A stretch of 64,000 nucleotides of DNA from an uncultured virus (IMG/VR IMGVR_UViG_2049941000_000847) (IMGVR_UViG_2049941000_000847); one strand, 5' to 3'; positions 1-64,000 are shown, counted from the first letter of the stretch. The notes: generated by a model not told the origin, from the sequence alone. Translations and numbers: made by a program.

Positions 1-117
1 TGTCGGTGGAGATGTCCAGCACTTCGTCCAGGAAGATGGTGTTGATGTCGAAGTCTGCGATATTCAGCACGAAGTCTCTGAAAGCCATCGCAATCGCGAA
101 ATTGAGCTTTCTCTTCT
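1..117 (-). other. Variant fragment of the gp46/SbcC C-terminal region (near-duplicate of ~3232-3348); likely strain-variant assembly fragment
   Basis: Encodes KRKLNFAIAMAFRDFVLNIADFDINTIFLDEVLDISTD, the same peptide as the 3056..5333 gene but with synonymous changes; bounded by an N-gap. Confidence 0.8.
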
Positions 118-127
118 NNNNNNNNNN

Positions 128-337
128 ATGCCCAAGGCGTCAATGACATCCGGCCTCGCGAAATGACCGCAGTTTTCACCGGCAAGGCGGAGGTTCGACT
201 GCGGGGTTGCCCTTAATTAGGCAGCCATGGCGTAAGTGTCGTTGGCACTTATCTTTTTTCCGGTTTTTAAAGAGGCCACCGGAGACCTCTGCTTGCAGCT
301 CCCGCTTCAACGTTCCCGTCGAAACCAAAGCACCCCC
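128..337 (-). ncRNA. ssrA: tmRNA (SsrA), 3' part lost in the N-gap; tag peptide ANDTYAMAA
   Basis: Minus strand starts GGGGGTGCTTTGGTTTCGACGGG (canonical tmRNA 5' end), then a pk1-like region, then ATAAGT-GCC AAC GAC ACT TAC GCC ATG GCT GCC TAA at 246..217 (A-N-D-T-Y-A-M-A-A-stop), matching the ANDxxYAxAA-type tag. Confidence 0.92.
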
Positions 338-352
338 GAAGGGTTCATGTGT

Positions 353-379
353 AGTTTATCAGTTGTAATATAGTATTTT
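353..379 (-). promoter_or_regulatory. Tandem promoter motifs upstream of tmRNA (AAAATACTATATT and GATAAACTA)
   Basis: Both recurrent intergenic motifs of this genome lie 15-40 nt upstream of the tmRNA 5' end. Confidence 0.6.
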
Positions 380-429
380 CCGATGCTGATAGGAGGGTTG
401 CTCCGGCATTTTAAGTTTTTGATAGTATC

Positions 430-888
430 TTAGATCAGTTTTCCGCCAGGAACACCGGCGTCTTCCAGCGCCTTCTTCAGTTTTTCGTCGCGTTCTGGCA
501 TGACATACCTATCAAGCTCGTTTCTCGGAACCTGTATGTGGTTGAACATGCCGCCTAGCTCAAGTATCTCGGATTCCTTTTCACCGATGCTAGGCGAAAT
601 ATCTACAGCATATACGTGTTCCTCGTCAAGGTCGTCGTCCCATTCGTCGGTACTATAGCTGTAACCAGTACGATACAGATGCTTCTCATCGTTCAAGCGA
701 TCCTTGTCGTCGGCATAGAGGCTGTTCACAAAGGCCAGCACGTACTTGATTTCCCCACGAACACACATTTCATCTGGATTTCCTGGATACTGTCCGATAT
801 GCATCTTAAATCCAAGCTCCGGATATACAGACTCGGCGGCTTCTTTTATTCGATCACATATATCGCGGCTATCCTTTTTTTTAGCATC
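430..888 (-). CDS. Hypothetical acidic protein, 5' end in gap
   Basis: Open frame with phage-like codon usage; no recognisable motif. Confidence 0.55.
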   Translation of the reverse strand, partial: DAKKKDSRDICDRIKEAAESVYPELGFKMHIGQYPGNPDEMCVRGEIKYVLAFVNSLYADDKDRLNDEKHLYRTGYSYSTDEWDDDLDEEHVYAVDISPSIGEKESEILELGGMFNHIQVPRNELDRYVMPERDEKLKKALEDAGVPGGKLI

Positions 889-1276
889 NNNNNNNNNNTT
901 TGTTTTCTGGTTCACGCGGTCTGCGAGGATATGGACGAGTTACTTTTGAAGAAAACAGTACAGTATAGTCAGCAATACTGTTGTCCATCTTGTCTCCTAT
1001 ATATGTCATGTCGTGGGTACCGGGACGACCGTCCACAAAATTCTTGTGCTCGTCCGGATTGTTCATGAACTTTTCGTAAGTTTTGTCGTCATATATCTCA
1101 AAGTTCTTCCCGGAATTTACCATGTACTCATAGTTTTTGTTCATTCTTTCCTCGAAATCCTTTTCAAAGTCGGCTTCGAAGATGACTGTGCGAATATCCT
1201 CGATGCTTTCAGAAACAGTCTTTGAAAAACCGGATTTCATCAATGAGTCGATGAACTCTTTTCTCTGCTTTTTCAT
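881..1276 (-). CDS. Leader-family (type A) protein, cargo unknown; 3' end at gap
   Basis: N-terminus MKKQRKEFIDSLMKSGFSKTVSESIEDIRTVIFEA; TATAAACT motif at 1306-1313. Confidence 0.75.
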   Translation of the reverse strand: MKKQRKEFIDSLMKSGFSKTVSESIEDIRTVIFEADFEKDFEERMNKNYEYMVNSGKNFEIYDDKTYEKFMNNPDEHKNFVDGRPGTHDMTYIGDKMDNSIADYTVLFSSKVTRPYPRRPREPENKXXXXC

Positions 1277-1316
1277 GGAGAACCTATAACGGTTTACACA
1301 AAATCAGTTTATACAA

Positions 1317-1342
1317 AAACCGGGTGCAAAAGCACCCGGTTT
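1317..1342. terminator. Rho-independent terminator hairpin
   Basis: AAACCGGGTGC-AAAA-GCACCCGGTTT perfect inverted repeat with flanking A/T runs. Confidence 0.75.
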
Positions 1343-1458
1343 CGCATTCCATTCCAACCTATCCAAGAATCGCACCAGATCCACCGGAATACTTCCTAGC
1401 ACGGTCCTCTGCGGTTTCAGCGTCTTCAAGGCTATCCTAGAATACTTCNNNNNNNNNN

Positions 1459-1848
1459 TTGCCAACAAGAACGGTTCCCTTGCGGATTGTACCTTCCTTG
1501 TACTGCTTCTTACGCAGATGAAGAATCACGGTAGAGGTGTACAGACCACCGGAGCCACCGGCAATCTTGGTAGTGTCACCATACCCGCTGATATTGGCAT
1601 ACACATGGTTCGTGATTAGCATCGGGATATCGAGACGGCTGAGACGAATAAGAATCGACTTGTACAGTCTCTTCAGTTCCTTCTGAGCCGTGAAGTCAGC
1701 GACGTGGTTTCCGGTCTGAATGTCCTTTCTTGACTTCTCGGTGTCAAGCATGCCCTGCGAGTCGATCACGAACGCGCACTTGTTCTCGTTCTTCAGCTTC
1801 TTGCCCTTGGCTGCTTCCAGTGCAGTAAGAATCTTGTCGAACGTTCCC
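1459..1848 (-). other. Variant duplicate fragment of uvsX (strain variant/assembly artefact)
   Basis: Nearly identical peptide to the internal uvsX region ~2263-2652 with many synonymous changes; lies in a short segment between N-gaps. Confidence 0.8.
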
Positions 1849-1883
1849 AATTCATCATAAAGTGTAATCACGANNNNNNNNNN

Positions 1884-3026
1884 GTCGATCTCCAAAGCCT
1901 CTTCATTTTCGTCTCCGGAAGCGAAGTTGACTGGCTTCAGGAGCGGATACACCTTCTTGACCCAGTCGTTGATCGGTTCGAAAATGGTGCCGATGGTGCT
2001 CTCCTTGTGCAGGTCGTATTCCTTGCAAACGATCCAGTCCTTCGGATCCTTGTTAGGGTCCTTGATCACGTACCAGTTGAAGTTGCCTGCCTTCTCAGGA
2101 CCGACCACTCCCTTCTTGTCGAACTTTGAAGCGCTCCACTTTTCAAGCAGCCCGGCCTCCTCTGCGAAGATGTGCAGACCGTACCACTTGTTCAACCCCT
2201 TTTCAAAGTTGAGGTAGATGTTCCCTTCGATGCCATCGCGGGTGAAACGGCTTTTAACTACCTTCGCTACGAGAACAGTGCCCTTGCGGATGGTGCCTTC
2301 CTTGTACTGCTTCTTTCTCAGGTGTAGAATGACCGTGGAAGCATACAGGCCACCGGAGCCACCGGCGATCTTCGTTGTGTCGCCGTATCCGCTGATGTTG
2401 GCGTACACGTGGTTTGTGATGAGCATAGGAATGTCGAGACGACTAAGTCTGATGAGAATGGACTTGTACAGTCTCTTCAGTTCCTTCTGAGCAGTGAAGT
2501 CAGCCACGTGGTTACCGGTCTGGATGTCCTTTCTGGACTTCTCCGTGTCAAGCATACCCTGCGAGTCTATGACGAATGCGCACTTGTTCTCGTTCTTGAG
2601 CTTGCGACCCTTCGCGTCTTCAAGCTGCGTGAGGATCTTGTCGAAAGTTCCCTTCAGCTCTTCGATGATGTCCTGCTGGATGATCTTGAACGACCCTTCG
2701 GGCAGACCGAAGCTGATGAGAGTGTCGTCAGTAACGGAGTTTTCCGTGTCGATGTAGTAGATGAAGTACCCCTTCTCGACCAGCGGACGGCAGAACGAAT
2801 AAGCCGCCACAAGGCTCTTGCCGGTGGAGTTTTCGCCGGAAAGCATGCACACGCGGTTTCCAGGGAACCCTCTTGTCATGTCACCGGACAGAACCGCGTT
2901 CAGCGTGTACGAACCGGTGTCGATCCATTCGCTGATCTCGCGACCAGTTTCGGAGTCGGCGATCGCGTCACCGGTCTTGATTGTCTTGAAAAAATCGAAA
3001 TTGGAAGCTACGCTTTTCTTTGCCAT
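1884..3026 (-). CDS. uvsX: UvsX/RecA-like recombinase (3' end in gap)
   Basis: WIDTGSYTLNAVLSG, Walker A GENSTGKS, YIDTE, VIDS, ITNHVY, GGSGGLYAS; ATG at 3026 with an upstream AAGGAG. Confidence 0.92.
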
Positions 3027-3055
3027 TTGTGTTTCTCCTTCGGCAATAATATAGA

Positions 3056-5333
3056 TTATTCGTTGCCGGTCGATGTCTGCTTCAAGGTTGAGAACCGACC
3101 ATCGTATTCCACGTCCACGATGCTGTCGAACATGTTCCGGAACTGCTCCCCACGGTGGGTTATCAGCCACGCGCTATCAATGGTTTCCAGCTTCGACCGC
3201 ACCAACTCGATCATGTCGGCTAGAGCCTCCATGTCGGTGGAGATGTCCAGCACCTCGTCCAGGAAGATGGTATTGATGTCGAAGTCTGCGATATTCAGCA
3301 CAAAATCGCGGAAAGCCATGGCGATCGCGAAGTTCAGCTTTCTCTTCTGCCCCTGGGAGAGCCCGTCGTACGTGTCAGCCAGGCCGAACCTGCTGCTGAA
3401 AGTGTAGTCCATCGCGCTGTCGAACTCGACCATGAACGGCAATCCGAACCTGGTAAGATTCCTGGCGATCGCCTTGTTCAGGCTCGGAACGAACGAAGAA
3501 AGCACGATCTTCTTGATGCCCGTGTCCTGGTACATTCCGTCGATAAACTTGGCTACGGATATGTCGTCAGACGTTTCGTTCAGCTTTTGACGGCCGCCTT
3601 CGATGCGCTTCTCGGTGTCTTCCAGCTTTCTCTGCGTCTTCGCGACGGCATCCTCGCTGGTCTCGTTCAGCTTCTCCGAGAGTTCCTTTTCCAAAGAAGC
3701 CTTCCTTGTTTCCATATCGGAGATGTTCGCCTTGATACCAGCGATTTCGTCCTTCTTGGCACCGGCCTTTGTGCGCAAACCGGACACGTTAGAAGACGCA
3801 TCGGCATATCGCTCTTCGATTCCCGAGAGCTTCTTCACACGCGCTTCGAGTTCCGCGACATTTTTCCCGCCAGCATTGGAGATGGATTCTTCACATCCGG
3901 CGATTTCTGACTTGATCGACTCCACCCTCGTATGGATGGGCATGTATGTGTTCTCGTTGAACGAGTCGAGTTCCGACTTGGCCGAGTCGTATTCGCCGGC
4001 CTTTTCTTTAAGGCCGGAAATTTCGTCCTTAATCGTCTCAAGTTCCGCGTTGGCATTCTCAAGTTCTGCCACGATGGGCTTCTTCTTGGAGAGCTCCTCA
4101 CGGTACTGCTTCCTGTATTCTTCCTTGACGTGTTCTACGTCCGCCTCTGTGGACGGCTTTCCGCATACAGGACAAGGAACACCGGACTTGGCTTCGGCGG
4201 CCTTGGCTTCTATCTTTTTGAGCTGCTCCTCGATTCCGGAGATCTTCGTCTCGTAAGAAGATATGGATCGCTCCAGTTCGTTCTTTCTCGTGATCTTGGT
4301 ATCGATGTTGGAACCGATTGTCACCCTTTCTTCGGAGCTGCAAATCGCATTGAGTTTCTGCTCAAGCACAGCCTTGCCGGAGACCGCGTTGTCGTATTCT
4401 GTCGAGAGAGATTCCAGCTTTTCCTTCAGTTCGGACAACCTGGTGATCGCGGAGATCGTGGTTGTGATACCCTTGTATTCGTCGAGATCGGACTTCGCTG
4501 CGTCGAGAACAGACTTCGCCTCAATGCCTTCTTCGACGATCGCATTGTACTCTTCCGTCTTGGTATTGACCGCGGTGTTCGCGTCGGAGATGGACTTCTC
4601 CAGACCTTCGATGTCCGTCTTGATTCTCTGAATACCGTTTTCCTTTTCCTCTTTCATTCTGGAAAGAATGTCTCGGAGTTCTTCGATGTCCGTCATGCCT
4701 TGGCGGATATCGCTTCCGAGAACCTCGAACGTCGTGTTGAGCTCGCGCAGTCTCTTCTTGTTGGCGTCCTTGATGCGGTCCAGGTTCATGGAGAGAATGG
4801 ACTCGATCAGGGCTCGCTTGTCCTTCGGGTCCATGTCGATGAACGGAATGGTCTGGATGGTGTTGAGGGAGATAACGTTCTCGAAGATGCGTTTGTCGAA
4901 GCCGAGCACCTCGTTCTCGATCAGCTTCTGCGTCGTGCCGCCGGCTCCCTTCTTCTCCCCCGGTCCGNNNNNNNNNNNNNNNNNNNNNNNNNNNNNNNNN
5001 NTTCTTCGTGAAGACGAAAGACGAGGTGCCGGACGGCTTCATGGTACGTTCGATGCAGTATTCGTCGGCTCCGTTCGCGTCGGTGCGATCGAATTCGAGC
5101 TTGACGAGAAGCGTCGCCTTGGTGTTTGTGTTGTTGCGCAGGTCGGCCTTGTTGATGTCGCGGTACGGGCTTCCGAAAAGCGCGAAGGTGAGGGCTTCGA
5201 CGATGGTGGATTTGCCAGCTCCGTTCGGTCCCTTGATCCAAGTGAGACCGTCGGTGAAATCGACCACGTTCTCATTGTTGCCATACGAGAGGACGTTTGA
5301 AAAGGTCAGTCTTTTGAGTTTTATCTTGTGCAT
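3056..5333 (-). CDS. gp46/SbcC-like recombination endonuclease ATPase subunit (split by N-gap at 4968-5001)
   Basis: Walker A GPNGAGKSTIVEAL, long coiled coil with CPVCGK zinc hook, signature LSQGQK, Walker B IFLDE, ITH. Confidence 0.93.
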
Positions 5334-5426
5334 TTTATGACGCGTGGCCGTGGATGTTTAGACGGTCCACGGGTAGAATATAGTATTTTTCAGGTAGTGG
5401 AAAACGGCTGAAATGAGATTAAAATG

Positions 5427-5549
5427 CTATTTTTCGTCCTTGTCGTCTTCGTCGTGGATGCCGAAAATGCATATGAACACGAGAGCACCAAGCATCGAAA
5501 GAATCAGGACCCAGGACGCCGTCGCTATGATGCTCTCAACGACGCTCAT
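5427..5549 (-). CDS. Small membrane protein (40 aa)
   Basis: MSVVESIIATASWVLILSMLGALVFICIFGIHDEDDKDEK; GGAG RBS; ATGA overlap with the upstream ORF. Confidence 0.55.
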   Translation of the reverse strand: MSVVESIIATASWVLILSMLGALVFICIFGIHDEDDKDEK

Positions 5550-5710
5550 CTCTTGTCTCCGGTTATCTTGTCGAACACAAAAAACACAAAATCGCAGAGA
5601 ATAACGAAGAGATATACGGAGATGGACACGAAAGCCAGCAGCACAACAAACGCTATTGAAAGCGCAGAGTAAAAGACTTTTGAGAGCCATTTAGTAATCT
5701 TGTTGAGCAT
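5546..5710 (-). CDS. Small membrane protein (54 aa), below the ORF-track cutoff
   Basis: Hand translation MLNKITKWLSKVFYSALSIAFVVLLAFVSISVYLFVILCDFVFFVFDKITGDKR; stop overlaps the next ATG. Confidence 0.55.
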   Translation of the reverse strand: MLNKITKWLSKVFYSALSIAFVVLLAFVSISVYLFVILCDFVFFVFDKITGDKR

Positions 5711-5728
5711 GCTGGCTTTTGTCCTCGC

Positions 5729-6328
5729 TTAGCACTCGTAGTTCTTATCGAAAACTTCGGGCGCGTTTGGAGCGATCGACCCGTTTGGAAGAAGCACGAT
5801 CTTGTAACCCGGAGCAACTGAAAGAGGAGCGTCCGGCTGCCAGCTAAGCTTGATGGTCAACGGCTTTTCAGTTGTCCAGTACGTGCATTCCTGGCCACCC
5901 TTCTTTCTCCACATGGTGCCTTCGGGGTTGGCAGGTTTATCTTCCCACATGTCTCTGGCCGGGACATATTCCATCTTGTTCCCGCTGTCATCAACGCCGT
6001 CGTCGATTATCAAGTCGCCTTTCTTGGCATACGCCTTGCCTTCTCTAGACATGACTTCTTCGTCTTCCTCGGCGATGCGACCCTTCTGAAGCTTTCCAAG
6101 CTTTATGCAAGGCTTGCCTTCCGTGGTTCTCATCAGTTCGATCACTTCGGCGTTCTCTGGATAATGGAGTTCTTCGCCATCGATGACGGTTCCGTTCGCC
6201 ATCTTTATTCCAGCGGTTTCTTCCGATTCGAAAATCACCGACCGGATTTCGTTGATGCTTTCGCAGAGCGAGCTGGAAAAACCGGCTTCTCTGAGGGCTC
6301 TCATGAATTCTATTTCGTTTTTCTTCAT
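5729..6328 (-). CDS. Leader-family (type A) protein with PGDYG-like cargo domain
   Basis: Leader MKKNEIEFMRALREAGFSSSLCESINEIRSVIFES; cargo SREG..AKKGDLII..EYVP and APGYKIV..GSIAP..VFDKNYE resemble the PGDYG-family pattern (by eye); AGGAGG RBS. Confidence 0.75.
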   Translation of the reverse strand: MKKNEIEFMRALREAGFSSSLCESINEIRSVIFESEETAGIKMANGTVIDGEELHYPENAEVIELMRTTEGKPCIKLGKLQKGRIAEEDEEVMSREGKAYAKKGDLIIDDGVDDSGNKMEYVPARDMWEDKPANPEGTMWRKKGGQECTYWTTEKPLTIKLSWQPDAPLSVAPGYKIVLLPNGSIAPNAPEVFDKNYEC

Positions 6329-6343
6329 ATAATCCTCCTACTT

Positions 6344-6769
6344 TTAATTTTCCTTTTCGAATTCGATTCGTTTTATCATATCAGTATCTGTGTCCATGAT
6401 AATTACTTTGTGCTCATAGTCAATTGGATAATTCGACCAATAATAATAAAGTGTACAAGGAACATCGCATCCAAGTACAGTAACCGGAATCGTGTATCCT
6501 TCAGTCGGTACGTCTGATGTCGATGGAATCTCTCCCTTTATTATTGAACATCTAGCATCGCCAAACCTTTTTTTCAGTTCTCCGGCGAATTCGAATCCAC
6601 AGTTGCGAGAAAATTCATAATCTTTTGCATCCTCGCGAGGTATAAGAATAATTTTCTCTTCTTCTCCTTCAAATATCGCTTTTCTAATTTCACAAATACT
6701 TTCACATATCGATCTAGAAAAACCAACCCTCTTTAGTGCATTAAGAAATTCAATTTCGTCATTCGTCAT
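6344..6769 (-). CDS. Leader-family (type A) protein, unknown AT-richer cargo
   Basis: MTNDEIEFLNALKRVGFSRSICESICEIRKAIFEG; late motif at 6813-6820. Confidence 0.8.
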   Translation of the reverse strand: MTNDEIEFLNALKRVGFSRSICESICEIRKAIFEGEEEKIILIPREDAKDYEFSRNCGFEFAGELKKRFGDARCSIIKGEIPSTSDVPTEGYTIPVTVLGCDVPCTLYYYWSNYPIDYEHKVIIMDTDTDMIKRIEFEKEN

Positions 6770-6789
6770 ACAATTCTCCTTCCCATACG

Positions 6790-6820
6790 GGTGGGGCTTG
6801 GTATACGTAAATAGTTTATA
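6790..6820 (-). promoter_or_regulatory. Conserved late-promoter plus 5'UTR block (copy 1)
   Basis: TATAAACTATTTACGTATACCAAGCCCCACC; near-identical at 8926-8956 and similar at 10593-10620. Confidence 0.7.
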
Positions 6821-6836
6821 CTGTCGAGAACCAGTT

Positions 6837-7445
6837 TTACCGCGACGACGCCATTTTAAGCATCCGCAAAACCCTTGGATTCACGAGTTCCGGTTTAGGC
6901 GGGTTTTCCGGACGAATTTCCCAGTCGCGGTCGCCGTACGTGTCGAGGATGTACTGGACGACTGCCTGGCTTCTGCTCTTCCCGGCATAACAATGGATGT
7001 AGAAGTCCTTGTCGATGTTCCTGTCTATGAACTCGACGATCTGCCTCGCTTGGTCCATGTCTATGCCACGAGCGAACCTTCCGCGTCTACCGATATTCAA
7101 AATCGGTTCGGTGATGTCGTCGAAGTAAATCTTCAATATGTTCGACCCGTTCCGTTCGATGAACCAAGGCCAGTGTATGGAATCCTCATGCGACAGGTTT
7201 CCCGGTGTCGAGCAGATCTCGATACAAGCGGCATTGGACGGAGGAGCGTCCACCCACCCGTTCTTTGCCATCTCCTTCGCGAAATCCTCGGCACTGAAGC
7301 AGTACAATTTCTGGACACGGCCATCTTCCAATTCTTCTTCGCTCTCGAAGATGGCTTTTCTGATCTCGTTTATGCTCTCGCACAGAGAATCCGGAAAACC
7401 GGCTTTTCTAAGGGATGATATGAACTCTGTTTCGGTTTTATTCAT
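6837..7445 (-). CDS. Leader-family (type A) protein with CX5R (PTP/dual-specificity) phosphatase domain
   Basis: Leader MNKTETEFISSLRKAGFPDSLCESINEIRKAIFES; FDD loop; catalytic motif IHCYAGKSRS. Confidence 0.85.
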   Translation of the reverse strand: MNKTETEFISSLRKAGFPDSLCESINEIRKAIFESEEELEDGRVQKLYCFSAEDFAKEMAKNGWVDAPPSNAACIEICSTPGNLSHEDSIHWPWFIERNGSNILKIYFDDITEPILNIGRRGRFARGIDMDQARQIVEFIDRNIDKDFYIHCYAGKSRSQAVVQYILDTYGDRDWEIRPENPPKPELVNPRVLRMLKMASSR

Positions 7446-7528
7446 GATTGTTTTGCCGTGTCGGCTTCTCCNNNNNNNNNNNNNNNNNNNNNNNNNNNNN
7501 NNNNNNNNNNNNNNNNNNNNNNNNNNNN

Positions 7529-8094
7529 TCGGCGACCAGCTTGTCAAGGTCTCCGCGAGTGCTGCCAGAGCCGGAGGAGTCCATGTCGTATACACCGAGA
7601 TTCTTGAACTTGCTGTAGGTTTCTTCCCGCTCCCTCTCGGCTTCCTTTTTTATGATCTCCTTTTTCACGAAATCGACGAAGTTGCCGGCCAGCTTCTTGG
7701 CGCGATTACGCACATCCACTATCTCGCTGTTGATTGTCGGAATCTTCTTCTGTATGTATCGCTTCAGCATGAAAATTATCTTCGGTTCCGTCGAGGAGCT
7801 ATGGTCGTATTCGTCGAGTATCTGCTGGAAATTGATGTCGCTCATGTCCGAAAGGTACTTTCGGGCCTTGTCTCCACCGCCCTTTCCGGCAACCGAGTCA
7901 ACGAAACCGTGCACGAACTGGTACAAGTCGTTTCTGCACTGGTTTCCGCTGCGGTCGCTGTTATATCTGGCGCACCCTCTTATGAACAACTTCTTGTCTT
8001 CGTCCGTGGTGAACGACTCGAACATCGACCCGGAATACAACACGGAGTCGACGAAGCTGCTTATCGCTTGGAGTTCATTGTGATAAAGCGGCAT
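7529..8094 (-). CDS. Hypothetical protein (3' end in gap)
   Basis: Open frame behind a TATAAACTA motif (8124-8132); contains MFES near the N-terminus. Confidence 0.65.
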
Positions 8095-8159
8095 AAATGC
8101 CTCTTTTAGACCAGATTCTACATTAGTTTATAACTTTTGCGCTGTGCTTTTTGACATGA

Positions 8160-8194
8160 AAAGGGGGCTCCGATCAAGAAGCCCCCTTTTTTTT
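8160..8194. terminator. Bidirectional terminator hairpin
   Basis: AAAGGGGGCT...AGCCCCCTTT followed by a T-run. Confidence 0.7.
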
Positions 8195-8213
8195 GAATGT
8201 TCTAGAGCTGAGA

Positions 8214-8900
8214 TTACTCTTCGCAATCCCTGTCGTAAATGAACGCCCCGTTGGACACATCCGTTCTCCAGCAAAGAACTGCTTTTCCGGACACGTCTGC
8301 GTCACCATGTACCTGCGCCCATTCCGATATGTCCGCGTTCCCGTATACCTTGGCATTCTCGTACACTTTGGCATCACCGGACACTTCCGCATTGTCTTCG
8401 ACAACGGCATCGCCATACACTTTGGCACTATCGTACACCTTTGCTTCATCAGCAACCCAGCAATTGCCTTCGTGACCAAGGTTGCGCTCTCCTTCAACCC
8501 AACCACCGAGATCGCCTTCTTCGACGACAAGCGTGCCATCCGAGGAGCCGGATTCAACTTCAATGTGTTTTAGAGCGACAATTCTGTGAAGGGTGCGACC
8601 GTTCCATTCCATCGTTTCGTTGGTGAGCTCATACTTCTTTTCAGGAGTATAGTCCTCTTCCTTCTCGGCGTTGAATTCATAGTCCAGGGCATCGCTGTCT
8701 TTCATCACCCTCTTCGTCTTGTTGTAGGGGTCTCCCCAGCTTGAGCTATCATCCCTTTTCCATATTGTGGCGTTCTTTCTCTTTGCCGCTTCCGATTCTT
8801 CGAACACGGCACGTCTGATTTCATTTACGCTTTCACACAGCGAGGCGGAAATACCGACCTTTCTCAACGCATTCAGGAATTCGATTTCACTCCTATTCAT
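8214..8900 (-). CDS. Leader-family (type A) protein with left-handed beta-helix (hexapeptide) cargo
   Basis: Leader MNRSEIEFLNALRKVGISASLCESVNEIRRAVFEE; KKYELT..GRTLHRIVAL..GDLGGWVE followed by AKVYDS/AKVYGD/AEVSGD repeats. Confidence 0.85.
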   Translation of the reverse strand: MNRSEIEFLNALRKVGISASLCESVNEIRRAVFEESEAAKRKNATIWKRDDSSSWGDPYNKTKRVMKDSDALDYEFNAEKEEDYTPEKKYELTNETMEWNGRTLHRIVALKHIEVESGSSDGTLVVEEGDLGGWVEGERNLGHEGNCWVADEAKVYDSAKVYGDAVVEDNAEVSGDAKVYENAKVYGNADISEWAQVHGDADVSGKAVLCWRTDVSNGAFIYDRDCEE

Positions 8901-8925
8901 ACTATTCTCCTCCGCTCACATTAGT

Positions 8926-8956
8926 GGTGGGGCTTGGTATACGTATGTAGTTTATA
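8926..8956 (-). promoter_or_regulatory. Conserved late-promoter plus 5'UTR block (copy 2)
   Basis: TATAAACTACATACGTATACCAAGCCCCACC. Confidence 0.7.
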
Positions 8957-8970
8957 ATTACGAGACGGTC

Positions 8971-10068
8971 TCAGCGAGCAGCTTGCTTCAACATAGCAAG
9001 AACTCGCTGGTTTATTAGCCCGGGGTCCGGAGGATTATCAGATCTTACTTCCCAGTTGTGGTTAGGATATGTGTCAAGAATGTATTGAACAACGGCTTGG
9101 CTTCTGCTCAATCCGGCATGACAGTGGATGTAGAAGTCTTTGTCTATGTTCTTGTTGATGAACTTGACAATCTTCGTCGCCTGTTCAGGAGTGATGCCGT
9201 GAGAGAATTTTCCGTCACGGTTAACTTCTACACTATCAAGAATGTCATCAAAATTAACCTTTAGAACATTGTCAGGTAGATCACCGAAATCCTCTCCCTC
9301 GAGGAACCACGGGCCGTCCTCAGACGCAAAATCCTCTCCAAGTTTCTCAAGTTCGTCTTCCGTCGAACAGATTTCTATGCAGGCGACGTTTGGTGGAAGA
9401 GTATCATTGGTCCAGCCGTTCTCGAACATTTCATCCGCGAAATCTCTCGCACTGTAGCAATACAGTTTTTGCGAACGTTTTCCAGTCAGTTCATCCCAAC
9501 CATCAGTTTCCCATCTATTCAACATTTCCTTTATTTTGCTCACAGGAACTCCGTGCGCGTTCCTCTTACCTAGCTCTTCCACATCGAATTTCCATTCGGA
9601 GTCGCTTTCTTCCACGGCGATATTGTATCCGTTTTCCTTAGCGGCATCAACATAAGGTTTGGCTTCCCATTTCTGTACATTTGTGTTGTCGATAATTACA
9701 GGAGAAACTCCTTTTTCAATCGCTTCACGAGCACGGCGCTGATTCCATTTGTGAGCTTTTACAATAGGAGTCATTCCATCGTCATCCCTTTCAAATGACA
9801 TCTGCAGTTTCCCGTCATCATCCGTTTCATACAGACCCGGATAATCGTCGGTGGAAAATATCTCACCACCGAGTTCTTCTTGCAGTTTTCTCGCTTTGGT
9901 ACTCTTTCCGCTTCCAGGCAGTCCGCGCATGATGATGAGAAGCTTGTCGGAGCCTTCTTCGCTTTCGAAAATCACTTTCCTGATCTCGTTGATACACTCG
10001 CAAAGAGCACCGGAGAAACCGGCGCTCTTCAGGGCATTCACAAATTCGACTCCCTTATTCTTCTTCAT
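8971..10068 (-). CDS. Leader-family (type A) fusion: N4BP2/PNK-like P-loop kinase plus CX5R phosphatase (start could be 10083)
   Basis: Leader EFVNALKSAGFSGALCECINEIRKVIFES; MRGLPGSGKST, STDDY, AHKWN, IIDNTN..WEAKPYV, KRNAHGVP; C-terminal IHCHAGLSRS domain paralogous to 6837..7445. Confidence 0.88.
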   Translation of the reverse strand: MKKNKGVEFVNALKSAGFSGALCECINEIRKVIFESEEGSDKLLIIMRGLPGSGKSTKARKLQEELGGEIFSTDDYPGLYETDDDGKLQMSFERDDDGMTPIVKAHKWNQRRAREAIEKGVSPVIIDNTNVQKWEAKPYVDAAKENGYNIAVEESDSEWKFDVEELGKRNAHGVPVSKIKEMLNRWETDGWDELTGKRSQKLYCYSARDFADEMFENGWTNDTLPPNVACIEICSTEDELEKLGEDFASEDGPWFLEGEDFGDLPDNVLKVNFDDILDSVEVNRDGKFSHGITPEQATKIVKFINKNIDKDFYIHCHAGLSRSQAVVQYILDTYPNHNWEVRSDNPPDPGLINQRVLAMLKQAAR

Positions 10069-10564
10069 CAAGGTTTTCTTCATGAAGATTTCCTTCTGTG
10101 TCAATCCTGTACCGTTTTCCGTCTAGTTTGACCTCGGCATATCCTTTGTCGAAGTCGTCGGCATCATCAAACCACTGATCAGGAGACAGCAGGTTTCCTT
10201 CCTTGCCGATGAAGTTATATTCTCCATTCAATCTGACACGAACATATCCTTCCCAGAAATAACAGACATAATCAAACCACTCATCGCCCTTCCATAGAAG
10301 ATTCCCGTCTTTGTCGATGAAGTTGTGTTTTCCGTCCAGTACGACCTCAGTATATCCTTCTTCGTCGAAGTCGCTGACATAATCAAACAAACTTCTGTCA
10401 TGCGTCTCGTTATATTTCTCCACCTTTTCTTCAAAAGAAAGGGATTCTTCAGGAGAGGCTTCTTCAAAAATAACCTTCCTTATATCATTAATGCTCTCGC
10501 AGATTGATCTGGAGAACCCAACCTTTCTCAATGCTTCGACAAATTCAACTTCACTCTTTTTCAT
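10055..10564 (-). CDS. Leader-family (type A) protein with WG-like repeats
   Basis: MKKSEVEFVEALRKVGFSRSICESINDIRKVIFEE, then EKYNETHDRSLFDYV and GY..V.L.G..NFI.K.GNLL repeats. Confidence 0.85.
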   Translation of the reverse strand: MKKSEVEFVEALRKVGFSRSICESINDIRKVIFEEASPEESLSFEEKVEKYNETHDRSLFDYVSDFDEEGYTEVVLDGKHNFIDKDGNLLWKGDEWFDYVCYFWEGYVRVRLNGEYNFIGKEGNLLSPDQWFDDADDFDKGYAEVKLDGKRYRIDTEGNLHEENLDEEE

Positions 10565-10644
10565 ATCACACCCCTTCCCTTAGGATGGACACGGCTTTTG
10601 GTATACGCATTTAGTTTATAAATTAAAGAGAGGATTTCCAAAGG

Positions 10645-12111
10645 TCATTCAACATTCACCCTGCCACCGAAACCAGCCCCATCGAGACATTCGGTGAATA
10701 TGTCAAGAGCCTTCTGAACCTGTGTTTTGGGCACGGCGATAGAGTCGTGGATAGTGACATACTTGATACCGGCCTTGTTCAGCTCAGGCGCTAGCATTCC
10801 GAACATGAACGCACCCTCGTTCCTCTGCAGTTCGTGGGACAACGCCCTGTAGTCATATGACTTCAAGTGCATCAAAGCCTTGCGCAGCGTGGGGAAGAAC
10901 AATTTCCATGCCTCGTCCATGTGATAGTTGTACGGCTTCTTGCCGTTCCCAAAAACATACGACACGAATTCCTTTTTGATGGCCTTTCTGGTCATTTCCT
11001 TCCAGAAATACCTGGAATAGACCTCCTGGAAGAACTCATAGATACCCATATCCAGCCGCATCTTGTACGCGGCCAGTTCCTTCGAAGCTTTTTTCAACAT
11101 GTCCGAATAGCTTTCGAACCCGAGACGGTCGTAATTCTCGTTGAGTTCACATGCGAACATGTTGCTCCCGTGGTACTTGTTCTTCCGGTTCACATATTTC
11201 TGCCGGATATCAACCCTTTTCGATGGTTCTTCGATGAAGTATTTGCCGTCGGCACCTTCTTTCGCATGGTTTTCGCACTTTTTGAACCAGGAGACCAATA
11301 AAGCATATAGCAAAGTTGGCTGAGAGGAGACGATGTCTATTTCGCTGACATGTTCACCGTGGAAGGTGAGACCCGTTTTGCGGATGTTTTTCGAAATGTT
11401 CGTGAAATTCGTGTGGATTCGGTTGTAGTGGTCCTTGTGAATGTACAATTCCCCGGCGTTTATGTCTCTCGCCTTGGCAAGTTCCATCGCCAGAGTGCCT
11501 TTTTTGCACCGGCGTTCGCCGGGAGCATCCAAAACGGCAGTGGAAAGATCGATTTTGAACTCCTTCATCATGCCGTATATGTTGGAAAGCATCTCGTCCG
11601 ACTCGATTTCGCCGAGCATCCTTTCCTTCCAGTCCAAAATCTTGCCTAAAAGTGACTTTTTCGTTATTTTGTACTCTACTAGATCGGAACCAAGGTATTT
11701 GTTGCTTATGCAGTAGCACTTGCACTTCCCTTTACGCCCGTTCTCCTCATCTCCGACCACGTAGTGATTGTCCGTTTCGATTATTCCGTTGTCGAGGAGC
11801 AGGTTGATGTACTTTCTGTAGTTCCTGCCGATTTCATGCAGGAGAACAGTCGACGAGAGAGGAACCTTGTCCAGGTTCTTGAACCGCTTCTGGGCCTTCA
11901 GACTCGAGATCTTGGAGCAGATGTAGACAAGGGAGTCCATCGAGTACCTGAACGATTTTCCGTCAGATCCGAAAAACTCCTCGTCTTCGCCTTTTTTCTC
12001 TTTTATAGTACTTAAATGAGTATATATAGTTTTTATTAAAATTTTTGGAGCGAGGACCACCACAGTGGACGAGTTTAAAGAACTACCTTTATGTTTTGCT
12101 TTTTCAGACAT
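10645..12111 (-). CDS. Minimal PolA/T7-RNAP-superfamily palm protein with N-terminal wHTH-like region
   Basis: RIHTNFTN, motif A-like EIDIVSSQPTLL, motif B-like RKAIKKEF..YVFG, LQRNE, motif C-like TIHDSI; no exonuclease domain visible. Confidence 0.6.
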   Translation of the reverse strand: MSEKAKHKGSSLNSSTVVVLAPKILIKTIYTHLSTIKEKKGEDEEFFGSDGKSFRYSMDSLVYICSKISSLKAQKRFKNLDKVPLSSTVLLHEIGRNYRKYINLLLDNGIIETDNHYVVGDEENGRKGKCKCYCISNKYLGSDLVEYKITKKSLLGKILDWKERMLGEIESDEMLSNIYGMMKEFKIDLSTAVLDAPGERRCKKGTLAMELAKARDINAGELYIHKDHYNRIHTNFTNISKNIRKTGLTFHGEHVSEIDIVSSQPTLLYALLVSWFKKCENHAKEGADGKYFIEEPSKRVDIRQKYVNRKNKYHGSNMFACELNENYDRLGFESYSDMLKKASKELAAYKMRLDMGIYEFFQEVYSRYFWKEMTRKAIKKEFVSYVFGNGKKPYNYHMDEAWKLFFPTLRKALMHLKSYDYRALSHELQRNEGAFMFGMLAPELNKAGIKYVTIHDSIAVPKTQVQKALDIFTECLDGAGFGGRVNVE

Positions 12112-12161
12112 CGAACTGAACACAGTTTATAGGTCCTCGGTTAGCCCTTAATATAGTATTT

Positions 12162-12839
12162 TCAGTTCAGGACTTTTTTGAGGAATCCTAGACTGTTTTT
12201 GAGAAGCCTGTCTCTCGCTTCTTGATCGGACTTCTCGTCTCCGATCGCGAGTTTCGAACGAACTACCCCACACGTCTTCACGGTTGGGAACTCGAGCCTG
12301 CATCCCGTCAGCAACGCTTCACATGCCAGGAACTTTTCCGTGGTGTCTATGTGGGTGCTGGCGAGGGGTTTCGGGAACAAAGCCCGTTCTCCATACATTT
12401 TTTCGTTGACGCTCGATATCAGGTCGAACGCCGACTTGTTGATGCCGAAGTTGGAAATGGAAAGGTGGTTTCCGTTCAGTATGCTCCTGACGGTTTTCCA
12501 CTTGTTCCGGTCGAACTCCGGTTTGATGTTCTTTGTTATTATAAATGATCCACGCCGCTTCTCTCTTATAGGGAAATATGTAACGGTTGGTTCCTGACCG
12601 CGAAGCATTTTTCTGTGAATCTTCACAAGGTCTCTCTGCAGCTCGCAGTCCATGTCAACTATTATGACGGAATCATATCCGCCCGAGAAAAGCCTGCGTA
12701 TGGTCTTGTCCAGGTCAGGCAACGACTTGCCTGGCATCATGATCGTTATGTCCGGGAGGCTGTTCTGGCGATCTACCGTGGCGTTATGCCGTATAGGTAT
12801 GTCGGTTGATGTAGTGATTCCTATCAGCGCGGTTGCCAT
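12162..12839 (-). CDS. Hypothetical protein, possibly degenerate GT2-like glycosyltransferase
   Basis: GYDSVIIVDMDC (DxD-like), SISNFGI. Confidence 0.45.
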   Translation of the reverse strand: MATALIGITTSTDIPIRHNATVDRQNSLPDITIMMPGKSLPDLDKTIRRLFSGGYDSVIIVDMDCELQRDLVKIHRKMLRGQEPTVTYFPIREKRRGSFIITKNIKPEFDRNKWKTVRSILNGNHLSISNFGINKSAFDLISSVNEKMYGERALFPKPLASTHIDTTEKFLACEALLTGCRLEFPTVKTCGVVRSKLAIGDEKSDQEARDRLLKNSLGFLKKVLN

Positions 12840-14576
12840 TTACCAAACCTGCGGTGTGTAATTTTTGGCGTAGAACTTCGGAACGGCCTTAGTTTCCTTC
12901 TTTTTCCGTCCGGTCGTCTTGCGTTCCTTCTTCGGCTTGCTCTTCTTGTTTGGGTCCGCCGTTATGGAACCTTCAAAAACGCCTCGGAGATTGATTTCCT
13001 TGACGGGGAAAAGGTCGTCCTTGTAGTACTTGAGTCTCGTTTTATAGTGCTTGAGAGAATAGTTTTCCTTCGTGTTCCCGCCGCGGGTGGTATAGGAGCA
13101 GTCGTCGAAAATGTCGTATACGCGTGCGATCTCCTTGTCCTTGTGGAACCGGATGACGCGCCCGATGGACTGGACCACCTCGTACATGGACTTGGAGAAC
13201 TCTGCGAAAACCAGATTGTGCAGGAACTCGATGTTGACGCCCTGCTTCATGGTGCCGTAGGTGGCGATGATTATGTTCCCCTTGGAGGAATTGACCTCGC
13301 CACGCATTTTATCTCGTTCCAGCGGAGACACTTCGCCTATGATCACGTGGTACTTGAACTGCGGATACTTTTCCAGGAGGTACTGATGCATATCTTCCAG
13401 AGTATCCTTCTTCTTGTATAGAATGACCGTGTTCTGCTCGGTGTTGATGTACCCGCTCGATATGAGCAGATCCATGACCACTTTGCGGGATCCGTTGTTG
13501 GTGAGCACAGCGAACTCGGTTTTGTAGTTCTGCCGGCACATGTACATCGCCTTATCCTGAGGATAGGGAATGCGTATGCCGTATATTTCCAGCGGGGAGA
13601 GAACTCCCTTCTGGATTAGCTCGTAGCTGCGGACGACGACTTCTTTTCGCCCGAGGGCAGATTCGATCAAAGCCGCGTCCAGTCCATTGTCCGGCAACGT
13701 GCCGGATACGCCGACCTTGAAGTCTTCCGCGTTGACGCACTTGTCCAGGATTTCGCGGATGACCTCGCCCCTCGTTCCGTGGCACTCGTCGATTATGACG
13801 GCATTGAACACGGTGAAGAACTTGTCCGGTTTGTTCTGGAGGCTCTGCCAAGTCGATATCGTGATATCCTTGAGCATGACCTCTTCGCCCAGGTTGAGAT
13901 CGGAAAGCTTCTGCTTGTCGGATGCGGTCAGCTTGTCCTTGGATTCCCCGTGGATAAGCGTGCAGTAATCGTCGACCTCTTTCCAGCCGTAGTCGTCTTT
14001 GAAGTTGGAGTACAGCTGTTCGACAAGGGCTGAGGAAGGCGTGATTATGAGAACTTTCTTGCGTTCCTTTTCGAGGAGGTAGCGGGACATTATGTACATG
14101 GCAAGCGACTTGCCGGCCGAAGTGCATGCCATGAGAGACATGCGCCTGCCGTTGATTGCCTTGAGGATCAGCCTGACCTGGTGGTCATATGGAACTATCT
14201 TCTTGCCGTCCTTGTTGACCATACCAAGAGTCTCCGCGTATTCGCGGATGCTTTCTTCTGTTATTGGCGTTTTTGGCGTAAAAAGGGCACGTATTTCGTC
14301 CGATATGGCCAATTTGTAGTTTGGAAACATCTTCGTCCTGACCTTGAGCATTGGTAGCAGGCCGATTGGAAGAAGATGCTTTTTGGCGTCATAGATATGC
14401 TCGACCGCGTCGGTTCTTCCCTGTTCGTACTCCCATGTAAACATTTTCTTTTCATTGAAGTAGGAGAACCAGTTGTATATGTGTTTGTTGATGGTGGACG
14501 CTTCTTCCTCGGTACAGTCGAGGAAGTCTATCTTGGCATAGTTGCCTTGCGCCTTCGAACAGTATATAGTAGCCAT
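12840..14576 (-). CDS. uvsW: UvsW-like SF2 DNA helicase
   Basis: PYDHQ, TSAGKS, ISTWQS, IIDECH, GVSGT, ATYGTMKQGVNI, QSIGR. Confidence 0.9.
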   Translation of the reverse strand: MATIYCSKAQGNYAKIDFLDCTEEEASTINKHIYNWFSYFNEKKMFTWEYEQGRTDAVEHIYDAKKHLLPIGLLPMLKVRTKMFPNYKLAISDEIRALFTPKTPITEESIREYAETLGMVNKDGKKIVPYDHQVRLILKAINGRRMSLMACTSAGKSLAMYIMSRYLLEKERKKVLIITPSSALVEQLYSNFKDDYGWKEVDDYCTLIHGESKDKLTASDKQKLSDLNLGEEVMLKDITISTWQSLQNKPDKFFTVFNAVIIDECHGTRGEVIREILDKCVNAEDFKVGVSGTLPDNGLDAALIESALGRKEVVVRSYELIQKGVLSPLEIYGIRIPYPQDKAMYMCRQNYKTEFAVLTNNGSRKVVMDLLISSGYINTEQNTVILYKKKDTLEDMHQYLLEKYPQFKYHVIIGEVSPLERDKMRGEVNSSKGNIIIATYGTMKQGVNIEFLHNLVFAEFSKSMYEVVQSIGRVIRFHKDKEIARVYDIFDDCSYTTRGGNTKENYSLKHYKTRLKYYKDDLFPVKEINLRGVFEGSITADPNKKSKPKKERKTTGRKKKETKAVPKFYAKNYTPQVW

Positions 14577-14682
14577 GTTGTGGGATGCGGTCGACGCACC
14601 TCGTGTATAATATAGTATTTTTTGAGGAGGATTTACACGCGTTTTTGTTATAAACTATTGTCAAGCGACGCCGAGTTATATC

Positions 14683-16317
14683 ATGAATAAAGCATTTGTT
14701 GAGTTCATTTACAGACTTGAAAACATGTCTGGTGAACGGGAACTCTGCGAAGCGGTTCTGCGGGGGTATCTCGCGTGCCATCCGATTTTCGAGGATGCCG
14801 AAGGACGTGCCGCCAGCAAAACAAGAGACTTTATCAGAACGAGAATCGGTGAAGACCGTTCGAATGATGTTGCAAGAGACCAGAACGGAGAACCTATACT
14901 GACGGCAAGTGGAAAAGAACAAACGGTTGTTGATTATTTTGANNNNNNNNNNNNNNNNNNNNNNNNNNNNNNNNNNNNNNNNNNNNNNNNNNNNNNNNNN
15001 NNNNNNNNNNNNNNNNNNNNNNNNNNNNNNNNNNNNNNNNNNNNNNNNNNNNNNNNNNNNNNNNNNNNNNNNNNNNNNNNNNNNNNNNNNNNNNNNNNNN
15101 NNNNNNNNNNNNNNNNNNNNNNNNNNNNNNNNNNNNNNNNNNNNNNNNNNNNNNNNNNNNNNNNNNNNNNNNNNNNNNNNNNNNNNNNNNNNNNNNNNNN
15201 NNNNNNNNNNNNNNNNNNNNNNNNNNNNNNNNNNNNNNNNNNNNNNNNNNNNNNNNNNNNNNNNNNNNNNNNNNNNNNNNNNNNNNNNNNNNNNNNNNNN
15301 NNNNNNNNNNNNNNNNNNNNNNNNNNNNNNNNNNNNNNNNNNNNNNNNNNNNNNNNNNNNNNNNNNNNNNNNNNNNNNNNNNNNNNNNNNNNNNNNNNNN
15401 NNNNNNNNNNNNNNNNNNNNNNNNNNNNNNNNNNNNNNNNNNNNNNNNNNNNNNNNNNNNNNNNNNNNNNNNNNNNNNNNNNNNNNNNNNNNNNNNNNNN
15501 NNNNNNNNNNNNNNNNNNNNNNNNNNNNNNNNNNNNNNNNNNNNNNNNNNNNNNNNNNNNNNNNNNNNNNNNNNNNNNNNNNNNNNNNNNNNNNNNNNNN
15601 NNNNNNNNNNNNNNNNNNNNNNNNNNNNNNNNNNNNNNNNNNNNNNNNNNNNNNNNNNNNNNNNNNNNNNNNNNNNNNNNNNNNNNNNNNNNNNNNNNNN
15701 NNNNNNNNNNNNNNNNNNNNNNNNNNNNNNNNNNNNNNNNNNNNNNNNNNNNNNNNNNNNNNNNNNNNNNNNNNNNNNNNNNNNNNNNNNNNNNNNNNNN
15801 NNNNNNNNNNNNNNNNNNNNNNNNNNNNNNNNNNNNNNNNNNNNNNNNNNNNNNNNNNNNGAATCTCCCATGGAAAGGTGAGGAGTGGTTTGATAATGTC
15901 GGCAGCTTCCATGAAGGATACGCCACGGTCGAACTTGATAACAAATACAACTGGATCGACAAGGACGGGAATTTCCTATGGAAAGGCGAGAAGTGGTTTG
16001 ATTATGCCGGCATCTTCGACGAAGGACCTGCCATGGTCAAACTGAACGGAAAATATAACTTCATCGACAAGGACGGGGATCTCCTGTGGAAAGGCGAGAA
16101 GTGGTTTGATGGTGCCAACAACTTCGACGAAGGATATGCCCGGGTCGAACTTGATAACAAATACAACTGGATCGACAAAGACGGAAATCTCCTATGGAAA
16201 GGTGAGGAGTGGTTTGACAATGCCAGCTTCTTCTTCGATAAAGGATATGCCGAGGGCAGCCTGAACGGAAAATGGTATAAGATCGACAAAGAAGGAAATT
16301 TGCACGATATAACATAG
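14683..16317 (+). CDS. Leader-family (type B) WG-repeat protein, paralog 1 (middle in a 918-nt gap)
   Basis: MNKAFVEFIYRLENMSGERELCEAVLRGYLACHPIFED; C-terminal 36-aa repeats; TATAAACTA at 14649. Confidence 0.8.
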   Translation: MNKAFVEFIYRLENMSGERELCEAVLRGYLACHPIFEDAEGRAASKTRDFIRTRIGEDRSNDVARDQNGEPILTASGKEQTVVDYFXXXXXXXXXXXXXXXXXXXXXXXXXXXXXXXXXXXXXXXXXXXXXXXXXXXXXXXXXXXXXXXXXXXXXXXXXXXXXXXXXXXXXXXXXXXXXXXXXXXXXXXXXXXXXXXXXXXXXXXXXXXXXXXXXXXXXXXXXXXXXXXXXXXXXXXXXXXXXXXXXXXXXXXXXXXXXXXXXXXXXXXXXXXXXXXXXXXXXXXXXXXXXXXXXXXXXXXXXXXXXXXXXXXXXXXXXXXXXXXXXXXXXXXXXXXXXXXXXXXXXXXXXXXXXXXXXXXXXXXXXXXXXXXXXXXXXXXXXXXXXXXXXXXNLPWKGEEWFDNVGSFHEGYATVELDNKYNWIDKDGNFLWKGEKWFDYAGIFDEGPAMVKLNGKYNFIDKDGDLLWKGEKWFDGANNFDEGYARVELDNKYNWIDKDGNLLWKGEEWFDNASFFFDKGYAEGSLNGKWYKIDKEGNLHDIT

Positions 16318-16346
16318 AATTAGCTGCCTTTCACATAACAATTCAA

Positions 16347-16373
16347 AACGGGCACCAACCAGTGCCCATTTTT
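16347..16373 (+). terminator. Terminator hairpin
   Basis: GGGCAC-CAACCA-GTGCCC followed by a T-run. Confidence 0.6.
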
Positions 16374-16414
16374 GTTATAAACTTACACTGTACGATGCTT
16401 CCAGAATTTGATTC

Positions 16415-17870
16415 ATGAACGAATCGGAAAAAGAATGGGACTTCATTAACTATCTTCGGAGGGCTGGTTTTCCCGGCCCGGTTTGCGAAAGCATAAACGA
16501 TATCAGAAAGGTTGTTTTCGAGGGAGAAGATGATTACGCAAAACCGGAACATACACCAGACCGTTCCACGGAGAACGGCGATAAAATAGACTGGAGTTCT
16601 TTCCCGGATCCTGACATCCAGAAAGGCATCGATCTGATGCGAAAGATAAACGAACACGGCTACGAGGCATACATAGTCGGTGGATGCGTGCGCGACATCG
16701 TCAACGGTAGCAAGGACGTCCATGACGTGGACATCGCAACCAATATGCCAATCGCAGAACTGAAGCGTGCGTTCAACACGGCCGATAACGGAGGTGAGAA
16801 GCATGGCACGATTCTCGTGGAAAACGATGGTGTCATGTTCGAGGTAACTCAATTCAGAACAGAAACCGGTTATAGCGACGGCCGCCATCCTGACAATGTA
16901 TCGTGGACCGATTCGTTCGAGGACGATACCAGGCGCCGAGACTTCACAATAAACGCAATGGGAATCGACGCGGACGGGAATGTTATCGACTACAACGGCG
17001 GAGTGGCGGACCTGCGAAACAGGATATTGCGAACCGTCGGAGACCCGNNNNNNNNNNNNNNNNNNNNNNNNNNNNNNNNNNNNNNNNNNNNNNNNNNNNN
17101 NNNCCGAAGACGCCCTACGCATAATCCGTGCAATGCGCTTTGCCGCAAGGTTTGACATGACAATAGCGGAAGATACCCTGAAGGGGATGATCGCTTGCAA
17201 GGGGCAGTTGAACAGGATATCGATGGAACGCGTTCGAGACGAGCTGATAAAAACCGCCGAGTACGGAGCAAAGCAGTTCGCCTCTGTCGTGTCGCTTATG
17301 AACGATACTGGGTGTGGCGAGATCATAGATCCAAACAGCTTCATCGACTGGGAAAAAGCTAGAGACCTGGCAGATACGAGAGCAACAGATCCGCTGTTCG
17401 CCGAGATGGACAAAGATGTCATTGTATCGCTGGCGTTGCTGTTCTACGGAACGAACGATGCGAAGGCTGCAATGCAGTATTTCCGGTGCACGGTCGAGCA
17501 GATAAGGAGCGTCGGTTTCATTTACCGGAATCTGGATAATTATCGCCGGCTCGGAGAGCTCGATCCGATCGGTGCTATAAATGTTGTGAAGAACAAGGAC
17601 TTCGACCGGTTGCGGGAAGTCAATCATGCCATATACGGCGACGACGGTGATTATGCGGATCTTATCCCAACTGTCCGGATGTTGATTCGTGAAGCCGTAC
17701 CAAGGTTCAACAGCATATCCAGGATGATGAGGGAGATCGGAATTCAACCAGGTCCAAATTATGGATCCGTGCTGGAAAAGGTCGCAAATAGAATGTGCGA
17801 AATGTACATCTCAGGTGTTGAGCCGACCGATGAGCAGATCATGGAAATGCTCTTGGAATATGCCCAATAA
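16415..17870 (+). CDS. cca: Leader-family (type A) class II CCA-adding tRNA nucleotidyltransferase/poly(A) polymerase (split by gap)
   Basis: Leader WDFINYLRRAGFPGPVCESINDIRKVVFEG; AYIVGGCVRD, DVDIAT, EVTQFRTE..YSDGRHPD, RRDFTINAM, EDALRIIRAMRFAARF, ERVRDEL. Confidence 0.9.
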
Positions 17871-17907
17871 TTATAAACTCCATACATAAGAACCACAGGC
17901 GGTTCCA

Positions 17908-19938
17908 GTGAAATCCTTGTCAAAAACGGAAATTGAGTTTCTCGACTCTTTGAAGAAAATCGGCATCTCGAAGTCTCTGTGCGAGTCGGTGAACGGCATA
18001 CGGAGAGCCGTTTTCGAAAACGATACGGTTGGAACGCATGGAGTGCTTATGTCCGACGAAGACATCGCCGAGCAGTATAGCGGCTGGTGGATCGGTAGCA
18101 TCAAAATGTATAAAGACGGTGATGTCGGGCTTGAGTTCTACTATCCAAACGCCGACGATATCGACTATGATTCCTATACGTACATGATTATCGGGAAGCA
18201 TCATGACGGCCGGTATTATGACAAAAACGATAACTGGACACCGGAAAGCGAGTTCAAGCGCATAGTGGATGTGGTCAAGCTGGCAAAGAATGTGTTGAAG
18301 CCTGAAGAAGATATCGTTTTCAACAACAAGGAAGAGTTCGATAACTGGGTAGAAGAGAACAGCAGAAAGGTCGGCGACGTTTTCGAATCCATGGAAGACA
18401 CCGACTACGAGAACCCCCTGAGCATGTACGGTGTTCCGATGTCCGAACGGGAAAACATTAAAAAGCAGACGGACGCATTCAGTTCTTGGATGTGTCGCAA
18501 CAACAAGTATGGGATTCTCGCCAACGACTATTTCAAAGGCGGTGAAACACATGATGAAGTTATTGTTGAACTCGCTAAAGAAGCATCAAGAGATTCTGGT
18601 ATGGAAATATCATTTGATGCCGCGAAGCGTGTCGTGGATTCAATTTTCGGCTATGTCAGCAAGGCGATGGAGATGAAACACAAGGAGGATTTGACTATGC
18701 CCCGTAATGAGGCTGAAATTAGAGAAAACTCCGATGGCTATCTTTTCCTTGAATCCATCTGCTCCATATGCGACAAGGCCGAAGCGAGCGCCATCATAAC
18801 CGTGTTCAATGCGGTGTACCCGGAACACGCGATAAGCGAGTCGACAAACAACATACGGAAGGAGGTTTTCGAAGGTGCCGGTGATATAACTTGTGGTTTT
18901 GATCCGGAATCTGCTATCAGAGATTATGAAGATTACTGCGATGAACAGAGCATGATTAGTGAATGCAGAGATGAAATTGCGAAAAAATACTTCAAGGAAT
19001 TGTGCGATCATATCGATGATCTTGAAAATGAGGCATGTTATGTATGGTCGAGATTTAAAAATGCAATACGCGATGGCGTTCAAGGCGAAGAATTAAAGGA
19101 AATCGAGAAAGAGTATCATCGGTATGCTACCGAGATGAAGGTGTCGCTAAATGAACTAAAAGACAAAGTAAACGAAAAGATTATAGAACTAAATAAATCC
19201 AATCCAGATGAGTACCCGCTGGTATTGATTGAATCTCGCTTAGGTGAAATGTTCGCCCCTGCGATGAAAAAGGTAAAGAACGTTGCTCTCGCTGGTGCGC
19301 TGGCGGGCAACATGGCGCTTGCCCAGCCAAGCGACAACGCGGAATACGACCAGACCGCCGACAACACCGACGCTCCCGCCTACTATGAAGACGGTTGGGA
19401 CAACATGACCCAAGACAAGTTGAACGCGCTCAACAGGGAAGTCGGTGCAAAGGTGACGGTGGTCGGAGACAGCCCGATCGCAGACATATCCGACATGGGT
19501 TATCTTGAACGGCAGAAGAAGGACGTAGACAAATACAAATACGTTGACATGGACGAACTTTTCTCCAACGAGGTCGGGCGCGTCTCCTCTGACCATGACA
19601 GAGACTTCGTGATGGGGTTCGGTCACGGGGAATCCGGTGACATACATGAAGCCGCCAGACTTGCCGCTGCCGCCGCGGAAAAGGATTTCCATGAGGTCAT
19701 GTCGGACGAGATGGAGTTGATAAATTACGCAAACGCACACTCTTCCAATGTCGACCTCCCTCTCAGCGAAAACGATGAATTGTACGACGTGAAGTACTTC
19801 TACGACGAAGAATCGCAGGTGTATCACGCGTTCGTGATGACGGTCGAGCGCGGCTATACAGAATGGGCCCTCGACCACAACATGGAAAGTTCTTCAAGCG
19901 CCTCTGAGCGCATGAACAGGATCTCGAAGATCAGGTAG
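17908..19938 (+). CDS. Leader-family (type A) multi-module acidic protein with internal leader copies
   Basis: N-terminal EIEFLDSLKKIGISKSLCESVNGIRRAVFEN; internal FLESICS..AISESTNNIRKEVFEG; internal signal-like MKKVKNVALAGALAGNMALA. Confidence 0.8.
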   Translation: MKSLSKTEIEFLDSLKKIGISKSLCESVNGIRRAVFENDTVGTHGVLMSDEDIAEQYSGWWIGSIKMYKDGDVGLEFYYPNADDIDYDSYTYMIIGKHHDGRYYDKNDNWTPESEFKRIVDVVKLAKNVLKPEEDIVFNNKEEFDNWVEENSRKVGDVFESMEDTDYENPLSMYGVPMSERENIKKQTDAFSSWMCRNNKYGILANDYFKGGETHDEVIVELAKEASRDSGMEISFDAAKRVVDSIFGYVSKAMEMKHKEDLTMPRNEAEIRENSDGYLFLESICSICDKAEASAIITVFNAVYPEHAISESTNNIRKEVFEGAGDITCGFDPESAIRDYEDYCDEQSMISECRDEIAKKYFKELCDHIDDLENEACYVWSRFKNAIRDGVQGEELKEIEKEYHRYATEMKVSLNELKDKVNEKIIELNKSNPDEYPLVLIESRLGEMFAPAMKKVKNVALAGALAGNMALAQPSDNAEYDQTADNTDAPAYYEDGWDNMTQDKLNALNREVGAKVTVVGDSPIADISDMGYLERQKKDVDKYKYVDMDELFSNEVGRVSSDHDRDFVMGFGHGESGDIHEAARLAAAAAEKDFHEVMSDEMELINYANAHSSNVDLPLSENDELYDVKYFYDEESQVYHAFVMTVERGYTEWALDHNMESSSSASERMNRISKIR

Positions 19939-19941
19939 GTA

Positions 19942-20503
19942 TTGGACATGAAGATAGAGATAAGAAAGGTTGACGTGTGTGTTCGCAAGAAAGAAGATGC
20001 CGATTTGTGCAAACCTCTTAAAGAGCTGCAGGAAATCGTCGACGAGTATGTCAAGGACGCCGCGAGCCAGTTCGATGAAATCGCCAGCGACAAGGACGCG
20101 ATTTACCAGGTCGCCAACATAATCGACAACGCCGGTCTGGCCATAAAGAAGTATGGCNNNNNNNNNNAACATAATCGACAATGCCGGTCTGGCCATAAAG
20201 AAGTACGGTCGAGACGAACACTTCATCACGAGCTCCAAACCCAAGATTACGTTCAAGTGCGCCGGCGGCCGATACCAGATATGCGCACAATATGGCATAT
20301 TCGAACTGAACGATGAAACCGAGGCGATGGAATGCGATGCCGTTCTCGACATCATCATAACGACAAATACATGGGGGAACGACCTTCTTAATTACGACGA
20401 TGACAAGAGTCGTCCGACGTTTATTCGCGACAGGGAAAAGGAAAAGCTGTTGAATGCCAGCGATTTCTGCAAGATTGTCCAGAATGAGGTGAATGAAATT
20501 TAG
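19942..20503 (+). CDS. Hypothetical protein (frame broken by gap with a 40-nt overlap duplication)
   Basis: ORFs 19942..20316 and 20153..20503 share NIIDNAGLAIKKYG on both sides of the gap. Confidence 0.6.
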
Positions 20504-20528
20504 TTATTTTAGTTATTTGAAAATTTTG

Positions 20529-20556
20529 AGCGGTGGTCTTTTGATCGCCGCTTTTA
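20529..20556 (+). terminator. Terminator hairpin
   Basis: AGCGGTGGTC-TTTT-GATCGCCGCT followed by TTT. Confidence 0.6.
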
Positions 20557-20606
20557 ATTTTTCGCTGAGCGAATAGGTGTGCCAATAGATAAACTATATT
20601 ATAGAC

Positions 20607-21191
20607 ATGAACGGCGGCAAGATGAGAAAACGACGATCAACTGCTCCAGAAACCGGCAAGACGAAGACTAAGCCTCATGTGACGATAGAGAAGACCGACA
20701 CGATGATGGTCGAGATTCCGCTTTGGTTGATAGGCGAGGTGAACGACGACAGCGTAAAGGAGTTGATCGCGCAGATAGACCAGATCAATTCCAGCGTGAA
20801 GCCAGAGAATTTGAAGAACACGTACATCACGCTGAACATTTCGTCCGAGGGCGGGGACGTCTATTCCGGGTTCGCATTGATAGACTCCATCAAGAACAGC
20901 CAGGTGATTGTGCATACTCATATCGCGTCGGTAGCGATGTCCATGGCGGCTGCCATATTCATGGCAGGCACTATTCGCACGTGTTCAAAGTGGGCGCAGA
21001 TGATGATACACCACTTCTCGGTCGGGGTCGCGGAGACTCCTCCGAAGAACGTGCTCATAAGCGGGAATGGAATGCTTGCGCTGGAAAAGCACTACGAGGC
21101 GATGTTCAAGCCTTTGAAGCTGGACGAAAACGACAAGTACTTGTACGCAAACGACCTGAAGCGGTTGAAGTGGGTTCAGAAGATCATATAG
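20607..21191 (+). CDS. ClpP-like serine peptidase
   Basis: LIGEV, ISSEGGDVYSGFALID, AMSMAAAIF (catalytic Ser), MMIHH (catalytic His), DKYL. Confidence 0.85.
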   Translation: MNGGKMRKRRSTAPETGKTKTKPHVTIEKTDTMMVEIPLWLIGEVNDDSVKELIAQIDQINSSVKPENLKNTYITLNISSEGGDVYSGFALIDSIKNSQVIVHTHIASVAMSMAAAIFMAGTIRTCSKWAQMMIHHFSVGVAETPPKNVLISGNGMLALEKHYEAMFKPLKLDENDKYLYANDLKRLKWVQKII

Positions 21192-21212
21192 AATAGTATT
21201 TTTGGTGGAACT

Positions 21213-21572
21213 ATGTATATAAGTCCCAAAAGGTCGGCTAAGGTCAATAGAGTCAACGCCGTCATGAACGAAGTGTTCGACCGTCTTCGTGGTCACTTCG
21301 TCAAGGACAAGATCAAGTACGAATTCGAGCAGGGAGACGAGAGTCCGGATGTCTCCCACGTGTTCGTCGTGTATCTTAACGATGGATCTAGGATAACTCT
21401 TCATAAGTCCATCGCGCAATCAAAGCACAGGTTCGTCGAGATCAACATAGACGATGCCAGCGACGAGCTCCAATTTCCGGAATCTTGCCCGTCAATTTAT
21501 TGCGACGGAGAGATAGACGACTCCAAACTGAGGCAGATGGAGTCCATGCTGGATCGATTTTTAAATGATTAG
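21213..21572 (+). CDS. Hypothetical protein
   Basis: Open frame following the ClpP-like gene. Confidence 0.6.
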   Translation: MYISPKRSAKVNRVNAVMNEVFDRLRGHFVKDKIKYEFEQGDESPDVSHVFVVYLNDGSRITLHKSIAQSKHRFVEINIDDASDELQFPESCPSIYCDGEIDDSKLRQMESMLDRFLND

Positions 21573-21865
21573 TCTTCTTCTCTGTTCTTCAGGGTGAGCT
21601 GTAGCGTGGTGGAGAGCTCGGCTACCTTGATAGAGAGTGCTTGAACTGCTTCTCGTTGGTCTTTCAGCTCTTCTCTCAGAGCACCAATTTCTTCGCGGAT
21701 AAGAGTTTGTATGGCGTTTACCCTCTCGTCTATGTCTACTTCAAGAGCTTTTATGCGTCTTTCGTGGTCGTTTATGGTGTGTTTTAAGGAACCAACCCAT
21801 ATGGCAACTGTTATGATCGCCGTCACTGGCGCCCACAGTACCTTGAATGCATCGATGAATTCCAT
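21569..21865 (-). CDS. Single-TM coiled-coil protein (holin/XhlA-like candidate)
   Basis: TM segment LWAPVTAIITVAIWVG, then HERRIKALE coiled coil; late motif at 21895-21902. Confidence 0.6.
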   Translation of the reverse strand: MEFIDAFKVLWAPVTAIITVAIWVGSLKHTINDHERRIKALEVDIDERVNAIQTLIREEIGALREELKDQREAVQALSIKVAELSTTLQLTLKNREED

Positions 21866-21892
21866 GGATTTCTCCACTGGCAACACACAACT

Positions 21893-22099
21893 TTAGTTTA
21901 TAAAAATTTGTTTGGAAAACTTGAGTTCGCGCCGGCGNNNNNNNNNNGCTCGCTTACGCTGGAAAAACTCTTCGTCGGTCTCGAAAACTCCGCTCTGTGG
22001 TTTCATTCCGCGCATTGCATCGAGGTCTCCATTGACCTCTTCGTAAAACGAATCGGTCTTCCAGTCTTCTTCGTGGGTGTCGCGTAATTCTTTCGACAT
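21893..22099 (-). CDS. Small hypothetical protein (gap inside)
   Basis: MSKELRDTHEEDWKTDSFYEE; start overlaps the upstream stop. Confidence 0.45.
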   Translation of the reverse strand: MSKELRDTHEEDWKTDSFYEEVNGDLDAMRGMKPQSGVFETDEEFFQRKRXXXXRRRELKFSKQIFIN

Positions 22100-22377
22100 C
22101 AGAGCAGACCTATTATCAACGGTATCACGTTTTTGCCGATGTAAAGCAGGCATGCTCCGGTGACAGAACCGAAGAAAAGCAATGCGGTGGAGAAGGCGAT
22201 GGCGAGATAAATCGTCCGTTTCAAAATGAGACGGCCTTCGCCGATATCATACGCTCCGAGTCTGGAGAGCAGATTCAGTATTTCTGTGATGACAAACAGG
22301 TAGATTATCTGGAGTATGTTGAGGTATCCGTCAGCGTTGTCCGGTGGAAACGATTTGATTTTGGTTTTATCTGCCAT
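22099..22377 (-). CDS. Small membrane protein
   Basis: Two hydrophobic segments; AAATAACCTATATT motif at 22384-22397. Confidence 0.6.
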   Translation of the reverse strand: MADKTKIKSFPPDNADGYLNILQIIYLFVITEILNLLSRLGAYDIGEGRLILKRTIYLAIAFSTALLFFGSVTGACLLYIGKNVIPLIIGLL

Positions 22378-22457
22378 GCTAACAATATAGGTTATTTTAA
22401 CGACTGGTTACCAGTTAGTTTATTATAAACTATTGTCAAGCGACGCCGAGTTATATC

Positions 22458-24087
22458 ATGAATAAAGCATTTNNNNNNNNNNNNNNNNNNNNNNNNNNNN
22501 NNNNNNNNNNNNNNNNNNNNNNNNNNNNNNNNNNNNNNNNNNNNNNNNNNNNNNNNNNNNNNNNNNNNNNNNNNNNNNNNNNNNNNNNNCGTTTTGCGTG
22601 GATATTTAGCCTGCCATCCGATTTTCGAGGATGCCGAAGGTCGTGCTGCCAGCAAAACAAGAGACTTTATCAGGACTAGAATCGGCGAAGACCGTTCCAG
22701 TGAGATAGCTAGGGACGAACGTGGGAAGCCTATACTGACGGCAAGTGGAAAAGAACAAACGGTTGTTGATTATTTTGAACGCCAGATCCGCGACATGTTC
22801 TTCCATAATGAATACGCCAACATCAAATTTGAACCGGGCGTTGCCAGGATCATGTTCGATGATATGCGGATTCAGCAGGAAAACTACGATGTCAGAAGAA
22901 TAGAGACGCTAAAGGGGATCCTAAAAATCATCAGTAGTGCCCATGCAGATGAATATGATGCTAATCTCAATGGCATGTCGTTTGAACAACTCAAAGATCG
23001 CTTTGGCGAAAACATGGCGGCCGCGTCCGAAGCCGATTATGAAAGAGTCAGCTCCGCGACATACACCAAGAATGATTCATACAAAATCGTAGAGATACAT
23101 TCATTCTACGAAGCCAAGAAGTATTACAAATACACCAATCCAAACAGCAGGTGGTGTTTGACTCACATGGAAAACATGTGGGATACATATACTGGGAATG
23201 GTGGAAACAAGGTCTATTTCGTCCTCAAGGACGGGTTCGAAGATATGAAACCGGTCAAGGGGGAGAATTGCCCTCTTGACGAATACGGATTATCAATGAT
23301 ATGCATCATTGTGACAAACGATATCGGTGATGAGGACAGACCAATGCTGTGTACCTGCACATGCAGATGGAATCACGATAATGGTGGGTCTGACCAAGTC
23401 ATGAACGTCGAGCAGATCTCAAACGTAATCGGCGAATCGTTCTATAACGCGTTCAAGCCGTTCTCGTTGGAAGAACTGCATGCCAAGGGGATTTATACTT
23501 TCAGAGAGAAGCTTGAAAAGTATAATGAGACACATGACATAAGTTTGTTCGATTATGTTGCCTACGACTTCTACGACGGATATGCCGAGGTCAAACTGAA
23601 CGGAAAATGGAACTGGATCGACAAAGACGGGAATCTCCTATGGAAAGGCGAGAAGTGGTTTGATGAGGTCGGCACCTTCAATGAAGGATATGCCAAGGTC
23701 AATCTGAACGGAAAATGGAACTTCATAGACAAGGACGGGAATCTCATATGGAAGGGAGAGGAGCGGTTTGATTATGTCTACAACTTCCATGAAGGATATG
23801 CCGTGGTAAAACTTAACGAAAAAGGATGGAACTTCATCGACAAGGACGGTAATCTCCTGTGGAAAGGTGGGGGGATGCGGTTTGATCATGTTTGGAGCTT
23901 CAAAGAAGGATATGCCAAGGTCGATCTGAACGGAAAATGGAACTTCATAGATAAGGACGGGAATCTACTATGGAAAGGTGATGAGTGGTTTGATGAGGTT
24001 GACGCCTTCTATAAAGGATATGCCAAGGTCAGCCTGAACGGAAAATGGACCTTCATCGACAAGGAAGGAAAACTGCACGACAGCTGA
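22458..24087 (+). CDS. Leader-family (type B) WG-repeat protein, paralog 2 (gap in leader)
   Basis: MNKAF..LRGYLACHPIFED; middle domain YKIVEIHSF..WCLTH..WDTY..LDEYGLSM..CRWNH; about five 36-aa GYAxVxLNGKWNFIDKDGNLLWKG repeats. Confidence 0.85.
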
Positions 24088-24153
24088 TTCAAGGACTCCT
24101 CCAAATTTGGCTTAATATAAACTATAGGCAGCTATTATACGTTCCAAAACGCC

Positions 24154-27100
24154 ATGCAAAGAGTAACCATAACGAATCGCGGTCTCTCGCTCCTCGCCTC
24201 ATCCTCCGAGGCAACTGGTCAGTACTATTGGCTAGGTTATTACGCCCTCGCGTATGTGCCCAGCATCTGGAAGAACGAGGAGGTCGAATTCCCGTCGAAT
24301 GGTCAGGAATGCCTGAACGTAAACGGCGAGCAGAACATAGAATCTACCGATACGGACCAGATATCTCCCGCGATGACCAGGCTCACCAAGTATGGCGACA
24401 TGATATACAACATCTGGCAGGGGTCTTCCGCAAAAACGGCGACCGCGAACCCAGAGGAACCGACTTCATTCTACACAGACATCAAGCGGTTCTACAGATA
24501 CGTTCTCGACGAGAACGGAAACAATACACTGGTGGCGTGGACGGTTGACGAAACGGATGGTGCCGGAAACCCGATCTACATCGGCAAGCACGTGTATCGC
24601 GGTACCGACGGATACACCAAGAGCACGATGTACATTCCCGCTCCCCTGTATTATCTCGGCGATACATACGGGAAGCTCGCCACATCGAACTATTTCAAGG
24701 AACTGCCTTCGTTCGAGGAAACCAGCGGCGTAACCGGAAACGGATCCGACATATACCCGTACATGGAAGTGACTCTGTCAGACGGATCCACCGAACTGAC
24801 CGTTCCGGAAGTGACAACCGATTACCGCGCATACAAGGACAGCGCCGGTACGGAAAGCTCGTACGACACGTACAACGTTCCGAGCCAGTATTTCGACAGC
24901 AAGGGAATACTTCCCGAAGTGACCGGAAGCCTCGACAGCACCTCATGGGTGGCGGCCAAGTGGACTCTTACTCCCGACTTCGATCCGAGCGGCGACTTCT
25001 CCGTAGTGTGCTCTGAGTTCTGGAAGCTGTGGAGCATATCAAATTACAACAGATACAACGCTCCGGCCGGAAGCATCGGCGCGTCGATGAGCAGCGAGTT
25101 CAACACAAGGAACTTCTCGAAGCTGACCAAGTTCTTCCCGATCGAATCGTACAACGTTGTGAGCAGCGAGCGCGGGATAAGCGCGTCCGGTGGAAACGTG
25201 GAAGTCGCCACGGCGCTGAAACTTGGCATTTCGATCAACCTTTCCTCCAGAATGGAAAACGACGCGCGGCAGTACGACCGCAGCGGTATGTCTGAGCAGC
25301 ACCCGAGCGTTTTGGTCGACGGGACGGAAACCCCGAAGGACGAAAACGGGAAGAACATATTCGAGTCGACGCACGTTTCGTTCAAGTTCAACAGAATAGG
25401 CATATACGCCGTTCCGGTGATGAAGGCTCCTGTCGTGAACGGAAAGGGGAGCGGTGAGATCGCCGGCAAGAACGTGACGCTTCAGTACCAGATAGACCCG
25501 GATGGGGAACCGGTTCTGTTTGCTGTGATCGACTGGGACAACACGATAACCCTGTCCGATACCGGAGATGGGATACACGAATTCGAAGCAGAGTTCAATG
25601 TGAACCTGGAAGCCCCGGACGGGTCGGTGGACTCTTCGCTCGTTCGAGACACTAGCATATTCTACAACATCTACCAGACACCAGAACTGAAGTGGTACCA
25701 GAACCAGCTGATCGCCACCGCTTCGACGGCTAATGCCATCACCGAGCTGGGCCTTGAACTGGCCGCGATGAGAACTCGGATGGACGCACTGAACACCGTG
25801 TGTTGCGCTTTGCCGGAAAAGTCGGATGGGGGGAACAACGGGAACGCCGGATCCGGATATTTGCGCAACCTAAAGGATGCCGCTAGAGCGACCGATGGTG
25901 GTCTGCGCGGAGTGGATACTCTTGAAGAAAAGGACGGGTACGAACTTGGTGTGGATTCGATCGCGCTTGGTACAGGCACCGGAGCGGCTGGTATCGCGTC
26001 GTCTGTTCTAGGTGGAAGTAGCAATACGATTGATGCAGGCAGCAATACCAGTGCTGTAGTCACTGGCTCCTCGAATAAAATCGAAGGAGCCGTTTACAGC
26101 TCCATAGTTGGCGGTCTTTATAATAAGATCGACGGTACCACGGATTCTACCATACTAAACGGCATGTCAAATACTGTAAATAGATCAAATCATAGTTCAA
26201 TCGTCGGCGGAAATGCTTGCGTCATTAGCAATTCATTCTATTCAGCCATCGCAGGCTCTAAGTCGTCCACCTTACATGATGAAGCGAGTGCATCTGGGAT
26301 ATTCGCATCCGAGTTGTCTGACATCAGCGGTCCGATGAATAGCTCTTATGCATATGTGCAAACTGGCAATGCTCCTACTAGCAATAATTCTGCAATTTTG
26401 GGCGGATATTGGAACCACATTTCAAGAGGTATTGGGACAACGATCATTGGTGGTTATGTAAACTGCATCAACAGCGGATCAAGCAGCACCGACATAGTGT
26501 CGTCCACAATAATCGGAGGCAATAACAACAACATAACCAATGGCCAAAACGACTTTAGCGCCATAATAGCAGGTAGGCAAAATGTAATAAACAGAACATC
26601 CGGATACTCGATCATTGTAGGTGGTTGGGGCAATGCCATATCTAGCGGCAGCAACAGCTCTGTAAATGGTGGATATAACAGCATATTCTCCGGGAATAGC
26701 AATACCATATACGGGACATCAAACAACTCTATCGTTGCTGGCGGTTTGCTGAATGTCATAAGCAACTCCGGGAGCTATAACGCCATAATATCTGGTGAAA
26801 AAAACTCTATAAGAGGATCCGCGAATTCCGTTGTGTCTGGCGGCTTCTTCAATGTCATAAGCACAACCGGGTCTCATAACGGCATATTCTCCGGCGACGA
26901 AAACACAATTACACAAGGCGGAAAGGGCAATGGATATGCTCCTGGGACCGGCGGTGCCGATTCGGTGGCCTCTTCCATCTTTGGTGGCGAACAAAACTGC
27001 GTGAACGGCGCGTCGTATTCGTCTATAGTCGGCGGGCAGAGCAACTACATAGGATATGCGGATGTTCTCAGTTCGGCAACGGCCTCCGTGGGATCTGCTG

Positions 27101-28161
27101 TCGTCGGCGGCTACCACAACTATATATACGGAGATGACAACTTTGTCGGTTCTTCCTCCAATGCAAACGTGTACGGGAAGTTCATAACCATTTTAGGCTC
27201 TTCCGATGATGGTAGTGGAACGTATCTCAACGCTTCTGGAAATTATTCAACAATACTTGGTTCCACCGACGTACTGTTGACAGGCACAAGATCCACCGTC
27301 ATCGGGTCGCATACCGTAAATTGTTCGGGAACCGGATCGACGGTCATTGGATCTGGTTGGATAAATTCTTCCGGAGCCTACTCCACGGTAATAGGATCAA
27401 ATTACGTTAAGTCGACGGACAACTACGAGTTGGCATATTCCGGCGACTACGACCACGATACAGCGAGACTAATAGTTGACGACTCGCATTCTAGCATTTA
27501 TTCCTTCAGCGGCGTTGGGAACGTCACGTATGGATCGAACTATTGCTATGCGGACGTTCCGATGTATCATCATAAAGACGGATTGTTGAAACTTAAACCA
27601 AACTCGGCATACAGCTGCGTCGCCACCGTTACCGGTGTATATTCCGGTGGTCAAAACGATGCCATAGGAAACCAGCTTTCCAACATGTGTGGATATGCCA
27701 ACGGTTCGGAAGGGGCTCTGGTCGGCGGCGTCAATTCTGTCGTATACACCAAGATCTTCGCTTTCACGGTGATAACAAATGCCGACGGCAGAGTGATGAT
27801 GACATGTTCTTCGAGCGGTAGTGCTACCGATGGAAACAGACATGTAAGAACTGGTACATTTAAATTCTTTGAACCAGGATCGTCAAGCGCTCCGGCGGAA
27901 TACACGGCTACGCGAGGATCCACGCTGTATGCCGGATGCGCCGGATGGCAACCAACAATTCCTGGTTGGGAGTCTCAGATATACGTCGCAACAGACATAA
28001 CTCCAGACACCAGCGGAAGCGGTGTTATAAAAACCGACACATCGATAATGTTCCAGGCGAGATTCTATCTGCCTGGAGTGGAAAGTGGACCGAGTCGATC
28101 CATGTTCGCGCGTGCAAAACTCGAATGTGAAAAGATAGTGGCGATACCGCAGGTTGGGTAA
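24154..28161 (+). CDS. Large virion structural protein (baseplate/tail-fibre-like) with YadA-like SxIxGGxxNxI repeats
   Basis: N-terminus MQRVTITNRGL (tail-fibre-like), FKFNRIGIYA, many SAI[LI]GG..N.I repeats; late motif at 24116. Confidence 0.7.
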   Translation: MQRVTITNRGLSLLASSSEATGQYYWLGYYALAYVPSIWKNEEVEFPSNGQECLNVNGEQNIESTDTDQISPAMTRLTKYGDMIYNIWQGSSAKTATANPEEPTSFYTDIKRFYRYVLDENGNNTLVAWTVDETDGAGNPIYIGKHVYRGTDGYTKSTMYIPAPLYYLGDTYGKLATSNYFKELPSFEETSGVTGNGSDIYPYMEVTLSDGSTELTVPEVTTDYRAYKDSAGTESSYDTYNVPSQYFDSKGILPEVTGSLDSTSWVAAKWTLTPDFDPSGDFSVVCSEFWKLWSISNYNRYNAPAGSIGASMSSEFNTRNFSKLTKFFPIESYNVVSSERGISASGGNVEVATALKLGISINLSSRMENDARQYDRSGMSEQHPSVLVDGTETPKDENGKNIFESTHVSFKFNRIGIYAVPVMKAPVVNGKGSGEIAGKNVTLQYQIDPDGEPVLFAVIDWDNTITLSDTGDGIHEFEAEFNVNLEAPDGSVDSSLVRDTSIFYNIYQTPELKWYQNQLIATASTANAITELGLELAAMRTRMDALNTVCCALPEKSDGGNNGNAGSGYLRNLKDAARATDGGLRGVDTLEEKDGYELGVDSIALGTGTGAAGIASSVLGGSSNTIDAGSNTSAVVTGSSNKIEGAVYSSIVGGLYNKIDGTTDSTILNGMSNTVNRSNHSSIVGGNACVISNSFYSAIAGSKSSTLHDEASASGIFASELSDISGPMNSSYAYVQTGNAPTSNNSAILGGYWNHISRGIGTTIIGGYVNCINSGSSSTDIVSSTIIGGNNNNITNGQNDFSAIIAGRQNVINRTSGYSIIVGGWGNAISSGSNSSVNGGYNSIFSGNSNTIYGTSNNSIVAGGLLNVISNSGSYNAIISGEKNSIRGSANSVVSGGFFNVISTTGSHNGIFSGDENTITQGGKGNGYAPGTGGADSVASSIFGGEQNCVNGASYSSIVGGQSNYIGYADVLSSATASVGSAVVGGYHNYIYGDDNFVGSSSNANVYGKFITILGSSDDGSGTYLNASGNYSTILGSTDVLLTGTRSTVIGSHTVNCSGTGSTVIGSGWINSSGAYSTVIGSNYVKSTDNYELAYSGDYDHDTARLIVDDSHSSIYSFSGVGNVTYGSNYCYADVPMYHHKDGLLKLKPNSAYSCVATVTGVYSGGQNDAIGNQLSNMCGYANGSEGALVGGVNSVVYTKIFAFTVITNADGRVMMTCSSSGSATDGNRHVRTGTFKFFEPGSSSAPAEYTATRGSTLYAGCAGWQPTIPGWESQIYVATDITPDTSGSGVIKTDTSIMFQARFYLPGVESGPSRSMFARAKLECEKIVAIPQVG

Positions 28162-28176
28162 AGAGGCTCATTCGCC

Positions 28177-28662
28177 ATGAACTACAAAACCGACACCCAC
28201 AAGGGATCGTACAACGTTCTCCACAAGGAGAAGTACCTTGGGAATCGTCCCACTATATACAAGTCAATGTGGGAAGTCCACGTTTTTCATGCGCTAGACG
28301 TTAACCCGAACGTGCTAAAATGGGGATATGAGTGCATCGAAATACACTACATGAACCCGGTGCTGCAGAAGTGGGCAACGTATTACCCGGACATATTCTG
28401 CATAGTTAAAACGGAGTCAGGCAGGACGGTACAATATCTGCTCGAGATAAAGCCAGCCAAGTTCTGTGGAGTGCCCAAGAAGCCTACCATGAAAAGAAGC
28501 CCCGAGCTCTTCAACAAGCACATGAAAACCTACAAGGCCGCATGTCTTGACTTCATGGTGAACTCGGCAAAATGGGAAGCCGCCGAACTTTGGTGCAAGC
28601 AGAACAACGTCGTCTGGAAGATACTGAACGAGAACAACACGGGTTCTCTGTTTGGGCATTAA
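28177..28662 (+). CDS. T4 gp4-like head completion nuclease (TnsA-like PD-(D/E)xK)
   Basis: KYLG..IYKSMWE, WGYE, YYPD, LEIKP, VNSAKWEAA..WC. Confidence 0.88.
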   Translation: MNYKTDTHKGSYNVLHKEKYLGNRPTIYKSMWEVHVFHALDVNPNVLKWGYECIEIHYMNPVLQKWATYYPDIFCIVKTESGRTVQYLLEIKPAKFCGVPKKPTMKRSPELFNKHMKTYKAACLDFMVNSAKWEAAELWCKQNNVVWKILNENNTGSLFGH

Positions 28663-28704
28663 ACCAGTATAAACTAATTATATAGATATACGCATCGAGT
28701 TGTC

Positions 28705-29903
28705 ATGAATAAGCTGTTCGTAGATTTCATAAACAGACTCGAAAAGATGTCTGGAAATCGCGATCTCTGCGAAGCTGTCCTGCAGGGATATTTAGCCTGC
28801 CATCCGATCATGGAGGACGCGGCCAAAAGAGCACAGCATTCCACAAGAGAATTCATCAGGAGCAGATTCGGAGAATCAATCGACGCACAGAGTCTTGAGC
28901 TGAAGATCAGAAACGAATTCTTCCACAACGACTATATCAACAAGAAGTTCGAGCCGGGTGTCGCGAGAATCGCGTTTGACAACCTGGATTTCCAAGGAAA
29001 TCGTCAAGACAACATAGGCATTGCAACTCTCAAGAACATCCTGAAGATCATAAGCAGTTCCCATGCAGATGAATACAACAAAGACTTGAACGGCCTTTCG
29101 TTCGAACAGCTCAAGACCAGATTCGGAAAGGATGTGGCGAGGGAATCCGAAGAGACATATAACAGGATCAACACCACGCAATACGAGAAGAACAATTCAT
29201 ACCGCATAGTCGAAATACACTCTTTCGAAGAAGCCCAGGAATATGCGAAGTGGACGGAACCGTACACATGGTGCATCACAGAGAGCGAAGATGCATGGGA
29301 CACATATTCGGGAAACGGGAGAAACCGGGCGTATTTCGTGTTGAAGGACGGATTTGAGAAGATGAAACCAATCGAAGGGGAAGGACACCCCCTCGACGAA
29401 TACGGCCTGTCAATGTTCGGTATCTTCGTCACTAACGATGCGAACGACGACAACCGACCTGCATTGTGTTCCTGTGCCTGCAGGTGGAACCACCATGACG
29501 ACGGCGGCAAGGGCGATACAATCATGGATGTTGAACAGATCTCCAATGTAATCGGTCAGTCGTTTTATGACGCATTTAAACCGTTCTCGTTGGAAGAATT
29601 GCATTCCAGGGGTATTTATACTTTCAGAGAGAAGCTTGAAAAGTATAACGAGACGCATGACAGAAGTTTGTTCGATTATGTCAGTAACTTCTATGAAGGA
29701 TATGCCCGGGTCGAACTGAACGGAGAATACAACTGGATTGACAAAGACGGAAATCTCCTATGGAAAGGGGAGGAGTGGTTTGATAGTGTCGACGTCTTCA
29801 GCGAAGGATATGCCGTGGTAAAACTGAACGGAAAATATAACTTCATCGATAAAGACGGGAATTTCTTGTGGAATGGTGAGAAGTGGGTTGATTATGCATG
29901 TGA
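28705..29903 (+). CDS. Leader-family (type B) WG-repeat protein, paralog 3 (likely continues at ~30910-31423)
   Basis: MNKLFVDFINRLEKMSGNRDLCEAVLQGYLACHPIMED; same middle domain; last ~44 nt before the gap are identical to 30866-30909. Confidence 0.85.
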
Positions 29904-29913
29904 NNNNNNNNNN

Positions 29914-31423
29914 AATCCGCGACATGTTCTTCCATAATGAATATGCCAATATCAAGTTCGAGCCAGGTGTTGCCAGGATTGTGTTTGATGACATCGGAAT
30001 GGAAAGAGAAAACTACGATGTCAGAAGAATGGAGACGCTAAAGGGGATTCTGAAGATCATTAGCAATGCTCACAAGGATGAGTATGACGCGAATCTCAAT
30101 GGCATGTCGTTTGATGAGCTGTCTGAAAGATTCGGAGAGAGAATGGTCGCTGCCTCAGAAGAAGACTACAGGAGAGTCAGCTCAGCGAAATACGAAAGGA
30201 ACAACGACTACGAAATAGTTGAGATACCATCGTTCGCGGAAGCAAAGAAATACTACGAATACACGAATCCAAAAAGTAGATGGTGCTTGACTCACATGGA
30301 AAACATGTGGGATACATATACCGGGAATGGTGGAAACAGGGTTTATTTCGTCCTTAAGGACGGTTTCGATGACATGAAACCAGAAAAAGGTGAGAATTGT
30401 CCATTGGACGAATACGGTCTGTCCATGATATGCGTCATCGTGACAAACGATATCGGTGATGAGGACAGACCAACGCTGTGCACTTGCACTTGCAGATGGA
30501 ACCATGATAACGGTGGGTCTGACCAAGTCATGAGCGTCGATCAGATCTCAAACGTCATCGGCGAATCCTTTTACAACGCATTCAAACCATTCTCGGTTGA
30601 AGAACTCCATGCCAAAGGAATTTATACTTTCAGAGAGAAGTTTGAAAAGTATAGTGAGACACACGACAGAAGTTTGTTAGATTATGTCGACAGATTTTGG
30701 CATGGATATGCCCGGATCGAACTGAACGGAAAATGGAACTTCATCGACAAAGACGGGAATTTCTTGTGGAATGGTGAGAAGTGGTTTGATAGTGTTGGCA
30801 GCTTCAAAGAAGGATATGCCCGGGTCGAACTGAACGGAAAATGGAACTTCATTGACAAGGACGGGAATTTCTTGTGGAATGGTGAGAAGTGGGTTGATTA
30901 TGCATGTGACTTCGATGAAGGATATGCCAGGATTGAACTTAACGGGAAATGGAGCTTCATCGACAAGGATGGAGAGTTGATCGGTGGTGGGGATAAGTGG
31001 TTTGATGGCGCAAATGATTTCCATAACGGTTACGCTAAAGTTGGGGCATACGGAAAACGCAGCTTAATCGGCAAAGATGGTGAATTGATCGGTGGTGGTA
31101 AGAAGTGGTTTCGTGATACCGGTTTCTTCTTTGAAGGATATGCCACAGTCGTCGACCAGAACGGGAAACAAAGCTTCATCGACGAGGATGGAGAGTTGAT
31201 CGGTGGCGGGGATAAGTGGTTTGACCAGGTTTATAGATTCAAAGAAGGATATGCCAGGGTTGAACTTAACGGAAAATTGAACTTCATTGACAAGGACGGG
31301 GATCTCCTATGGAAAGGTGAGAAGTGGTTCGATGATGCCGACAACTTCGACGAAGGATACGCTGAGGTCGAACAGGACGGAAAACGGTACAAGATCGACA
31401 AAGACGGGAAAATTAGTCGATGA
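29914..31423 (+). CDS. WG-repeat protein segment lacking its N-terminus; probably a chimeric assembly of the paralog 1 middle and the paralog 3 C-terminus
   Basis: Begins IRDMFFHNEY, just after the point where paralog 1 enters its gap (..VVDYFE); about seven WG-like repeats. Confidence 0.7.
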
Positions 31424-31427
31424 CGCG

Positions 31428-32750
31428 TCAGGCCATCACTTCCTTGTAGATCTCATCGTACTTGTCCGTCTGCAGCAGGTTGTACTGGTCTGACACGAAC
31501 AGCATTTCCGTGACCATGATAGGCGTCTGCGCCGGTTTGTCGCCGGTAAGCGATTTCATCACGTTGTTCAATCTTATCGTCTTCTGCAACAGTATATACT
31601 CGCCGCTGTACCGATTGTCCAGATGGGCTCTGTCCGGTGTGCGTATGAACAAGTCGCAATAGCTGCCGACAGATGGTCCGATGTTGTTGATTACATATAG
31701 CTTGACCATCTTCGAATAGGTTGCCAGCTCGCGTTTCCTGCACACGGGCGCGATGGAATAATATCTATGGACGTTCTGCGGGAAGTGGTTTATCAGCTGA
31801 AGCGGTCCAAGTGCAACGTCGGTATCTGTGAACCCGCATCTTGCCGCTATATCCTTCTGCTTGGTATCTCCCTGCGACTTCAGGAACTGGGAGAACTGCG
31901 TTCCGGTCGTTCCGTCATTGCCAAGCAGCTTCGTGAGTGCCATGGCTATTATACCGCCCTTCTTGTCGAACGTTGTTCCGGATATTATGACATTCGGGAA
32001 TATGGCTTCCATGTTCGACGCGAGGGTGTCCGTTTTCGAGAATGCGTCGAAGAAGAAGACGTCGGCATCGTATTTGTCGTTGTGCAATGCGGCTTCCAGA
32101 TTGTCGCGCATCGCGTTTTGGCTCTGCACGAACATGTACTTTACCGGATCGGACTTCTTTTCAGTGTTGAAGGAAGATACCTTGAACTTGCCGGTGGTGT
32201 CGTCGTATGCCCAGAACATGAAGTCGTTTGGACGGTATGAGTGCTCGGTTATCCAGTTGAGCTGGTCCCATACGTTGTCCTGGACGAACCTCCAGGTCAT
32301 TTCGTCGGCTCTTGCAAGCTTGTCGTTCTTGTCGAGCTTCACGTCGACTTGGAAACCGCATTTTTCGAGAAGTCTCTTCACGCAGTCCATGGAGGTGCCG
32401 GACATGGCGACTGTCTGCTTGGAAAGAGTGCTCGCGTTCTGGGCGGAGAAATTGGCAACGCAGTCGCTGTGCGGATTCAGGTTGTTCACGCTCATCGAGT
32501 AGGTTGTGACCTGCAGCGAGTTCGTGTTTGTCTTGCCACCGACTACCACGTATTTTGTGGCGATGTTGCCTACGGAAGTTATCTTGGACCCCTCGGTTAT
32601 CTGGTTTTCGTAGTCTACGAACGAGACGGTTCCGGTAGGCGGGCCGTTCATCGGTATGGTGAACGCCAGCTGTTTCATGTTGGTCGGTGGTATCAGGAAC
32701 CCGTTCAGGTCCATTGCTATGATAGGCTGTGCGTTGTTGGCGGGATTCAT
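31428..32750 (-). CDS. Probable tail/baseplate hub-like structural protein
   Basis: Late bidirectional promoter; C-terminal IGPSVG..D..YSGEYIL resembles hub-protein C-termini (weak). Confidence 0.5.
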   Translation of the reverse strand: MNPANNAQPIIAMDLNGFLIPPTNMKQLAFTIPMNGPPTGTVSFVDYENQITEGSKITSVGNIATKYVVVGGKTNTNSLQVTTYSMSVNNLNPHSDCVANFSAQNASTLSKQTVAMSGTSMDCVKRLLEKCGFQVDVKLDKNDKLARADEMTWRFVQDNVWDQLNWITEHSYRPNDFMFWAYDDTTGKFKVSSFNTEKKSDPVKYMFVQSQNAMRDNLEAALHNDKYDADVFFFDAFSKTDTLASNMEAIFPNVIISGTTFDKKGGIIAMALTKLLGNDGTTGTQFSQFLKSQGDTKQKDIAARCGFTDTDVALGPLQLINHFPQNVHRYYSIAPVCRKRELATYSKMVKLYVINNIGPSVGSYCDLFIRTPDRAHLDNRYSGEYILLQKTIRLNNVMKSLTGDKPAQTPIMVTEMLFVSDQYNLLQTDKYDEIYKEVMA

Positions 32751-32778
32751 TGGCTGTGCGGGATCCTTTTCCCACTAT

Positions 32779-32790
32779 AGTTTATAAACT
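32779..32790. promoter_or_regulatory. Palindromic bidirectional late-promoter motif AGTTTATAAACT
   Basis: Between divergent genes 32750(-) and 32813(+). Confidence 0.75.
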
Positions 32791-32812
32791 TTTTAGGGAA
32801 ACTGGTTCAAGC

Positions 32813-33304
32813 ATGATATTCGGTCAAACATTCGGAGACGACATGACGCCACGGGAAGAAAGCCAGTGGCGCGACGGAAACTACATACCAGGATATGCGC
32901 ATGGAAACGGCGTGATGAAGTGGCTGGAAGAACGCCAGGCCGAAAAGGACGCGTTGTACAACAAGTATTCCGGAAGTGCTCCTGGGCAGGAACCAGACTA
33001 CATCATACTCGGAGCGTCCGACACGGATTCCGTGGAGATAGACATGGACAGGATAGCAATGGGAGAAAATCCGTATTCGGCCGGATTCAACGTGAGCGGG
33101 AAGCTGATGTCCACCGGTGAAGAGGAAAGGGGGCAATCCATAACTTTGCCGCCGACGCTAAAGGAGACGCAGGAGCAAAAGCCGAAGCGCGGTCCCGGAA
33201 GACCTCCGAAATATCCGAACGGGAGGCCGCCGGAGAACCCTTATCAGAAGAAGTCAATAGGACATAGCAAGGGCGTACAGTTCAGTGGCGACACGGACGT
33301 TTAA
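32813..33304 (+). CDS. Hypothetical protein with AT-hook-like motif
   Basis: PKRGPGRPPK near the C-terminus. Confidence 0.6.
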   Translation: MIFGQTFGDDMTPREESQWRDGNYIPGYAHGNGVMKWLEERQAEKDALYNKYSGSAPGQEPDYIILGASDTDSVEIDMDRIAMGENPYSAGFNVSGKLMSTGEEERGQSITLPPTLKETQEQKPKRGPGRPPKYPNGRPPENPYQKKSIGHSKGVQFSGDTDV

Positions 33305-33308
33305 GTAG

Positions 33309-33581
33309 CTACTTCTTGCCTTCTTCCTTGGGGTCTTCACCCTTTCCATCATCTTCACCCTTGCCTTCTCCGTCACCTTCTACTTCGCCGGATTCCTTGG
33401 CTTTCTTTTCTGCCTCTTCGCGCTTGGTCTTGGTAAGGTCTTCGGGATCAGGCACCTCTTCAATCACAATAACCGGTTCGATTATTGTTCCTGGCTTGCG
33501 ACCTTTCATGGCTTCCGTGCCGGAGCCGTACAAATCCTTCTCACCTTCGACTCTCCATTTCTGTACGAGGATGTTAACCAT
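33309..33581 (-). CDS. Small charged protein downstream of tail fibres
   Basis: AGGAG RBS; co-oriented with the fibre genes. Confidence 0.6.
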   Translation of the reverse strand: MVNILVQKWRVEGEKDLYGSGTEAMKGRKPGTIIEPVIVIEEVPDPEDLTKTKREEAEKKAKESGEVEGDGEGKGEDDGKGEDPKEEGKK

Positions 33582-33593
33582 GATGTTGTTCTC

Positions 33594-36500
33594 CTATTTG
33601 ACGGCCATGTAGCACAGGGTTGTTTCATATTGCAACGAAGGTATCGTTGATGGAAGAGTTGTCTTTGATGACGTATATGAGATCGAACCTACAATATATG
33701 GGTCGAAGTTCTGCGTAATATCGTGCTGAAGAACCGTTAGAGACATGTTATATTCCCCTTGAGCCGTGCCACCCCAGAAGACGAACCAATATTCTTCTCC
33801 AGCTGTCACTGTGAAAGGAGTTTCAACGTCATACCATAACATTTCTTCATCCGGTTCTGTTGCGAAAGAGCAAGGACCGGTCTGCCCTATGAGATTTCCA
33901 AGTTTGTCATAAACGCCCATCATCACAATGCCCTGAATGCCGGTGCAATGATAGAACCCTAATTTTGTTCTCTTTGCAGTTTCATGTGAAATGAACTTTG
34001 CAGCGTAGAGCTTGTTCGGGTTCGATGTAAGATTTTCCTTTTTGGTACTAAGGCATATGTTGAAGTTTTCCTGACACGTACCTGGGAGATCCACCCACTT
34101 TGGCTTCATGCCGAACGTTGATATCTCTTCGAGTCCGAGAACCTGCCCAACTGTACCGGCCGGTAGACTCAGCGCGGATCGTCTTCCCTGTGAATCTGTC
34201 GAACCAGCGTATATGATGTCACCGAAAGCAGTCATCGGATGACCAGACTGGAACACATCGGATTCAGTTCTCCAATAAGGTTCATTCTGAGGTACCATTC
34301 CACTTTGAACAGGTGTTCCGGCTCGCAGAGACAAGATATTGCCGACCGAAGCCGAGTTCATTCCGAGCGTCTTCAGCTTGTTTTCATATCCACCACCGGC
34401 TCTCGTATTGGTATCCTCGAACTGAGTGTAGAACATGTAAGTGTCGTTGGGGTTGTCCGCATTGAGCGCGTACAGGGGATTTTCCCACATTACAGTTCCG
34501 CCGTTTACAGTAAGAATCTGCCTGTCTGATCCTGCTCCAAGCCTATTCGGTGCCCCGCTTGTACCACCAATTATCAGGTCATTGGAGGAAGTCATGGGGT
34601 TGAGCATGCCTTCGTCGGTTCCCCATTCCGGGCCATTCGAGCCGACCTTGAGAACCTGACCAAGCGTTCCCTGCGCAAGCCTGCTCGGAGTTCCGGAATT
34701 TCCTCCGACAATAATGTCACCGGAAGTTGTCATGGGGTTCTGCATTCCACTTGATTCATTTCCCCATTCAAGACCGGAAGCACCGACCTTGAGCACCTGA
34801 CCCTGAGTTCCAATGGCAAGTCTTGCAGGAGTTCCGGAATTTCCTCCGACAATAATGTCACCGGCGCTGGTCATCGGGTTGATCATTCCGCTTGCCGTTG
34901 ACGCTATTTCGATTGTCTGCTTGCCGTCGCTGTCGGTGTTTGTGGTGATTGTGATGTTGCTGCCTGGCGTAAGTTTTGACGCCAAGTAGTTTGCTTCCGT
35001 GTCGGTTGCCGTTACGAGTATTTTATGGTCACCGGTTTGCGTCGGTATGGTTGCCCACTGCAGATAATAAACTCCGGAATCATATCTGCTTGTCAGAATC
35101 TGACCATCATTCCCAGGTCCAAGGCGGTCTGGAACGCCGCCGCTTGTTCCGACTATCAAGTCTCCTCTGCTGGTCATCGGGTTTTCGAACCCTATTTCGT
35201 TTCCCCATTCCAATCCGGAGGCACCGACCTTGAGCACCTGACCATATATTCCCTGACCAAGTCTACCTGGTGCACCGGAATTTCCCCCGACAATAATGTC
35301 GCCGGAAGTTGTCATGGGGTTTTGCATTCCACTTGATTCATTTCCCCATTCAAGGCCAGAGGAACCTACCTTGAGAACCTGACCCTGTGTACCGGAGGCA
35401 AGTCTTGAAGGAACGCCACTTGCACCCCCGACGATTAAATCCCCTGCAGTGGTAATAAGTCCATCCAATTCACTTGGAGGAGCATAGAGTCCTTCGTTGC
35501 CTGTATCTTTCAGCTGAAGAATGTTGTCAGATTCACTGGATAATGCGAGACCTACGGTGTATTCATTGTTGACGTTTCCACTGACCAATATTCCAGGACT
35601 GCCGGAATCAAGCGCGGCGACCGGGAATTCAACTTCACCATAAAGGCCATCGGAGCCAGCAGTCAGTGAGACATTGCCTGATGAGCTGTCTATCTTCAGG
35701 TCGGCGGTAAGGTCTCCATTCTGGTCAATAGTGAGGCCTATGGAATCGGTGTCAGAGATGGATACAACAGCTTCATCATCCCACGTAATTCCATTTGTCC
35801 CTACCTTGAGGATTTTACCGGGTGAACCAACGGAAAGTCTGGAAGGGGCTCCGCTAGTGCCGCCAACGATCAAGTCTCCAGCGGCTGTCATCGGATTGGA
35901 CATCTTGGAGGAAGTCGCGTTGGTGATGGCCGTGCGAGTTGCCTTTTCGGTGGCGATCTTGTTGTCCGAACCGGTGGAGTCGAGAGAGGTGGTGATGTTG
36001 GTTATAATGGGCTGTGTGGTGGAAACCTCAGCGTCCTTGATGAGACGGATTGGATGAGCCTTGCTTCCGGGGGTCTCGGAGGAAAATGAAATATTGGGGC
36101 CGCTGTATGAGTATTGGCTATCTTCCGAAATGATGAGATAATACTGCGACGACCCATTGGAATCAGCAAGCCAAAGATTAGAAGTATTGGTGAAGTTATA
36201 TCCACCGGGCGTGCTGATATAACCCCAGCCGGAACCGCTCCAACCAGTCGAGTTTATGCACAAATTGAACCCAGTTAGATTGTGCTTGTTGGCGGGAACC
36301 TTAAGACCGTATGAGCTCCAAAGACTCGAACAGCTGTTCATCAGCGCGGCGTTGCCGAGCATCTGGGCAGTCACGTTCCCCGAAGCGCCGGAGCCGTATG
36401 TTTCCATCGCCCAGGTCTTCAGGGTGTTTATCTCATCTCTCGTCGGAACGTGCCAGCCATCGGGAACCGCCCATTCGAGGGAAGCCAGAGTGTAGTATGC

Positions 36501-36758
36501 GCCGAAAGTCCAGCCCTGGGCTTCATAGTTTCCGTAGTCCTGCTGGTTTTGATAACGCCAAGCATGGCCCTCGGACTGGGCGTTGGGGGTGTTCACCCAG
36601 TCGCCGCTCTTGCCGCCGTAGTTGAAGTTGATAGTCATCCACGTCTGATTGCCCAGCTTCTTCCAGGTATAGACCTGTCCGTCGCGGGCGTCGACCCACG
36701 TTCCCTCGTCGGCGGGAGGTGCTTCAACTATCTGCCATGCATCCTTGATTTTGAACAT
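33594..36758 (-). CDS. Tail fibre-like protein with N-terminal FISUMP domain and about eight NPMTxxGDxIVGG repeats
   Basis: DARDGQVY..KLGNQTWM..N.NY, YYT, PDGWHVPT..E, N.TGF, IRLIKD (FISUMP); repeats NPMTTSGDIIVGGNSG.P.RL..GT.GQVLKVG..GLEW; AGGAGG RBS. Confidence 0.8.
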   Translation of the reverse strand: MFKIKDAWQIVEAPPADEGTWVDARDGQVYTWKKLGNQTWMTINFNYGGKSGDWVNTPNAQSEGHAWRYQNQQDYGNYEAQGWTFGAYYTLASLEWAVPDGWHVPTRDEINTLKTWAMETYGSGASGNVTAQMLGNAALMNSCSSLWSSYGLKVPANKHNLTGFNLCINSTGWSGSGWGYISTPGGYNFTNTSNLWLADSNGSSQYYLIISEDSQYSYSGPNISFSSETPGSKAHPIRLIKDAEVSTTQPIITNITTSLDSTGSDNKIATEKATRTAITNATSSKMSNPMTAAGDLIVGGTSGAPSRLSVGSPGKILKVGTNGITWDDEAVVSISDTDSIGLTIDQNGDLTADLKIDSSSGNVSLTAGSDGLYGEVEFPVAALDSGSPGILVSGNVNNEYTVGLALSSESDNILQLKDTGNEGLYAPPSELDGLITTAGDLIVGGASGVPSRLASGTQGQVLKVGSSGLEWGNESSGMQNPMTTSGDIIVGGNSGAPGRLGQGIYGQVLKVGASGLEWGNEIGFENPMTSRGDLIVGTSGGVPDRLGPGNDGQILTSRYDSGVYYLQWATIPTQTGDHKILVTATDTEANYLASKLTPGSNITITTNTDSDGKQTIEIASTASGMINPMTSAGDIIVGGNSGTPARLAIGTQGQVLKVGASGLEWGNESSGMQNPMTTSGDIIVGGNSGTPSRLAQGTLGQVLKVGSNGPEWGTDEGMLNPMTSSNDLIIGGTSGAPNRLGAGSDRQILTVNGGTVMWENPLYALNADNPNDTYMFYTQFEDTNTRAGGGYENKLKTLGMNSASVGNILSLRAGTPVQSGMVPQNEPYWRTESDVFQSGHPMTAFGDIIYAGSTDSQGRRSALSLPAGTVGQVLGLEEISTFGMKPKWVDLPGTCQENFNICLSTKKENLTSNPNKLYAAKFISHETAKRTKLGFYHCTGIQGIVMMGVYDKLGNLIGQTGPCSFATEPDEEMLWYDVETPFTVTAGEEYWFVFWGGTAQGEYNMSLTVLQHDITQNFDPYIVGSISYTSSKTTLPSTIPSLQYETTLCYMAVK

Positions 36759-36770
36759 ATCCTAAACCTC

Positions 36771-39700
36771 CTAAACTATGGCCCCAGCCGAGTTCTTCCA
36801 ATAGCCGCCGATATACCAAATCACGCAGTCTATCGTGGTGTCGTAGCCGTATTGCCCTTCCGTTGGGCTTGCTGGCCTTTGAGCCGATGTGAACGCCCCG
36901 AGATACCATTCCGTCCCTGTGCTCGGCGTAGTCCATTCCAAACCCGAGGAACCGACCGAGAGGACCTGACCAGTCGTTCCTGGGGCGAGCACGACGACTG
37001 AGGGTTCTTCCTCTCCTGGCTCTCCTACCTGCTCGACGACTAGAATCGATCCGGACCCCGTGGTGGAATCAAGACCGAACTGTTCGTTGGTCAGATCGGA
37101 GAATGTAGCCAACTCGACCCCGGCATCCGAATCAGCATAGGTCATCAGCTTGTGCGTGGTGGTGGAGTCGAATGCGTTGTTGTAGGCCGGGAGTTTCAGC
37201 TCTGTAGTGGTAATAGAGGTCGACTTGGCGCTCATCGAAATGGAGGACTGGCCGTTGCTCCCCGACATGCTGAACGAAAGCGGAGAAGAAGCGCCCGTGA
37301 CAGAAGCCGAAAGACCTGTCACGTTTTCGGTTATCGTGGTGTAATGGGTGCTGTCCCCCTCAACCTTCAAGTTGATCGGGGCACCACAGGTATTCGTGAT
37401 GTTGATTGGCCCCGTGGCGCAACTCAACGTGCAAATACCACCAAGAGTCAGGTTGGAGCCGTATGTGTCATTGTAGTAGAATCCCTTGAGCGACCATTCC
37501 GTGTTCTGGTGTACATCCGTGACACCGGAAAGGACGATATAGTCAGTGTTGTTGATGAACAACTGATTGGAACAGCTCAGATTGACAGAGGACCGCTTGT
37601 GCGTTGCGGAGGAACCACCTTGATAGTCCTGTGTGGCAAGGGTGATTCCTCCTGGGTTCGCATCTATCGTCGTTCTGTAGGTTTCCTCACTGCTTCCTGA
37701 ACCGGTATGATAGGTGGATGTATAACCGAAGGTGGCTGAAGACAATTGAATGGCGGAGGAGCTTTCAGTTCCACCGGAGGACACTGACGAGCTGAGGTTT
37801 ATAGTCGAGCCAGCTGAGTTCACAAGGTTCATCGAGCCGCTGTTGGCCGTGATGTTAACTGTCGGGGCGGTAATCGAAGTCAATCCTACGGAATTGAGAT
37901 AGATTGACGAGCCAGTGTTCGTGATATTTATCGGACCGGCGTTGGAGGAAAGGGTAGAAGAATTGAAGTTCAGGTCCAGCTTCGCTTCCCAATCGCTACC
38001 GCCAGAGGACCCGGTACCTCTCAATATCGCGTGGCTTCCGTCATGTGCCTCCAGGTCGATGTCCCCGTATGCCTCACCTACAATCTTGCCGTTGTTGGGC
38101 AGTTCAAGACTGGAGCCCGATTCGTTGTTGTAGAGACCGACCGTATTGTAGGATGAAAGTGAGGCGTTGGTTCCCATGTCGAGCGAGGAACTGTAATGCT
38201 GTTCCTCGTCGTCATATTTTACGTTTACGGCGAATGTGTCGGAACTTACCGAGACCTGGTGAGACGGGTCAATCACCCTCGTCCCGTTGCTGTCAATCAT
38301 CAAGCCGCCGTTAGGTGCACCAATCAAGTAAATAGAAGAACCCGAAATGTTGGTGTTTCCCTGCACTGCCCCTATGTTGATAGTGGCGGTTCCTGTGTCT
38401 CCTTGTGCGACTCCAGCCAAAAGTGTTATGGTTTTAGCCGAGCCGGAAATAGACGAATCACCGGAAACCATGATCCAAGTCGGTGACGTTGTGGTCGGTA
38501 TGGAAACGGTGGCGGAGGTCGGGGTCAGCTTCAAATCGGAATACACCGCCGGGCTTGCAGAATCGTTCCTGGACTGAAATTCCAAATAGGAGTCGGCATT
38601 GCCTTTCTGCGTCAGCGTTGTGCTGTTCGCCGACATTGCCAATTCGCCGTTGGCAGTAGCATCTCCATAGGACTTCAAAGTTACAGAAGCGCCCTGTGTC
38701 TGGACAAGAGAATATCCATATTGTCCACCTATCGTCTGGGAAACGATTTGAATAGGAGCACCAGCAGGGGACGAAAGATATATCGGTGCATTGTCGGCGG
38801 TGACACGAATCGGGGCGGTCGTTGAATGAAGAGACGCACCGGCCCCTGCATTCAACACAAGCTCGGTGTAGGTTGAGCTATCGCTAGCCGCTTTGGCGGT
38901 CAATGGCCCGGCGCTCCCAAGATTCATCATGGAGTTGGTGGAAGACAGATTGAAAGGACCGTCCGCCGTTCCGACGATAGGTCCGGAGGAACTCACCGAC
39001 ACGCTGGAAAGGTCGGCTGAAAGACCTCCGTAGAACTGTATGTTCTTCGCATTTGTGGCACTCGAACTGGAAGCCGCGATGAGAGAAAGCCTGTTGTTGA
39101 CGTAGTGGTATTCGTTAGGAGCTTCGACGTATATGAATCCGCCAGAGTTCTGTCTGATTATGCTGGAACCAGTAAGGTCGAGCTCGTAGTTCGCCGTCAG
39201 ACTCATCTGGGCATCTGTCGTCACCGTGATGTTATGCGTTGAATTCGAACCGACAGTCATGTCTCGACCGAATGAGATATTGGCGTCTCTTGTGGCGATT
39301 ATGTCAACGTCTTCTGTGGACTGCACTTTCCCGGTAAGATCAAATGTGTATGGATCGGCCTGTGTGCCGGTGCCTGCTACCACGACCTCGTCCGAGTCCG
39401 CGAAATTGTCCTTGTCAGCGCCAGACCACTCCGGAACACCGGAAGAGTTAACTCTTAGAAATTGACCTTCTGTACCGATTGCAAGTTTTTCTGGCGTGCC
39501 GCCAGTACCGCCAACAATCAAGTCTCCGGCGGCCGTCATCGGGTTTTCAAGACCGTCTTCTCCGTTTGTGACGGTGAACGTCGATGTGTTGCCGTTTGTA
39601 TAGGTGATCGTGTATGTGTCTACGAGACCGGATGTTCCGGTTTTGGCAATGGATTGAATGCCATTTCCGGTTTCACCGGTATCGCCCTTTTCGCCTTGAA

Positions 39701-40952
39701 TACCTTGAACGCCCTGTTCACCTTTGACACCCTGCGGTCCCTGGGGTCCTTGAACACCCTGCTCGCCCTGCGGTCCCTGGACACCCTGTGAACCGGATAG
39801 GTCGGCGATCAGATCGAATGTGCCTGGTGTTCCGGAAAGCTTGACATACAGCTTCGCATTGTCCGGGTCAGATGGATCGCTGGCAATAATTACAAATTTT
39901 CCTTCCGGCACATTAGCGGCATCCGCATTCATCTCGGCCACGGATTCGTATGTTTTGTAAATTTCGAAAGGAGCTCCAGTTTTCCCTTGAATGCCCTGCG
40001 GGCCTTGGATACCTTGTTCGCCTTTAGGACCCTGTATACCCTGTGGACCCTCTGGACCTGTTTCACCCTTGTCACCCTTGTCACCCTTGTCACCTTTATC
40101 GCCTTTTGCGCCGTTGGTGACATTGAATGTCGATGTGCTTGTATCTGTATAGGTGATGGTATAGGTGTCTACAAGACCGGCGGTTCCCGTCTTGGTTATT
40201 GACGAGATGCCAACGCCGTCATCACCGGTATCACCCTTGTCACCCTTCGCACCGTCTTCACCTTTAGGACCGGTGGGGCCTTCCGGACCGGTTTCGCCCT
40301 GAGGACCTCTTTCACCGGGTTCGCCCTTTTCACCGGGATCTCCTTTATCTCCCTTCGCGCCGTCTTCGCCTTTAGGACCTACCGGACCTTCTGGACCAAC
40401 ATCACCTTTTGGTCCGGCAGGACCCTGAGGACCTGCAGCACCGGTTTCGCCGGTATCGCCCTTGTCGCCTTTCTCACCCTTTTCGCCTTGAATTCCCTGC
40501 TCACCGCGAGGACCGGTATCTCCCTTATCTCCTTTGTTTCCCTTCTCGCCTTTGTCTCCGCGATCTCCCTTGTCTCCCTTGGCTCCTCTTGGACCGGTGT
40601 CTCCCTTGTCACCCTTTTCACCCTTTGGACCACGAGGACCGACGGCGCCAGGTTTTGCCACCCACACTGCATGTCCTTCCGTGCCGTCTATGCAGATGAA
40701 CTCGGTTCCGTCTACCATTACCCATCTAGACCCCTCGGAATACCCTTCCGAGTAGTCGTTATTGACCGTTGGACGCTCTTCGGCGGTAAAATTGCACTTC
40801 AGCTCGGCTATTTCATTCCCGAGACCGACCAAAAGAGTGCTGTCGCCGAAAGAAGTCTTCCCGGTACCGCCACTGGATACCGGTATGGTGTCCCCATCTC
40901 CGAAGGTCTTGAGGATGCCACCACTCAATTTTATGGGTTTTTGATCGGACAT
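36771..40952 (-). CDS. Collagen-like tail fibre protein
   Basis: Three Gly-X-Y tracts (GPKGEKGDKGD..), two KTGTxGLVDTYTITYT repeats, one NPMTAAGDLIVGG repeat, Ser/Thr-rich beta region, C-terminal RPASPTEGQYGYDTT..WY. Confidence 0.85.
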   Translation of the reverse strand: MSDQKPIKLSGGILKTFGDGDTIPVSSGGTGKTSFGDSTLLVGLGNEIAELKCNFTAEERPTVNNDYSEGYSEGSRWVMVDGTEFICIDGTEGHAVWVAKPGAVGPRGPKGEKGDKGDTGPRGAKGDKGDRGDKGEKGNKGDKGDTGPRGEQGIQGEKGEKGDKGDTGETGAAGPQGPAGPKGDVGPEGPVGPKGEDGAKGDKGDPGEKGEPGERGPQGETGPEGPTGPKGEDGAKGDKGDTGDDGVGISSITKTGTAGLVDTYTITYTDTSTSTFNVTNGAKGDKGDKGDKGDKGETGPEGPQGIQGPKGEQGIQGPQGIQGKTGAPFEIYKTYESVAEMNADAANVPEGKFVIIASDPSDPDNAKLYVKLSGTPGTFDLIADLSGSQGVQGPQGEQGVQGPQGPQGVKGEQGVQGIQGEKGDTGETGNGIQSIAKTGTSGLVDTYTITYTNGNTSTFTVTNGEDGLENPMTAAGDLIVGGTGGTPEKLAIGTEGQFLRVNSSGVPEWSGADKDNFADSDEVVVAGTGTQADPYTFDLTGKVQSTEDVDIIATRDANISFGRDMTVGSNSTHNITVTTDAQMSLTANYELDLTGSSIIRQNSGGFIYVEAPNEYHYVNNRLSLIAASSSSATNAKNIQFYGGLSADLSSVSVSSSGPIVGTADGPFNLSSTNSMMNLGSAGPLTAKAASDSSTYTELVLNAGAGASLHSTTAPIRVTADNAPIYLSSPAGAPIQIVSQTIGGQYGYSLVQTQGASVTLKSYGDATANGELAMSANSTTLTQKGNADSYLEFQSRNDSASPAVYSDLKLTPTSATVSIPTTTSPTWIMVSGDSSISGSAKTITLLAGVAQGDTGTATINIGAVQGNTNISGSSIYLIGAPNGGLMIDSNGTRVIDPSHQVSVSSDTFAVNVKYDDEEQHYSSSLDMGTNASLSSYNTVGLYNNESGSSLELPNNGKIVGEAYGDIDLEAHDGSHAILRGTGSSGGSDWEAKLDLNFNSSTLSSNAGPINITNTGSSIYLNSVGLTSITAPTVNITANSGSMNLVNSAGSTINLSSSVSSGGTESSSAIQLSSATFGYTSTYHTGSGSSEETYRTTIDANPGGITLATQDYQGGSSATHKRSSVNLSCSNQLFINNTDYIVLSGVTDVHQNTEWSLKGFYYNDTYGSNLTLGGICTLSCATGPINITNTCGAPINLKVEGDSTHYTTITENVTGLSASVTGASSPLSFSMSGSNGQSSISMSAKSTSITTTELKLPAYNNAFDSTTTHKLMTYADSDAGVELATFSDLTNEQFGLDSTTGSGSILVVEQVGEPGEEEPSVVVLAPGTTGQVLSVGSSGLEWTTPSTGTEWYLGAFTSAQRPASPTEGQYGYDTTIDCVIWYIGGYWKNSAGAIV

Positions 40953-41082
40953 GATACCACCAAGCCGTGCTAACGCTTATAGTTTATAATTATGGGGATA
41001 TGGAATTCCCGCCAAACGAGCAACACAAAACCCAAATAAACCTATATTACATTCGCGATAGCCGCAAAAACGGAGAACACAC

Positions 41083-41406
41083 ATGGTTCTGACATTGGAA
41101 GACAGATATTACGTCAATCTTTTCACCAGAAAGCTTCCCTGCACCCTCAAGCTAAGGTTCGCACTGGACTCATTCCTCAACATGATCGACTTCACAGAGG
41201 AAGAGATAAAGAAGTACGCCATCCGGATCGTGCCTCAGCAGAGCAAGTTCGAATGCAACGACGAAAAGGTCACGTTCGAATACAAAGACGTTCCAGAAGA
41301 AGTGACCGAGGCTGTCAGAGAGTTCGTCATCTCGATGGATACCGAGGAAAACGACAAGAACATGTTCATAAAGGACATGGTGAAATACCTCAAAAAGGTC
41401 CTCTAG
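41083..41406 (+). CDS. Hypothetical protein
   Basis: GGAG RBS; CCTATATT motif upstream (41034-41048). Confidence 0.65.
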   Translation: MVLTLEDRYYVNLFTRKLPCTLKLRFALDSFLNMIDFTEEEIKKYAIRIVPQQSKFECNDEKVTFEYKDVPEEVTEAVREFVISMDTEENDKNMFIKDMVKYLKKVL

Positions 41407-41407
41407 C

Positions 41408-42031
41408 GTGGTGAATCACGTCAAAATGCTCGATTCCGTTGTAGGTACGTCGGTTTCCGATGTACAAAATGCCTTCGACGAACTCGTCGGATCGCTTCTC
41501 GACAACGAAACCGAGGACTGCACTCACATCGTATACGCGACGGTGGTCGGTGTCAAGGAGATACATACCGAGATTGCGTATGTCCACATCATGACGCACT
41601 CCGAAAAGGCGAACGAGTGCATGATATACGTCTCTCCGATGCTTTTGGAGGGAATACTGGACTCCAACATGCGTCTTACGGATGCAAATACGAGTCCGAG
41701 CGGCTTTATACTGGAAACGGATCTCCAGGCGCACCCGGATCTGGTGAATTATGGAATGGTAACCAACGGCTGGGGAAACTCGTTCAACGTCTACGGCACC
41801 ATACACCTCGACGAAAATGGGCGCATACCGGAGATCGTTGACAACGATGCCGATTATTTCCTGGAATTCACCAGAATAGACGACGATGACATCGTGACTG
41901 TGACCCTTTCCGCGCTGAACGACGTGAACGAAGACTACAAGAACGAGCTTGAATCGGCGTTGCATGGTGCCGCTGTAGAGGGAGATTTCGACGACAACCC
42001 GTACAGCGATGTCTATTTGGCGCAGCAGTGA
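41408..42031 (+). CDS. Hypothetical acidic protein
   Basis: Open frame coupled to the upstream gene. Confidence 0.6.
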   Translation: MVNHVKMLDSVVGTSVSDVQNAFDELVGSLLDNETEDCTHIVYATVVGVKEIHTEIAYVHIMTHSEKANECMIYVSPMLLEGILDSNMRLTDANTSPSGFILETDLQAHPDLVNYGMVTNGWGNSFNVYGTIHLDENGRIPEIVDNDADYFLEFTRIDDDDIVTVTLSALNDVNEDYKNELESALHGAAVEGDFDDNPYSDVYLAQQ

Positions 42032-42106
42032 TATAAACTATTCGGGACTTATATACATAGCTCCACCTAAATAACCTATATTATATCTAGAAAACCCAAA
42101 ACAACA

Positions 42107-43032
42107 ATGCTGAAGGGAATCCAAATTCGAATCTATCCAAACAAGTCCCAGGCGTCCGAGATTCGTCGGACGCTTGGGACTTGCAGATTCATTTGGAACA
42201 CAATGCTGTCCGATGACATCAAGTCATACAAGGAAACTGGGAAATTCGGTCATCGGGACAAGAAGCAGTTGAAAATTGATTTCCCGTTTATACATGAAGT
42301 CGGTGAACAACCGAAGGACAATGTCATTATCAACTATCGAAAAGCGATGAGCAATCGCTTTTCGAAGGCGAGGAAGAAACACTCTGGGTTCCCTCGCTTC
42401 AAGTCGAAGCGAGGAACGGAACGGTATTCGGTTTGTACAACAGGTTGGTTGAAGGATGGTCGTTCCTGCATGGCCAGGATCGACTCGAAGAACCGGATAA
42501 AGTTGTCTCGTTTGGGCGAAGTCGAATTCCGTTCCGGGTTCGACTTCGAATTCCTAAAGAAACTCAAAGTCAACAAGTACACGATCACTAAAACTTGTTC
42601 TGGGAAGTTCTATTGTTCTCTTATTGCCGATGTTGACGTTCCTGCGTTGCCCGCGGCAACGCAGTACATCGGAGTTGACCTCGGGGTCAAGGATTTTGCC
42701 GTCTGCTCAGACGGCAAGAAGTTCGGTGGACCTGACTATAGGAAAATTGACAGAAGGATTGTTTTCCTCCAGAAGAATTTGTCGAGAACCCAAAAGGGCT
42801 CTCGAAACAGGGAGAAAGCCAGGACTCGGTTGGCCGTTGCGCATGAGCGCAAGGCCAACATGAGGAAGGACTTTCTCCACAAGTTGTCTTTCAAGCTGGT
42901 GAGCGAGAACCAAGTCATCTGCTTGGAAGATTTGAACGTGCGGGGAATGGTTAAAAACCATTCCCTGGCACGTTCGATTTCAGATCAAGGTTGGAGTGAA
43001 TTCGTTCGAATGATCGACTACAAGTCTCGTTG
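42107..43032 (+). CDS. tnpB: IS200/IS605-family TnpB RNA-guided nuclease (C-terminus lost in gap)
   Basis: IRIYPN..LGTCRFIWN (HTH_OrfB), GFPRFKSKR, RuvC-I GVDLGVKDFA, RKDFLHKLS, RuvC-II CLEDLNVRGM, SISDQGWSEF. Confidence 0.93.
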
Positions 43033-43042
43033 NNNNNNNNNN

Positions 43043-43187
43043 GATTGACTCGTTGAACCGAGGGGGACTCGGGGATAGCCTGTGTAAACTTAGGGAGAAA
43101 GTAGACAGCGAAAGCTGTCAAGGATTACCCCCAAATGATCAGGAAGGCCCGGTCGAAACGCCTGACGGCGTTTCGGACCGGCTAGGT
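43043..43187 (+). ncRNA. Putative TnpB omega/reRNA scaffold and element right end
   Basis: CCGAG-GGGGA-CTCGG-GGATAGCCT, GACAGC-GAAA-GCTGTC hairpin (43104-43119), CAGGAA, long hairpin 43149-43181; typical position at the tnpB 3' end. Confidence 0.55.
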
Positions 43188-43259
43188 TATAAACTTAGTT
43201 TGACCGATATGGTGGAACTAGGTATATAAGTCCCAACTATTCTCGATTGGTGGGCCAAC

Positions 43260-44900
43260 ATGTTCATAGAAAAAGAGCCAAAACAACCAGAAACACTCGC
43301 CGCGAAGATACTTTCTCGCGCACGTGACTATGACCTGGCCAACCCGAAGGGCCCGGTATTCGACCGCCTTTTCAATCGGCATACAACAGAACGGGAAATA
43401 GACAAGTCCAACAACATCGTTGGTCAAGGCGTTTCCCAGATATCGTTCCCGAACGGCATGTCTCCCGACGGGTTCAGCTCTTTCTCTCCGACAATAGGAT
43501 ACAACTCCGTAAACGTTGACGAACACAGGGTTTTCAACCAGACGGCTGAAAACCAGGTCACGCAGTTCTGGATGAAGAACCGCGAGCGCGTGCAGAAGTA
43601 CTACCGGATAGCCTCTAGAGCCGAAGTCGGCGAAGCCATCGACCAGATCTGCGACGAAGCAGTTTACGAAGACGGCGACGGCAAGATCTGCGAACTCAGT
43701 ATAGACCTTGATGCCCAGATAGGCGATGTTGTAAAGAACAGAATGTACCGCATTTTCCGCCAAGAAGTGCTCAACAAGATAATGAACTTCAGATACGACG
43801 GCTGGAACCTGATGAGAACGCTTCTCATCGAAGGACGCATCTTCTTCGAAGTAGTGTATTCCAAGGAAAAGAACCAGATCGTAGGCGTCAACCTCCTTCC
43901 GTCGCAGAACATGATCATCGTAGTGCAGGACGGCATCATAATCGGATACCGCCAGATGCTGGAAGGATCGTACAGCTCCGTCACCGGAGCAGGCATGAAG
44001 AACTACGTCGACTTCAGCCCGAACCAGATACTTTACGGCGACCTCAACCTTTTCGGACCTGGTGGCATAAACGACCCTAGATCTCCGCTCGAAGTTGCCG
44101 TCAAGCCGTTCAACCAGATCAACGCGATCGAAGACGCGGTCACCATGTACCGCATCCAGTGGGGCTCGGAAAAGCTGGTGTTCAAGATCGACACCGGCAC
44201 GATGCCGAAGCCGAAGGCCGAAGCTCACATCAAGGAAGTCGCCAAGCAGCTGTCCAGACGCGTGGACTACAACTCCGCGACCGGCGAAGTCTCCAACTAC
44301 GGCCGAGTGATCGGTCTTTCCGAGCACATATTCCTTTCCGTGAACTCCAACAACAGGAATTCCAGCGTGGAAAGGCTGCAGGGAGGGGAAAAACTAGGCG
44401 ACATCGACGACCTCAAGTACTTCAAAAGAAACCTCGTGAACGCCATGAAGGTTCCTCCTGGGCGCATTACCGCTCTCGCCGGCGACGGAACGAACTACGC
44501 GAACGGCAAGTTCGGTGAAGTCACGCAGGCGGAAGTCGCTTTTGCCAGACTGGTGTACAGATATCAGGTTCCGATGAAGCAGATACTTTCCAGGCTTTTC
44601 GTCATGGTTTTGGACACCATGAACGACATAACCCCCGACGTCAAGAAAGAAGAGTATTTTACCGTGAACTTCAACAAGGGCAACAGCTTCCAGCGGAACA
44701 TGGACAGCGAAATCCTCCAGAAGGACATCGGCATATTCAACTCCGTCACCAGCAGCATCAAGAGCCCCTCCAATCCCGACGGGGTGCTCTCCAAGGACTA
44801 CGTGCTTCGTCGCATACTTCACCTTTCAGACGTGGAAATAAGCAAGATGAACGAGGATCTTGCCGAAATCGACACGCCGGAAGAAGGCGGGGAAGAGTAG
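43260..44900 (+). CDS. T4 gp20-like portal protein
   Basis: YRIASRAEVGEAIDQICDEA, IEGRIFF, KPFNQINAIEDAVTMYRI, FKIDTGTMPKPKAE, GDIDDLKYFKRNL..AMKVP. Confidence 0.93.
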   Translation: MFIEKEPKQPETLAAKILSRARDYDLANPKGPVFDRLFNRHTTEREIDKSNNIVGQGVSQISFPNGMSPDGFSSFSPTIGYNSVNVDEHRVFNQTAENQVTQFWMKNRERVQKYYRIASRAEVGEAIDQICDEAVYEDGDGKICELSIDLDAQIGDVVKNRMYRIFRQEVLNKIMNFRYDGWNLMRTLLIEGRIFFEVVYSKEKNQIVGVNLLPSQNMIIVVQDGIIIGYRQMLEGSYSSVTGAGMKNYVDFSPNQILYGDLNLFGPGGINDPRSPLEVAVKPFNQINAIEDAVTMYRIQWGSEKLVFKIDTGTMPKPKAEAHIKEVAKQLSRRVDYNSATGEVSNYGRVIGLSEHIFLSVNSNNRNSSVERLQGGEKLGDIDDLKYFKRNLVNAMKVPPGRITALAGDGTNYANGKFGEVTQAEVAFARLVYRYQVPMKQILSRLFVMVLDTMNDITPDVKKEEYFTVNFNKGNSFQRNMDSEILQKDIGIFNSVTSSIKSPSNPDGVLSKDYVLRRILHLSDVEISKMNEDLAEIDTPEEGGEE

Positions 44901-44969
44901 GTAGGCGATTTTTCGGTGTAACTGGTTATAAACTATATACAAAAGAACGTAATAGCGGTATAACTGTCC

Positions 44970-45182
44970 ATGAACGACGCTCCATACACCGAATCCGTCA
45001 AACTTGCCGGGTCGCAGAATGTGAATAGAGCGGTGGAGAAAATGATCACGTATCTCGTGAACGGGAACGACAACGACATGAGGAACTGCATAACCGAATT
45101 GTCCGAGTCGATCGTTCAGGAAAACGAGGATAGAATACTGCAGATGTTGTTCGAGAACAAGGGTGGTGATACAGATGTCTGA
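44970..45182 (+). CDS. Small prohead core protein candidate (gp67/gp68 position)
   Basis: Between portal and protease; late motif at 44927. Confidence 0.55.
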   Translation: MNDAPYTESVKLAGSQNVNRAVEKMITYLVNGNDNDMRNCITELSESIVQENEDRILQMLFENKGGDTDV

Positions 45183-45897
45183 AACTATCATAGATCCTGG
45201 CAAGAAGGCCAAGTTTTTGTATGAGTCCGTCCTAGATTCCGACGGCAACGGCAAGAAGCGTCTGAAGATTTACGGCACCGCCGTGGTATGCGACGTGGTC
45301 GGCATCAATGGCCGTTCATATCCGAAGCGCATTCTAGAACCAGAAGTCAAACGCTTCAACGAAGAATTCATCAAGACCGGACGCGCCGCCGCCCAGCTCA
45401 ACCACCCGAGAGTGGACCAGGACGGCAACGGCAAGGACTACTCCGTCTACGAAATGAACCTCATGAAGACCTGCGCCCTCATCGAAGACATGCACTTCGA
45501 AGGGAACAATCTCATGTGCAAGATGGTCGTCGTGGAAGGACACCCGGCCGGAGACGCTCTCACGGCTCTGCTCAAGGCCGGATACGTTCCCGGTTACTCT
45601 CTCCGTGGATCCGGTTCGGTCGTGCAGTCCACCAACGGGTTTGAAATCACTGACGACTACCGCCTCATCACCGTCGACGTTGTAGGCAACCCCTCGTTCG
45701 ACGCAAAGGCGCTGGTCACTCCGATGTACGAATCCATCGACGGTGGTGAAAAGGAAAAAGCTCTCATGGAATCCATCACGCAGATACAGCGCGAAATCAT
45801 CGCAAGTCATTCGTCCAAGCCTCTCATGGCCGGCGACAAGGACTACAACGTGGACACGCTCGCGTCGGTGCTGATGTCGAACATCCACCTGTTCTAA
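45175..45897 (+). CDS. T4 gp21-like prohead protease
   Basis: NGRSYP..L..EV, LNHP (His), HPAG, GYSLRGSGSV (Ser), DYRLITVDVVGNPS. Confidence 0.92.
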   Translation: MSETIIDPGKKAKFLYESVLDSDGNGKKRLKIYGTAVVCDVVGINGRSYPKRILEPEVKRFNEEFIKTGRAAAQLNHPRVDQDGNGKDYSVYEMNLMKTCALIEDMHFEGNNLMCKMVVVEGHPAGDALTALLKAGYVPGYSLRGSGSVVQSTNGFEITDDYRLITVDVVGNPSFDAKALVTPMYESIDGGEKEKALMESITQIQREIIASHSSKPLMAGDKDYNVDTLASVLMSNIHLF

Positions 45898-45912
45898 AAG
45901 AGGAATAATACG

Positions 45913-46884
45913 ATGCAGCAGTTCTTCCTATCAAATGTTTTGGACGAGAAGACGATGAAGAAGCTCTCGAAGAGCGACATCACCGCCATCGAAGAAAGCG
46001 TGAACGGAAACGTCCAGAAGATATCCGATACGATAACCGAGGCCCAGGAAAAGCGGTTCGACAAGATGGTGAACGACCTCACCGAGAAGTTCGAAAGCGA
46101 AGTGTCCAATGCCGTCAACGAATGCGTCCAGAACCAGGTGGGCGGGAAGATAAACGAAAAGCTGCTCAATGTAGTAAAGCAGATAGCGAACCTTCTTGAA
46201 TCGGCCGGAATACACACAACTGAAGAAACGAAGAAGCTCGCGAAGCGTATCCAGGAAGTGAACGACAAACTGAAAAGCGTGTACGAAGAACGCGACAAGC
46301 TGCTCTTGGAAGCCGACAAGGCCAAGAAGAACGAATTCATCTACAGCAGCCTTCGCGGTATGAACCCGAGTCTCATCGACGCGGTCATCAAGCACTACGA
46401 AAACGTTCCGTTCGGCGAAATAGACGAAGAAGAACTCCAGGCAATAGTAAACAATCCTGATATACTCGCCACTCTCGCCGAGATAGGCGCCAGCGAATAC
46501 GACCCGGAAATGGAAAAGATCGAGGATGTCGTAAACGCCATATCGAACGACAACAAGACCATGATACCCGGCGTTCCTCTGGAAAAGAACGATTCCAAGA
46601 TGGAATCCGCCGGCGAAAATGAAACTCCCACGAACTTCTTTGAATCTCGTGGCGTTTCCGACTCGCTCCGCAAGATGCGCGCGTTCGGCGGCAAGTATCG
46701 CAATCCAAACGTGAGCAACGAAGATCTTATGAAGACCATCACTCTCACGGAAGACATTAACGCCGGGGTCGTGCCGGACAATGGCATAAGCGACGCGGAT
46801 GTCGAGAACGCTGTCAAGAAGCTAGGGGAATTCGTCACGTGGGGGAGCGATGTTGGAGAATCGTGGGAAAACAATTCGAAGTGA
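45913..46884 (+). CDS. gp22-like prohead scaffolding/core protein
   Basis: Directly after the protease; acidic coiled coil with several hydrophobic-x-E sites (KFES, LLES, LLEA, FFES). Confidence 0.7.
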   Translation: MQQFFLSNVLDEKTMKKLSKSDITAIEESVNGNVQKISDTITEAQEKRFDKMVNDLTEKFESEVSNAVNECVQNQVGGKINEKLLNVVKQIANLLESAGIHTTEETKKLAKRIQEVNDKLKSVYEERDKLLLEADKAKKNEFIYSSLRGMNPSLIDAVIKHYENVPFGEIDEEELQAIVNNPDILATLAEIGASEYDPEMEKIEDVVNAISNDNKTMIPGVPLEKNDSKMESAGENETPTNFFESRGVSDSLRKMRAFGGKYRNPNVSNEDLMKTITLTEDINAGVVPDNGISDADVENAVKKLGEFVTWGSDVGESWENNSK

Positions 46885-47770
46885 CTACAGTGATTACGAA
46901 GCTGTATTCTACGTACTCGAATCCATCCGCAACGGACGGAACGGTGCCGACATTGACCGCATAGAAAAGTCTATGGCGGAAATCAAATACAGCGTCCCGA
47001 TAATGGAGGGAACGAAGGCCAGGCAGAACCTTTTGCTTGCGATGATTTGCCTTTGGCTGAACTCCGATGCGGATTTCCAGAGGTTGGCGGAACATGCCAG
47101 CGATACCGCCACCGTTGCGATGGAGAAGATCGAAGAAACGGCCAAGTCCGTTGCAACTGGCGTCACCGAGCAGAACAAAAACGTTGGCGATCAATTCCAC
47201 GCGGAAGTCGACAAGAGAACTCTTGCTCAGCGTATGCATAAGATCAAAAATGTCATGGCCATACGCGACATCAGCAAGTACGGTGTTCCGAACGACATAT
47301 ACGGAAGATACGCTCTTCACACCGGAATGCCCTACGACGTTGTCAAGAAGAACTACGAATCGGCAAAGGCGTTCGGGGTCGATCCGCACCTGACGATGGC
47401 GATGATGTATGTCGAGTCGCGCGGGAAAAAGTATGGAACCGATTCGAGCGGGAACCGCGTCCACATCAAATCACACAAGGGCGCGATCGGACCGATGCAG
47501 ATAATGCCGTTCAACGCGCCAAGAGTGAAGAAGCTCTACAACGCCGACATTTACGACCCGTACGAAAACATATACGGTGGATGTGGCATGTTCAAAGATC
47601 TGCTCAACAGGTTCCGCCACCCGGAACTTGCGGTCGCCGCGTACAACGCCGGGCCCGGAGCCGTCATTAACAATTCGTATACGGTTCCGAAGAACGGCGA
47701 GACCGAGAAGTATGTTGAAAATGTTATGAAGATGAAGAATGAACTCGACGACGAGTTCGGTGGCATGTAG
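46850..47770 (+). CDS. Lytic transglycosylase (SLT domain)
   Basis: GVDP.L..AMMYVES, SHKGAIGPMQIMP, DPYENIYGG, AVAAYNAGPG, ETEKYV. Confidence 0.9.
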   Translation: MLENRGKTIRSDYSDYEAVFYVLESIRNGRNGADIDRIEKSMAEIKYSVPIMEGTKARQNLLLAMICLWLNSDADFQRLAEHASDTATVAMEKIEETAKSVATGVTEQNKNVGDQFHAEVDKRTLAQRMHKIKNVMAIRDISKYGVPNDIYGRYALHTGMPYDVVKKNYESAKAFGVDPHLTMAMMYVESRGKKYGTDSSGNRVHIKSHKGAIGPMQIMPFNAPRVKKLYNADIYDPYENIYGGCGMFKDLLNRFRHPELAVAAYNAGPGAVINNSYTVPKNGETEKYVENVMKMKNELDDEFGGM

Positions 47771-49000
47771 TTAGACGAGCCCCATCGGAATAACTATATT
47801 TTCCTTTCCGATATATCTGTATTTCTGAAGCTCACTGCACTTGAAAAAGTGCTTGGCGTTTTCGATTATCATGTTCACTCTCGAGCGCTGGAACATGTTC
47901 ATTTCCGCTTCGGATGCCGCAAGCACCTTCACGGTTATCACTCTGAGAAGCGTTGTCGAACTATTTGTAATATACCCGATGCTGTCCGCTCCGAGATATG
48001 ACTTTCTGTTCAGATCCAGAAGCTGCACGCATCCATATAGTTCGAGGTTCTCGTTCTGGTTTTCGTTCTGACCCTCTTCGGTGTTTTCATTGGCTATGTT
48101 CGCGACACCGACAACATAATGTGTCGGGGTGCCGTTCTTTTCGTCGAGCATGGATTCCAACACCTTGTTGAATGGAACCTTCTTGGAGTAGTCAAATATA
48201 ATGGCTGGTTTTGCTTTTGATTTGATTATTCCAAAAAGACCCATCGACATCGATCTCTTGGCCGGCATGTAGTCGATGCGCCCGAGTTCCTGTCTGCCGT
48301 CGGCGGACATGAATATGTTTTCCTTGTGACCCTTGTTCACTTCGACGGTCACGGGATCTTCTTCCTTGCCGCCCGGGGGAGCGGTCATGCTCTTTTCGAC
48401 GGTGGCTTTGGACACGTGAGACACGTGCAAATACTCGGAACCCTGGTGTCCACCGGTGGTGGCATTGAATCCAACAGGTGTGCAACAGAACACGTCAACC
48501 GTTCCTTCGGTCAATACAGGAAGAGCGTTCCCGCCAGCTCCGTCGACCGCGCCGTATCCAGCGTGTTCATACGCCTTGGAGCTCTCCGCCTTTATGCGAC
48601 CGAACGAATTGATCTCCGTCACCATGTCGCTCGGGTGGTAGATGAACGTCTGCTGCTCCTTCTTGTTGTGCGTCCGGTAGAATCCGTTTTCGCCCAAATT
48701 GGCGTATGAAAGATTCGGGTATTCGGAAAGGAATTCTTTAGGCAGATGTCCTTTGCCGTTGGAAGACTGAAACAAGTATCTGGGTCTGTTTACGTCTCCG
48801 TCCTCGAACTCTACGACAAGGTGGTCTCCCTTTTCGGGAACCTGCTGCTGTGCGCTGAACAAAGGGAGAGCCCATGGAAGAAGTTCTTCCGGCATGTGGT
48901 CCATTATGCCGAGAATCTTTATCTTTACGGCGCCAGCGTGTCTTGTGTCCGTGGTGCCACCGGCAACGACCGCGATGTACTTCTTGTTTGGCTCAAGCAC
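47771..49000 (-). CDS. gp5-like baseplate hub/spike protein (OB fold) with degenerate amidase-like C-terminus
   Basis: G.VKIKILG..LPWALP..VPEKGD..VVEFEDGD..RPRY; YHPS; C-terminal THYVVG..VQLL. Confidence 0.7.
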   Translation of the reverse strand: MLEPNKKYIAVVAGGTTDTRHAGAVKIKILGIMDHMPEELLPWALPLFSAQQQVPEKGDHLVVEFEDGDVNRPRYLFQSSNGKGHLPKEFLSEYPNLSYANLGENGFYRTHNKKEQQTFIYHPSDMVTEINSFGRIKAESSKAYEHAGYGAVDGAGGNALPVLTEGTVDVFCCTPVGFNATTGGHQGSEYLHVSHVSKATVEKSMTAPPGGKEEDPVTVEVNKGHKENIFMSADGRQELGRIDYMPAKRSMSMGLFGIIKSKAKPAIIFDYSKKVPFNKVLESMLDEKNGTPTHYVVGVANIANENTEEGQNENQNENLELYGCVQLLDLNRKSYLGADSIGYITNSSTTLLRVITVKVLAASEAEMNMFQRSRVNMIIENAKHFFKCSELQKYRYIGKENIVIPMGLV

Positions 49001-49006
49001 GAGGGT

Positions 49007-49234
49007 TTACCTTTTGGTTATTTTCGGCCACTTCCATTGGTTGCTGAACGCTTCCTTCGTAGTCTCCCTCGGATCGTTATGGCACTTCGAGTTCACGTAG
49101 TCCTGTATCTGGGGAGTATTGGACGCCATGCCGTGTCCTTCGGGAGAAACCGAAGTCGGCATGTTGCGTATGTCTCCGATCGGTCTCTGCGAGAAGAACG
49201 GAGTGTACGCGATGTTCGGGTCGTTCAGGTTCAT
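49007..49234 (-). CDS. Small hypothetical protein
   Basis: MNLNDPNIAYTPFFSQRP; fills the space between co-oriented genes. Confidence 0.45.
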   Translation of the reverse strand: MNLNDPNIAYTPFFSQRPIGDIRNMPTSVSPEGHGMASNTPQIQDYVNSKCHNDPRETTKEAFSNQWKWPKITKR

Positions 49235-49241
49235 GCGATAC

Positions 49242-50276
49242 CTACTGTTTTTCGTCCACCATAAGAGCGCCGGCGTAGTCTCTTGTCTTTTCAAGGTCTT
49301 TGTTGTATCTTTCCTTGAGGTCCGCGATTTCTTTCAGTTTTTCCGGTGACATGTCTCCTGTATCAACATTGTTCTGGTCGGCGTTGGCGGTTCCTTCGAC
49401 ACCAGCTTCGGCGTCCTTGGCTTCTTTTTCGCCTTCTTCGACGGCTTTTCTAAGACTCTCGTTGTCGTTCTTCAATGCGTTGATGTTGCTCAGGTGCACA
49501 TCAAACTCTTCCGGCTTTGTATTCTGTCCAAGATCCATGGTAACGAGCCCATTCATGCCGGTATCTGTGTTGTTGACGGCATCGGCTTCCATTATGGCGG
49601 CGATGGCGGCGTTTATGGCATCGGTGAGTTCCTGGTCGTCTTCATTTCCTGTGCCGATCATGTCCATGAAGTTTTTCATGTGCTTCTGAAGCCACTCTTC
49701 CCTGTCTTCGCAATGATGATGATGACCGTGATGATGGTGTTCGCCGTCGTGGCAGCAGTTGTCTCCACCGCAGCACTTCTTCGCCTTGGTCTTCCCTATG
49801 TAAACGTCGTTCTTCTTGCCGTTGTTTGTGATGTAGTTGTTCACGATAACCTTCGCACCCTTCGTGAGCGCGTCGATTATGTCGGCGTTTTCGTCCGTTT
49901 TCAGGGATTTTCCGAGGAAATCGATTTCCTCGTCGTAGTCGATTTCGTTATCGTCGTCAACGGGTCTCTTCACGGATTCTCCGGCCATTCCACCGCCGAC
50001 GCTGCCGTCGCAGCTACCGAATCCACCGGCCATGCCACCGGCTCCCATTGCCCCGAATCCAAGCGGAGTGGCGGGACCGTACNNNNNNNNNNAGTACACG
50101 AGCGGAGGCAGGGAATACAAGGGAATGTCAGTCATAGACATGTTCGAGACCATCAAGGGATGGGCGACGTGCTTCGAGAGCATTTGCTCGACGTTCTCGG
50201 CNNNNNNNNNNTCAAGAATGTCTCCGGGATCGCCTGGCGTATGCGTTTTAGCAATCATTCTATCTTTCTTCGACAT
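49242..50276 (-). CDS. Acidic protein with His/Cys cluster and two internal leader-like helices (interrupted by gaps and a misplaced fragment at 50094-50201)
   Basis: EIDFLGKSLKTDENADIIDALTKG; KKCCGGDNCCHDGEHHHHGHHHHC; NFMDMIG..ELTDAINAAIAAIMEA. Confidence 0.65.
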   Translation of the reverse strand: MSKKDRMIAKTHTPGDPGDILXXXXAENVEQMLSKHVAHPLMVSNMSMTDIPLYSLPPLVYXXXXYGPATPLGFGAMGAGGMAGGFGSCDGSVGGGMAGESVKRPVDDDNEIDYDEEIDFLGKSLKTDENADIIDALTKGAKVIVNNYITNNGKKNDVYIGKTKAKKCCGGDNCCHDGEHHHHGHHHHCEDREEWLQKHMKNFMDMIGTGNEDDQELTDAINAAIAAIMEADAVNNTDTGMNGLVTMDLGQNTKPEEFDVHLSNINALKNDNESLRKAVEEGEKEAKDAEAGVEGTANADQNNVDTGDMSPEKLKEIADLKERYNKDLEKTRDYAGALMVDEKQ

Positions 50277-50313
50277 GGTAAATTCCGGTTGCTACAAAAC
50301 CTTCTATCGTATG

Positions 50314-50327
50314 TAGTTTATAAACTA
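50314..50327. promoter_or_regulatory. Palindromic bidirectional late-promoter motif TAGTTTATAAACTA
   Basis: Perfect 14-bp palindrome between divergent genes 50276(-) and 50355(+). Confidence 0.8.
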
Positions 50328-50354
50328 TTAGCGTCTACCACAACGGATTAGCAG

Positions 50355-51851
50355 ATGGCTGCCAGCTTCGAAATCTACAAATATTGCGGAAAAGATTGCG
50401 CCTTCGGTAACCTGGTTTCGAGCATAGGCATTAAACGCATTGACAGCGCGGTTCCTGCCGTGTATGGTATGCCTGTCATGCCAGGAGACGACAAAACCGA
50501 CGCGAATACGTACTGCATCTACCGTCCGGACGATCCGAAGGAAACCGCGTATTCGTTCGAGAGCGTGTTCAAGCTGAAGCTGAAGGAGCCTCCTTCGACG
50601 CAGTTGAGCAATATACGTATTTATCCTGCCGGCGACAGACCTTCTGATGAAAAGCTCCCAGTGCTGAGCATAGGCTGTTCTCCTGTATATACGAGACCTA
50701 CGAACACGAAATCTTTGGTCGCCGTCCACGATATATGGTCGTTCAGCAAAGAAAACCCGTTTTACGTGACTGTCGGAGGTACATTCGGGCAATACGTCTC
50801 CAAGCAGGTTCCGGTGCAGGAATACAGATTGACAGTGCACGACATCGGCATGGGAGACCTCATATACCTCAACGAGGAACGCCAGGTAACCGTCGATATC
50901 GTGAAAGGCCGTGAATACACGTTCGTCGACTACACGCACGGTCTCATCGACCTCACTTTCTTCGACAGCGAAAGCGGAGAGAAGATCGAGGATGAGTTCG
51001 TGGAAAAGAAGCTGGTCGGTGCCAGAATGGTCACCACTCTGAAGGTGACTGAAAAAATGCTGCGCCACCACCCGAAAGGGTTGAGATATGGTGCTCCGGA
51101 CAACGCCGAAATAGGCGGATTTGTGGACATCATCGACCTTTCAAACAATCCCACTCAGATGATTGAGTACGAAGTCGGAATCGCTCCGGTCGGTCCAATT
51201 CGCGGTCCGATGCCGCCTGTTCCTCCTACGATACCAAATTTCCCGCCTCCTGGCGTAATCCACATGCATCCTCAGCCGGCCCCGGTTCCTCCGGGTCCGC
51301 ATCCTGGACCTCGCCCGGGTCCAATGCCTCCTGGTCCGATTCCTCCAGGACCAATTCCTCCGGGACCGTTCCCACCAGGTCCGCAGTACGTGTACACGCT
51401 CAATGGAATGAGGCAGCCTAATCTGAACTTCCTCGAGTACAACGTGTACAAGTTCATCAACCCGTACGGCAATGTCGCACCTCTGCGGTTCCTGGACAAC
51501 CCGAGGTCTCCTGTGGCTTCTCGTGAAAGCGAGATAGTCATCGACGGCATAACCGTCGTCGACGGTGCGACCGAAAACGAAGTCATTTACGTCAATCCGT
51601 CTGCCGCTAAGAAGGCCGGGCACCCGATCATGTCGTACCAGTCGACTCGCGCGATCGGCATGGGAGGGCGTATCACGAACATAAACACGTCGCTGTGCGG
51701 AAAGTACAATATGGACACGGTCAACGGAGGCACGGCGGACCCGAACCATGCCGGGGAAACAGACTACATCTATTTGCAGCTTTCGGTTCCCGGTGACGCC
51801 AGCGTTGGCCAGGTGGTTCCAGACCTTGTAATAGAGTACGACGAGAACTAG
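50355..51851 (+). CDS. Probable virion structural protein with Pro-Gly-rich insert
   Basis: YSFE..KLK..SNIRIY and C-terminal TDYIYLQL.V..IEYDEN; PPGP repeats at ~51210-51385. Confidence 0.6.
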   Translation: MAASFEIYKYCGKDCAFGNLVSSIGIKRIDSAVPAVYGMPVMPGDDKTDANTYCIYRPDDPKETAYSFESVFKLKLKEPPSTQLSNIRIYPAGDRPSDEKLPVLSIGCSPVYTRPTNTKSLVAVHDIWSFSKENPFYVTVGGTFGQYVSKQVPVQEYRLTVHDIGMGDLIYLNEERQVTVDIVKGREYTFVDYTHGLIDLTFFDSESGEKIEDEFVEKKLVGARMVTTLKVTEKMLRHHPKGLRYGAPDNAEIGGFVDIIDLSNNPTQMIEYEVGIAPVGPIRGPMPPVPPTIPNFPPPGVIHMHPQPAPVPPGPHPGPRPGPMPPGPIPPGPIPPGPFPPGPQYVYTLNGMRQPNLNFLEYNVYKFINPYGNVAPLRFLDNPRSPVASRESEIVIDGITVVDGATENEVIYVNPSAAKKAGHPIMSYQSTRAIGMGGRITNINTSLCGKYNMDTVNGGTADPNHAGETDYIYLQLSVPGDASVGQVVPDLVIEYDEN

Positions 51852-51860
51852 GTACACGAG

Positions 51861-53666
51861 ATGATTCTTCCTCTCCAGGAAATGATCGATACCGCGGCCC
51901 AGCCGTATGTTGACGGCGCGGACTACGATTCGTCTACTTACTGGGGAGCAGAGAAGACATTCGCCGAGACGTTCGCGGATTCTATCGACAAAGCCGTAAG
52001 CACGATACATTCCAAGTCTTGCACGGACCGGATAAAGGAGCTCTTCCCGAGCGTGACCGAGAAGGTCGAAGGCGTATACGACACGCTTTACAACAAGCTG
52101 AACGTCGGTTACGCCTTGCAGCTCATCGGAGAGAACACTCCATTCCTTAGCTACGGAGAAGGAGACTTCAGCATCTGCGTCACGTTCTCGATGTGGTGGA
52201 GATACATACGCTTCTATCTCGACAGCATTCTGAAGACCGCGCTTGTGATGTTCAAGAAGATCGACAAGGCAAGGGAACTCATAGAAGAGTCGATGATAGA
52301 CTTGATATATGCGATCAAGAACTGCATAATCGAAGTCATAATGAAACTGAAGGCCGACCTGAACGCGCTGGTCAACAAGATATTCGACTTCAGCGTGTTC
52401 CTCGACATATTCGTCGACTGCCCGTGCCTGCTGAGCCTGTTCTCCAACATGCTCGGATGCGAACTTCCGGCCGACGGGAACGTGAACGACAAGGCGAACG
52501 CGCTCATGCAGTGCATAAAAGATTCGCTGCCGTTCAACGAAAACGACATCAACAAGGTCATAAACGAAACCGTGTACGCGATGACGGCAGGTTTCATAGA
52601 TCCGCTGTTCAAGAACTACGAAACGCTGATAAGACTTCTCATGTCGGCTTTGATATATCCGTTCAGGGCGCTCATCCGCATGTACATAAACCTGCTCACG
52701 AAAAAGATAGACGTGACCACGATGATAGACGCTCTCGGATCGGCTGAATGCTTCTTCGTCTACACGAACGAGTACACGAGCGGAGGTAGGGAATACAAGG
52801 GAATGTCAGTCATAGACATGTTCGAGACGATCAAGGGATGGGCGACGTGCTTCGAGAGCATTTGCTCGACGTTCTCGGCCGACATAAGGAACGAAATAAA
52901 GAAATATAACAAGGAATTCCGCATAAGCGACAAGTACTGGAACGACGTGTATGCCATGGACCTGTACCAGGCATGCATATCCACCAAGATCCAGGCGAGG
53001 CAGACGACCGGGACGTATTTGCGAGAATTGGCATGCAACAACAGTGAAGGAGGCAGCATTTCGATGATGAACGAGCTCGCCTCGTCCGGTGCATACAGGC
53101 TGAACGTGGAAATGGCGACGAACGTTCCGGCTCCGTCCGACAAATATGCGAGCAAGATGCCCAGCAAGTACGGAGCGGTCGCTCGGTCGTACGAGTTTAG
53201 AAACGGACCAGACACGGAGACCAGCAACGTGTCGATGAACCCGAACGGGAAGCAAATTCCGACCACCGGAATCGAAAACTCGTTGACAGAAATGGCAAAG
53301 AACCTTGGAACATACGCCCCTACAGACACTTTCTACGAGGAGGCCCTCCTCAATTACGCGAACGCGCTTTCAGGATACCGCAAGGGGAAAGACCTGTACA
53401 AGGCGCTCACGGAAGCGGATTCCAGCGGAGCCGACGCCATGAGAAGGCCGAATTCCACTCCGAAGACCGTTTCCATGCCGAAATTCAAGAAAAACTCGGA
53501 TGCCGAGTACGAAAACGAAGGGTACATCAAGTACCCGAACTACACCATCGAGGACGACTATTCCGAGGACGCCGTCAACACCATATTGGACAAGAAGATG
53601 CCGTATATGGGTAAGACGGACGACGTTGGTAAGTTCGTCGACGGCATGATAGCGGCGTTGACATAA
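51861..53666 (+). CDS. Hypothetical helical, Cys-containing protein (likely structural)
   Basis: 601-aa ORF in a late operon. Confidence 0.65.
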   Translation: MILPLQEMIDTAAQPYVDGADYDSSTYWGAEKTFAETFADSIDKAVSTIHSKSCTDRIKELFPSVTEKVEGVYDTLYNKLNVGYALQLIGENTPFLSYGEGDFSICVTFSMWWRYIRFYLDSILKTALVMFKKIDKARELIEESMIDLIYAIKNCIIEVIMKLKADLNALVNKIFDFSVFLDIFVDCPCLLSLFSNMLGCELPADGNVNDKANALMQCIKDSLPFNENDINKVINETVYAMTAGFIDPLFKNYETLIRLLMSALIYPFRALIRMYINLLTKKIDVTTMIDALGSAECFFVYTNEYTSGGREYKGMSVIDMFETIKGWATCFESICSTFSADIRNEIKKYNKEFRISDKYWNDVYAMDLYQACISTKIQARQTTGTYLRELACNNSEGGSISMMNELASSGAYRLNVEMATNVPAPSDKYASKMPSKYGAVARSYEFRNGPDTETSNVSMNPNGKQIPTTGIENSLTEMAKNLGTYAPTDTFYEEALLNYANALSGYRKGKDLYKALTEADSSGADAMRRPNSTPKTVSMPKFKKNSDAEYENEGYIKYPNYTIEDDYSEDAVNTILDKKMPYMGKTDDVGKFVDGMIAALT

Positions 53667-53736
53667 TTTCGATTTTTTATGCAGTGCTTTTATAAACTAT
53701 ATTCGTAGTGATTATCCAACCTAGAAGAGGTTCAAT

Positions 53737-55513
53737 ATGTCTCAGAAGCTAAGCGTTATGGAAGGCATCGAACAGATGCAGAAGGACATGGCGATCGTGG
53801 AATCAATAGTTAACGACACCATTGGTGAACAGAAGGCTGTCGAGGCCGAACGTCAGGCAAGCTATTCCCCAGTCGATGAGGATAGTTGGACCTCCGTCGT
53901 GGTCTCTGACACCGATGACAAGCAGCCCCGGCTCTATACGACACCCGTCGAAGAGCTCACGGACGAAGAAAAGAGCCTTGTCATCAGCGACTTCGCCAAG
54001 ATGATTCGTGACTTGCACAAGGAAACGATCACCCTTGCCGACATCACACCGATTGCCACTATCATCAAGGACAACCGCGGTCTCAAGCAGAACATCGAAG
54101 AGTTCATCAAGGGTGCCATTCTGCAGTCCGCCGAAAACCAGGACAGCGCCAAGTACGCCAGAGCCGGCCAGTCGACCGGTCTCAACATGGTAGAAGGCAA
54201 GCCTGCTCCCACCGAAGCCGACGCGAAGGTTCCTTCGCCTGCCGCTGGTGCCGGTGCCGATGCTCTCGGTGCAGCTTCCATCGGCGCTCCTGAAGGCATG
54301 ACCGTCGAAACCCCCGTTCCCGCCGAAGCCGAACCCGTCGAAGAACCCGCTCCCGAAGTGGACCCCGACGCCGCCGACCTCGCTGCCGTTCCCGGCATTG
54401 ACGGTGGTTCCGATTTCGAAGAAGCCCCCATTACCGCTCTCGACGTTCCGGAAGCTCCTGCCGCCGAAGAAGAAGCTCCTGCCGAAGAAGCTCCCGTCGC
54501 CGACGAAGTCGCTCCTGTTGAAGAAGCCGCTCCTGTCGAAGAAGCTCCTGCCGAAGCCGAACCTGTTGAAGAACCAGCTCCTGTCGAAGAAGAAGCTCCG
54601 GTTGAAGAAAAGGCCGAAGTCTCCGAAGAAGTGAAGGAAGACGGTGAAGGCGACGAAGAAGAAAAGGTGGAAGAAGAAGACGATGAAGTATTCGAATCCA
54701 TCAAGGCCAAGATGAGCGCCGCCTGCAAGGGTGGTGCCTGCAAGAAGGCCAATTACGCTCCCGAAGCCGCCGAACGCGCTCTTCGCGCCCGTCTTGAAGC
54801 CATTGCTGCCGACTATCATCGCAAGGAAGAACGGAAGAAGCTCCTGGAATCCGCGATAAGCAAGGCCAAGAAGACCCTCCAGGAAGGCGTTGAAGACAAG
54901 AGACGCGCTCGTCTCGAAGCCGCCGTCGCCAAGGCCAAGGCTGCTCGCAAGGCCAAGGAAGATGCTGAAAAGATGGAATGCGAAAAGGCCGCCAAGAAGC
55001 AGGCCAAGCTCGACGCCGCGATCAAGGGTGCCAAGAAGGCAATCGCCAAGGAAAAGGGTGCCGAAATGGAAAAGTCCATCGCCGAAGCTCGCGAAGCCCA
55101 GGCAAAGCGTTCCGCCATCGCGGAAGCAATTGCCAAGGCCAAGCGTGCCGTGATGGAAGGTGAGGAAGATGGTGACATGCCCATGGACGAATGCCGTGGA
55201 AAGGGTTGCTTCAAGGGCAACAAGAACGAAGGTATCGTCGATGCGATCAAGGGCTTCCTCAGCAAGAAGGCCAAGACCGACGCCGTCGCCAACGTTCCCG
55301 GCATGCCCAAGTCCGGTCTTATCGGCGGTGGTGTCAAGGAGCTGAACGCCGACTACGTCAAGAAGGCTGAAGCCCTCAGAAAGGCCCGCATTGCCCAGGC
55401 CGTCGCAGACGCCAAGAGCAAGAAGTTCGAACTGGACCTCACCAAGCAGAAGCTGATGGAAGCCAATAAGAGATTCAATAAGGCTGTCGCCAAAAATCGC
55501 CTGGAGGGTCTCC
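53737..55513 (+). CDS. Ala/Glu/Pro/Lys-rich scaffold-like internal head protein (3' end in gap)
   Basis: PAEE/APVEE repeats, then Ala/Lys helices; repeated VMEG, IVES, VFES, RLEA, LLES, LQEG, LMEA sites; strongly biased codons; late motif at 53691. Confidence 0.7.
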
Positions 55514-55819
55514 ANNNNNNNNNNCACCACATACGCGATCGAGCGCGACATCGGTTTCGATTTTGTCATAACCACGAAGCCTGCTGCTCTCACCGGAAAG
55601 ATGTACGAGCTGTGCCTCGGAGAAGAGGACATCGTGCAGGCCGTCGCATACGGCGCTCTTCCGATCTGCGGAGTGGACGACCTCGAACCAGATGCCGAAC
55701 ACGTTTCCAAGGCGGCNNNNNNNNNNGAAGTCCGTCAAGGAACAGGAAGAACTTCTTAACAAGAAGGGTGAGATCCTTGGAGGCAACTCCTAGATCATAA
55801 TAAGCGGATAATCCTACAC

Positions 55820-55849
55820 GAAAACGTCGGGTAACACCGGCGTTTTTCG
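55820..55849 (+). terminator. Terminator hairpin
   Basis: AAAACGTCGG-GTAACA-CCGGCGTTTT. Confidence 0.6.
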
Positions 55850-55912
55850 TTTATCCACAAAAACCGTAACACGACCGGCCGAAAAATACTATATTATGCC
55901 TGAGGTGATAAA

Positions 55913-56404
55913 ATGCCAGAAGAAAATACCAAAAACACGCTGAATTTCGAAGGAATCCTATCCAAGCACTCCTACAAGTGCGACAAGGGAGGAAACGTCT
56001 ATGTCGTTATGGGACTTAGATTTACGTCCGGTACCGGCGTCCAGCACTTCCTAGAGCCGCTGGAAAGAATCGTCGGTGGCGGGAAGATCAAGACCCTGTT
56101 CGACAATGGAAGCACAGACATTTGCTGGAACAAGGTCTCCATCGACCTGAAGGAATACGCGAACCGCGACGTGGTCGTGGTTTTCGACGAAAACGAGTTC
56201 GACGCCAGTCTGGTCGGTATCAACATCTCCCGAAAGATGAAGAAGGATACCGAAGTGTTCCAGTACGACATCATCCTCAGCAAGGAAGTCGGTGAGAACA
56301 ACTGGGACAGCACATTCGCTTCCAGTTATCTCAACCACAAGGAACCGGACGAAAACGGCAAGGACAAGATCGTCTATTATCCGATCGAAATCACCATGGA
56401 GTAG
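55913..56404 (+). CDS. Hypothetical protein
   Basis: GAGGT RBS; AAAATACTATATT at 55883-55895. Confidence 0.7.
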   Translation: MPEENTKNTLNFEGILSKHSYKCDKGGNVYVVMGLRFTSGTGVQHFLEPLERIVGGGKIKTLFDNGSTDICWNKVSIDLKEYANRDVVVVFDENEFDASLVGINISRKMKKDTEVFQYDIILSKEVGENNWDSTFASSYLNHKEPDENGKDKIVYYPIEITME

Positions 56405-56407
56405 CCA

Positions 56408-56884
56408 ATGGCCGCCAAGGAAAAGCAGAGCGTTCTCAACCCAAATGTCGACATAACGAACGAGCGCATAATCAATCTGCGCGACTACATCAACACTACG
56501 TTCAACGCGTTCGACAGCGAGGGGAACCTCGACCTTGACAAGATGCAGAGAAACGTTGCATACAGCATCGGGAACATCTACACAGATTTCTCCGGGCTTC
56601 TCATGCAGGAACGTTTCAAGCTGGCCGAGGTCGAAGACGCTCTGAAGGCGGTCAAAGCCACCGCTCTGCTGGAGATCAAGAAGAACCAGCAGTTCCAGCT
56701 GAATTACAAGGAACTCGATGTCGTGTTGGCCGCCCATCATGATGTCCGCGAGAAGCAGCTTGAATTCGACAAGCAGAGCGCTTACGTGGACTTCCTCGAC
56801 AGAGCTGTCAAGCAGATCGGATATTACGCCAACGGCGTCAGAACCATCTTCCAGCGCGAAGAAATCAAGAACGGGGGCTATTGA
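56408..56884 (+). CDS. UvsY-like recombination mediator (tentative)
   Basis: Size and helical pattern (DLD..; KELDVVL; VDFLDRAVKQI..G..I) resemble T4 UvsY. Confidence 0.5.
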   Translation: MAAKEKQSVLNPNVDITNERIINLRDYINTTFNAFDSEGNLDLDKMQRNVAYSIGNIYTDFSGLLMQERFKLAEVEDALKAVKATALLEIKKNQQFQLNYKELDVVLAAHHDVREKQLEFDKQSAYVDFLDRAVKQIGYYANGVRTIFQREEIKNGGY

Positions 56885-57192
56885 TGGATCGAGACGGAAT
56901 GAAAATCACTCTTGTGGCGATCGTAATCGTCGTTCTCGTTGTCGCCATCGCATTCGCTGGCAACAAGGGAACTAGGGCCATCAAGAACATCCAGTCGAAT
57001 TACGCCAACCTGGACCGAGATGTTTTGGTGATCAATTCGTTTACCGGCGACACCCTGTTCAAGTACAGCGGCCCGTGCTATTTCGATACGGAAAGAGGCG
57101 GGGCGGTTTCGCTCATCTACGAACGAAACGGCAAGCAATTCAAGGCAGACTGGGCGGGAACCGGGTTCGTGTTCTTTGCCAATGAAAAGTAG
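56884..57192 (+). CDS. Membrane-anchored small protein
   Basis: N-terminal hydrophobic segment; LDR.V.VINSFTG..LF.YSG. Confidence 0.6.
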   Translation: MDRDGMKITLVAIVIVVLVVAIAFAGNKGTRAIKNIQSNYANLDRDVLVINSFTGDTLFKYSGPCYFDTERGGAVSLIYERNGKQFKADWAGTGFVFFANEK

Positions 57193-57204
57193 GAGTACGC
57201 GTCG

Positions 57205-57828
57205 ATGGACAAGAATACCGACCTTGAAAAACTTCTCGGGCTCCCGATCGGATCCACTCGCAATGGCGAGAAGGACCTGAACAATACGATCGCCCGTGGC
57301 ATCGCAAGAAAGACCAAGGAACTGGTCGACGAGGACTCCAAGCTCTCCGGTGCCGAAAGGCTTCATACGACGGAGCTTGTGAAGTACGGCTATACCAAAG
57401 AAGGAATCGAAGAAGGCAAGGCTCTTGTCATGGAGCAGGCCACCCAGACCATCGACATCGCCCGTGCTCTCGTGGACAAGTTCATGGACGAGATACTCGG
57501 ACAATACAGCCCTGGAGACAAGCTCTACACCGCCGGTGCGAAGCTGGTCGACTCTTTGACAAATTCGATTTCCTCGCTCAGTGCCATTGTTCTGAAGATG
57601 GAGCAGCAGGAGCAGAAGAAGAAGGAACTCGAGCTCAAGGAGCAGGAAAAGAAGGAAATTGAAACGAGAGCGGACGGAACCAAGGTGGCTTCCATGGGAC
57701 CGAAAGAATGGCTGGACTTCGTTCGCGGCGTCCAGAACAACGAGATAAACGTGGCCGTGAAGGAACTTCCCGCGACCGAAGAAGAATCGACTGAAGAATC
57801 AACCGAAGAATCCGCCGAAGAGGAATAA
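57205..57828 (+). CDS. Hypothetical coiled-coil protein
   Basis: AGGAG RBS; acidic tail. Confidence 0.65.
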   Translation: MDKNTDLEKLLGLPIGSTRNGEKDLNNTIARGIARKTKELVDEDSKLSGAERLHTTELVKYGYTKEGIEEGKALVMEQATQTIDIARALVDKFMDEILGQYSPGDKLYTAGAKLVDSLTNSISSLSAIVLKMEQQEQKKKELELKEQEKKEIETRADGTKVASMGPKEWLDFVRGVQNNEINVAVKELPATEEESTEESTEESAEEE

Positions 57829-57831
57829 ACA

Positions 57832-58968
57832 ATGCAGACAAATGAATGTGAACGTATCGCCATCATCGGCGACACCCACTTCAACAGAAAGGCGGAAAAC
57901 CCGCTTATCCGTCGCAACATCGCCAACGGACAGAAGGCGTTTTTCGAGAAGACCATCGCCGAGCTGAAGGAGAAGGGAGTACATACCGTCATCTTCACGG
58001 GCGACATCTTCGACAACAGGCAGATACTGGACATTCAGTCGATCAACGACACGATCAAGCTGTTCAGAGACGACATGCGTGACTTCGACGTTAGAATCGT
58101 GCTCGGCAACCACGACCTGTATTACGAAAATTCGTACGATACGAGCAGTCTCTCGATTCTGGAAAACCTGCCAAATGTAAGGGTTTACAGGAACGGCATC
58201 GAAGAGGACGAAATCATCGGATACCGGTTCGTTTTCTTCCCGTGGATCATTCCGGACGCCATGCCGGAAGCTGTGAAGAAGCTGGAGGAAATGGCGAACG
58301 AACCCGCCGACGTGAAGCACAAGACAGTCATCGTCGGCCACTTCGACATCATGGGCATGGTCATGGAAGGCAAGAACATCTCCGTGGAAGGCATGGATAG
58401 GAACATGTTCTTCAAAGCGGCGAGACTCACCATTTCCGGACACTACCATGGGCAGAGCCACGTCAGGTCGACCGATTCCACCATCATTTACGTCGGTTCC
58501 CCGTACCAGATGACGTTCAACAACGTTGGCGAAAAGCACGGATATTGGGTCATGGAATCTTCCGGAAAATTCAGTTTTACTGAAAATACCGTATCTCCAA
58601 AGTTCGCAGATGTGTGGGATACCGACGACCTAGACAATCTACCGGATCTCGGGAACTGCTTCGTCAGGCTGTATTCGTCCAACGAAAACACCGCTGAGCA
58701 GGACTTCAACAACAAGATACGAGTCGAGGTGAAAAAACCTATATTGATAAGGCACGTTCCCTACGACAAGGACTGTGCCGAGATCGAGGAAGAAGACCAA
58801 CCTGAAGGCGTCGAAAGCGCCGGGAAGATACTGAAGATGAACATACGGAGTCTGTCGGAATTATATATCGACAACAACGAAGACTCTCTGCCTTCCCTTA
58901 CGTCTGGAGATGACGCCAGAAAGGTGGTTCTCAAGCAGATCGACGAGTACGAAAAGAACATCCTATAG
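57832..58968 (+). CDS. gp47/SbcD (Mre11-like) recombination endonuclease subunit
   Basis: GDTHF, GDIFDNR, GNHD, FPWI, GHFD, SGHYH, YVGSPYQMTF. Confidence 0.92.
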   Translation: MQTNECERIAIIGDTHFNRKAENPLIRRNIANGQKAFFEKTIAELKEKGVHTVIFTGDIFDNRQILDIQSINDTIKLFRDDMRDFDVRIVLGNHDLYYENSYDTSSLSILENLPNVRVYRNGIEEDEIIGYRFVFFPWIIPDAMPEAVKKLEEMANEPADVKHKTVIVGHFDIMGMVMEGKNISVEGMDRNMFFKAARLTISGHYHGQSHVRSTDSTIIYVGSPYQMTFNNVGEKHGYWVMESSGKFSFTENTVSPKFADVWDTDDLDNLPDLGNCFVRLYSSNENTAEQDFNNKIRVEVKKPILIRHVPYDKDCAEIEEEDQPEGVESAGKILKMNIRSLSELYIDNNEDSLPSLTSGDDARKVVLKQIDEYEKNIL

Positions 58969-58976
58969 GAAAGACT

Positions 58977-60026
58977 ATGGCAAAGAAAACAAAGAAAGAA
59001 GAAGCAGTTGTAACAAATGACGCTACCGGATTCGTCCTCACGGACGAACTCAGGAAGATGGCGGAGAAGAAGCCGGTGTTCGACATCGTGTGCGTCTCCG
59101 ACCGCAACTCGGTGCTTTATCCGTTCCGCGTGAGCGCGATCTGGAACGAGTTCACCGAGATATACAAGGGTCTGGCCGACATTTCGTGTGTAACGGTGTC
59201 CTCCGAGGCGTTCGCCAAGATGCCAACCGAAGAGATCGTCAAGCACAACACGATCGTGTTCGACAACTGCTGCGATTTCTATTGCCTGAAGAAGGCCACC
59301 GAAATTCGCGAAGCCGTTCTCAACGGCATCGATCCGGAATGGAAGGAAAAGATTTCCTCCGCCGGCAAGGACGCGAAGAAGGTCGCTGACGAACTCGACA
59401 AGAAGAAGAGCAGGGCGATGCGAATGATCTACTTCCTCGACGAATTCGTCTGGGAAGCTCCCGTCGGCCGCGTTCGCGACGTTCAGTCCGTGCAGGTAGT
59501 CGAGGGTCTTCTCAACGTGTCCGACGAAATCGTCGTTCCGACCGCCGAACTTCGCGAGGCTCTTACCCACTTCGGATTCGTAGGCGAAGACCGATCCATC
59601 GCCGTCGTTCCAAGCGGAGTGTCATGCTCGATGTACCCTCTCTTCCGCAACTTTGCGAAGGTCGGAACCGCCACCAAGCAGCTAGCCGAAAAGCCAAAGG
59701 TGCTGGTCAAGGGTCTCGAAATTCCAGACAACGTCCAGGAATTCATAATGAACAACTACAAGAAGATGGACATCACGGTGTGCTCGGTCGGCATGCTTAA
59801 CGAGCACCTGATGGGTCTTCTCCAGACTCGCAAGATCAAGCACATCTATCACTGGGCGAACCCGACCATCAACAAGGTCAACCTCATAACCACATACGCG
59901 ATCGAGCGCGACATCGGTTTCGATTTTGTCATAACAACGAAGCCAGCGGCTCTCACCGGAAAGATGTACGAGCTGTGTCTCGGAGAAGAAGACATCGTGC
60001 AGGCATTGCCCAGGCCGTCGCAGACG
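58977..60026 (+). CDS. Glycosyltransferase-like (GT-B) protein, N-terminal part; C-terminus probably at 61726-62184
   Basis: IYFLDEFVW, SDEIVVPTAELR, AVVPSGV; variant fragment 55525-55716 continues AYGALPIC. Confidence 0.5.
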
Positions 60027-60036
60027 NNNNNNNNNN

Positions 60037-60271
60037 CGTGGTGATCACGAAGCCGTGGCAGGAACGCGGCGCCAAGGTGATGAATACCAGAATCCGCGAC
60101 CAGTACATGGGCGATTATTTCATCGGTCGGAACTGGTACGAGAAGATCGAGGAATTCGAGTTCAGCGGAACTAAGACGATCACTCTGCGTGAAAGCGAGA
60201 TTCTCACGAAGAGAATCGTCGAGCTGAACAACAACGTGGAAAAGATCTGCGAAGAGACCAAGACGGCCTAA
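60037..60271 (+). CDS. Orphan C-terminal gene fragment, probably the end of the P-loop kinase at 62203
   Basis: VVITKPWQERG..RIRD follows naturally from ..ENFFD(Y) at the kinase's gap. Confidence 0.5.
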
Positions 60272-60315
60272 TCGGCCTGGGTGGTTATAAACCGTATTGG
60301 AATGGAGAACAAGCA

Positions 60316-61338
60316 ATGGGAATGTCACAAGAACTGCCGCCAGAGGCGATAGAAATACTCAGACAGGCAAGAGCGACCGGTAGAAAGCTCGAAGAGGGCG
60401 GTGCTGGTGAAATGTTCCAGGAGGTCGCTGATCTCGGGAACATCAACGACGGAAAGGAAGAAGCGGAACCTGTGAAGATCGATCCGATCGAACACTCCGA
60501 AACATCCGGTCTCAGGACGCCTAAATCTGGAGAGGGGAAACAGACGACCGCGGCTCCGGCTCAGTCGTATGAAACGTTCTTCGAGATAAATGGACTGCCT
60601 TCTGGCGGATCTCTTTACCAGGACCGTCTCACTGGTCAGTCGATGAAGGTCGAAGACCTGCTTCTGATCCAGTCCATAAACAGGTGGAACGTCAACCAGC
60701 GTTTCAGCGAAATCTTCGGCAGAAGAATCCGAGGCATAACCCCTGAAAACATTCTCTCGATGGACGAAAGCTACATCGCGGCATGGCTTCGCGCGCAGAC
60801 GTACAAGAGCCACGAATTCCCGTTCATCGGAGATATTGTGTGCTCCAATCCGAAGTGCTCGCACACTGAAGATGATTACACGGTCGATCTGCCGTTCAAC
60901 CAGCTGAAGTTCACTCCGACAATGCCGATCGAGAAGATAATGGAGCTCTATTTTGAAACAGGGTATATCGAACACACTCTTCCGAGCGGCGAAACCGTAA
61001 GGCTTCACATCCGCCAGAGAAAGCACGATATATCAGTGGAGCGATTCCTCTACAGGAACTACGAGTCGCAAGGCAAGGAAGTTCCAGAAGGTCTAGACGT
61101 GTTGGCCAGGTCCATTGTCGCGTTCGAATATCCAGGAAAGAACTTCAACCTCGAACAGAAGATAGAGAAGTTCAAGAACTCTCCTGCCGAAGACTACAGC
61201 GACCTGCTGGACTTCGTGTTGAAGAACACTCCGAGTTCGGAACAGTATTTCGAGTACACGTGCCCTGAGTGTGGGGAGGTCACTCGAGTTACATATCCCT
61301 TTCCGGAAGACTTTTATTTTCCCGGTACTAAATCTTGA
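60316..61338 (+). CDS. T4 gp26-like baseplate hub assembly protein
   Basis: LPSGG.LY, MKVED, D..YI..WLR..TY, CSNPKC, LPSG, YTCPECG..FP..FYFP. Confidence 0.75.
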   Translation: MGMSQELPPEAIEILRQARATGRKLEEGGAGEMFQEVADLGNINDGKEEAEPVKIDPIEHSETSGLRTPKSGEGKQTTAAPAQSYETFFEINGLPSGGSLYQDRLTGQSMKVEDLLLIQSINRWNVNQRFSEIFGRRIRGITPENILSMDESYIAAWLRAQTYKSHEFPFIGDIVCSNPKCSHTEDDYTVDLPFNQLKFTPTMPIEKIMELYFETGYIEHTLPSGETVRLHIRQRKHDISVERFLYRNYESQGKEVPEGLDVLARSIVAFEYPGKNFNLEQKIEKFKNSPAEDYSDLLDFVLKNTPSSEQYFEYTCPECGEVTRVTYPFPEDFYFPGTKS

Positions 61339-61531
61339 TTCGATTCTGAACATCAAGGTGTCCATAGCGATGCGCTTCCACACTCCTATAACCGACTGCA
61401 ACAGCATGTTCATACAGGAGTTCCTTGATCTGGACGAGAAGATAGCGGAAATCCAGAAGATAGAAGAGGAGAAGTACAAGCAGGACGCCGACGAGTATCG
61501 GAACATCTACAGCGACTTTGAAGGAATGTAG
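61331..61531 (+). CDS. Small protein after gp26-like gene (possible gp51-like; start uncertain)
   Basis: IAMRFHTPITDCNSMFIQEF..E pattern and position. Confidence 0.45.
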   Translation, partial: NLDSILNIKVSIAMRFHTPITDCNSMFIQEFLDLDEKIAEIQKIEEEKYKQDADEYRNIYSDFEGM

Positions 61532-61543
61532 AGATGACAAAAC

Positions 61544-61572
61544 GAAAACGGCCGGTTTCCCGGCCGTTTTTC
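61544..61572. terminator. Bidirectional terminator
   Basis: AAAACGGCCGG-TTTC-CCGGCCGTTTT between convergent genes. Confidence 0.75.
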
Positions 61573-61725
61573 ATTTTAGAAGAATCTATTTGTTCGCTTC
61601 TTGAGCAGCTTGACTGAACCAGGTATCACGCGCTTGCGCTTTACCGAGACGGACACTTCGGCGGGAGCTGGCTTTTCTACCTTTTTCTCGACCTTCGGCT
61701 CCTCTGTCGCGACGGNNNNNNNNNN

Positions 61726-62184
61726 TGGGCTAACGTTTGGTGCGTCGACTACGGCCAAGGAAATCAGGAAGATGATCGAAGACAACATCGTCGCCGTGAG
61801 ATGGAACGAGAGCTACAACAANNNNNNNNNNCGGGCTCACGTTCGGTGCATCGACTACAGCCAAGGAAATCAGGAAAATGATCGAAGACAACATCGTCGC
61901 CGTGAGATGGAACGAGAGCTACAACAAGTATCGTTCACGTATCGAGATGCTCAACCTGAGCTCTCCCCAGCTTCTGTCGATGTACTTCGGNNNNNNNNNN
62001 CCGCATCGAGATGCTCAACCTGAGCTCTCCCCAGCTTCTGTCGATGTACTTCGGCGTGTTCCTCGGGAAGGAACTGTCTCTCGCCAGGAACGCTCTTGCA
62101 AAGGAGCTGAAGGCCCAGCAAGAAGCCAACGCCGGCGAAAAGGCGGACAACATCATCAAGTTCAACCCAAAACTTTCCAACTAA
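61726..62184 (+). CDS. C-terminal fragment(s) of a protein (probably the 58977 gene), with overlapping variant duplicates
   Basis: LTFGASTTAKEIRKMIEDNIVAVRWNESYNKYRSRIEMLNLSSPQLLSMYFGVFLG..KLSN* reconstructed across gaps. Confidence 0.5.
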
Positions 62185-62202
62185 CATCAACAAGGAGAAA
62201 CC

Positions 62203-62711
62203 ATGTTTCACGGAAAGAAGGTAAAGGTCGTCGGTTTTTACGGTCAGTCCGGTGCAGGCAAGACCACGATAATAAGAAACGTTCCGGACGAGATCGATGA
62301 AGTGGCCGTGACCAAGAACACCGGCATACTCAAGTACCTGTACGGAAAGAACAATTACTACGTCCATCCGAACGATTGCATAGACTCGTACTACCAGGAG
62401 ATGAAAAACTCTCCGGACGCCAACAAGAACGAGATCGCCAACTCCGTGATAGAGAAATACATCAGGTCGGCGTTCCAGCTGCTCAACGACTTCTCCACGG
62501 AGATCTACATGTTGAACAAGGAACTTGGCGAGAACTCCGCCGGCGTAATCCTCGTCGACAGCAGTCCGATCGACTACTACGCGATGCTTATGTGCGGTGT
62601 CAGCATGCTCAAGGACGAGTTCGGTGTCAACGAGCTTTCCTACGACATGAACCACCTCATCGAGCTGGCGAAGAAGACCGCGCTGACCACCACCGAAAAC
62701 TTCTTCGACTA
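62203..62711 (+). CDS. P-loop nucleotide kinase-like (AAA_28/dNMP kinase-like), 3' end at gap
   Basis: VGFYGQSGAGKTT, ILVDSSPIDYYA; AAGGAG RBS. Confidence 0.7.
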
Positions 62712-62854
62712 NNNNNNNNNNGATGTGTGGTGTCAGCATGCTGAAGGACGAGTTCGGCGTCAACGAGCTTTCATATGACATGAACCACCTCATAGAGCTG
62801 GCGAAGAAGACCGCGCTGACCACCACCGAAAACTTCTTCGACTANNNNNNNNNN

Positions 62855-62943
62855 TTCGGCTCCTCTGTCGCGACGGGTTCGACAACGCGTTCGATGACGG
62901 TTCTGTCGTTTTCAAGTCTGTTGATCTTGCGTCTCTTGGACAT
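62855..62943 (-). CDS. 5' part of a small basic protein whose 3' part lies at 61576-61695
   Basis: MSKRRKINRLENDRTVIERVVEPVATEEP overlaps VATEEPKVEKK..RFF across scaffold gaps. Confidence 0.5.
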
Positions 62944-63842
62944 TACTTACCTCGCTTCTGCTTCTGCCCCAGGAGAGGCATGATTTCCTTGATGTTGTTT
63001 CTGCCTTCGGCCTTCTTGACCATATCAAGCGCCTGATCATAGGTGAGATCCGTATCCTTCAGGTCGCCGTCTTCTCCCATGACGGAGTACTTCTTCTGGT
63101 CGCCGACGCTTTCCTGCTCGCCGTTTTCAGAGGCTTCTGCATCGTCTTCTTCGTCCTCAGAGGCAAATAGGTCTTCACCGGTTTCGTCGCGATACTCCAT
63201 TCCGGCGGTGTAGTAGTCTGGCATCTCGTAGATATGCCCCATGGCCGCCTTGATGGCCTTTTCCGGGTCCTTGGTCCGTTCAAGCTCGACCTTGAGACCC
63301 TTGGAAAGTTCTTCGATGATTTCGGTCTCTTCGACACCATGTTTGCCGGCGAGGCAATCGATTGTCTTGCATTCCTTGCCCTTTTCGAGGTCTTCTCCCT
63401 TGAGCTCCGCCTCTCCTTCTTCTTCCATCTCGTCGAGACGGTCGTAATAGTCGGGGAGTTCCATGAGGTGGTCGAGAGCGATGCGTTCGGATATCTTCTT
63501 GAGCTCGGTGTGCTCGAGTTCGACCTTCGATCCAATGTCGACCTGCTTCTGGATTTCTTCGACGGGAACGTTCCACTTCTTGGCAACGTCTTCCACGGTC
63601 TTGCCGTCGGCGCGACCACCCTTGAGGACATCTAATTCATTGTCCTTTTCCGTGGAAACTTCTTCCGTGTTTCCTCCCTTGATGACGTCAAGTGGGAGAA
63701 TGGTGGAGTCGACTTCGGATACGGAGAAATCGGCCGGCACGCTTTCAAGAAGAGAATAACCCTTTTCGATGGCTTCGATCAGGTATGAGTTGTTCTTCGT
63801 TTTCATGCCGTCCAGAAACGAAATAAAAGACTTTTTGTCCAT
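62943..63842 (-). CDS. Leader-family (type C) protein with two DUF5661-like repeats
   Basis: MDKKSFISFLDGMKTKNNSYLIEAIEKGYSLLES; GSKVELEH..IALDHLMELPDYY and GLKVELER..AMGHIYEMPDYY. Confidence 0.75.
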   Translation of the reverse strand: MDKKSFISFLDGMKTKNNSYLIEAIEKGYSLLESVPADFSVSEVDSTILPLDVIKGGNTEEVSTEKDNELDVLKGGRADGKTVEDVAKKWNVPVEEIQKQVDIGSKVELEHTELKKISERIALDHLMELPDYYDRLDEMEEEGEAELKGEDLEKGKECKTIDCLAGKHGVEETEIIEELSKGLKVELERTKDPEKAIKAAMGHIYEMPDYYTAGMEYRDETGEDLFASEDEEDDAEASENGEQESVGDQKKYSVMGEDGDLKDTDLTYDQALDMVKKAEGRNNIKEIMPLLGQKQKRGK

Positions 63843-63887
63843 TTTAGCACACCAATCCGGGCTTGATTACCCAGTAGATTTCATAAA

Positions 63888-63901
63888 TAGTTTATAAACT
63901 A
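63888..63901. promoter_or_regulatory. Palindromic bidirectional late-promoter motif TAGTTTATAAACTA
   Basis: Between 63842(-) and an ORF starting at 63928(+). Confidence 0.8.
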
Positions 63902-63927
63902 ATGGTAAGTGATTCCCTGTTCAGGCC

Positions 63928-64000
63928 ATGGAACGTATAGACGTAAACGGCATTTACAAGCATTCCCCGATGAATGAGGCTCAAATCAACGCCGAAAAGA
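63928..64000 (+). CDS. Start of a gene running off the window
   Basis: MERIDVNGIYKHSPMNEAQINAEK after the late motif. Confidence 0.45.
   Translation, partial: MERIDVNGIYKHSPMNEAQINAEK

Follow-up and report, generated by a model that had tools for sequence, protein, structure and literature searches.

The source phage, which is uncultured and comes from the cattle gut, is related to T4, and the window is the whole stretch of its DNA that was analyzed (64 kb). Within positions 881-19938, nine ORFs encode a common N-terminal leader of 34 residues, with starts at 1276, 6328, 6769, 7445, 8900, 10068 and 10564 on the minus strand and at 16415 and 17908 on the plus strand. In a six-frame search of the window with a profile built from these nine leaders, the nine ORFs scored 72.6 to 84.0 bits, compared to 11.2 bits for the runner-up ORF and 13.5 bits for an internal partial leader copy in ORF 17908; given this gap, there are exactly nine clear leader copies in the 64 kb, all within 881-19938. 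Past the leader, the nine proteins diverge into different Pfam/PHROG cargo families. Thus, the translations and the profile scores bear out the claim of an earlier note on this DNA that nine ORFs share a leader and then diverge; the consensus given there is slightly too strict (ORF 1276 has SES and IED, and ORF 16415 has DF). The leader genes and one adjacent ORF are as follows.

430..1276, minus strand: leader gene 1, 72.6 bits; reads through the N run 889-898
5729..6328, minus strand: leader gene 2, 77.1 bits; second gene of the 6769 operon; weak PGDYG-like lead
6344..6769, minus strand: leader gene 3, 77.1 bits
6837..7445, minus strand: leader gene 4, 77.8 bits; CX5R (dual-specificity-phosphatase-like) cargo, phrog_5614
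7438..8094, minus strand: ORF before leader gene 4; has an MFES site near the N-terminus (residue 24); probably in one operon with leader gene 4
8214..8900, minus strand: leader gene 5, 76.3 bits; beta-solenoid / hexapeptide repeat cargo
8971..10068, minus strand: leader gene 6, 74.3 bits; AAA_33 P-loop kinase (polynucleotide-kinase-like) and CX5R phosphatase-like domain
10055..10564, minus strand: leader gene 7, 78.2 bits; WG-repeat cargo; full-length model of hairpin, hinge and cargo
16415..17870, plus strand: leader gene 8, 72.6 bits; CCA-adding enzyme, PolyA_pol head and RNA-binding domain
17908..19938, plus strand: leader gene 9, 84.0 bits; 73-kDa cargo with the internal partial leader copy and a hydrophobic segment

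Two of these genes are interrupted by N runs: ORF 1276 continues across 889-898 into ORF 430-915 (its relative P0016 is a single 298-aa protein), and ORF 16415 continues across 17048-17103 to 17870 (the homolog in the related locus L007 is intact). The cargos include a CCA-adding enzyme (PolyA_pol, 115 bits), a P-loop kinase (AAA_33, 63 bits) joined to a CX5R phosphatase, a CX5R phosphatase alone, a beta-solenoid, WG repeats (confirmed in Pfam) and four unrecognized types. The labels previously proposed for the CCA enzyme, the kinase, the WG repeats and the LbH cargo stand, the last being weak in Pfam and matching phrog_5070 with 148 bits from residue 87 onward. The two phosphatase labels are supported by the HCxxGxxRS signature, visible in both translations, but not by Pfam, where the matches are sub-threshold (18-21 bits against a cut-off of 33.5), and the PGDYG-like label is a weak lead only. 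One relative carries a 2H-phosphoesterase-like cargo, with a match below the Pfam cut-off. The mature cargos span 12.4-73.1 kDa and are acidic (pI 4.2-5.1).

Ten columns (M1, E7, F8, L12, G16, E23, I28, R29, F33 and E34) are invariant in all nine window leaders. A search for the leader among 1.84 billion (1.84e9) representative proteins of 50%-identity clusters returned 44 hits, of which 38 were accepted as carriers; 35 leaders from the 38 carriers were aligned. F8 is invariant (35/35), as is the Gly16 turn, Cys22 is nearly so, and conservation is 90% or higher at F33 and E34. The leader ends in [IV]FE in 32 of the 35 aligned sequences and in 9/9 of those in the window (the other ends are VME in two leaders and VYD in one), and no column is conserved beyond E34. 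The leader starts at residue 1-9 in 36 of the 38 carriers; of the remaining two, P0002 has a mis-called start (compare locus L003) and P0018 is a chimeric record. By codon statistics (28 codons, 36 pairs; pS 0.89, pN 0.24, third-position identity 0.36), the leader is under selection at the protein level.

AlphaFold2, applied to the 35 leaders, predicts a helical hairpin with helices at residues 3-15 and 19-34, with leader-block pLDDT of 91, 97 and 94 over residues 1-30 that falls after E34; the predicted hairpin stops exactly at the conserved [IV]-F-E, and the residues after it are modeled as a disordered hinge. When the 10564 protein was modeled at full length, residues 36-38 were the only internal stretch with pLDDT <50, and the cargo at 44-166 had pLDDT >90. 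These predictions agree with the previous proposals that the leader is helical and that it terminates at a hydrophobic-x-Glu site, directly after which model confidence collapses. No relative of the leader was found in Pfam, PHROG or PDB, and the family is not detectable among 50,697 GenBank phage records. The leader alone, scanned against Pfam, matches neither UBA nor a MuF domain; a PDB sequence search gave nothing under E 0.33; and Foldseek of the leader model against PDB gave a best E of 2.1, with the UBA, RuvA-III and EF-Ts rows at E of at least 3.9. A UBA-like or EF-Ts N-terminal three-helix module was considered as an identity for the leader and rejected, there being no significant sequence or fold match. 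Likewise, none of the Pfam, PDB sequence and Foldseek searches yielded a match to a known non-virion domain, which the earlier note had named as evidence against its interpretation.

The promoter-like motif TATAAACT occurs at 24 sites in the window compared to 0.81 expected; all 24 are intergenic, and a same-strand start lies 8-75 nt downstream of 20 of them. Of the nine leader genes, six have the motif 36-56 nt upstream; 6328 and 10068 come after genes that bear it, and 7445, with an N run before it, follows the motif-bearing ORF 8094. The six motif-bearing genes, the two followers and the gap before 7445 agree with the earlier description. The sites in the region are the following.

1306..1313, minus strand: TATAAACT before leader gene 1
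6813-6820, 8125-8132, 8949-8956 and 10613-10620, minus strand: further TATAAACT sites
14649-14656, 16376-16383 and 17872-17879, plus strand: further TATAAACT sites

The T4 late promoter, TATAAATA, occupies positions -13 to -6 of late transcripts and is read by gp55, which was not found in the window. TATAAACT matches this promoter, as reported for T4 (PMC1524935), at six of eight positions. The motif also precedes the portal gene, the protease/scaffold operon, the tail fibre gene and other large ORFs of the late block, so that the leader genes have a promoter motif in common with head and tail genes, and it is absent upstream of UvsX, helicase, UvsY and gp47 (gp46, the start of which lies across an N run, was left out). 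Because it is also found before a transposase gene (42107) and ORFs 12123 and 21886, the label 'late' rests on the analogy with T4. In several genes, the motif is followed by an untranslated conserved box.

More divergent leaders, here denoted type 2, are present as well.

14683..16317, plus strand: divergent type 2 leader gene; leader ends IFED; WG-repeat C-terminus
28705..29937, plus strand: type 2 leader paralog, ending IMED, within the structural block

Two further paralogs, ORFs 22594-24087 and 29873-31423, have N-termini that fall in N runs. The entire 14683..16317 cassette is missing from close relatives: L007, which is 91-95% identical, jumps from window position 14656 directly to 16369, and among the contigs of two other studies, in which 5738 is joined to 6847, one joins 14627 to 16376. 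Thus, promoter-leader-cargo cassettes are gained and lost whole between close relatives, in line with the earlier view of the leader as a plug-in module with interchangeable cargo, and the breakpoints fall in repeated promoter sequence.

The presence of a gp21-type protease in this phage, another claim of the earlier note, was corroborated by a Peptidase_S77 match beside genes for a T4-type portal and a scaffold-like protein. No gene in the window was recognized as encoding the major capsid protein.

43260..44900, plus strand: T4-type portal (Portal_T4, 250.8 bits); TATAAACT 72 nt upstream
44970..45182, plus strand: 70-aa ORF heading the protease operon; LFEN near the C-terminus; TATAAACT 43 nt upstream
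45163..45897, plus strand: gp21-family prohead serine protease (Peptidase_S77, 94.4 bits, cut-off 27); proposed cutter
45913..46884, plus strand: scaffold-like acidic helical protein in the position of T4 gp22, no family match; proposed docking partner
20607..21191, plus strand: second protease, ClpP-like, adjoining the leader cluster

The cut-site-like motif [FLMIVY][FLMIVY]E[SGAN], which was defined after the sequences were inspected, occurs 13 times in the head-core operon (943 aa) compared to 30 times in 13,899 aa elsewhere, an approximately six-fold enrichment (Fisher p = 1.5e-6). Within-protein shuffles of the operon have a mean of 2.18 sites, and 0 of 5000 reach 13, but the count in coiled-coil proteins could be inflated by helical amphipathic periodicity, which shuffling destroys. 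ORF 17908 contains five such sites along its length, and internal sites are found in several cargos. Six of the nine cargos are without a site beyond the leader boundary; these include 8900, which has a single internal site in place of the boundary one because its boundary reads VFEE.

Like the leader, the capsid-targeting sequence (CTS) of T4, which is carried by IPI, IPII, IPIII and Alt and is removed by gp21, is one N-terminal peptide on otherwise unrelated proteins. Among the T-even phages, the internal proteins are described as diverse, with only the CTS conserved in common (PMC3012670), and internal-protein loci vary between relatives in the T4 group as the leader loci do here. T4 gp21 is reported to cleave after L/I-x-E, F7 of the CTS to be the targeting residue and the internal proteins to be basic (PMC9026906). 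The leader resembles the CTS in its hydrophobic-x-Glu end and in its occurrence in a phage with an S77 protease and a T4-type portal. Furthermore, the T4 IPII/IPIII and IPI leaders (NC_000866) begin MKT..EF and those described here MKK...EF, such that both conform to M-K-x..E-F-[IVLM], with a Phe that is invariant here and essential in T4; this likeness spans only about eight residues, too short for statistics. The differences are as follows: the leader consists of 34 residues predicted to form a two-helix hairpin, whereas that of T4 comprises 10-19 unstructured residues (the leader being about three times the length of the 10-residue CTS); the short MKTYQEFIAE-like peptide is a T4 feature that the leader lacks; the cut site at the T4 position (residues 8-10) is not conserved; and the cargos are acidic, reach 73 kDa and include recognizable enzymes, whereas IPI-III (unlike Alt) are small and basic.

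Longer propeptides are known from the giant phages phiKZ and SPN3US. There, a gp21 homolog cleaves the propeptides of inner-head and ejection proteins behind a Glu, and these propeptides are inferred to direct their proteins to the prohead; one mature ejection protein is reported to begin with a membrane segment (PMC5694885). The hydrophobic stretch after the leader in P0031 and in the C-terminal module of ORF 17908 matches that ejection protein in this respect. The giant-phage propeptides range from 20 to >100 residues and form paralog families, whereas the leader is a single portable module found on unrelated proteins; no sequence relation between the two was found.

Two other systems share the modular organization. 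Polymorphic toxins in general, and the MuF toxins of temperate phages in particular, combine a constant N-terminal delivery module with interchangeable C-terminal effectors, and the proposed delivery route of MuF toxins is through the capsid; the leader, however, has no MuF domain by Pfam, and no cargo here is a recognizable toxin. Encapsulin cargo-loading peptides are, similarly to the leader, an address on unrelated enzymes, in that case bringing them into an HK97-fold shell. These short peptides are usually C-terminal, uncleaved and shell-binding and do not deliver cargo to another cell, whereas the leader is N-terminal.

By analogy with T4, we favor with moderate confidence the interpretation that the leader is an elongated CTS with a fold of its own, used for head loading and followed by leader removal and cargo ejection. 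The parts of the earlier interpretation amenable to sequence analysis (helix, boundary, protease, promoter, lack of a match to a known non-virion domain, and cassettes) all came out as predicted, and we infer docking, cleavage, packaging and ejection of the leader proteins. The leader genes would be transcribed from the T4-late-type promoter TATAAACT along with head and tail genes; the hairpin (residues 3-34) would dock each protein on the prohead core, with the scaffold-like 45913 protein as the likeliest partner; once the shell is closed, the S77 protease (45163) would cut past [IV]-F-E, where helix 2 ends; and the 12-73 kDa cargo, released in the head, would exit together with the DNA when the next cell is infected. 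Recombinational cargo swapping is proposed because the address is a self-contained promoter-leader module. Counting against this interpretation are the acidity of the mature cargos, the length of the leader relative to the CTS, the ClpP-like protease adjoining the leader cluster and the occurrence of TATAAACT before the transposase gene.

Under an alternative that we consider unlikely, the leader is an uncleaved docking or oligomerization domain that, late in infection, brings diverse proteins to a single phage or host partner in the cytoplasm, such as a replication, translation or assembly factory, and the proteins never enter the head. A confidently predicted 34-residue hairpin, as opposed to a short peptide, is compatible with this possibility, as are the nearly invariant Cys22 and the invariant Gly16 turn, which suit a binding surface, the ordinary cytoplasmic type of the acidic cargo enzymes (CCA-adding enzyme, kinase) and a faint, non-significant fold resemblance to UBA, RuvA domain III and the EF-Ts N-terminal module (E of at least 2). 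Such docking leaves unexplained the fact that the domain ends precisely on I/V-F and a conserved Glu with a disordered hinge next to it, the enrichment of the cut-site-like motif in the head-core operon, and the expression of tRNA-repair-type enzymes only alongside structural genes; also, the leader matches no known domain.

It is still less probable that the leader targets the prohead and is cut but the cargos are transient core or assembly parts, or are degraded or expelled like gp22, gp67 and gp68, rather than effectors for the next host. Most T4 core proteins are reported to be cut up and then to leave the head (PMC9026906, PMC5694885), and the five motif sites in ORF 17908, the internal sites in several cargos and the location of type 2 leader proteins inside the structural block fit this scenario. 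Nevertheless, it is hard to see what a CCA-adding enzyme or a kinase-phosphatase would do in assembly, six of the nine cargos lack a motif site besides the boundary (with the 8900 exception), and a cargo set that differs between close relatives is better suited to accessory effectors than to assembly parts. Finally, breakpoints in repeated promoter sequence and the untranslated box could reflect a shared 5' end without protein function, either left over from recombination or gene conversion between promoter-leader cassettes or kept as an mRNA or translation-initiation element. This explanation appears highly improbable: it is already disfavored by the codon statistics, with amino acids kept and synonymous sites saturated, and the peptide is kept in 35 leaders from 38 carriers that represent 50%-identity clusters and adopts a confidently predicted fold.

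Within the favored interpretation of the leader as a folded CTS, we infer that the RNA-end enzymes are a pre-loaded counter-defense. More tentatively, the head might carry an injected, hairpin-addressed RNA-end repair kit (CCA-adding enzyme and kinase-phosphatase) that reverses nuclease damage to tRNA; damage by host abortive-infection nucleases would then be undone before any phage gene is expressed. In that case, the hairpin would amount to a naturally occurring 'load into the capsid' domain, transferable between proteins and effective on enzymes of up to ~70 kDa.

Nine ORFs of the window, named here by start coordinate, carry one and the same N-terminal leader of about 34 residues, which ends in [IV]-F-E and is followed by the cargo; the ORF listing and the alignment agree on this set, as proposed in the earlier note:

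ORF 1276, minus strand, leader and cargo
ORF 6328, minus strand, leader and cargo
ORF 6769, minus strand, leader and cargo
ORF 7445, minus strand, leader and cargo
ORF 8900, minus strand, leader and cargo
ORF 10068, minus strand, leader and cargo
ORF 10564, minus strand, leader and cargo
ORF 16415, plus strand, leader and cargo
ORF 17908, plus strand, leader and cargo

Alignment of the nine leaders shows ten invariant columns (M1, E7, F8, L12, G16, E23, I28, R29, F33 and E34). A profile built from the nine copies and applied to all stop-to-stop frames in the window scores these ORFs at 72.6-84.0 bits and the next ORF, within the helicase, at 11.2 bits; since the window contains 23 N runs (1362 N), additional copies could be hidden. 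Two leader genes read over such runs: ORF 1276 into ORF 430-915, where the relative P0016 (298 aa) is a single protein, and ORF 16415 to 17870, with an intact homolog in the related locus L007. A partial leader copy (second helix, ISESTNNIRKEVFEG, 13.5 bits) lies at 18829-18879 inside ORF 17908, where it opens a segment of ~130 aa that is absent from the relative P0023 (547 aa); apparently, a further leader cassette has recombined into this gene. Residue 22 of the leader is Cys with at least 90% conservation, and no conserved partner Cys or His accompanies it.

In 36 pairwise comparisons over an ungapped block of 28 codons, pS reaches 0.89 against a pN of 0.24, and the identities at the three codon positions are 0.70, 0.82 and 0.36; these values exclude both recent gene conversion and an RNA element as the cause of the leader similarity. 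The helical structure anticipated in the earlier note is borne out by AlphaFold2 models of 35 leaders, which are predicted to form a hairpin (helices 3-15 and 19-34), with block pLDDT values of 91, 97 and 94 over residues 1-30, followed by 68 and 44. The model of the full-length 10564 protein retains the hairpin, and its cargo residues 44-166 have pLDDT >90; the only internal stretch below 50 is residues 36-38, immediately past F33-E34. Conservation of the leader ends at E34.

Pfam and PHROG searches likewise uphold the claim that the cargos are mutually unrelated. All are acidic (pI 4.2-5.1).

Cargos of the nine leader proteins
CCA-adding enzyme: PolyA_pol, 115 bits, and its RNA-binding domain
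P-loop kinase: AAA_33, 63 bits, PHROG 'polynucleotide kinase', fused to a CX5R phosphatase-like domain
CX5R phosphatase-like: domain on its own, same type as in the kinase fusion
Beta-solenoid: phrog_5070, 148 bits
WG repeats: one of the nine
Without any family: four, one with a weak PGDYG lead

Both phosphatase-like matches fall under the Pfam cut-off, and the HCxxGxxRS signature is present in the translations. PHROG matches start downstream of the leader (residue 87 in the 8900 protein, residue 99 in the 7445 protein), which implies that the cargo families occur elsewhere without it. In L005, a close relative (94-98% identical), the homolog of 7445 has a phosphatase-like cargo that is cut short by a deletion of ~113 nt relative to window 7211-7323. 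In the database protein P0031, the leader is followed almost directly by a hydrophobic Gly/Ala-rich stretch and the C-terminal module of ORF 17908 (window ~19270-19938); the hydrophobic stretch is reminiscent of the mature SPN3US ejection protein gp47, which has a membrane segment at its N-terminus. No tRNA genes were found in the window, and a literature search found no report of the enzymes among these cargos as leader-addressed capsid cargo.

The leader alone has no match in Pfam, no PHROG match to the full proteins starts inside it, and neither a PDB sequence search (best E 0.33) nor a Foldseek comparison of the 42-residue leader model with PDB (best E 2.1) detected a relative; tblastn against 50,697 GenBank phage records gave no match either. 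Among 1.84 billion representative proteins, the leader profile yielded 44 matches at E <=1e-3, of which 38 were accepted; the other six (P0035, P0036, P0038, P0040, P0043 and P0044) were set aside as spurious because they match in several weak stretches and belong to unrelated families, one of them being a UBA-repeat protein. In all but two of the accepted carriers (36 of 38), the leader begins at residue 1-9. The first of the two exceptions is a mis-called start, the promoter motif of locus L003 falling within the supposed extension, and the second, P0018, is a chimeric record that fuses the N-terminus of the ClpP-like protein (20607) to the 17908 protein. A Pfam scan covered 32 of the 38 accepted carriers.

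Pfam families among the 32 scanned carriers
WG repeats: 7
Beta-solenoid: 2
AAA_15/AAA_21 ATPase: 1
AAA_33: 1
2H-phosphoesterase-like domain, under cut-off: 1
Fib_succ_major domain: 1
No family: 19

In IMG/VR the leader profile detected a single locus, and in metagenomes, searched with the nine-sequence alignment, no more than five short contigs.

The promoter-like motif TATAAACT occurs at 24 sites in the window, compared to 0.81 expected (0 of 100 shuffles reach 24), all of them intergenic and 20 with a same-strand start 8-75 nt downstream. As claimed previously, it precedes six of the nine leader genes; 6328, 10068 and 7445 are second in such units. The motif also precedes the portal gene, the head-core operon (small ORF 44970, S77 protease 45163, scaffold-like 45913 and an SLT protein), the tail fibre gene, ORFs 14683, 24154, 28705, 32750, 50276, 50355, 53737 and 63842, a transposase gene and two unknown ORFs. 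No copy was found ahead of the genes for UvsX, UvsY, gp47 and the helicase; that of gp46 has its true start across an N run. In six related contigs, TATAAACT lies within 100 nt upstream of six of the ten leader genes, and the other four directly follow another gene. The T4 late promoter is TATAAATA (PMC1524935). A search of 1-20000 for sigma-70 promoters was uninformative (21 sites vs 18.3 expected). Terminator-like hairpins adjoin TATAAACT before 1276 and 16415. Between divergent genes at 32779-32790, 50315-50326 and 63889-63900, the palindromic AGTTTATAAACT gives each strand a copy of the promoter motif. In three leader genes (6790-6812, 8926-8948 and 10590-10612), TATAAACT is immediately followed by a conserved untranslated box, ACATACGTATACCAAGCCCCAC or a variant of it, which also occurs in the related loci L003 and L004.

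Leader cassettes turn over among close relatives. In locus L007, which is 91-95% identical, the sequence runs colinear with window 13328-14656 and resumes at 16369; the entire unit made up of promoter, type 2 leader and WG gene is missing, and the joint falls within the repeated TTGTTATAAACT. In X10 and X7, contigs of two other studies, 5738 is joined to 6847 via 28-35 other letters that contain the promoter, and leader genes 6328 and 6769 are missing; X10 additionally joins 14627 to 16376 and omits 8496-10730. These joints were read at 85% likeness with long flanks, and parts of the window that the contigs leave uncovered were not counted as evidence. Such turnover agrees with the T-even internal-protein loci as described in PMC3012670. 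The type 2 leader, MNK.FV.FI.RLE.MSG.R.LCEAVL.GYLACHPI[FM]ED, is a divergent form on ORFs 14683 and 28705 that matches the main leader in a profile-profile comparison (83.6% probability, E = 8e-6, 26 residues). Four paralogs (14683-16317, 22594-24087, 28705-29937 and 29873-31423) share a central domain of ~250 aa (CTCTCRWNH motif) and C-terminal WG repeats, and three of the four lie inside the structural gene block.

The window encodes a T4-type portal (Portal_T4, 250.8 bits), a protease of the gp21 family (Peptidase_S77, 94.4 bits) with an acidic scaffold-like protein directly downstream, followed by the SLT-domain protein, as well as UvsX, UvsY, gp46/gp47-like proteins and a helicase. All 2575 phage records that match the portal are <60% identical to it (26-29% among the 15 matches listed), which makes this phage an uncultured, deep-branching member of the T4 superfamily. 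Its DNA finds its best matches in bovine gut metagenomes; megablast of 42-62 kb against GenBank phages gave no match, and a portal-based IMG/VR search for longer related contigs found none. No major capsid protein was identified in the window, ORFs 50355, 51861 and 53737 included. A transposase gene (42107-43048; phrog_506, 268 bits), with TATAAACT 75 nt upstream, separates the tail-fibre gene from the portal. The UvsX-like gene is partly doubled (1465-1848 vs 2269-2652, 84% DNA identity) on the flanks of a 10-N gap, probably through the joining of two strain variants in scaffolding. A second, ClpP-like protease (20607-21191; CLP_protease, 53.6 bits) adjoins the leader cluster despite the S77 protease in the head module.

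A putative cut-site motif modelled on the leader end, [FLMIVY][FLMIVY]E[SGAN], chosen after inspection of the sequences, is found 13 times in the head-core operon (943 residues) and 30 times in the remaining non-leader proteins (13,899 residues; odds ratio 6.5, Fisher p = 1.5e-6). Shuffles of each core protein, in which helical periodicity is lost, contain 2.18 motifs on average, and 0 of 5000 reach 13. The late ORF 53737 (53737-55800, 687 aa, no known family) contains seven such motifs vs 1.2 expected, two of them in the first 23 residues; the product is a candidate for a further head-core or ejected protein.

According to PMC9026906, T4 gp21 cleaves after L/I-x-E, and in the 10-residue T4 capsid targeting sequence (CTS), residues 4 and 7 determine targeting and residues 8 and 10 processing. 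In NC_000866, IPII and IPIII begin with MKTYQEFIAE and IPI with MKTFKEFTST; the leaders described here begin with MKK.E.EF[IVLM], with an invariant Phe, a suggestive resemblance that is too short for testing. Propeptides of giant phages have 20 to >100 residues, with a targeting role that is itself inferred (PMC5694885), so that the 34 residues fall between two known extremes. The acidic cargos, a leader that has three times the length of the CTS and is predicted to be folded, the ClpP-like protease at 20607 and the failure to find a capsid protein in the window count against a simple copy of the T4 system. The sequence-testable predictions of the earlier note's capsid-targeting, protease-released leader are all borne out. 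No alternative accounts jointly for a terminal Glu that is conserved, the hinge behind it, a promoter of late type and the motif enrichment in core proteins. We lean, with some reserve, towards a capsid-targeting role of the leader, with docking, cleavage, packaging and ejection as the proposed steps.

If this is the case, sequence alone would suffice to read which proteins an uncultured rumen phage is likely to package and inject, and the T4 head-loading principle would have evolved into a folded, modular address domain. Near-identical phages would swap their cargo repertoire by cassette exchange at the promoter, and such cargo turnover would be the pattern expected of counter-defence genes. 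A 34-residue tag with its own release site would also offer a practical means of bringing foreign proteins into capsids.

Follow-up and report, generated by a model that had tools for sequence, protein, structure and literature searches.

The window analysed here is a 64,000-nucleotide stretch of DNA from an uncultured virus (IMGVR_UViG_2049941000_000847), and by its sequence it is a distantly related T4-like phage, on a scaffold interrupted by many gaps. A T4-type portal gene (43260..44900, +; Portal_T4, E 2.8e-74) encodes a protein with at most about 28% identity to that of any deposited phage, and a portal-based search for relatives gave no match in GTDB genomes or IMG/VR. A late-promoter-like motif, TATAAACT, heads the head operon (44927..44934, +), where a gp21-type S77 prohead protease is encoded (45163..45897, +; Peptidase_S77, PF03420, E 8.5e-27). 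A 70-aa core-like protein is encoded at 44970–45182. A putative scaffold (45913..46884, +) was assigned from its position behind the protease and is without a family match. The major capsid protein is absent from the window.

Thirteen proteins in the window carry an N-terminal leader: nine leaders are of type A, three of type B (one a fragment) and one of type C. In all 13 copies the leader starts at residue 1–4 of the protein.

The type A leader at 1175..1276 (−; type A HMM E 6.1e-13), in which Ser replaces Cys22, lay outside the list given in the preliminary description; those at 6227..6328 (−) and 6668..6769 (−) were identified by the type A HMM and translation. Recognisable cargo follows the leaders at 7344..7445 (−; phosphatase-like, DSPc E 0.0022, under the Pfam cut-off), 8799..8900 (−; beta-solenoid), 9964..10068 (−; AAA_33 kinase whose C-terminal part is phosphatase-like), 10463..10564 (−; WG repeats) and 16415..16522 (+). 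The last of these precedes a protein of the CCA-adding/poly(A) polymerase family (PolyA_pol, E 3.8e-33), whose PolyA_pol domain begins at residue 85 and of which an intact 477-aa relative is found at locus L004. The remaining type A leader (17908..18018, +) has a GTG start and heads a 676-aa protein with a degenerate internal leader copy at residues 279–326 (18742..18885, +; type A HMM domain E 0.0077). Comparison of this protein with P0033 (BLASTP 3e-75) showed that its C-terminal module elsewhere stands directly after a leader.

Translation confirmed the type B leaders that had been claimed at 14683 and 28705 and the type C leader at 63842. Both type B leaders are 38 aa long and belong to WG-repeat proteins. 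The leader at 14683..14796 (+; B HMM E 1.7e-31) reads MNKAFVEFIYRLENMSGERELCEAVLRGYLACHPIFED, in a gene interrupted by a 918-nt N run, and that at 28705..28818 (+) reads MNKLFVDFINRLEKMSGNRDLCEAVLQGYLACHPIMED. The type C leader (63741..63842, −), of 34 aa, reads MDKKSFISFLDGMKTKNNSYLIEAIEKGYSLLES and precedes a protein with two DUF5661 domains (E 3.1e-22). A third type B leader had been placed at 22458 (22458..22632, +), and here the claim holds for the ends only: MNKAF and VLRGYLACHPIFED are readable, in different frames, on either side of a 117-nt N run (22473–22589) that hides the middle, and the second piece matches B HMM positions 25–42 (E 5e-10). The common spacing noted for the three types is real, as F8/F9, L12/M13 and the hydrophobic-x-E at 21–23 fall at identical absolute positions. 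Hydrophobic-x-E occurs a second time further on, with its last residue at 34 in type A, 37 in type B and 33 in type C.

Relationship of the leader types

Profile comparison by hhalign had been named beforehand as the check on whether the leader types are related. Types A and B gave a score of 29.1 (P 1.8e-6) over residues 1–26, which none of 200 column shuffles reached and which is far above 30 real control N-termini (maximum 11.7); individually, the leaders at 14683 and 28705 matched the A profile with P 6.5e-5 and 4.7e-6. These values support type B as a diverged homologue of type A over helix 1 and the beginning of helix 2. Types B and C, the type C profile consisting of two sequences only, gave a score of 21.2 (P 1.5e-4), which was reached by 1 of 200 shuffles and by none of 30 control N-termini (maximum 12.6); the leader at 63842 itself matched the B profile with P 9.3e-5. 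Type C is tied to type B by this match, less firmly than A to B. The A–C score of 9.4 was reached by 54 of 200 shuffles and is therefore not significant. The plain type A HMM, run on 1137 six-frame ORFs, found neither type B (E 0.16 and 4.8) nor type C (E 77) at a significant level. Direct A–C homology found no support in these results, and the link of A with C passes through B only.

It is unlikely that type C, or with still less likelihood type B, is non-homologous to type A and belongs as an N-terminus to its own family of proteins alone, with a likeness due to chance or to convergence on an amphipathic hairpin. Such an origin would fit the lack of A–C similarity, the two-sequence C profile and the database matches, as type C is confined to DUF5661 orthologues (2/2) and type B to one paralogue family of WG-repeat proteins (4/4). 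It leaves unexplained the strength of the A–B match, the B–C score above that of every control N-terminus, the occurrence of E23 at one absolute residue position in all types and the presence of the type C gene behind the same promoter motif as the others. The family-specific distribution also limits the claim that the variants extend the leader family to other proteins: type B is indeed borne by WG-repeat proteins and type C by a DUF5661 protein, but the extension was overstated, since B and C, unlike A, are N-termini specific to their families and not free modules.

Weaker matches had been described in a transglycosylase and at two places inside the 49242 protein. The transglycosylase N-terminus does not stand above controls (A profile P 0.51, B profile P 0.069), and when the whole protein was compared P was 0.13–0.18 at the claimed site; it was rejected as a family member. 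In the 49242 protein a C-like segment (49845..49928, −) is marginal (C profile P 7.6e-4, C HMM E 0.049) and is the top C-profile match among 33 non-leader proteins, and the second segment (49572–49637) is weak (P 0.033). Residues 141–163 of the scaffold matched the B and C profiles with P 0.027–0.041 when a scaffold alignment was used, and with P 0.027–0.17 when the single sequence was compared with B, C and the combined B+C profile, with which they rank third of 33 proteins. The protease tail (residues 199–215) matched the A profile with P 0.029. Neither the scaffold nor the protease-tail resemblance survives 33 tests, and the idea that the leader could mimic a core protein is only a lead.

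Predicted fold, cargo and selection

Structure prediction, also proposed as a check, gave matching helical hairpins for A and B. In the AlphaFold2 model the type A leader is a helix-turn-helix (H3–14 and H19–33) with pLDDT >90 over residues 1–30, and the type B leader at 28705 is likewise a helix-turn-helix (H3–16 and H19–32). The single diverged two-helix fold proposed earlier for all three types is supported in part: the models give it for A and B, the profiles relate A to B and B to C, and for type C the hairpin is putative. Helix 2 has conserved polar residues on its exposed face (E23, N26 and R29), a pattern suggestive of a single shared partner. A 45-residue hairpin is an uninformative query for database comparison: a sequence profile search of the PDB with the leader gave a best E of 0.33, and Foldseek of the type A model against the PDB a best E of 3.3. 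With the type B central domain, the ESM Atlas returned WG-repeat clusters only.

The type A profile matched 44 proteins among 1.84 billion, and in 36 of the 38 that were fetched the leader begins at residue 9 or earlier. The cargos of type A leaders are unrelated to one another and include WG repeats, a kinase, phosphatase-like proteins, a CCA-adding enzyme, an ABC-type ATPase, beta-solenoids and a 2H-phosphoesterase-like protein; among 30 database leader proteins scanned, eight had WG repeats, two a beta-solenoid and one (P0043) a Fib_succ_major domain. Behind the hairpin runs a flexible and largely acidic linker. With a 40-aa type A leader as query, tblastn of 50,697 phage records found nothing at an E of 5 or below. 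Leader-based scans with a 9-sequence alignment (one of 36 leaders being too varied for the purpose) matched one IMG/VR contig (9.7 kb) and five metagenome contigs (1.2–3.4 kb).

Codon pairs that encode identical residues use different codons in 336 of 579 cases (58%). A nucleotide-level explanation of the similarity, whether by recombination in the recent past or by a functional element in RNA or DNA, was rejected for this reason, and selection acts on the protein sequence of the leader.

Promoter-like motif and cut-site-like motif

The TATAAACT motif occurs at 24 sites, against 0.81 expected, and 23 of these are 12–67 nt upstream of a same-strand start. The portal gene, the head operon and fibre genes all have sites upstream, and ten sites lie upstream of leader genes. 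Ten of the 13 leader genes have their own site, two stand behind another leader gene and one has a gap upstream. All leader genes that allow a judgement are downstream of the motif; in related loci the motif before the leader gene is kept in four of six. One of the fibre proteins of the window (33594–36758) also has a Fib_succ_major domain. The T4 late consensus is given as TATAAATA (PMC1524935). The word ‘late’ for TATAAACT is suggested by the genes downstream of its sites and not by transcripts.

The window protease aligns to T4 gp21 (5jbl; E 1.4e-18) with LNHP, SLRG and VD at aligned positions, so that the catalytic His, Ser and Asp motifs are kept. It is proposed as the candidate leader-processing enzyme. 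Its own sequence contains three hydrophobic-x-E-S-[IV] motifs, and in the putative scaffold hydrophobic-x-E-[SAG] was counted six times, where 2.0 would be expected. Every one of the 13 window copies of the leader has hydrophobic-x-E at 21–23 and a further one at 32–37, which is motif presence and not cleavage. In 11 of 11 window leaders, types A, B and C included, E23 does not vary. Hydrophobic-x-E is frequent by chance.

Outside the leaders the longer motif hydrophobic-x-E-[SAG]-[IV], which was defined after the leaders had been seen, was counted by protein class. Six copies were observed in four head-operon proteins (0.65 expected) and five in the acidic 53737 protein (0.55 expected); 13 other late proteins had one (3.2 expected), 15 other proteins five (2.5 expected) and three large fibre-like proteins none (about 1.5 expected).

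Several features of the two sites in the leader speak against cleavage. At site 1 the Glu-Ser/Ala pair is missing in two of 44 type A leaders (P0039 and P0044). In the model this site lies inside predicted helix 2, where a protease would act poorly as long as the hairpin stays folded. The residue behind the second Glu is not constant (S, G, A, E, N, T, D and once P), and by their sequence some copies do not look cleavable there.

Proposed role

The chances are about even that A, B and C are one diverged N-terminal leader of approximately 35 residues, which acts as a capsid-targeting propeptide like that of T4, longer and folded. By analogy, a targeting role is made plausible by the class of promoter, the protease motif and the T4 precedent, and the leaders probably serve to load at least 13 late-expressed proteins into the head and are then removed. 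The leader-bearing proteins would be made late, alongside the head proteins; by binding some component of the prohead core during its assembly, the hairpin would bring the cargo inside; the protease of gp21 type would cut after Glu23 (L-C/I-E | S/A), after the second hydrophobic-x-E near residue 34, or after both; and the released cargo would later be injected along with the DNA. Core binding, cleavage, packaging and injection are steps that we infer. Some kinds of cargo, namely WG repeats, the beta-solenoid and the Fib_succ_major domain of P0043, also occur on virion exteriors, and this speaks against a propeptide, as do the irregularities of the two sites, the length and predicted fold of the leader in comparison with T4 and the lack of significant similarity to the N-termini of the T4 internal proteins.

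The leader might instead be an uncleaved anchor that attaches late proteins elsewhere on the virion (to fibre, collar or capsid surface), in the way that conserved N-terminal anchors hold exchangeable receptor-binding proteins. The promoter-like motif common to leader and virion genes would suit an anchor, as would the folded nature of the modelled leader and the many cargos that are repeat or binding modules. It is nevertheless an improbable explanation: CCA-adding, AAA_33 kinase, phosphatase-like and 2H-phosphoesterase-like cargos have intracellular substrates and would make little sense outside the virion, an anchor does not account for two conserved hydrophobic-x-E motifs followed by a variable acidic linker, and the extended motif is enriched in the head operon and missing from the fibre-like proteins. 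Helical hairpins are common interaction units, and the hairpin could also be a docking or oligomerisation module that acts in the infected cell and not in the virion, where it would assemble WG-repeat proteins and enzymes made late into a joint complex such as an RNA-repair assembly. The conserved exposed residues of helix 2 and the RNA-end-repair theme of several cargos are in keeping with this. Such a module does not account for the strict position at residue 1, leaves unexplained the Glu motif common to the head-operon proteins and the leader, and is without a candidate hub protein. This explanation too is improbable.

If the capsid-targeting propeptide is accepted, a bolder and quite speculative extension is that the folded hairpin, possibly derived from or mimicking a segment of the phage's own scaffold or core, pre-loads the capsid with an RNA-end-repair kit (CCA-adding enzyme, kinase-phosphatase and 2H phosphoesterase) and many WG-repeat proteins. 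Their injection would counter tRNA-cleaving host defences before phage gene expression begins.

A propeptide of this kind would mean that T4-style head addressing reaches far beyond the T-even phages, here in the shape of a folded hairpin that can be cut at two places. The leader genes would then amount to a direct catalogue of the injected proteins of an uncultured phage, with whole enzymes such as the CCA-adding enzyme among them. A loading tag that is folded and can be transferred would also be a candidate means of bringing foreign proteins into the capsids of phages. The variant leaders point to a path of divergence that preserves helix 1 together with the first Glu site and remodels helix 2; searches with a single type would overlook part of the cargo set.

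Comparison with known systems

The phrase ‘capsid targeting sequence’, searched under that name only, led to work on T4, SPN3US, P1, P22 or applications, and this leader was absent from the excerpts of the matches listed. In T4, gp21 is described as cleaving after the Glu of L/I-X-E, and N-terminal propeptides direct otherwise unrelated internal proteins to the core (PMC9026906, PMC3012670, PMC5694885). Like the T4 capsid targeting sequence (CTS) of IPI, IPII, IPIII and Alt, which gp21 removes, the window leader is N-terminal and, in the case of type A though not of B and C, common to otherwise unrelated proteins. It has the hydrophobic-x-E that is reported as the gp21 cut motif (PMC9026906), and the phage encodes a gp21 homologue. 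T4 ipII and ipIII start with MKTYQEFIAE, to which the M-N-K-x-F-V-E-F-I of type B is loosely alike; when the three leader profiles were compared with the N-termini of ipI, ipII and ipIII by hhalign, P was 0.056–0.78, within the control range for a very short region. Unlike the T4 CTS, which is short (10–20 residues) and unstructured and has one Glu motif, the window leader is two to three times as long (34–38 residues), with a predicted hairpin and two conserved Glu motifs, and what it precedes is in most cases an acidic enzyme or repeat protein in place of a small basic protein.

Ejection proteins of the giant phages SPN3US and phiKZ are described with long N-terminal propeptides that a gp21-related protease cleaves after Glu, and the N-termini of the paralogues gp53 and gp54 are given as identical (PMC5694885). 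As far as that account goes, the window leaders resemble them in being longer than those of T4, in having several protease motifs each and in the conservation of N-termini between diverged paralogues. The SPN3US/phiKZ propeptides differ in running up to 120 residues or beyond and in their motif, AXE/SXE with a small first residue. They are reported from mass spectrometry, whereas the window leaders, in a T4-type phage with an S77 protease, are known from genes alone.

The P22 scaffolding protein has a C-terminal helix-turn-helix domain that binds coat, and encapsulins take up cargo by means of cargo-loading peptides. Such modules stand at the C-terminus and escape proteolytic removal, unlike the window leader as proposed here; with it they would share the principle of a short helical or peptide module that takes a protein into an assembling shell.

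Results

Translation revealed type B leaders at 14683 and 28705 and, on the minus strand, a type C leader at 63842, as the preliminary description had reported. Of a third type B copy placed at 22458, the first 5 and last 14 residues are readable, in different frames either side of a 117-nt run of Ns that hides the middle. The observation of leaders, N-terminal stretches of about 35 residues, is largely real. Alongside types B and C the window holds nine type A leaders, at 1276, 6328, 6769, 7445, 8900, 10068 and 10564 on the minus strand and at 16415 and 17908 on the plus strand; that at 1276 was found here by a type A HMM (E 6.1e-13).

All 11 aligned leaders have F8 and E23, and nearly all have L12 and C22. 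The spacing said to be common to the three types was recovered: hydrophobic-x-E lies at residues 21-23 (site 1) in A, B and C, and a second hydrophobic-x-E ends at residue 34 (A), 37 (B) or 33 (C). The nine type A copies are on average 60% identical as proteins and 62% as DNA, and 336 of 579 same-residue codon pairs (58%) differ in codon, so the conservation of the type A leader is at the protein level. The differing codons rule out a recombination scar or nucleic-acid element as its explanation.

A simple HMM built from eight type A leaders, searched against 1137 six-frame ORFs, gave no significant match to type B (E 0.16 and 4.8) or C (E 77). Deeper profiles were built on non-redundant database relatives (44 A, 5 B and 2 C sequences). 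With hhalign, A and B aligned over residues 1-26 with a score of 29.1 (P 1.8e-6), reached by 0/200 shuffles, and B and C over 27 columns with a score of 21.2 (P 1.5e-4), reached by 1/200; the A-C score of 9.4 was not significant, being reached by 54/200 column shuffles. The A profile scored 22.8 and 27.4 on two B leaders, against 5.0-11.7 on 30 real N-termini from other window genes, and the B profile scored 22.3 on C, against 5.2-12.6 on the same controls. The six best non-B matches to the B HMM in the window were all type A leaders (E 0.013-2.3), each aligned at the N-terminus and reaching no further than HMM position 25. These scores support type B as a diverged homolog of type A over the first helix and the beginning of the second and, less firmly, the membership of type C in the family via B, the B-C relation being less firm than A-B. 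The single diverged family first proposed is therefore upheld for A and B and more loosely for B and C, but not by direct comparison of A with C. The last result is what would be expected if type C were not homologous to type A, a rival against which the B-C scores speak.

Structure prediction for type A (alignment of 36 sequences) gave a mean pLDDT of 83.6 (92, 97 and 95 for the first three 10-residue blocks) with helices at 3-14 and 19-33, and for type B (5 sequences) 72.5 (83, 91 and 86) with helices at 3-16 and 19-32, a break at H-P-I and a third helix from residue 36. The suggested helical hairpin is borne out in these models in that the helices of A and B coincide by residue range. No meaningful match to the type A model was seen among PDB structures.

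A search of 1.84 billion representative proteins with the type A profile gave 44 matches at E <= 1e-3, 31 of them at E <= 1e-10. Thirty-eight were examined; the six set aside had either a number of short matched segments or none at all. In 36 of the examined proteins the leader starts no later than residue 9, and the remaining two appear to reflect an over-long start call (P0003) and a chimeric contig (P0020). Among the 30 database cargos (proteins behind the leader) scanned for domains, eight have WG repeats, two a beta-solenoid, one each an ABC-type ATPase, an AAA_33 kinase and Fib_succ_major, and one a 2H-phosphoesterase-like region under Pfam's cut-off; in 16 no domain was found. Among the cargos encoded in the window are WG-repeat and beta-solenoid proteins, a phosphatase-like protein, a CCA-adding-type enzyme (domain from residue 85) and an AAA_33 kinase whose C-terminal part is phosphatase-like. 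Type A cargos are unrelated to one another. The only carriers of type B found were four WG-repeat proteins with their entire 300-residue central region in common (search of lengths 219-699 aa), and those of type C two DUF5661 orthologs (164-524 aa), so B and C are family-specific N-termini and not mobile modules. The reach claimed for the family thus extends to WG-repeat (B) and DUF5661 (C) proteins, with neither type found on other cargos.

The 17908 protein (17908-19938(+), 676 aa) contains a degenerate internal leader copy (residues 279-326), and its last 222 residues are 56% identical (3e-75) to the database protein P0033, where the matching module sits immediately behind the leader. From this arrangement it looks like a fusion of two leader-cargo units. 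An RNA-end-repair theme fits several cargos: the CCA-adding-type nucleotidyltransferase (16415-17870(+)), the fusion of an AAA_33 kinase and a phosphatase-like domain (8971-10104(-)), the phosphatase-like protein (6837-7445(-)) and a relative's 2H-phosphoesterase-like P0034.

Leader matches had also been suggested in the transglycosylase and twice in the 49242 protein. The transglycosylase N-terminus, with V-L-E-S-I at residues 22-26, does not rise above control proteins in profile comparison. In the 49242 protein, EIDFLGKSLKTDENADIIDALTKGAKVI (49845-49928) is the top C-profile match of 33 non-leader proteins (P 7.6e-4; HMM E 0.049), marginal allowing for 33 tests, and the second segment is weak (P 0.033). 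Residues 141-163 of the putative scaffold (EFIYSSLRGMNPSLIDAVIKHYE; 46330-46437(+)) weakly resemble B and C leaders, and the protease tail (ALMESITQIQREII; 45715-45897(+)) type A helix 2 (both P ~0.03); neither is significant once 33 tests are counted.

By its genes, the window comes from a distant T4-like phage. Its portal (Portal_T4, 43260-44900(+), E 2.8e-74) is at most ~28% identical to that of any deposited phage (2575 matching), and its gp21-type prohead protease (Peptidase_S77, 45163-45897(+), E 8.5e-27) aligns with T4 gp21 (PDB 5jbl) at E 1.4e-18, with LNHP, SLRG and VD at aligned positions. UvsY-like (E 0.005, under Pfam's cut-off) and baseplate-hub-like matches are weak; one fibre has collagen repeats and another Fib_succ_major. 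The portal gene has a TnpB / IS605 OrfB-type gene (42107-43048(+)) as its neighbour, a gene for a TnsA-like endonuclease (28177-28662(+)) is flanked by fibre and leader genes, and a ClpP-family protease gene (20607-21191(+)), with an early-type motif upstream, is present besides the S77 protease. The assembly is scaffolded, with 23 N runs of 10 to 918 nt. Assembly artefacts were noted at 1437-3170(-), where a RecA/UvsX-like gene stretch is duplicated between 10-N gaps at a repeat, and at 28705-31423(+), where ORFs 28705 and 29873 are joined differently in the database protein P0047; such repeat-associated artefacts make the B-family gene count uncertain.

The motif TATAAACT occurs at 24 sites against 0.81 expected (e.g. 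43188-43195(+), 44927-44934(+) and 40981-40988(-)). All but one (23/24) lie 12-67 nt 5' of a start on the same strand, the remaining site pointing to the window end, and genes so preceded include the portal, head operon, collagen fibre, a 1335-aa fibre-like protein and baseplate-region genes. Ten of 13 leader genes have their own site, two stand directly behind another leader gene and one has an assembly gap upstream; the site is kept ahead of the leader gene in 4/6 related loci. TATAAACT is similar to the T4 late consensus, given as TATAAATA in an excerpt of PMC1524935, and is probably this lineage's form of that promoter. A distinct motif, ATACTATATTA, has six sites against 0.25 expected (366-376(-), 5376-5386(-), 12149-12159(-), 14608-14618(-), 20591-20601(+) and 55886-55896(+)), upstream of helicase, Rad50-like, ClpP-like and recombination / UvsY-region genes, and may mark a class of early or middle promoters. 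Several type A genes (6769, 8900 and 10564), and the related loci L003 and L005, have a conserved ACGTATACCAAGCCCCACC-like 5' leader in common in the stretch from TATAAACT to the start codon, so that the promoter may travel with the untranslated region and the peptide leader as one cassette.

Discussion

An excerpt of PMC9026906 places cleavage by gp21, the T4 prohead protease, after the Glu of L/I-X-E. The pattern hydrophobic-x-E-[SAG]-[IV], taken from site 1, was counted in non-leader proteins against shuffles. It was observed six times against 0.65 expected in the head operon (70-aa protein, protease, putative scaffold at 45913-46884(+), and transglycosylase), five against 0.55 in the acidic 53737 protein, once against 3.2 in 13 other late proteins and five against 2.5 in the remaining 15. 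As the pattern was picked after the leaders were seen, the head-operon enrichment is supportive, not decisive. The Ala/Glu/Pro-rich 53737 protein (53737-55800(+), 687 aa; late-type motif upstream) has 14 hydrophobic-x-E-[SAG] against 4.9 expected and could be a core or internal head protein that undergoes extensive processing.

We consider the chances about even that the leaders are a T4-like capsid-targeting propeptide, longer and folded. The head-operon enrichment lends this some weight; counting against it are the position of site 1 inside a predicted helix, the variable residue behind the second Glu, the binding-type modules among the cargos and the similarity to N-termini of T4 internal proteins, which is not significant. 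In two less likely rivals, the leader would be an uncleaved virion anchor or a docking module inside the infected cell.

Read as a propeptide, the leader would reasonably be an extension of a known mechanism. In the excerpt of PMC9026906, 10 residues of the IPIII capsid targeting sequence (CTS) are enough for head targeting, and T-even phages have diverse proteins with CTS-like starts, as parts of PMC3012670 and PMC5694885 likewise state; for giant phages the last describes longer propeptides with several cut sites.
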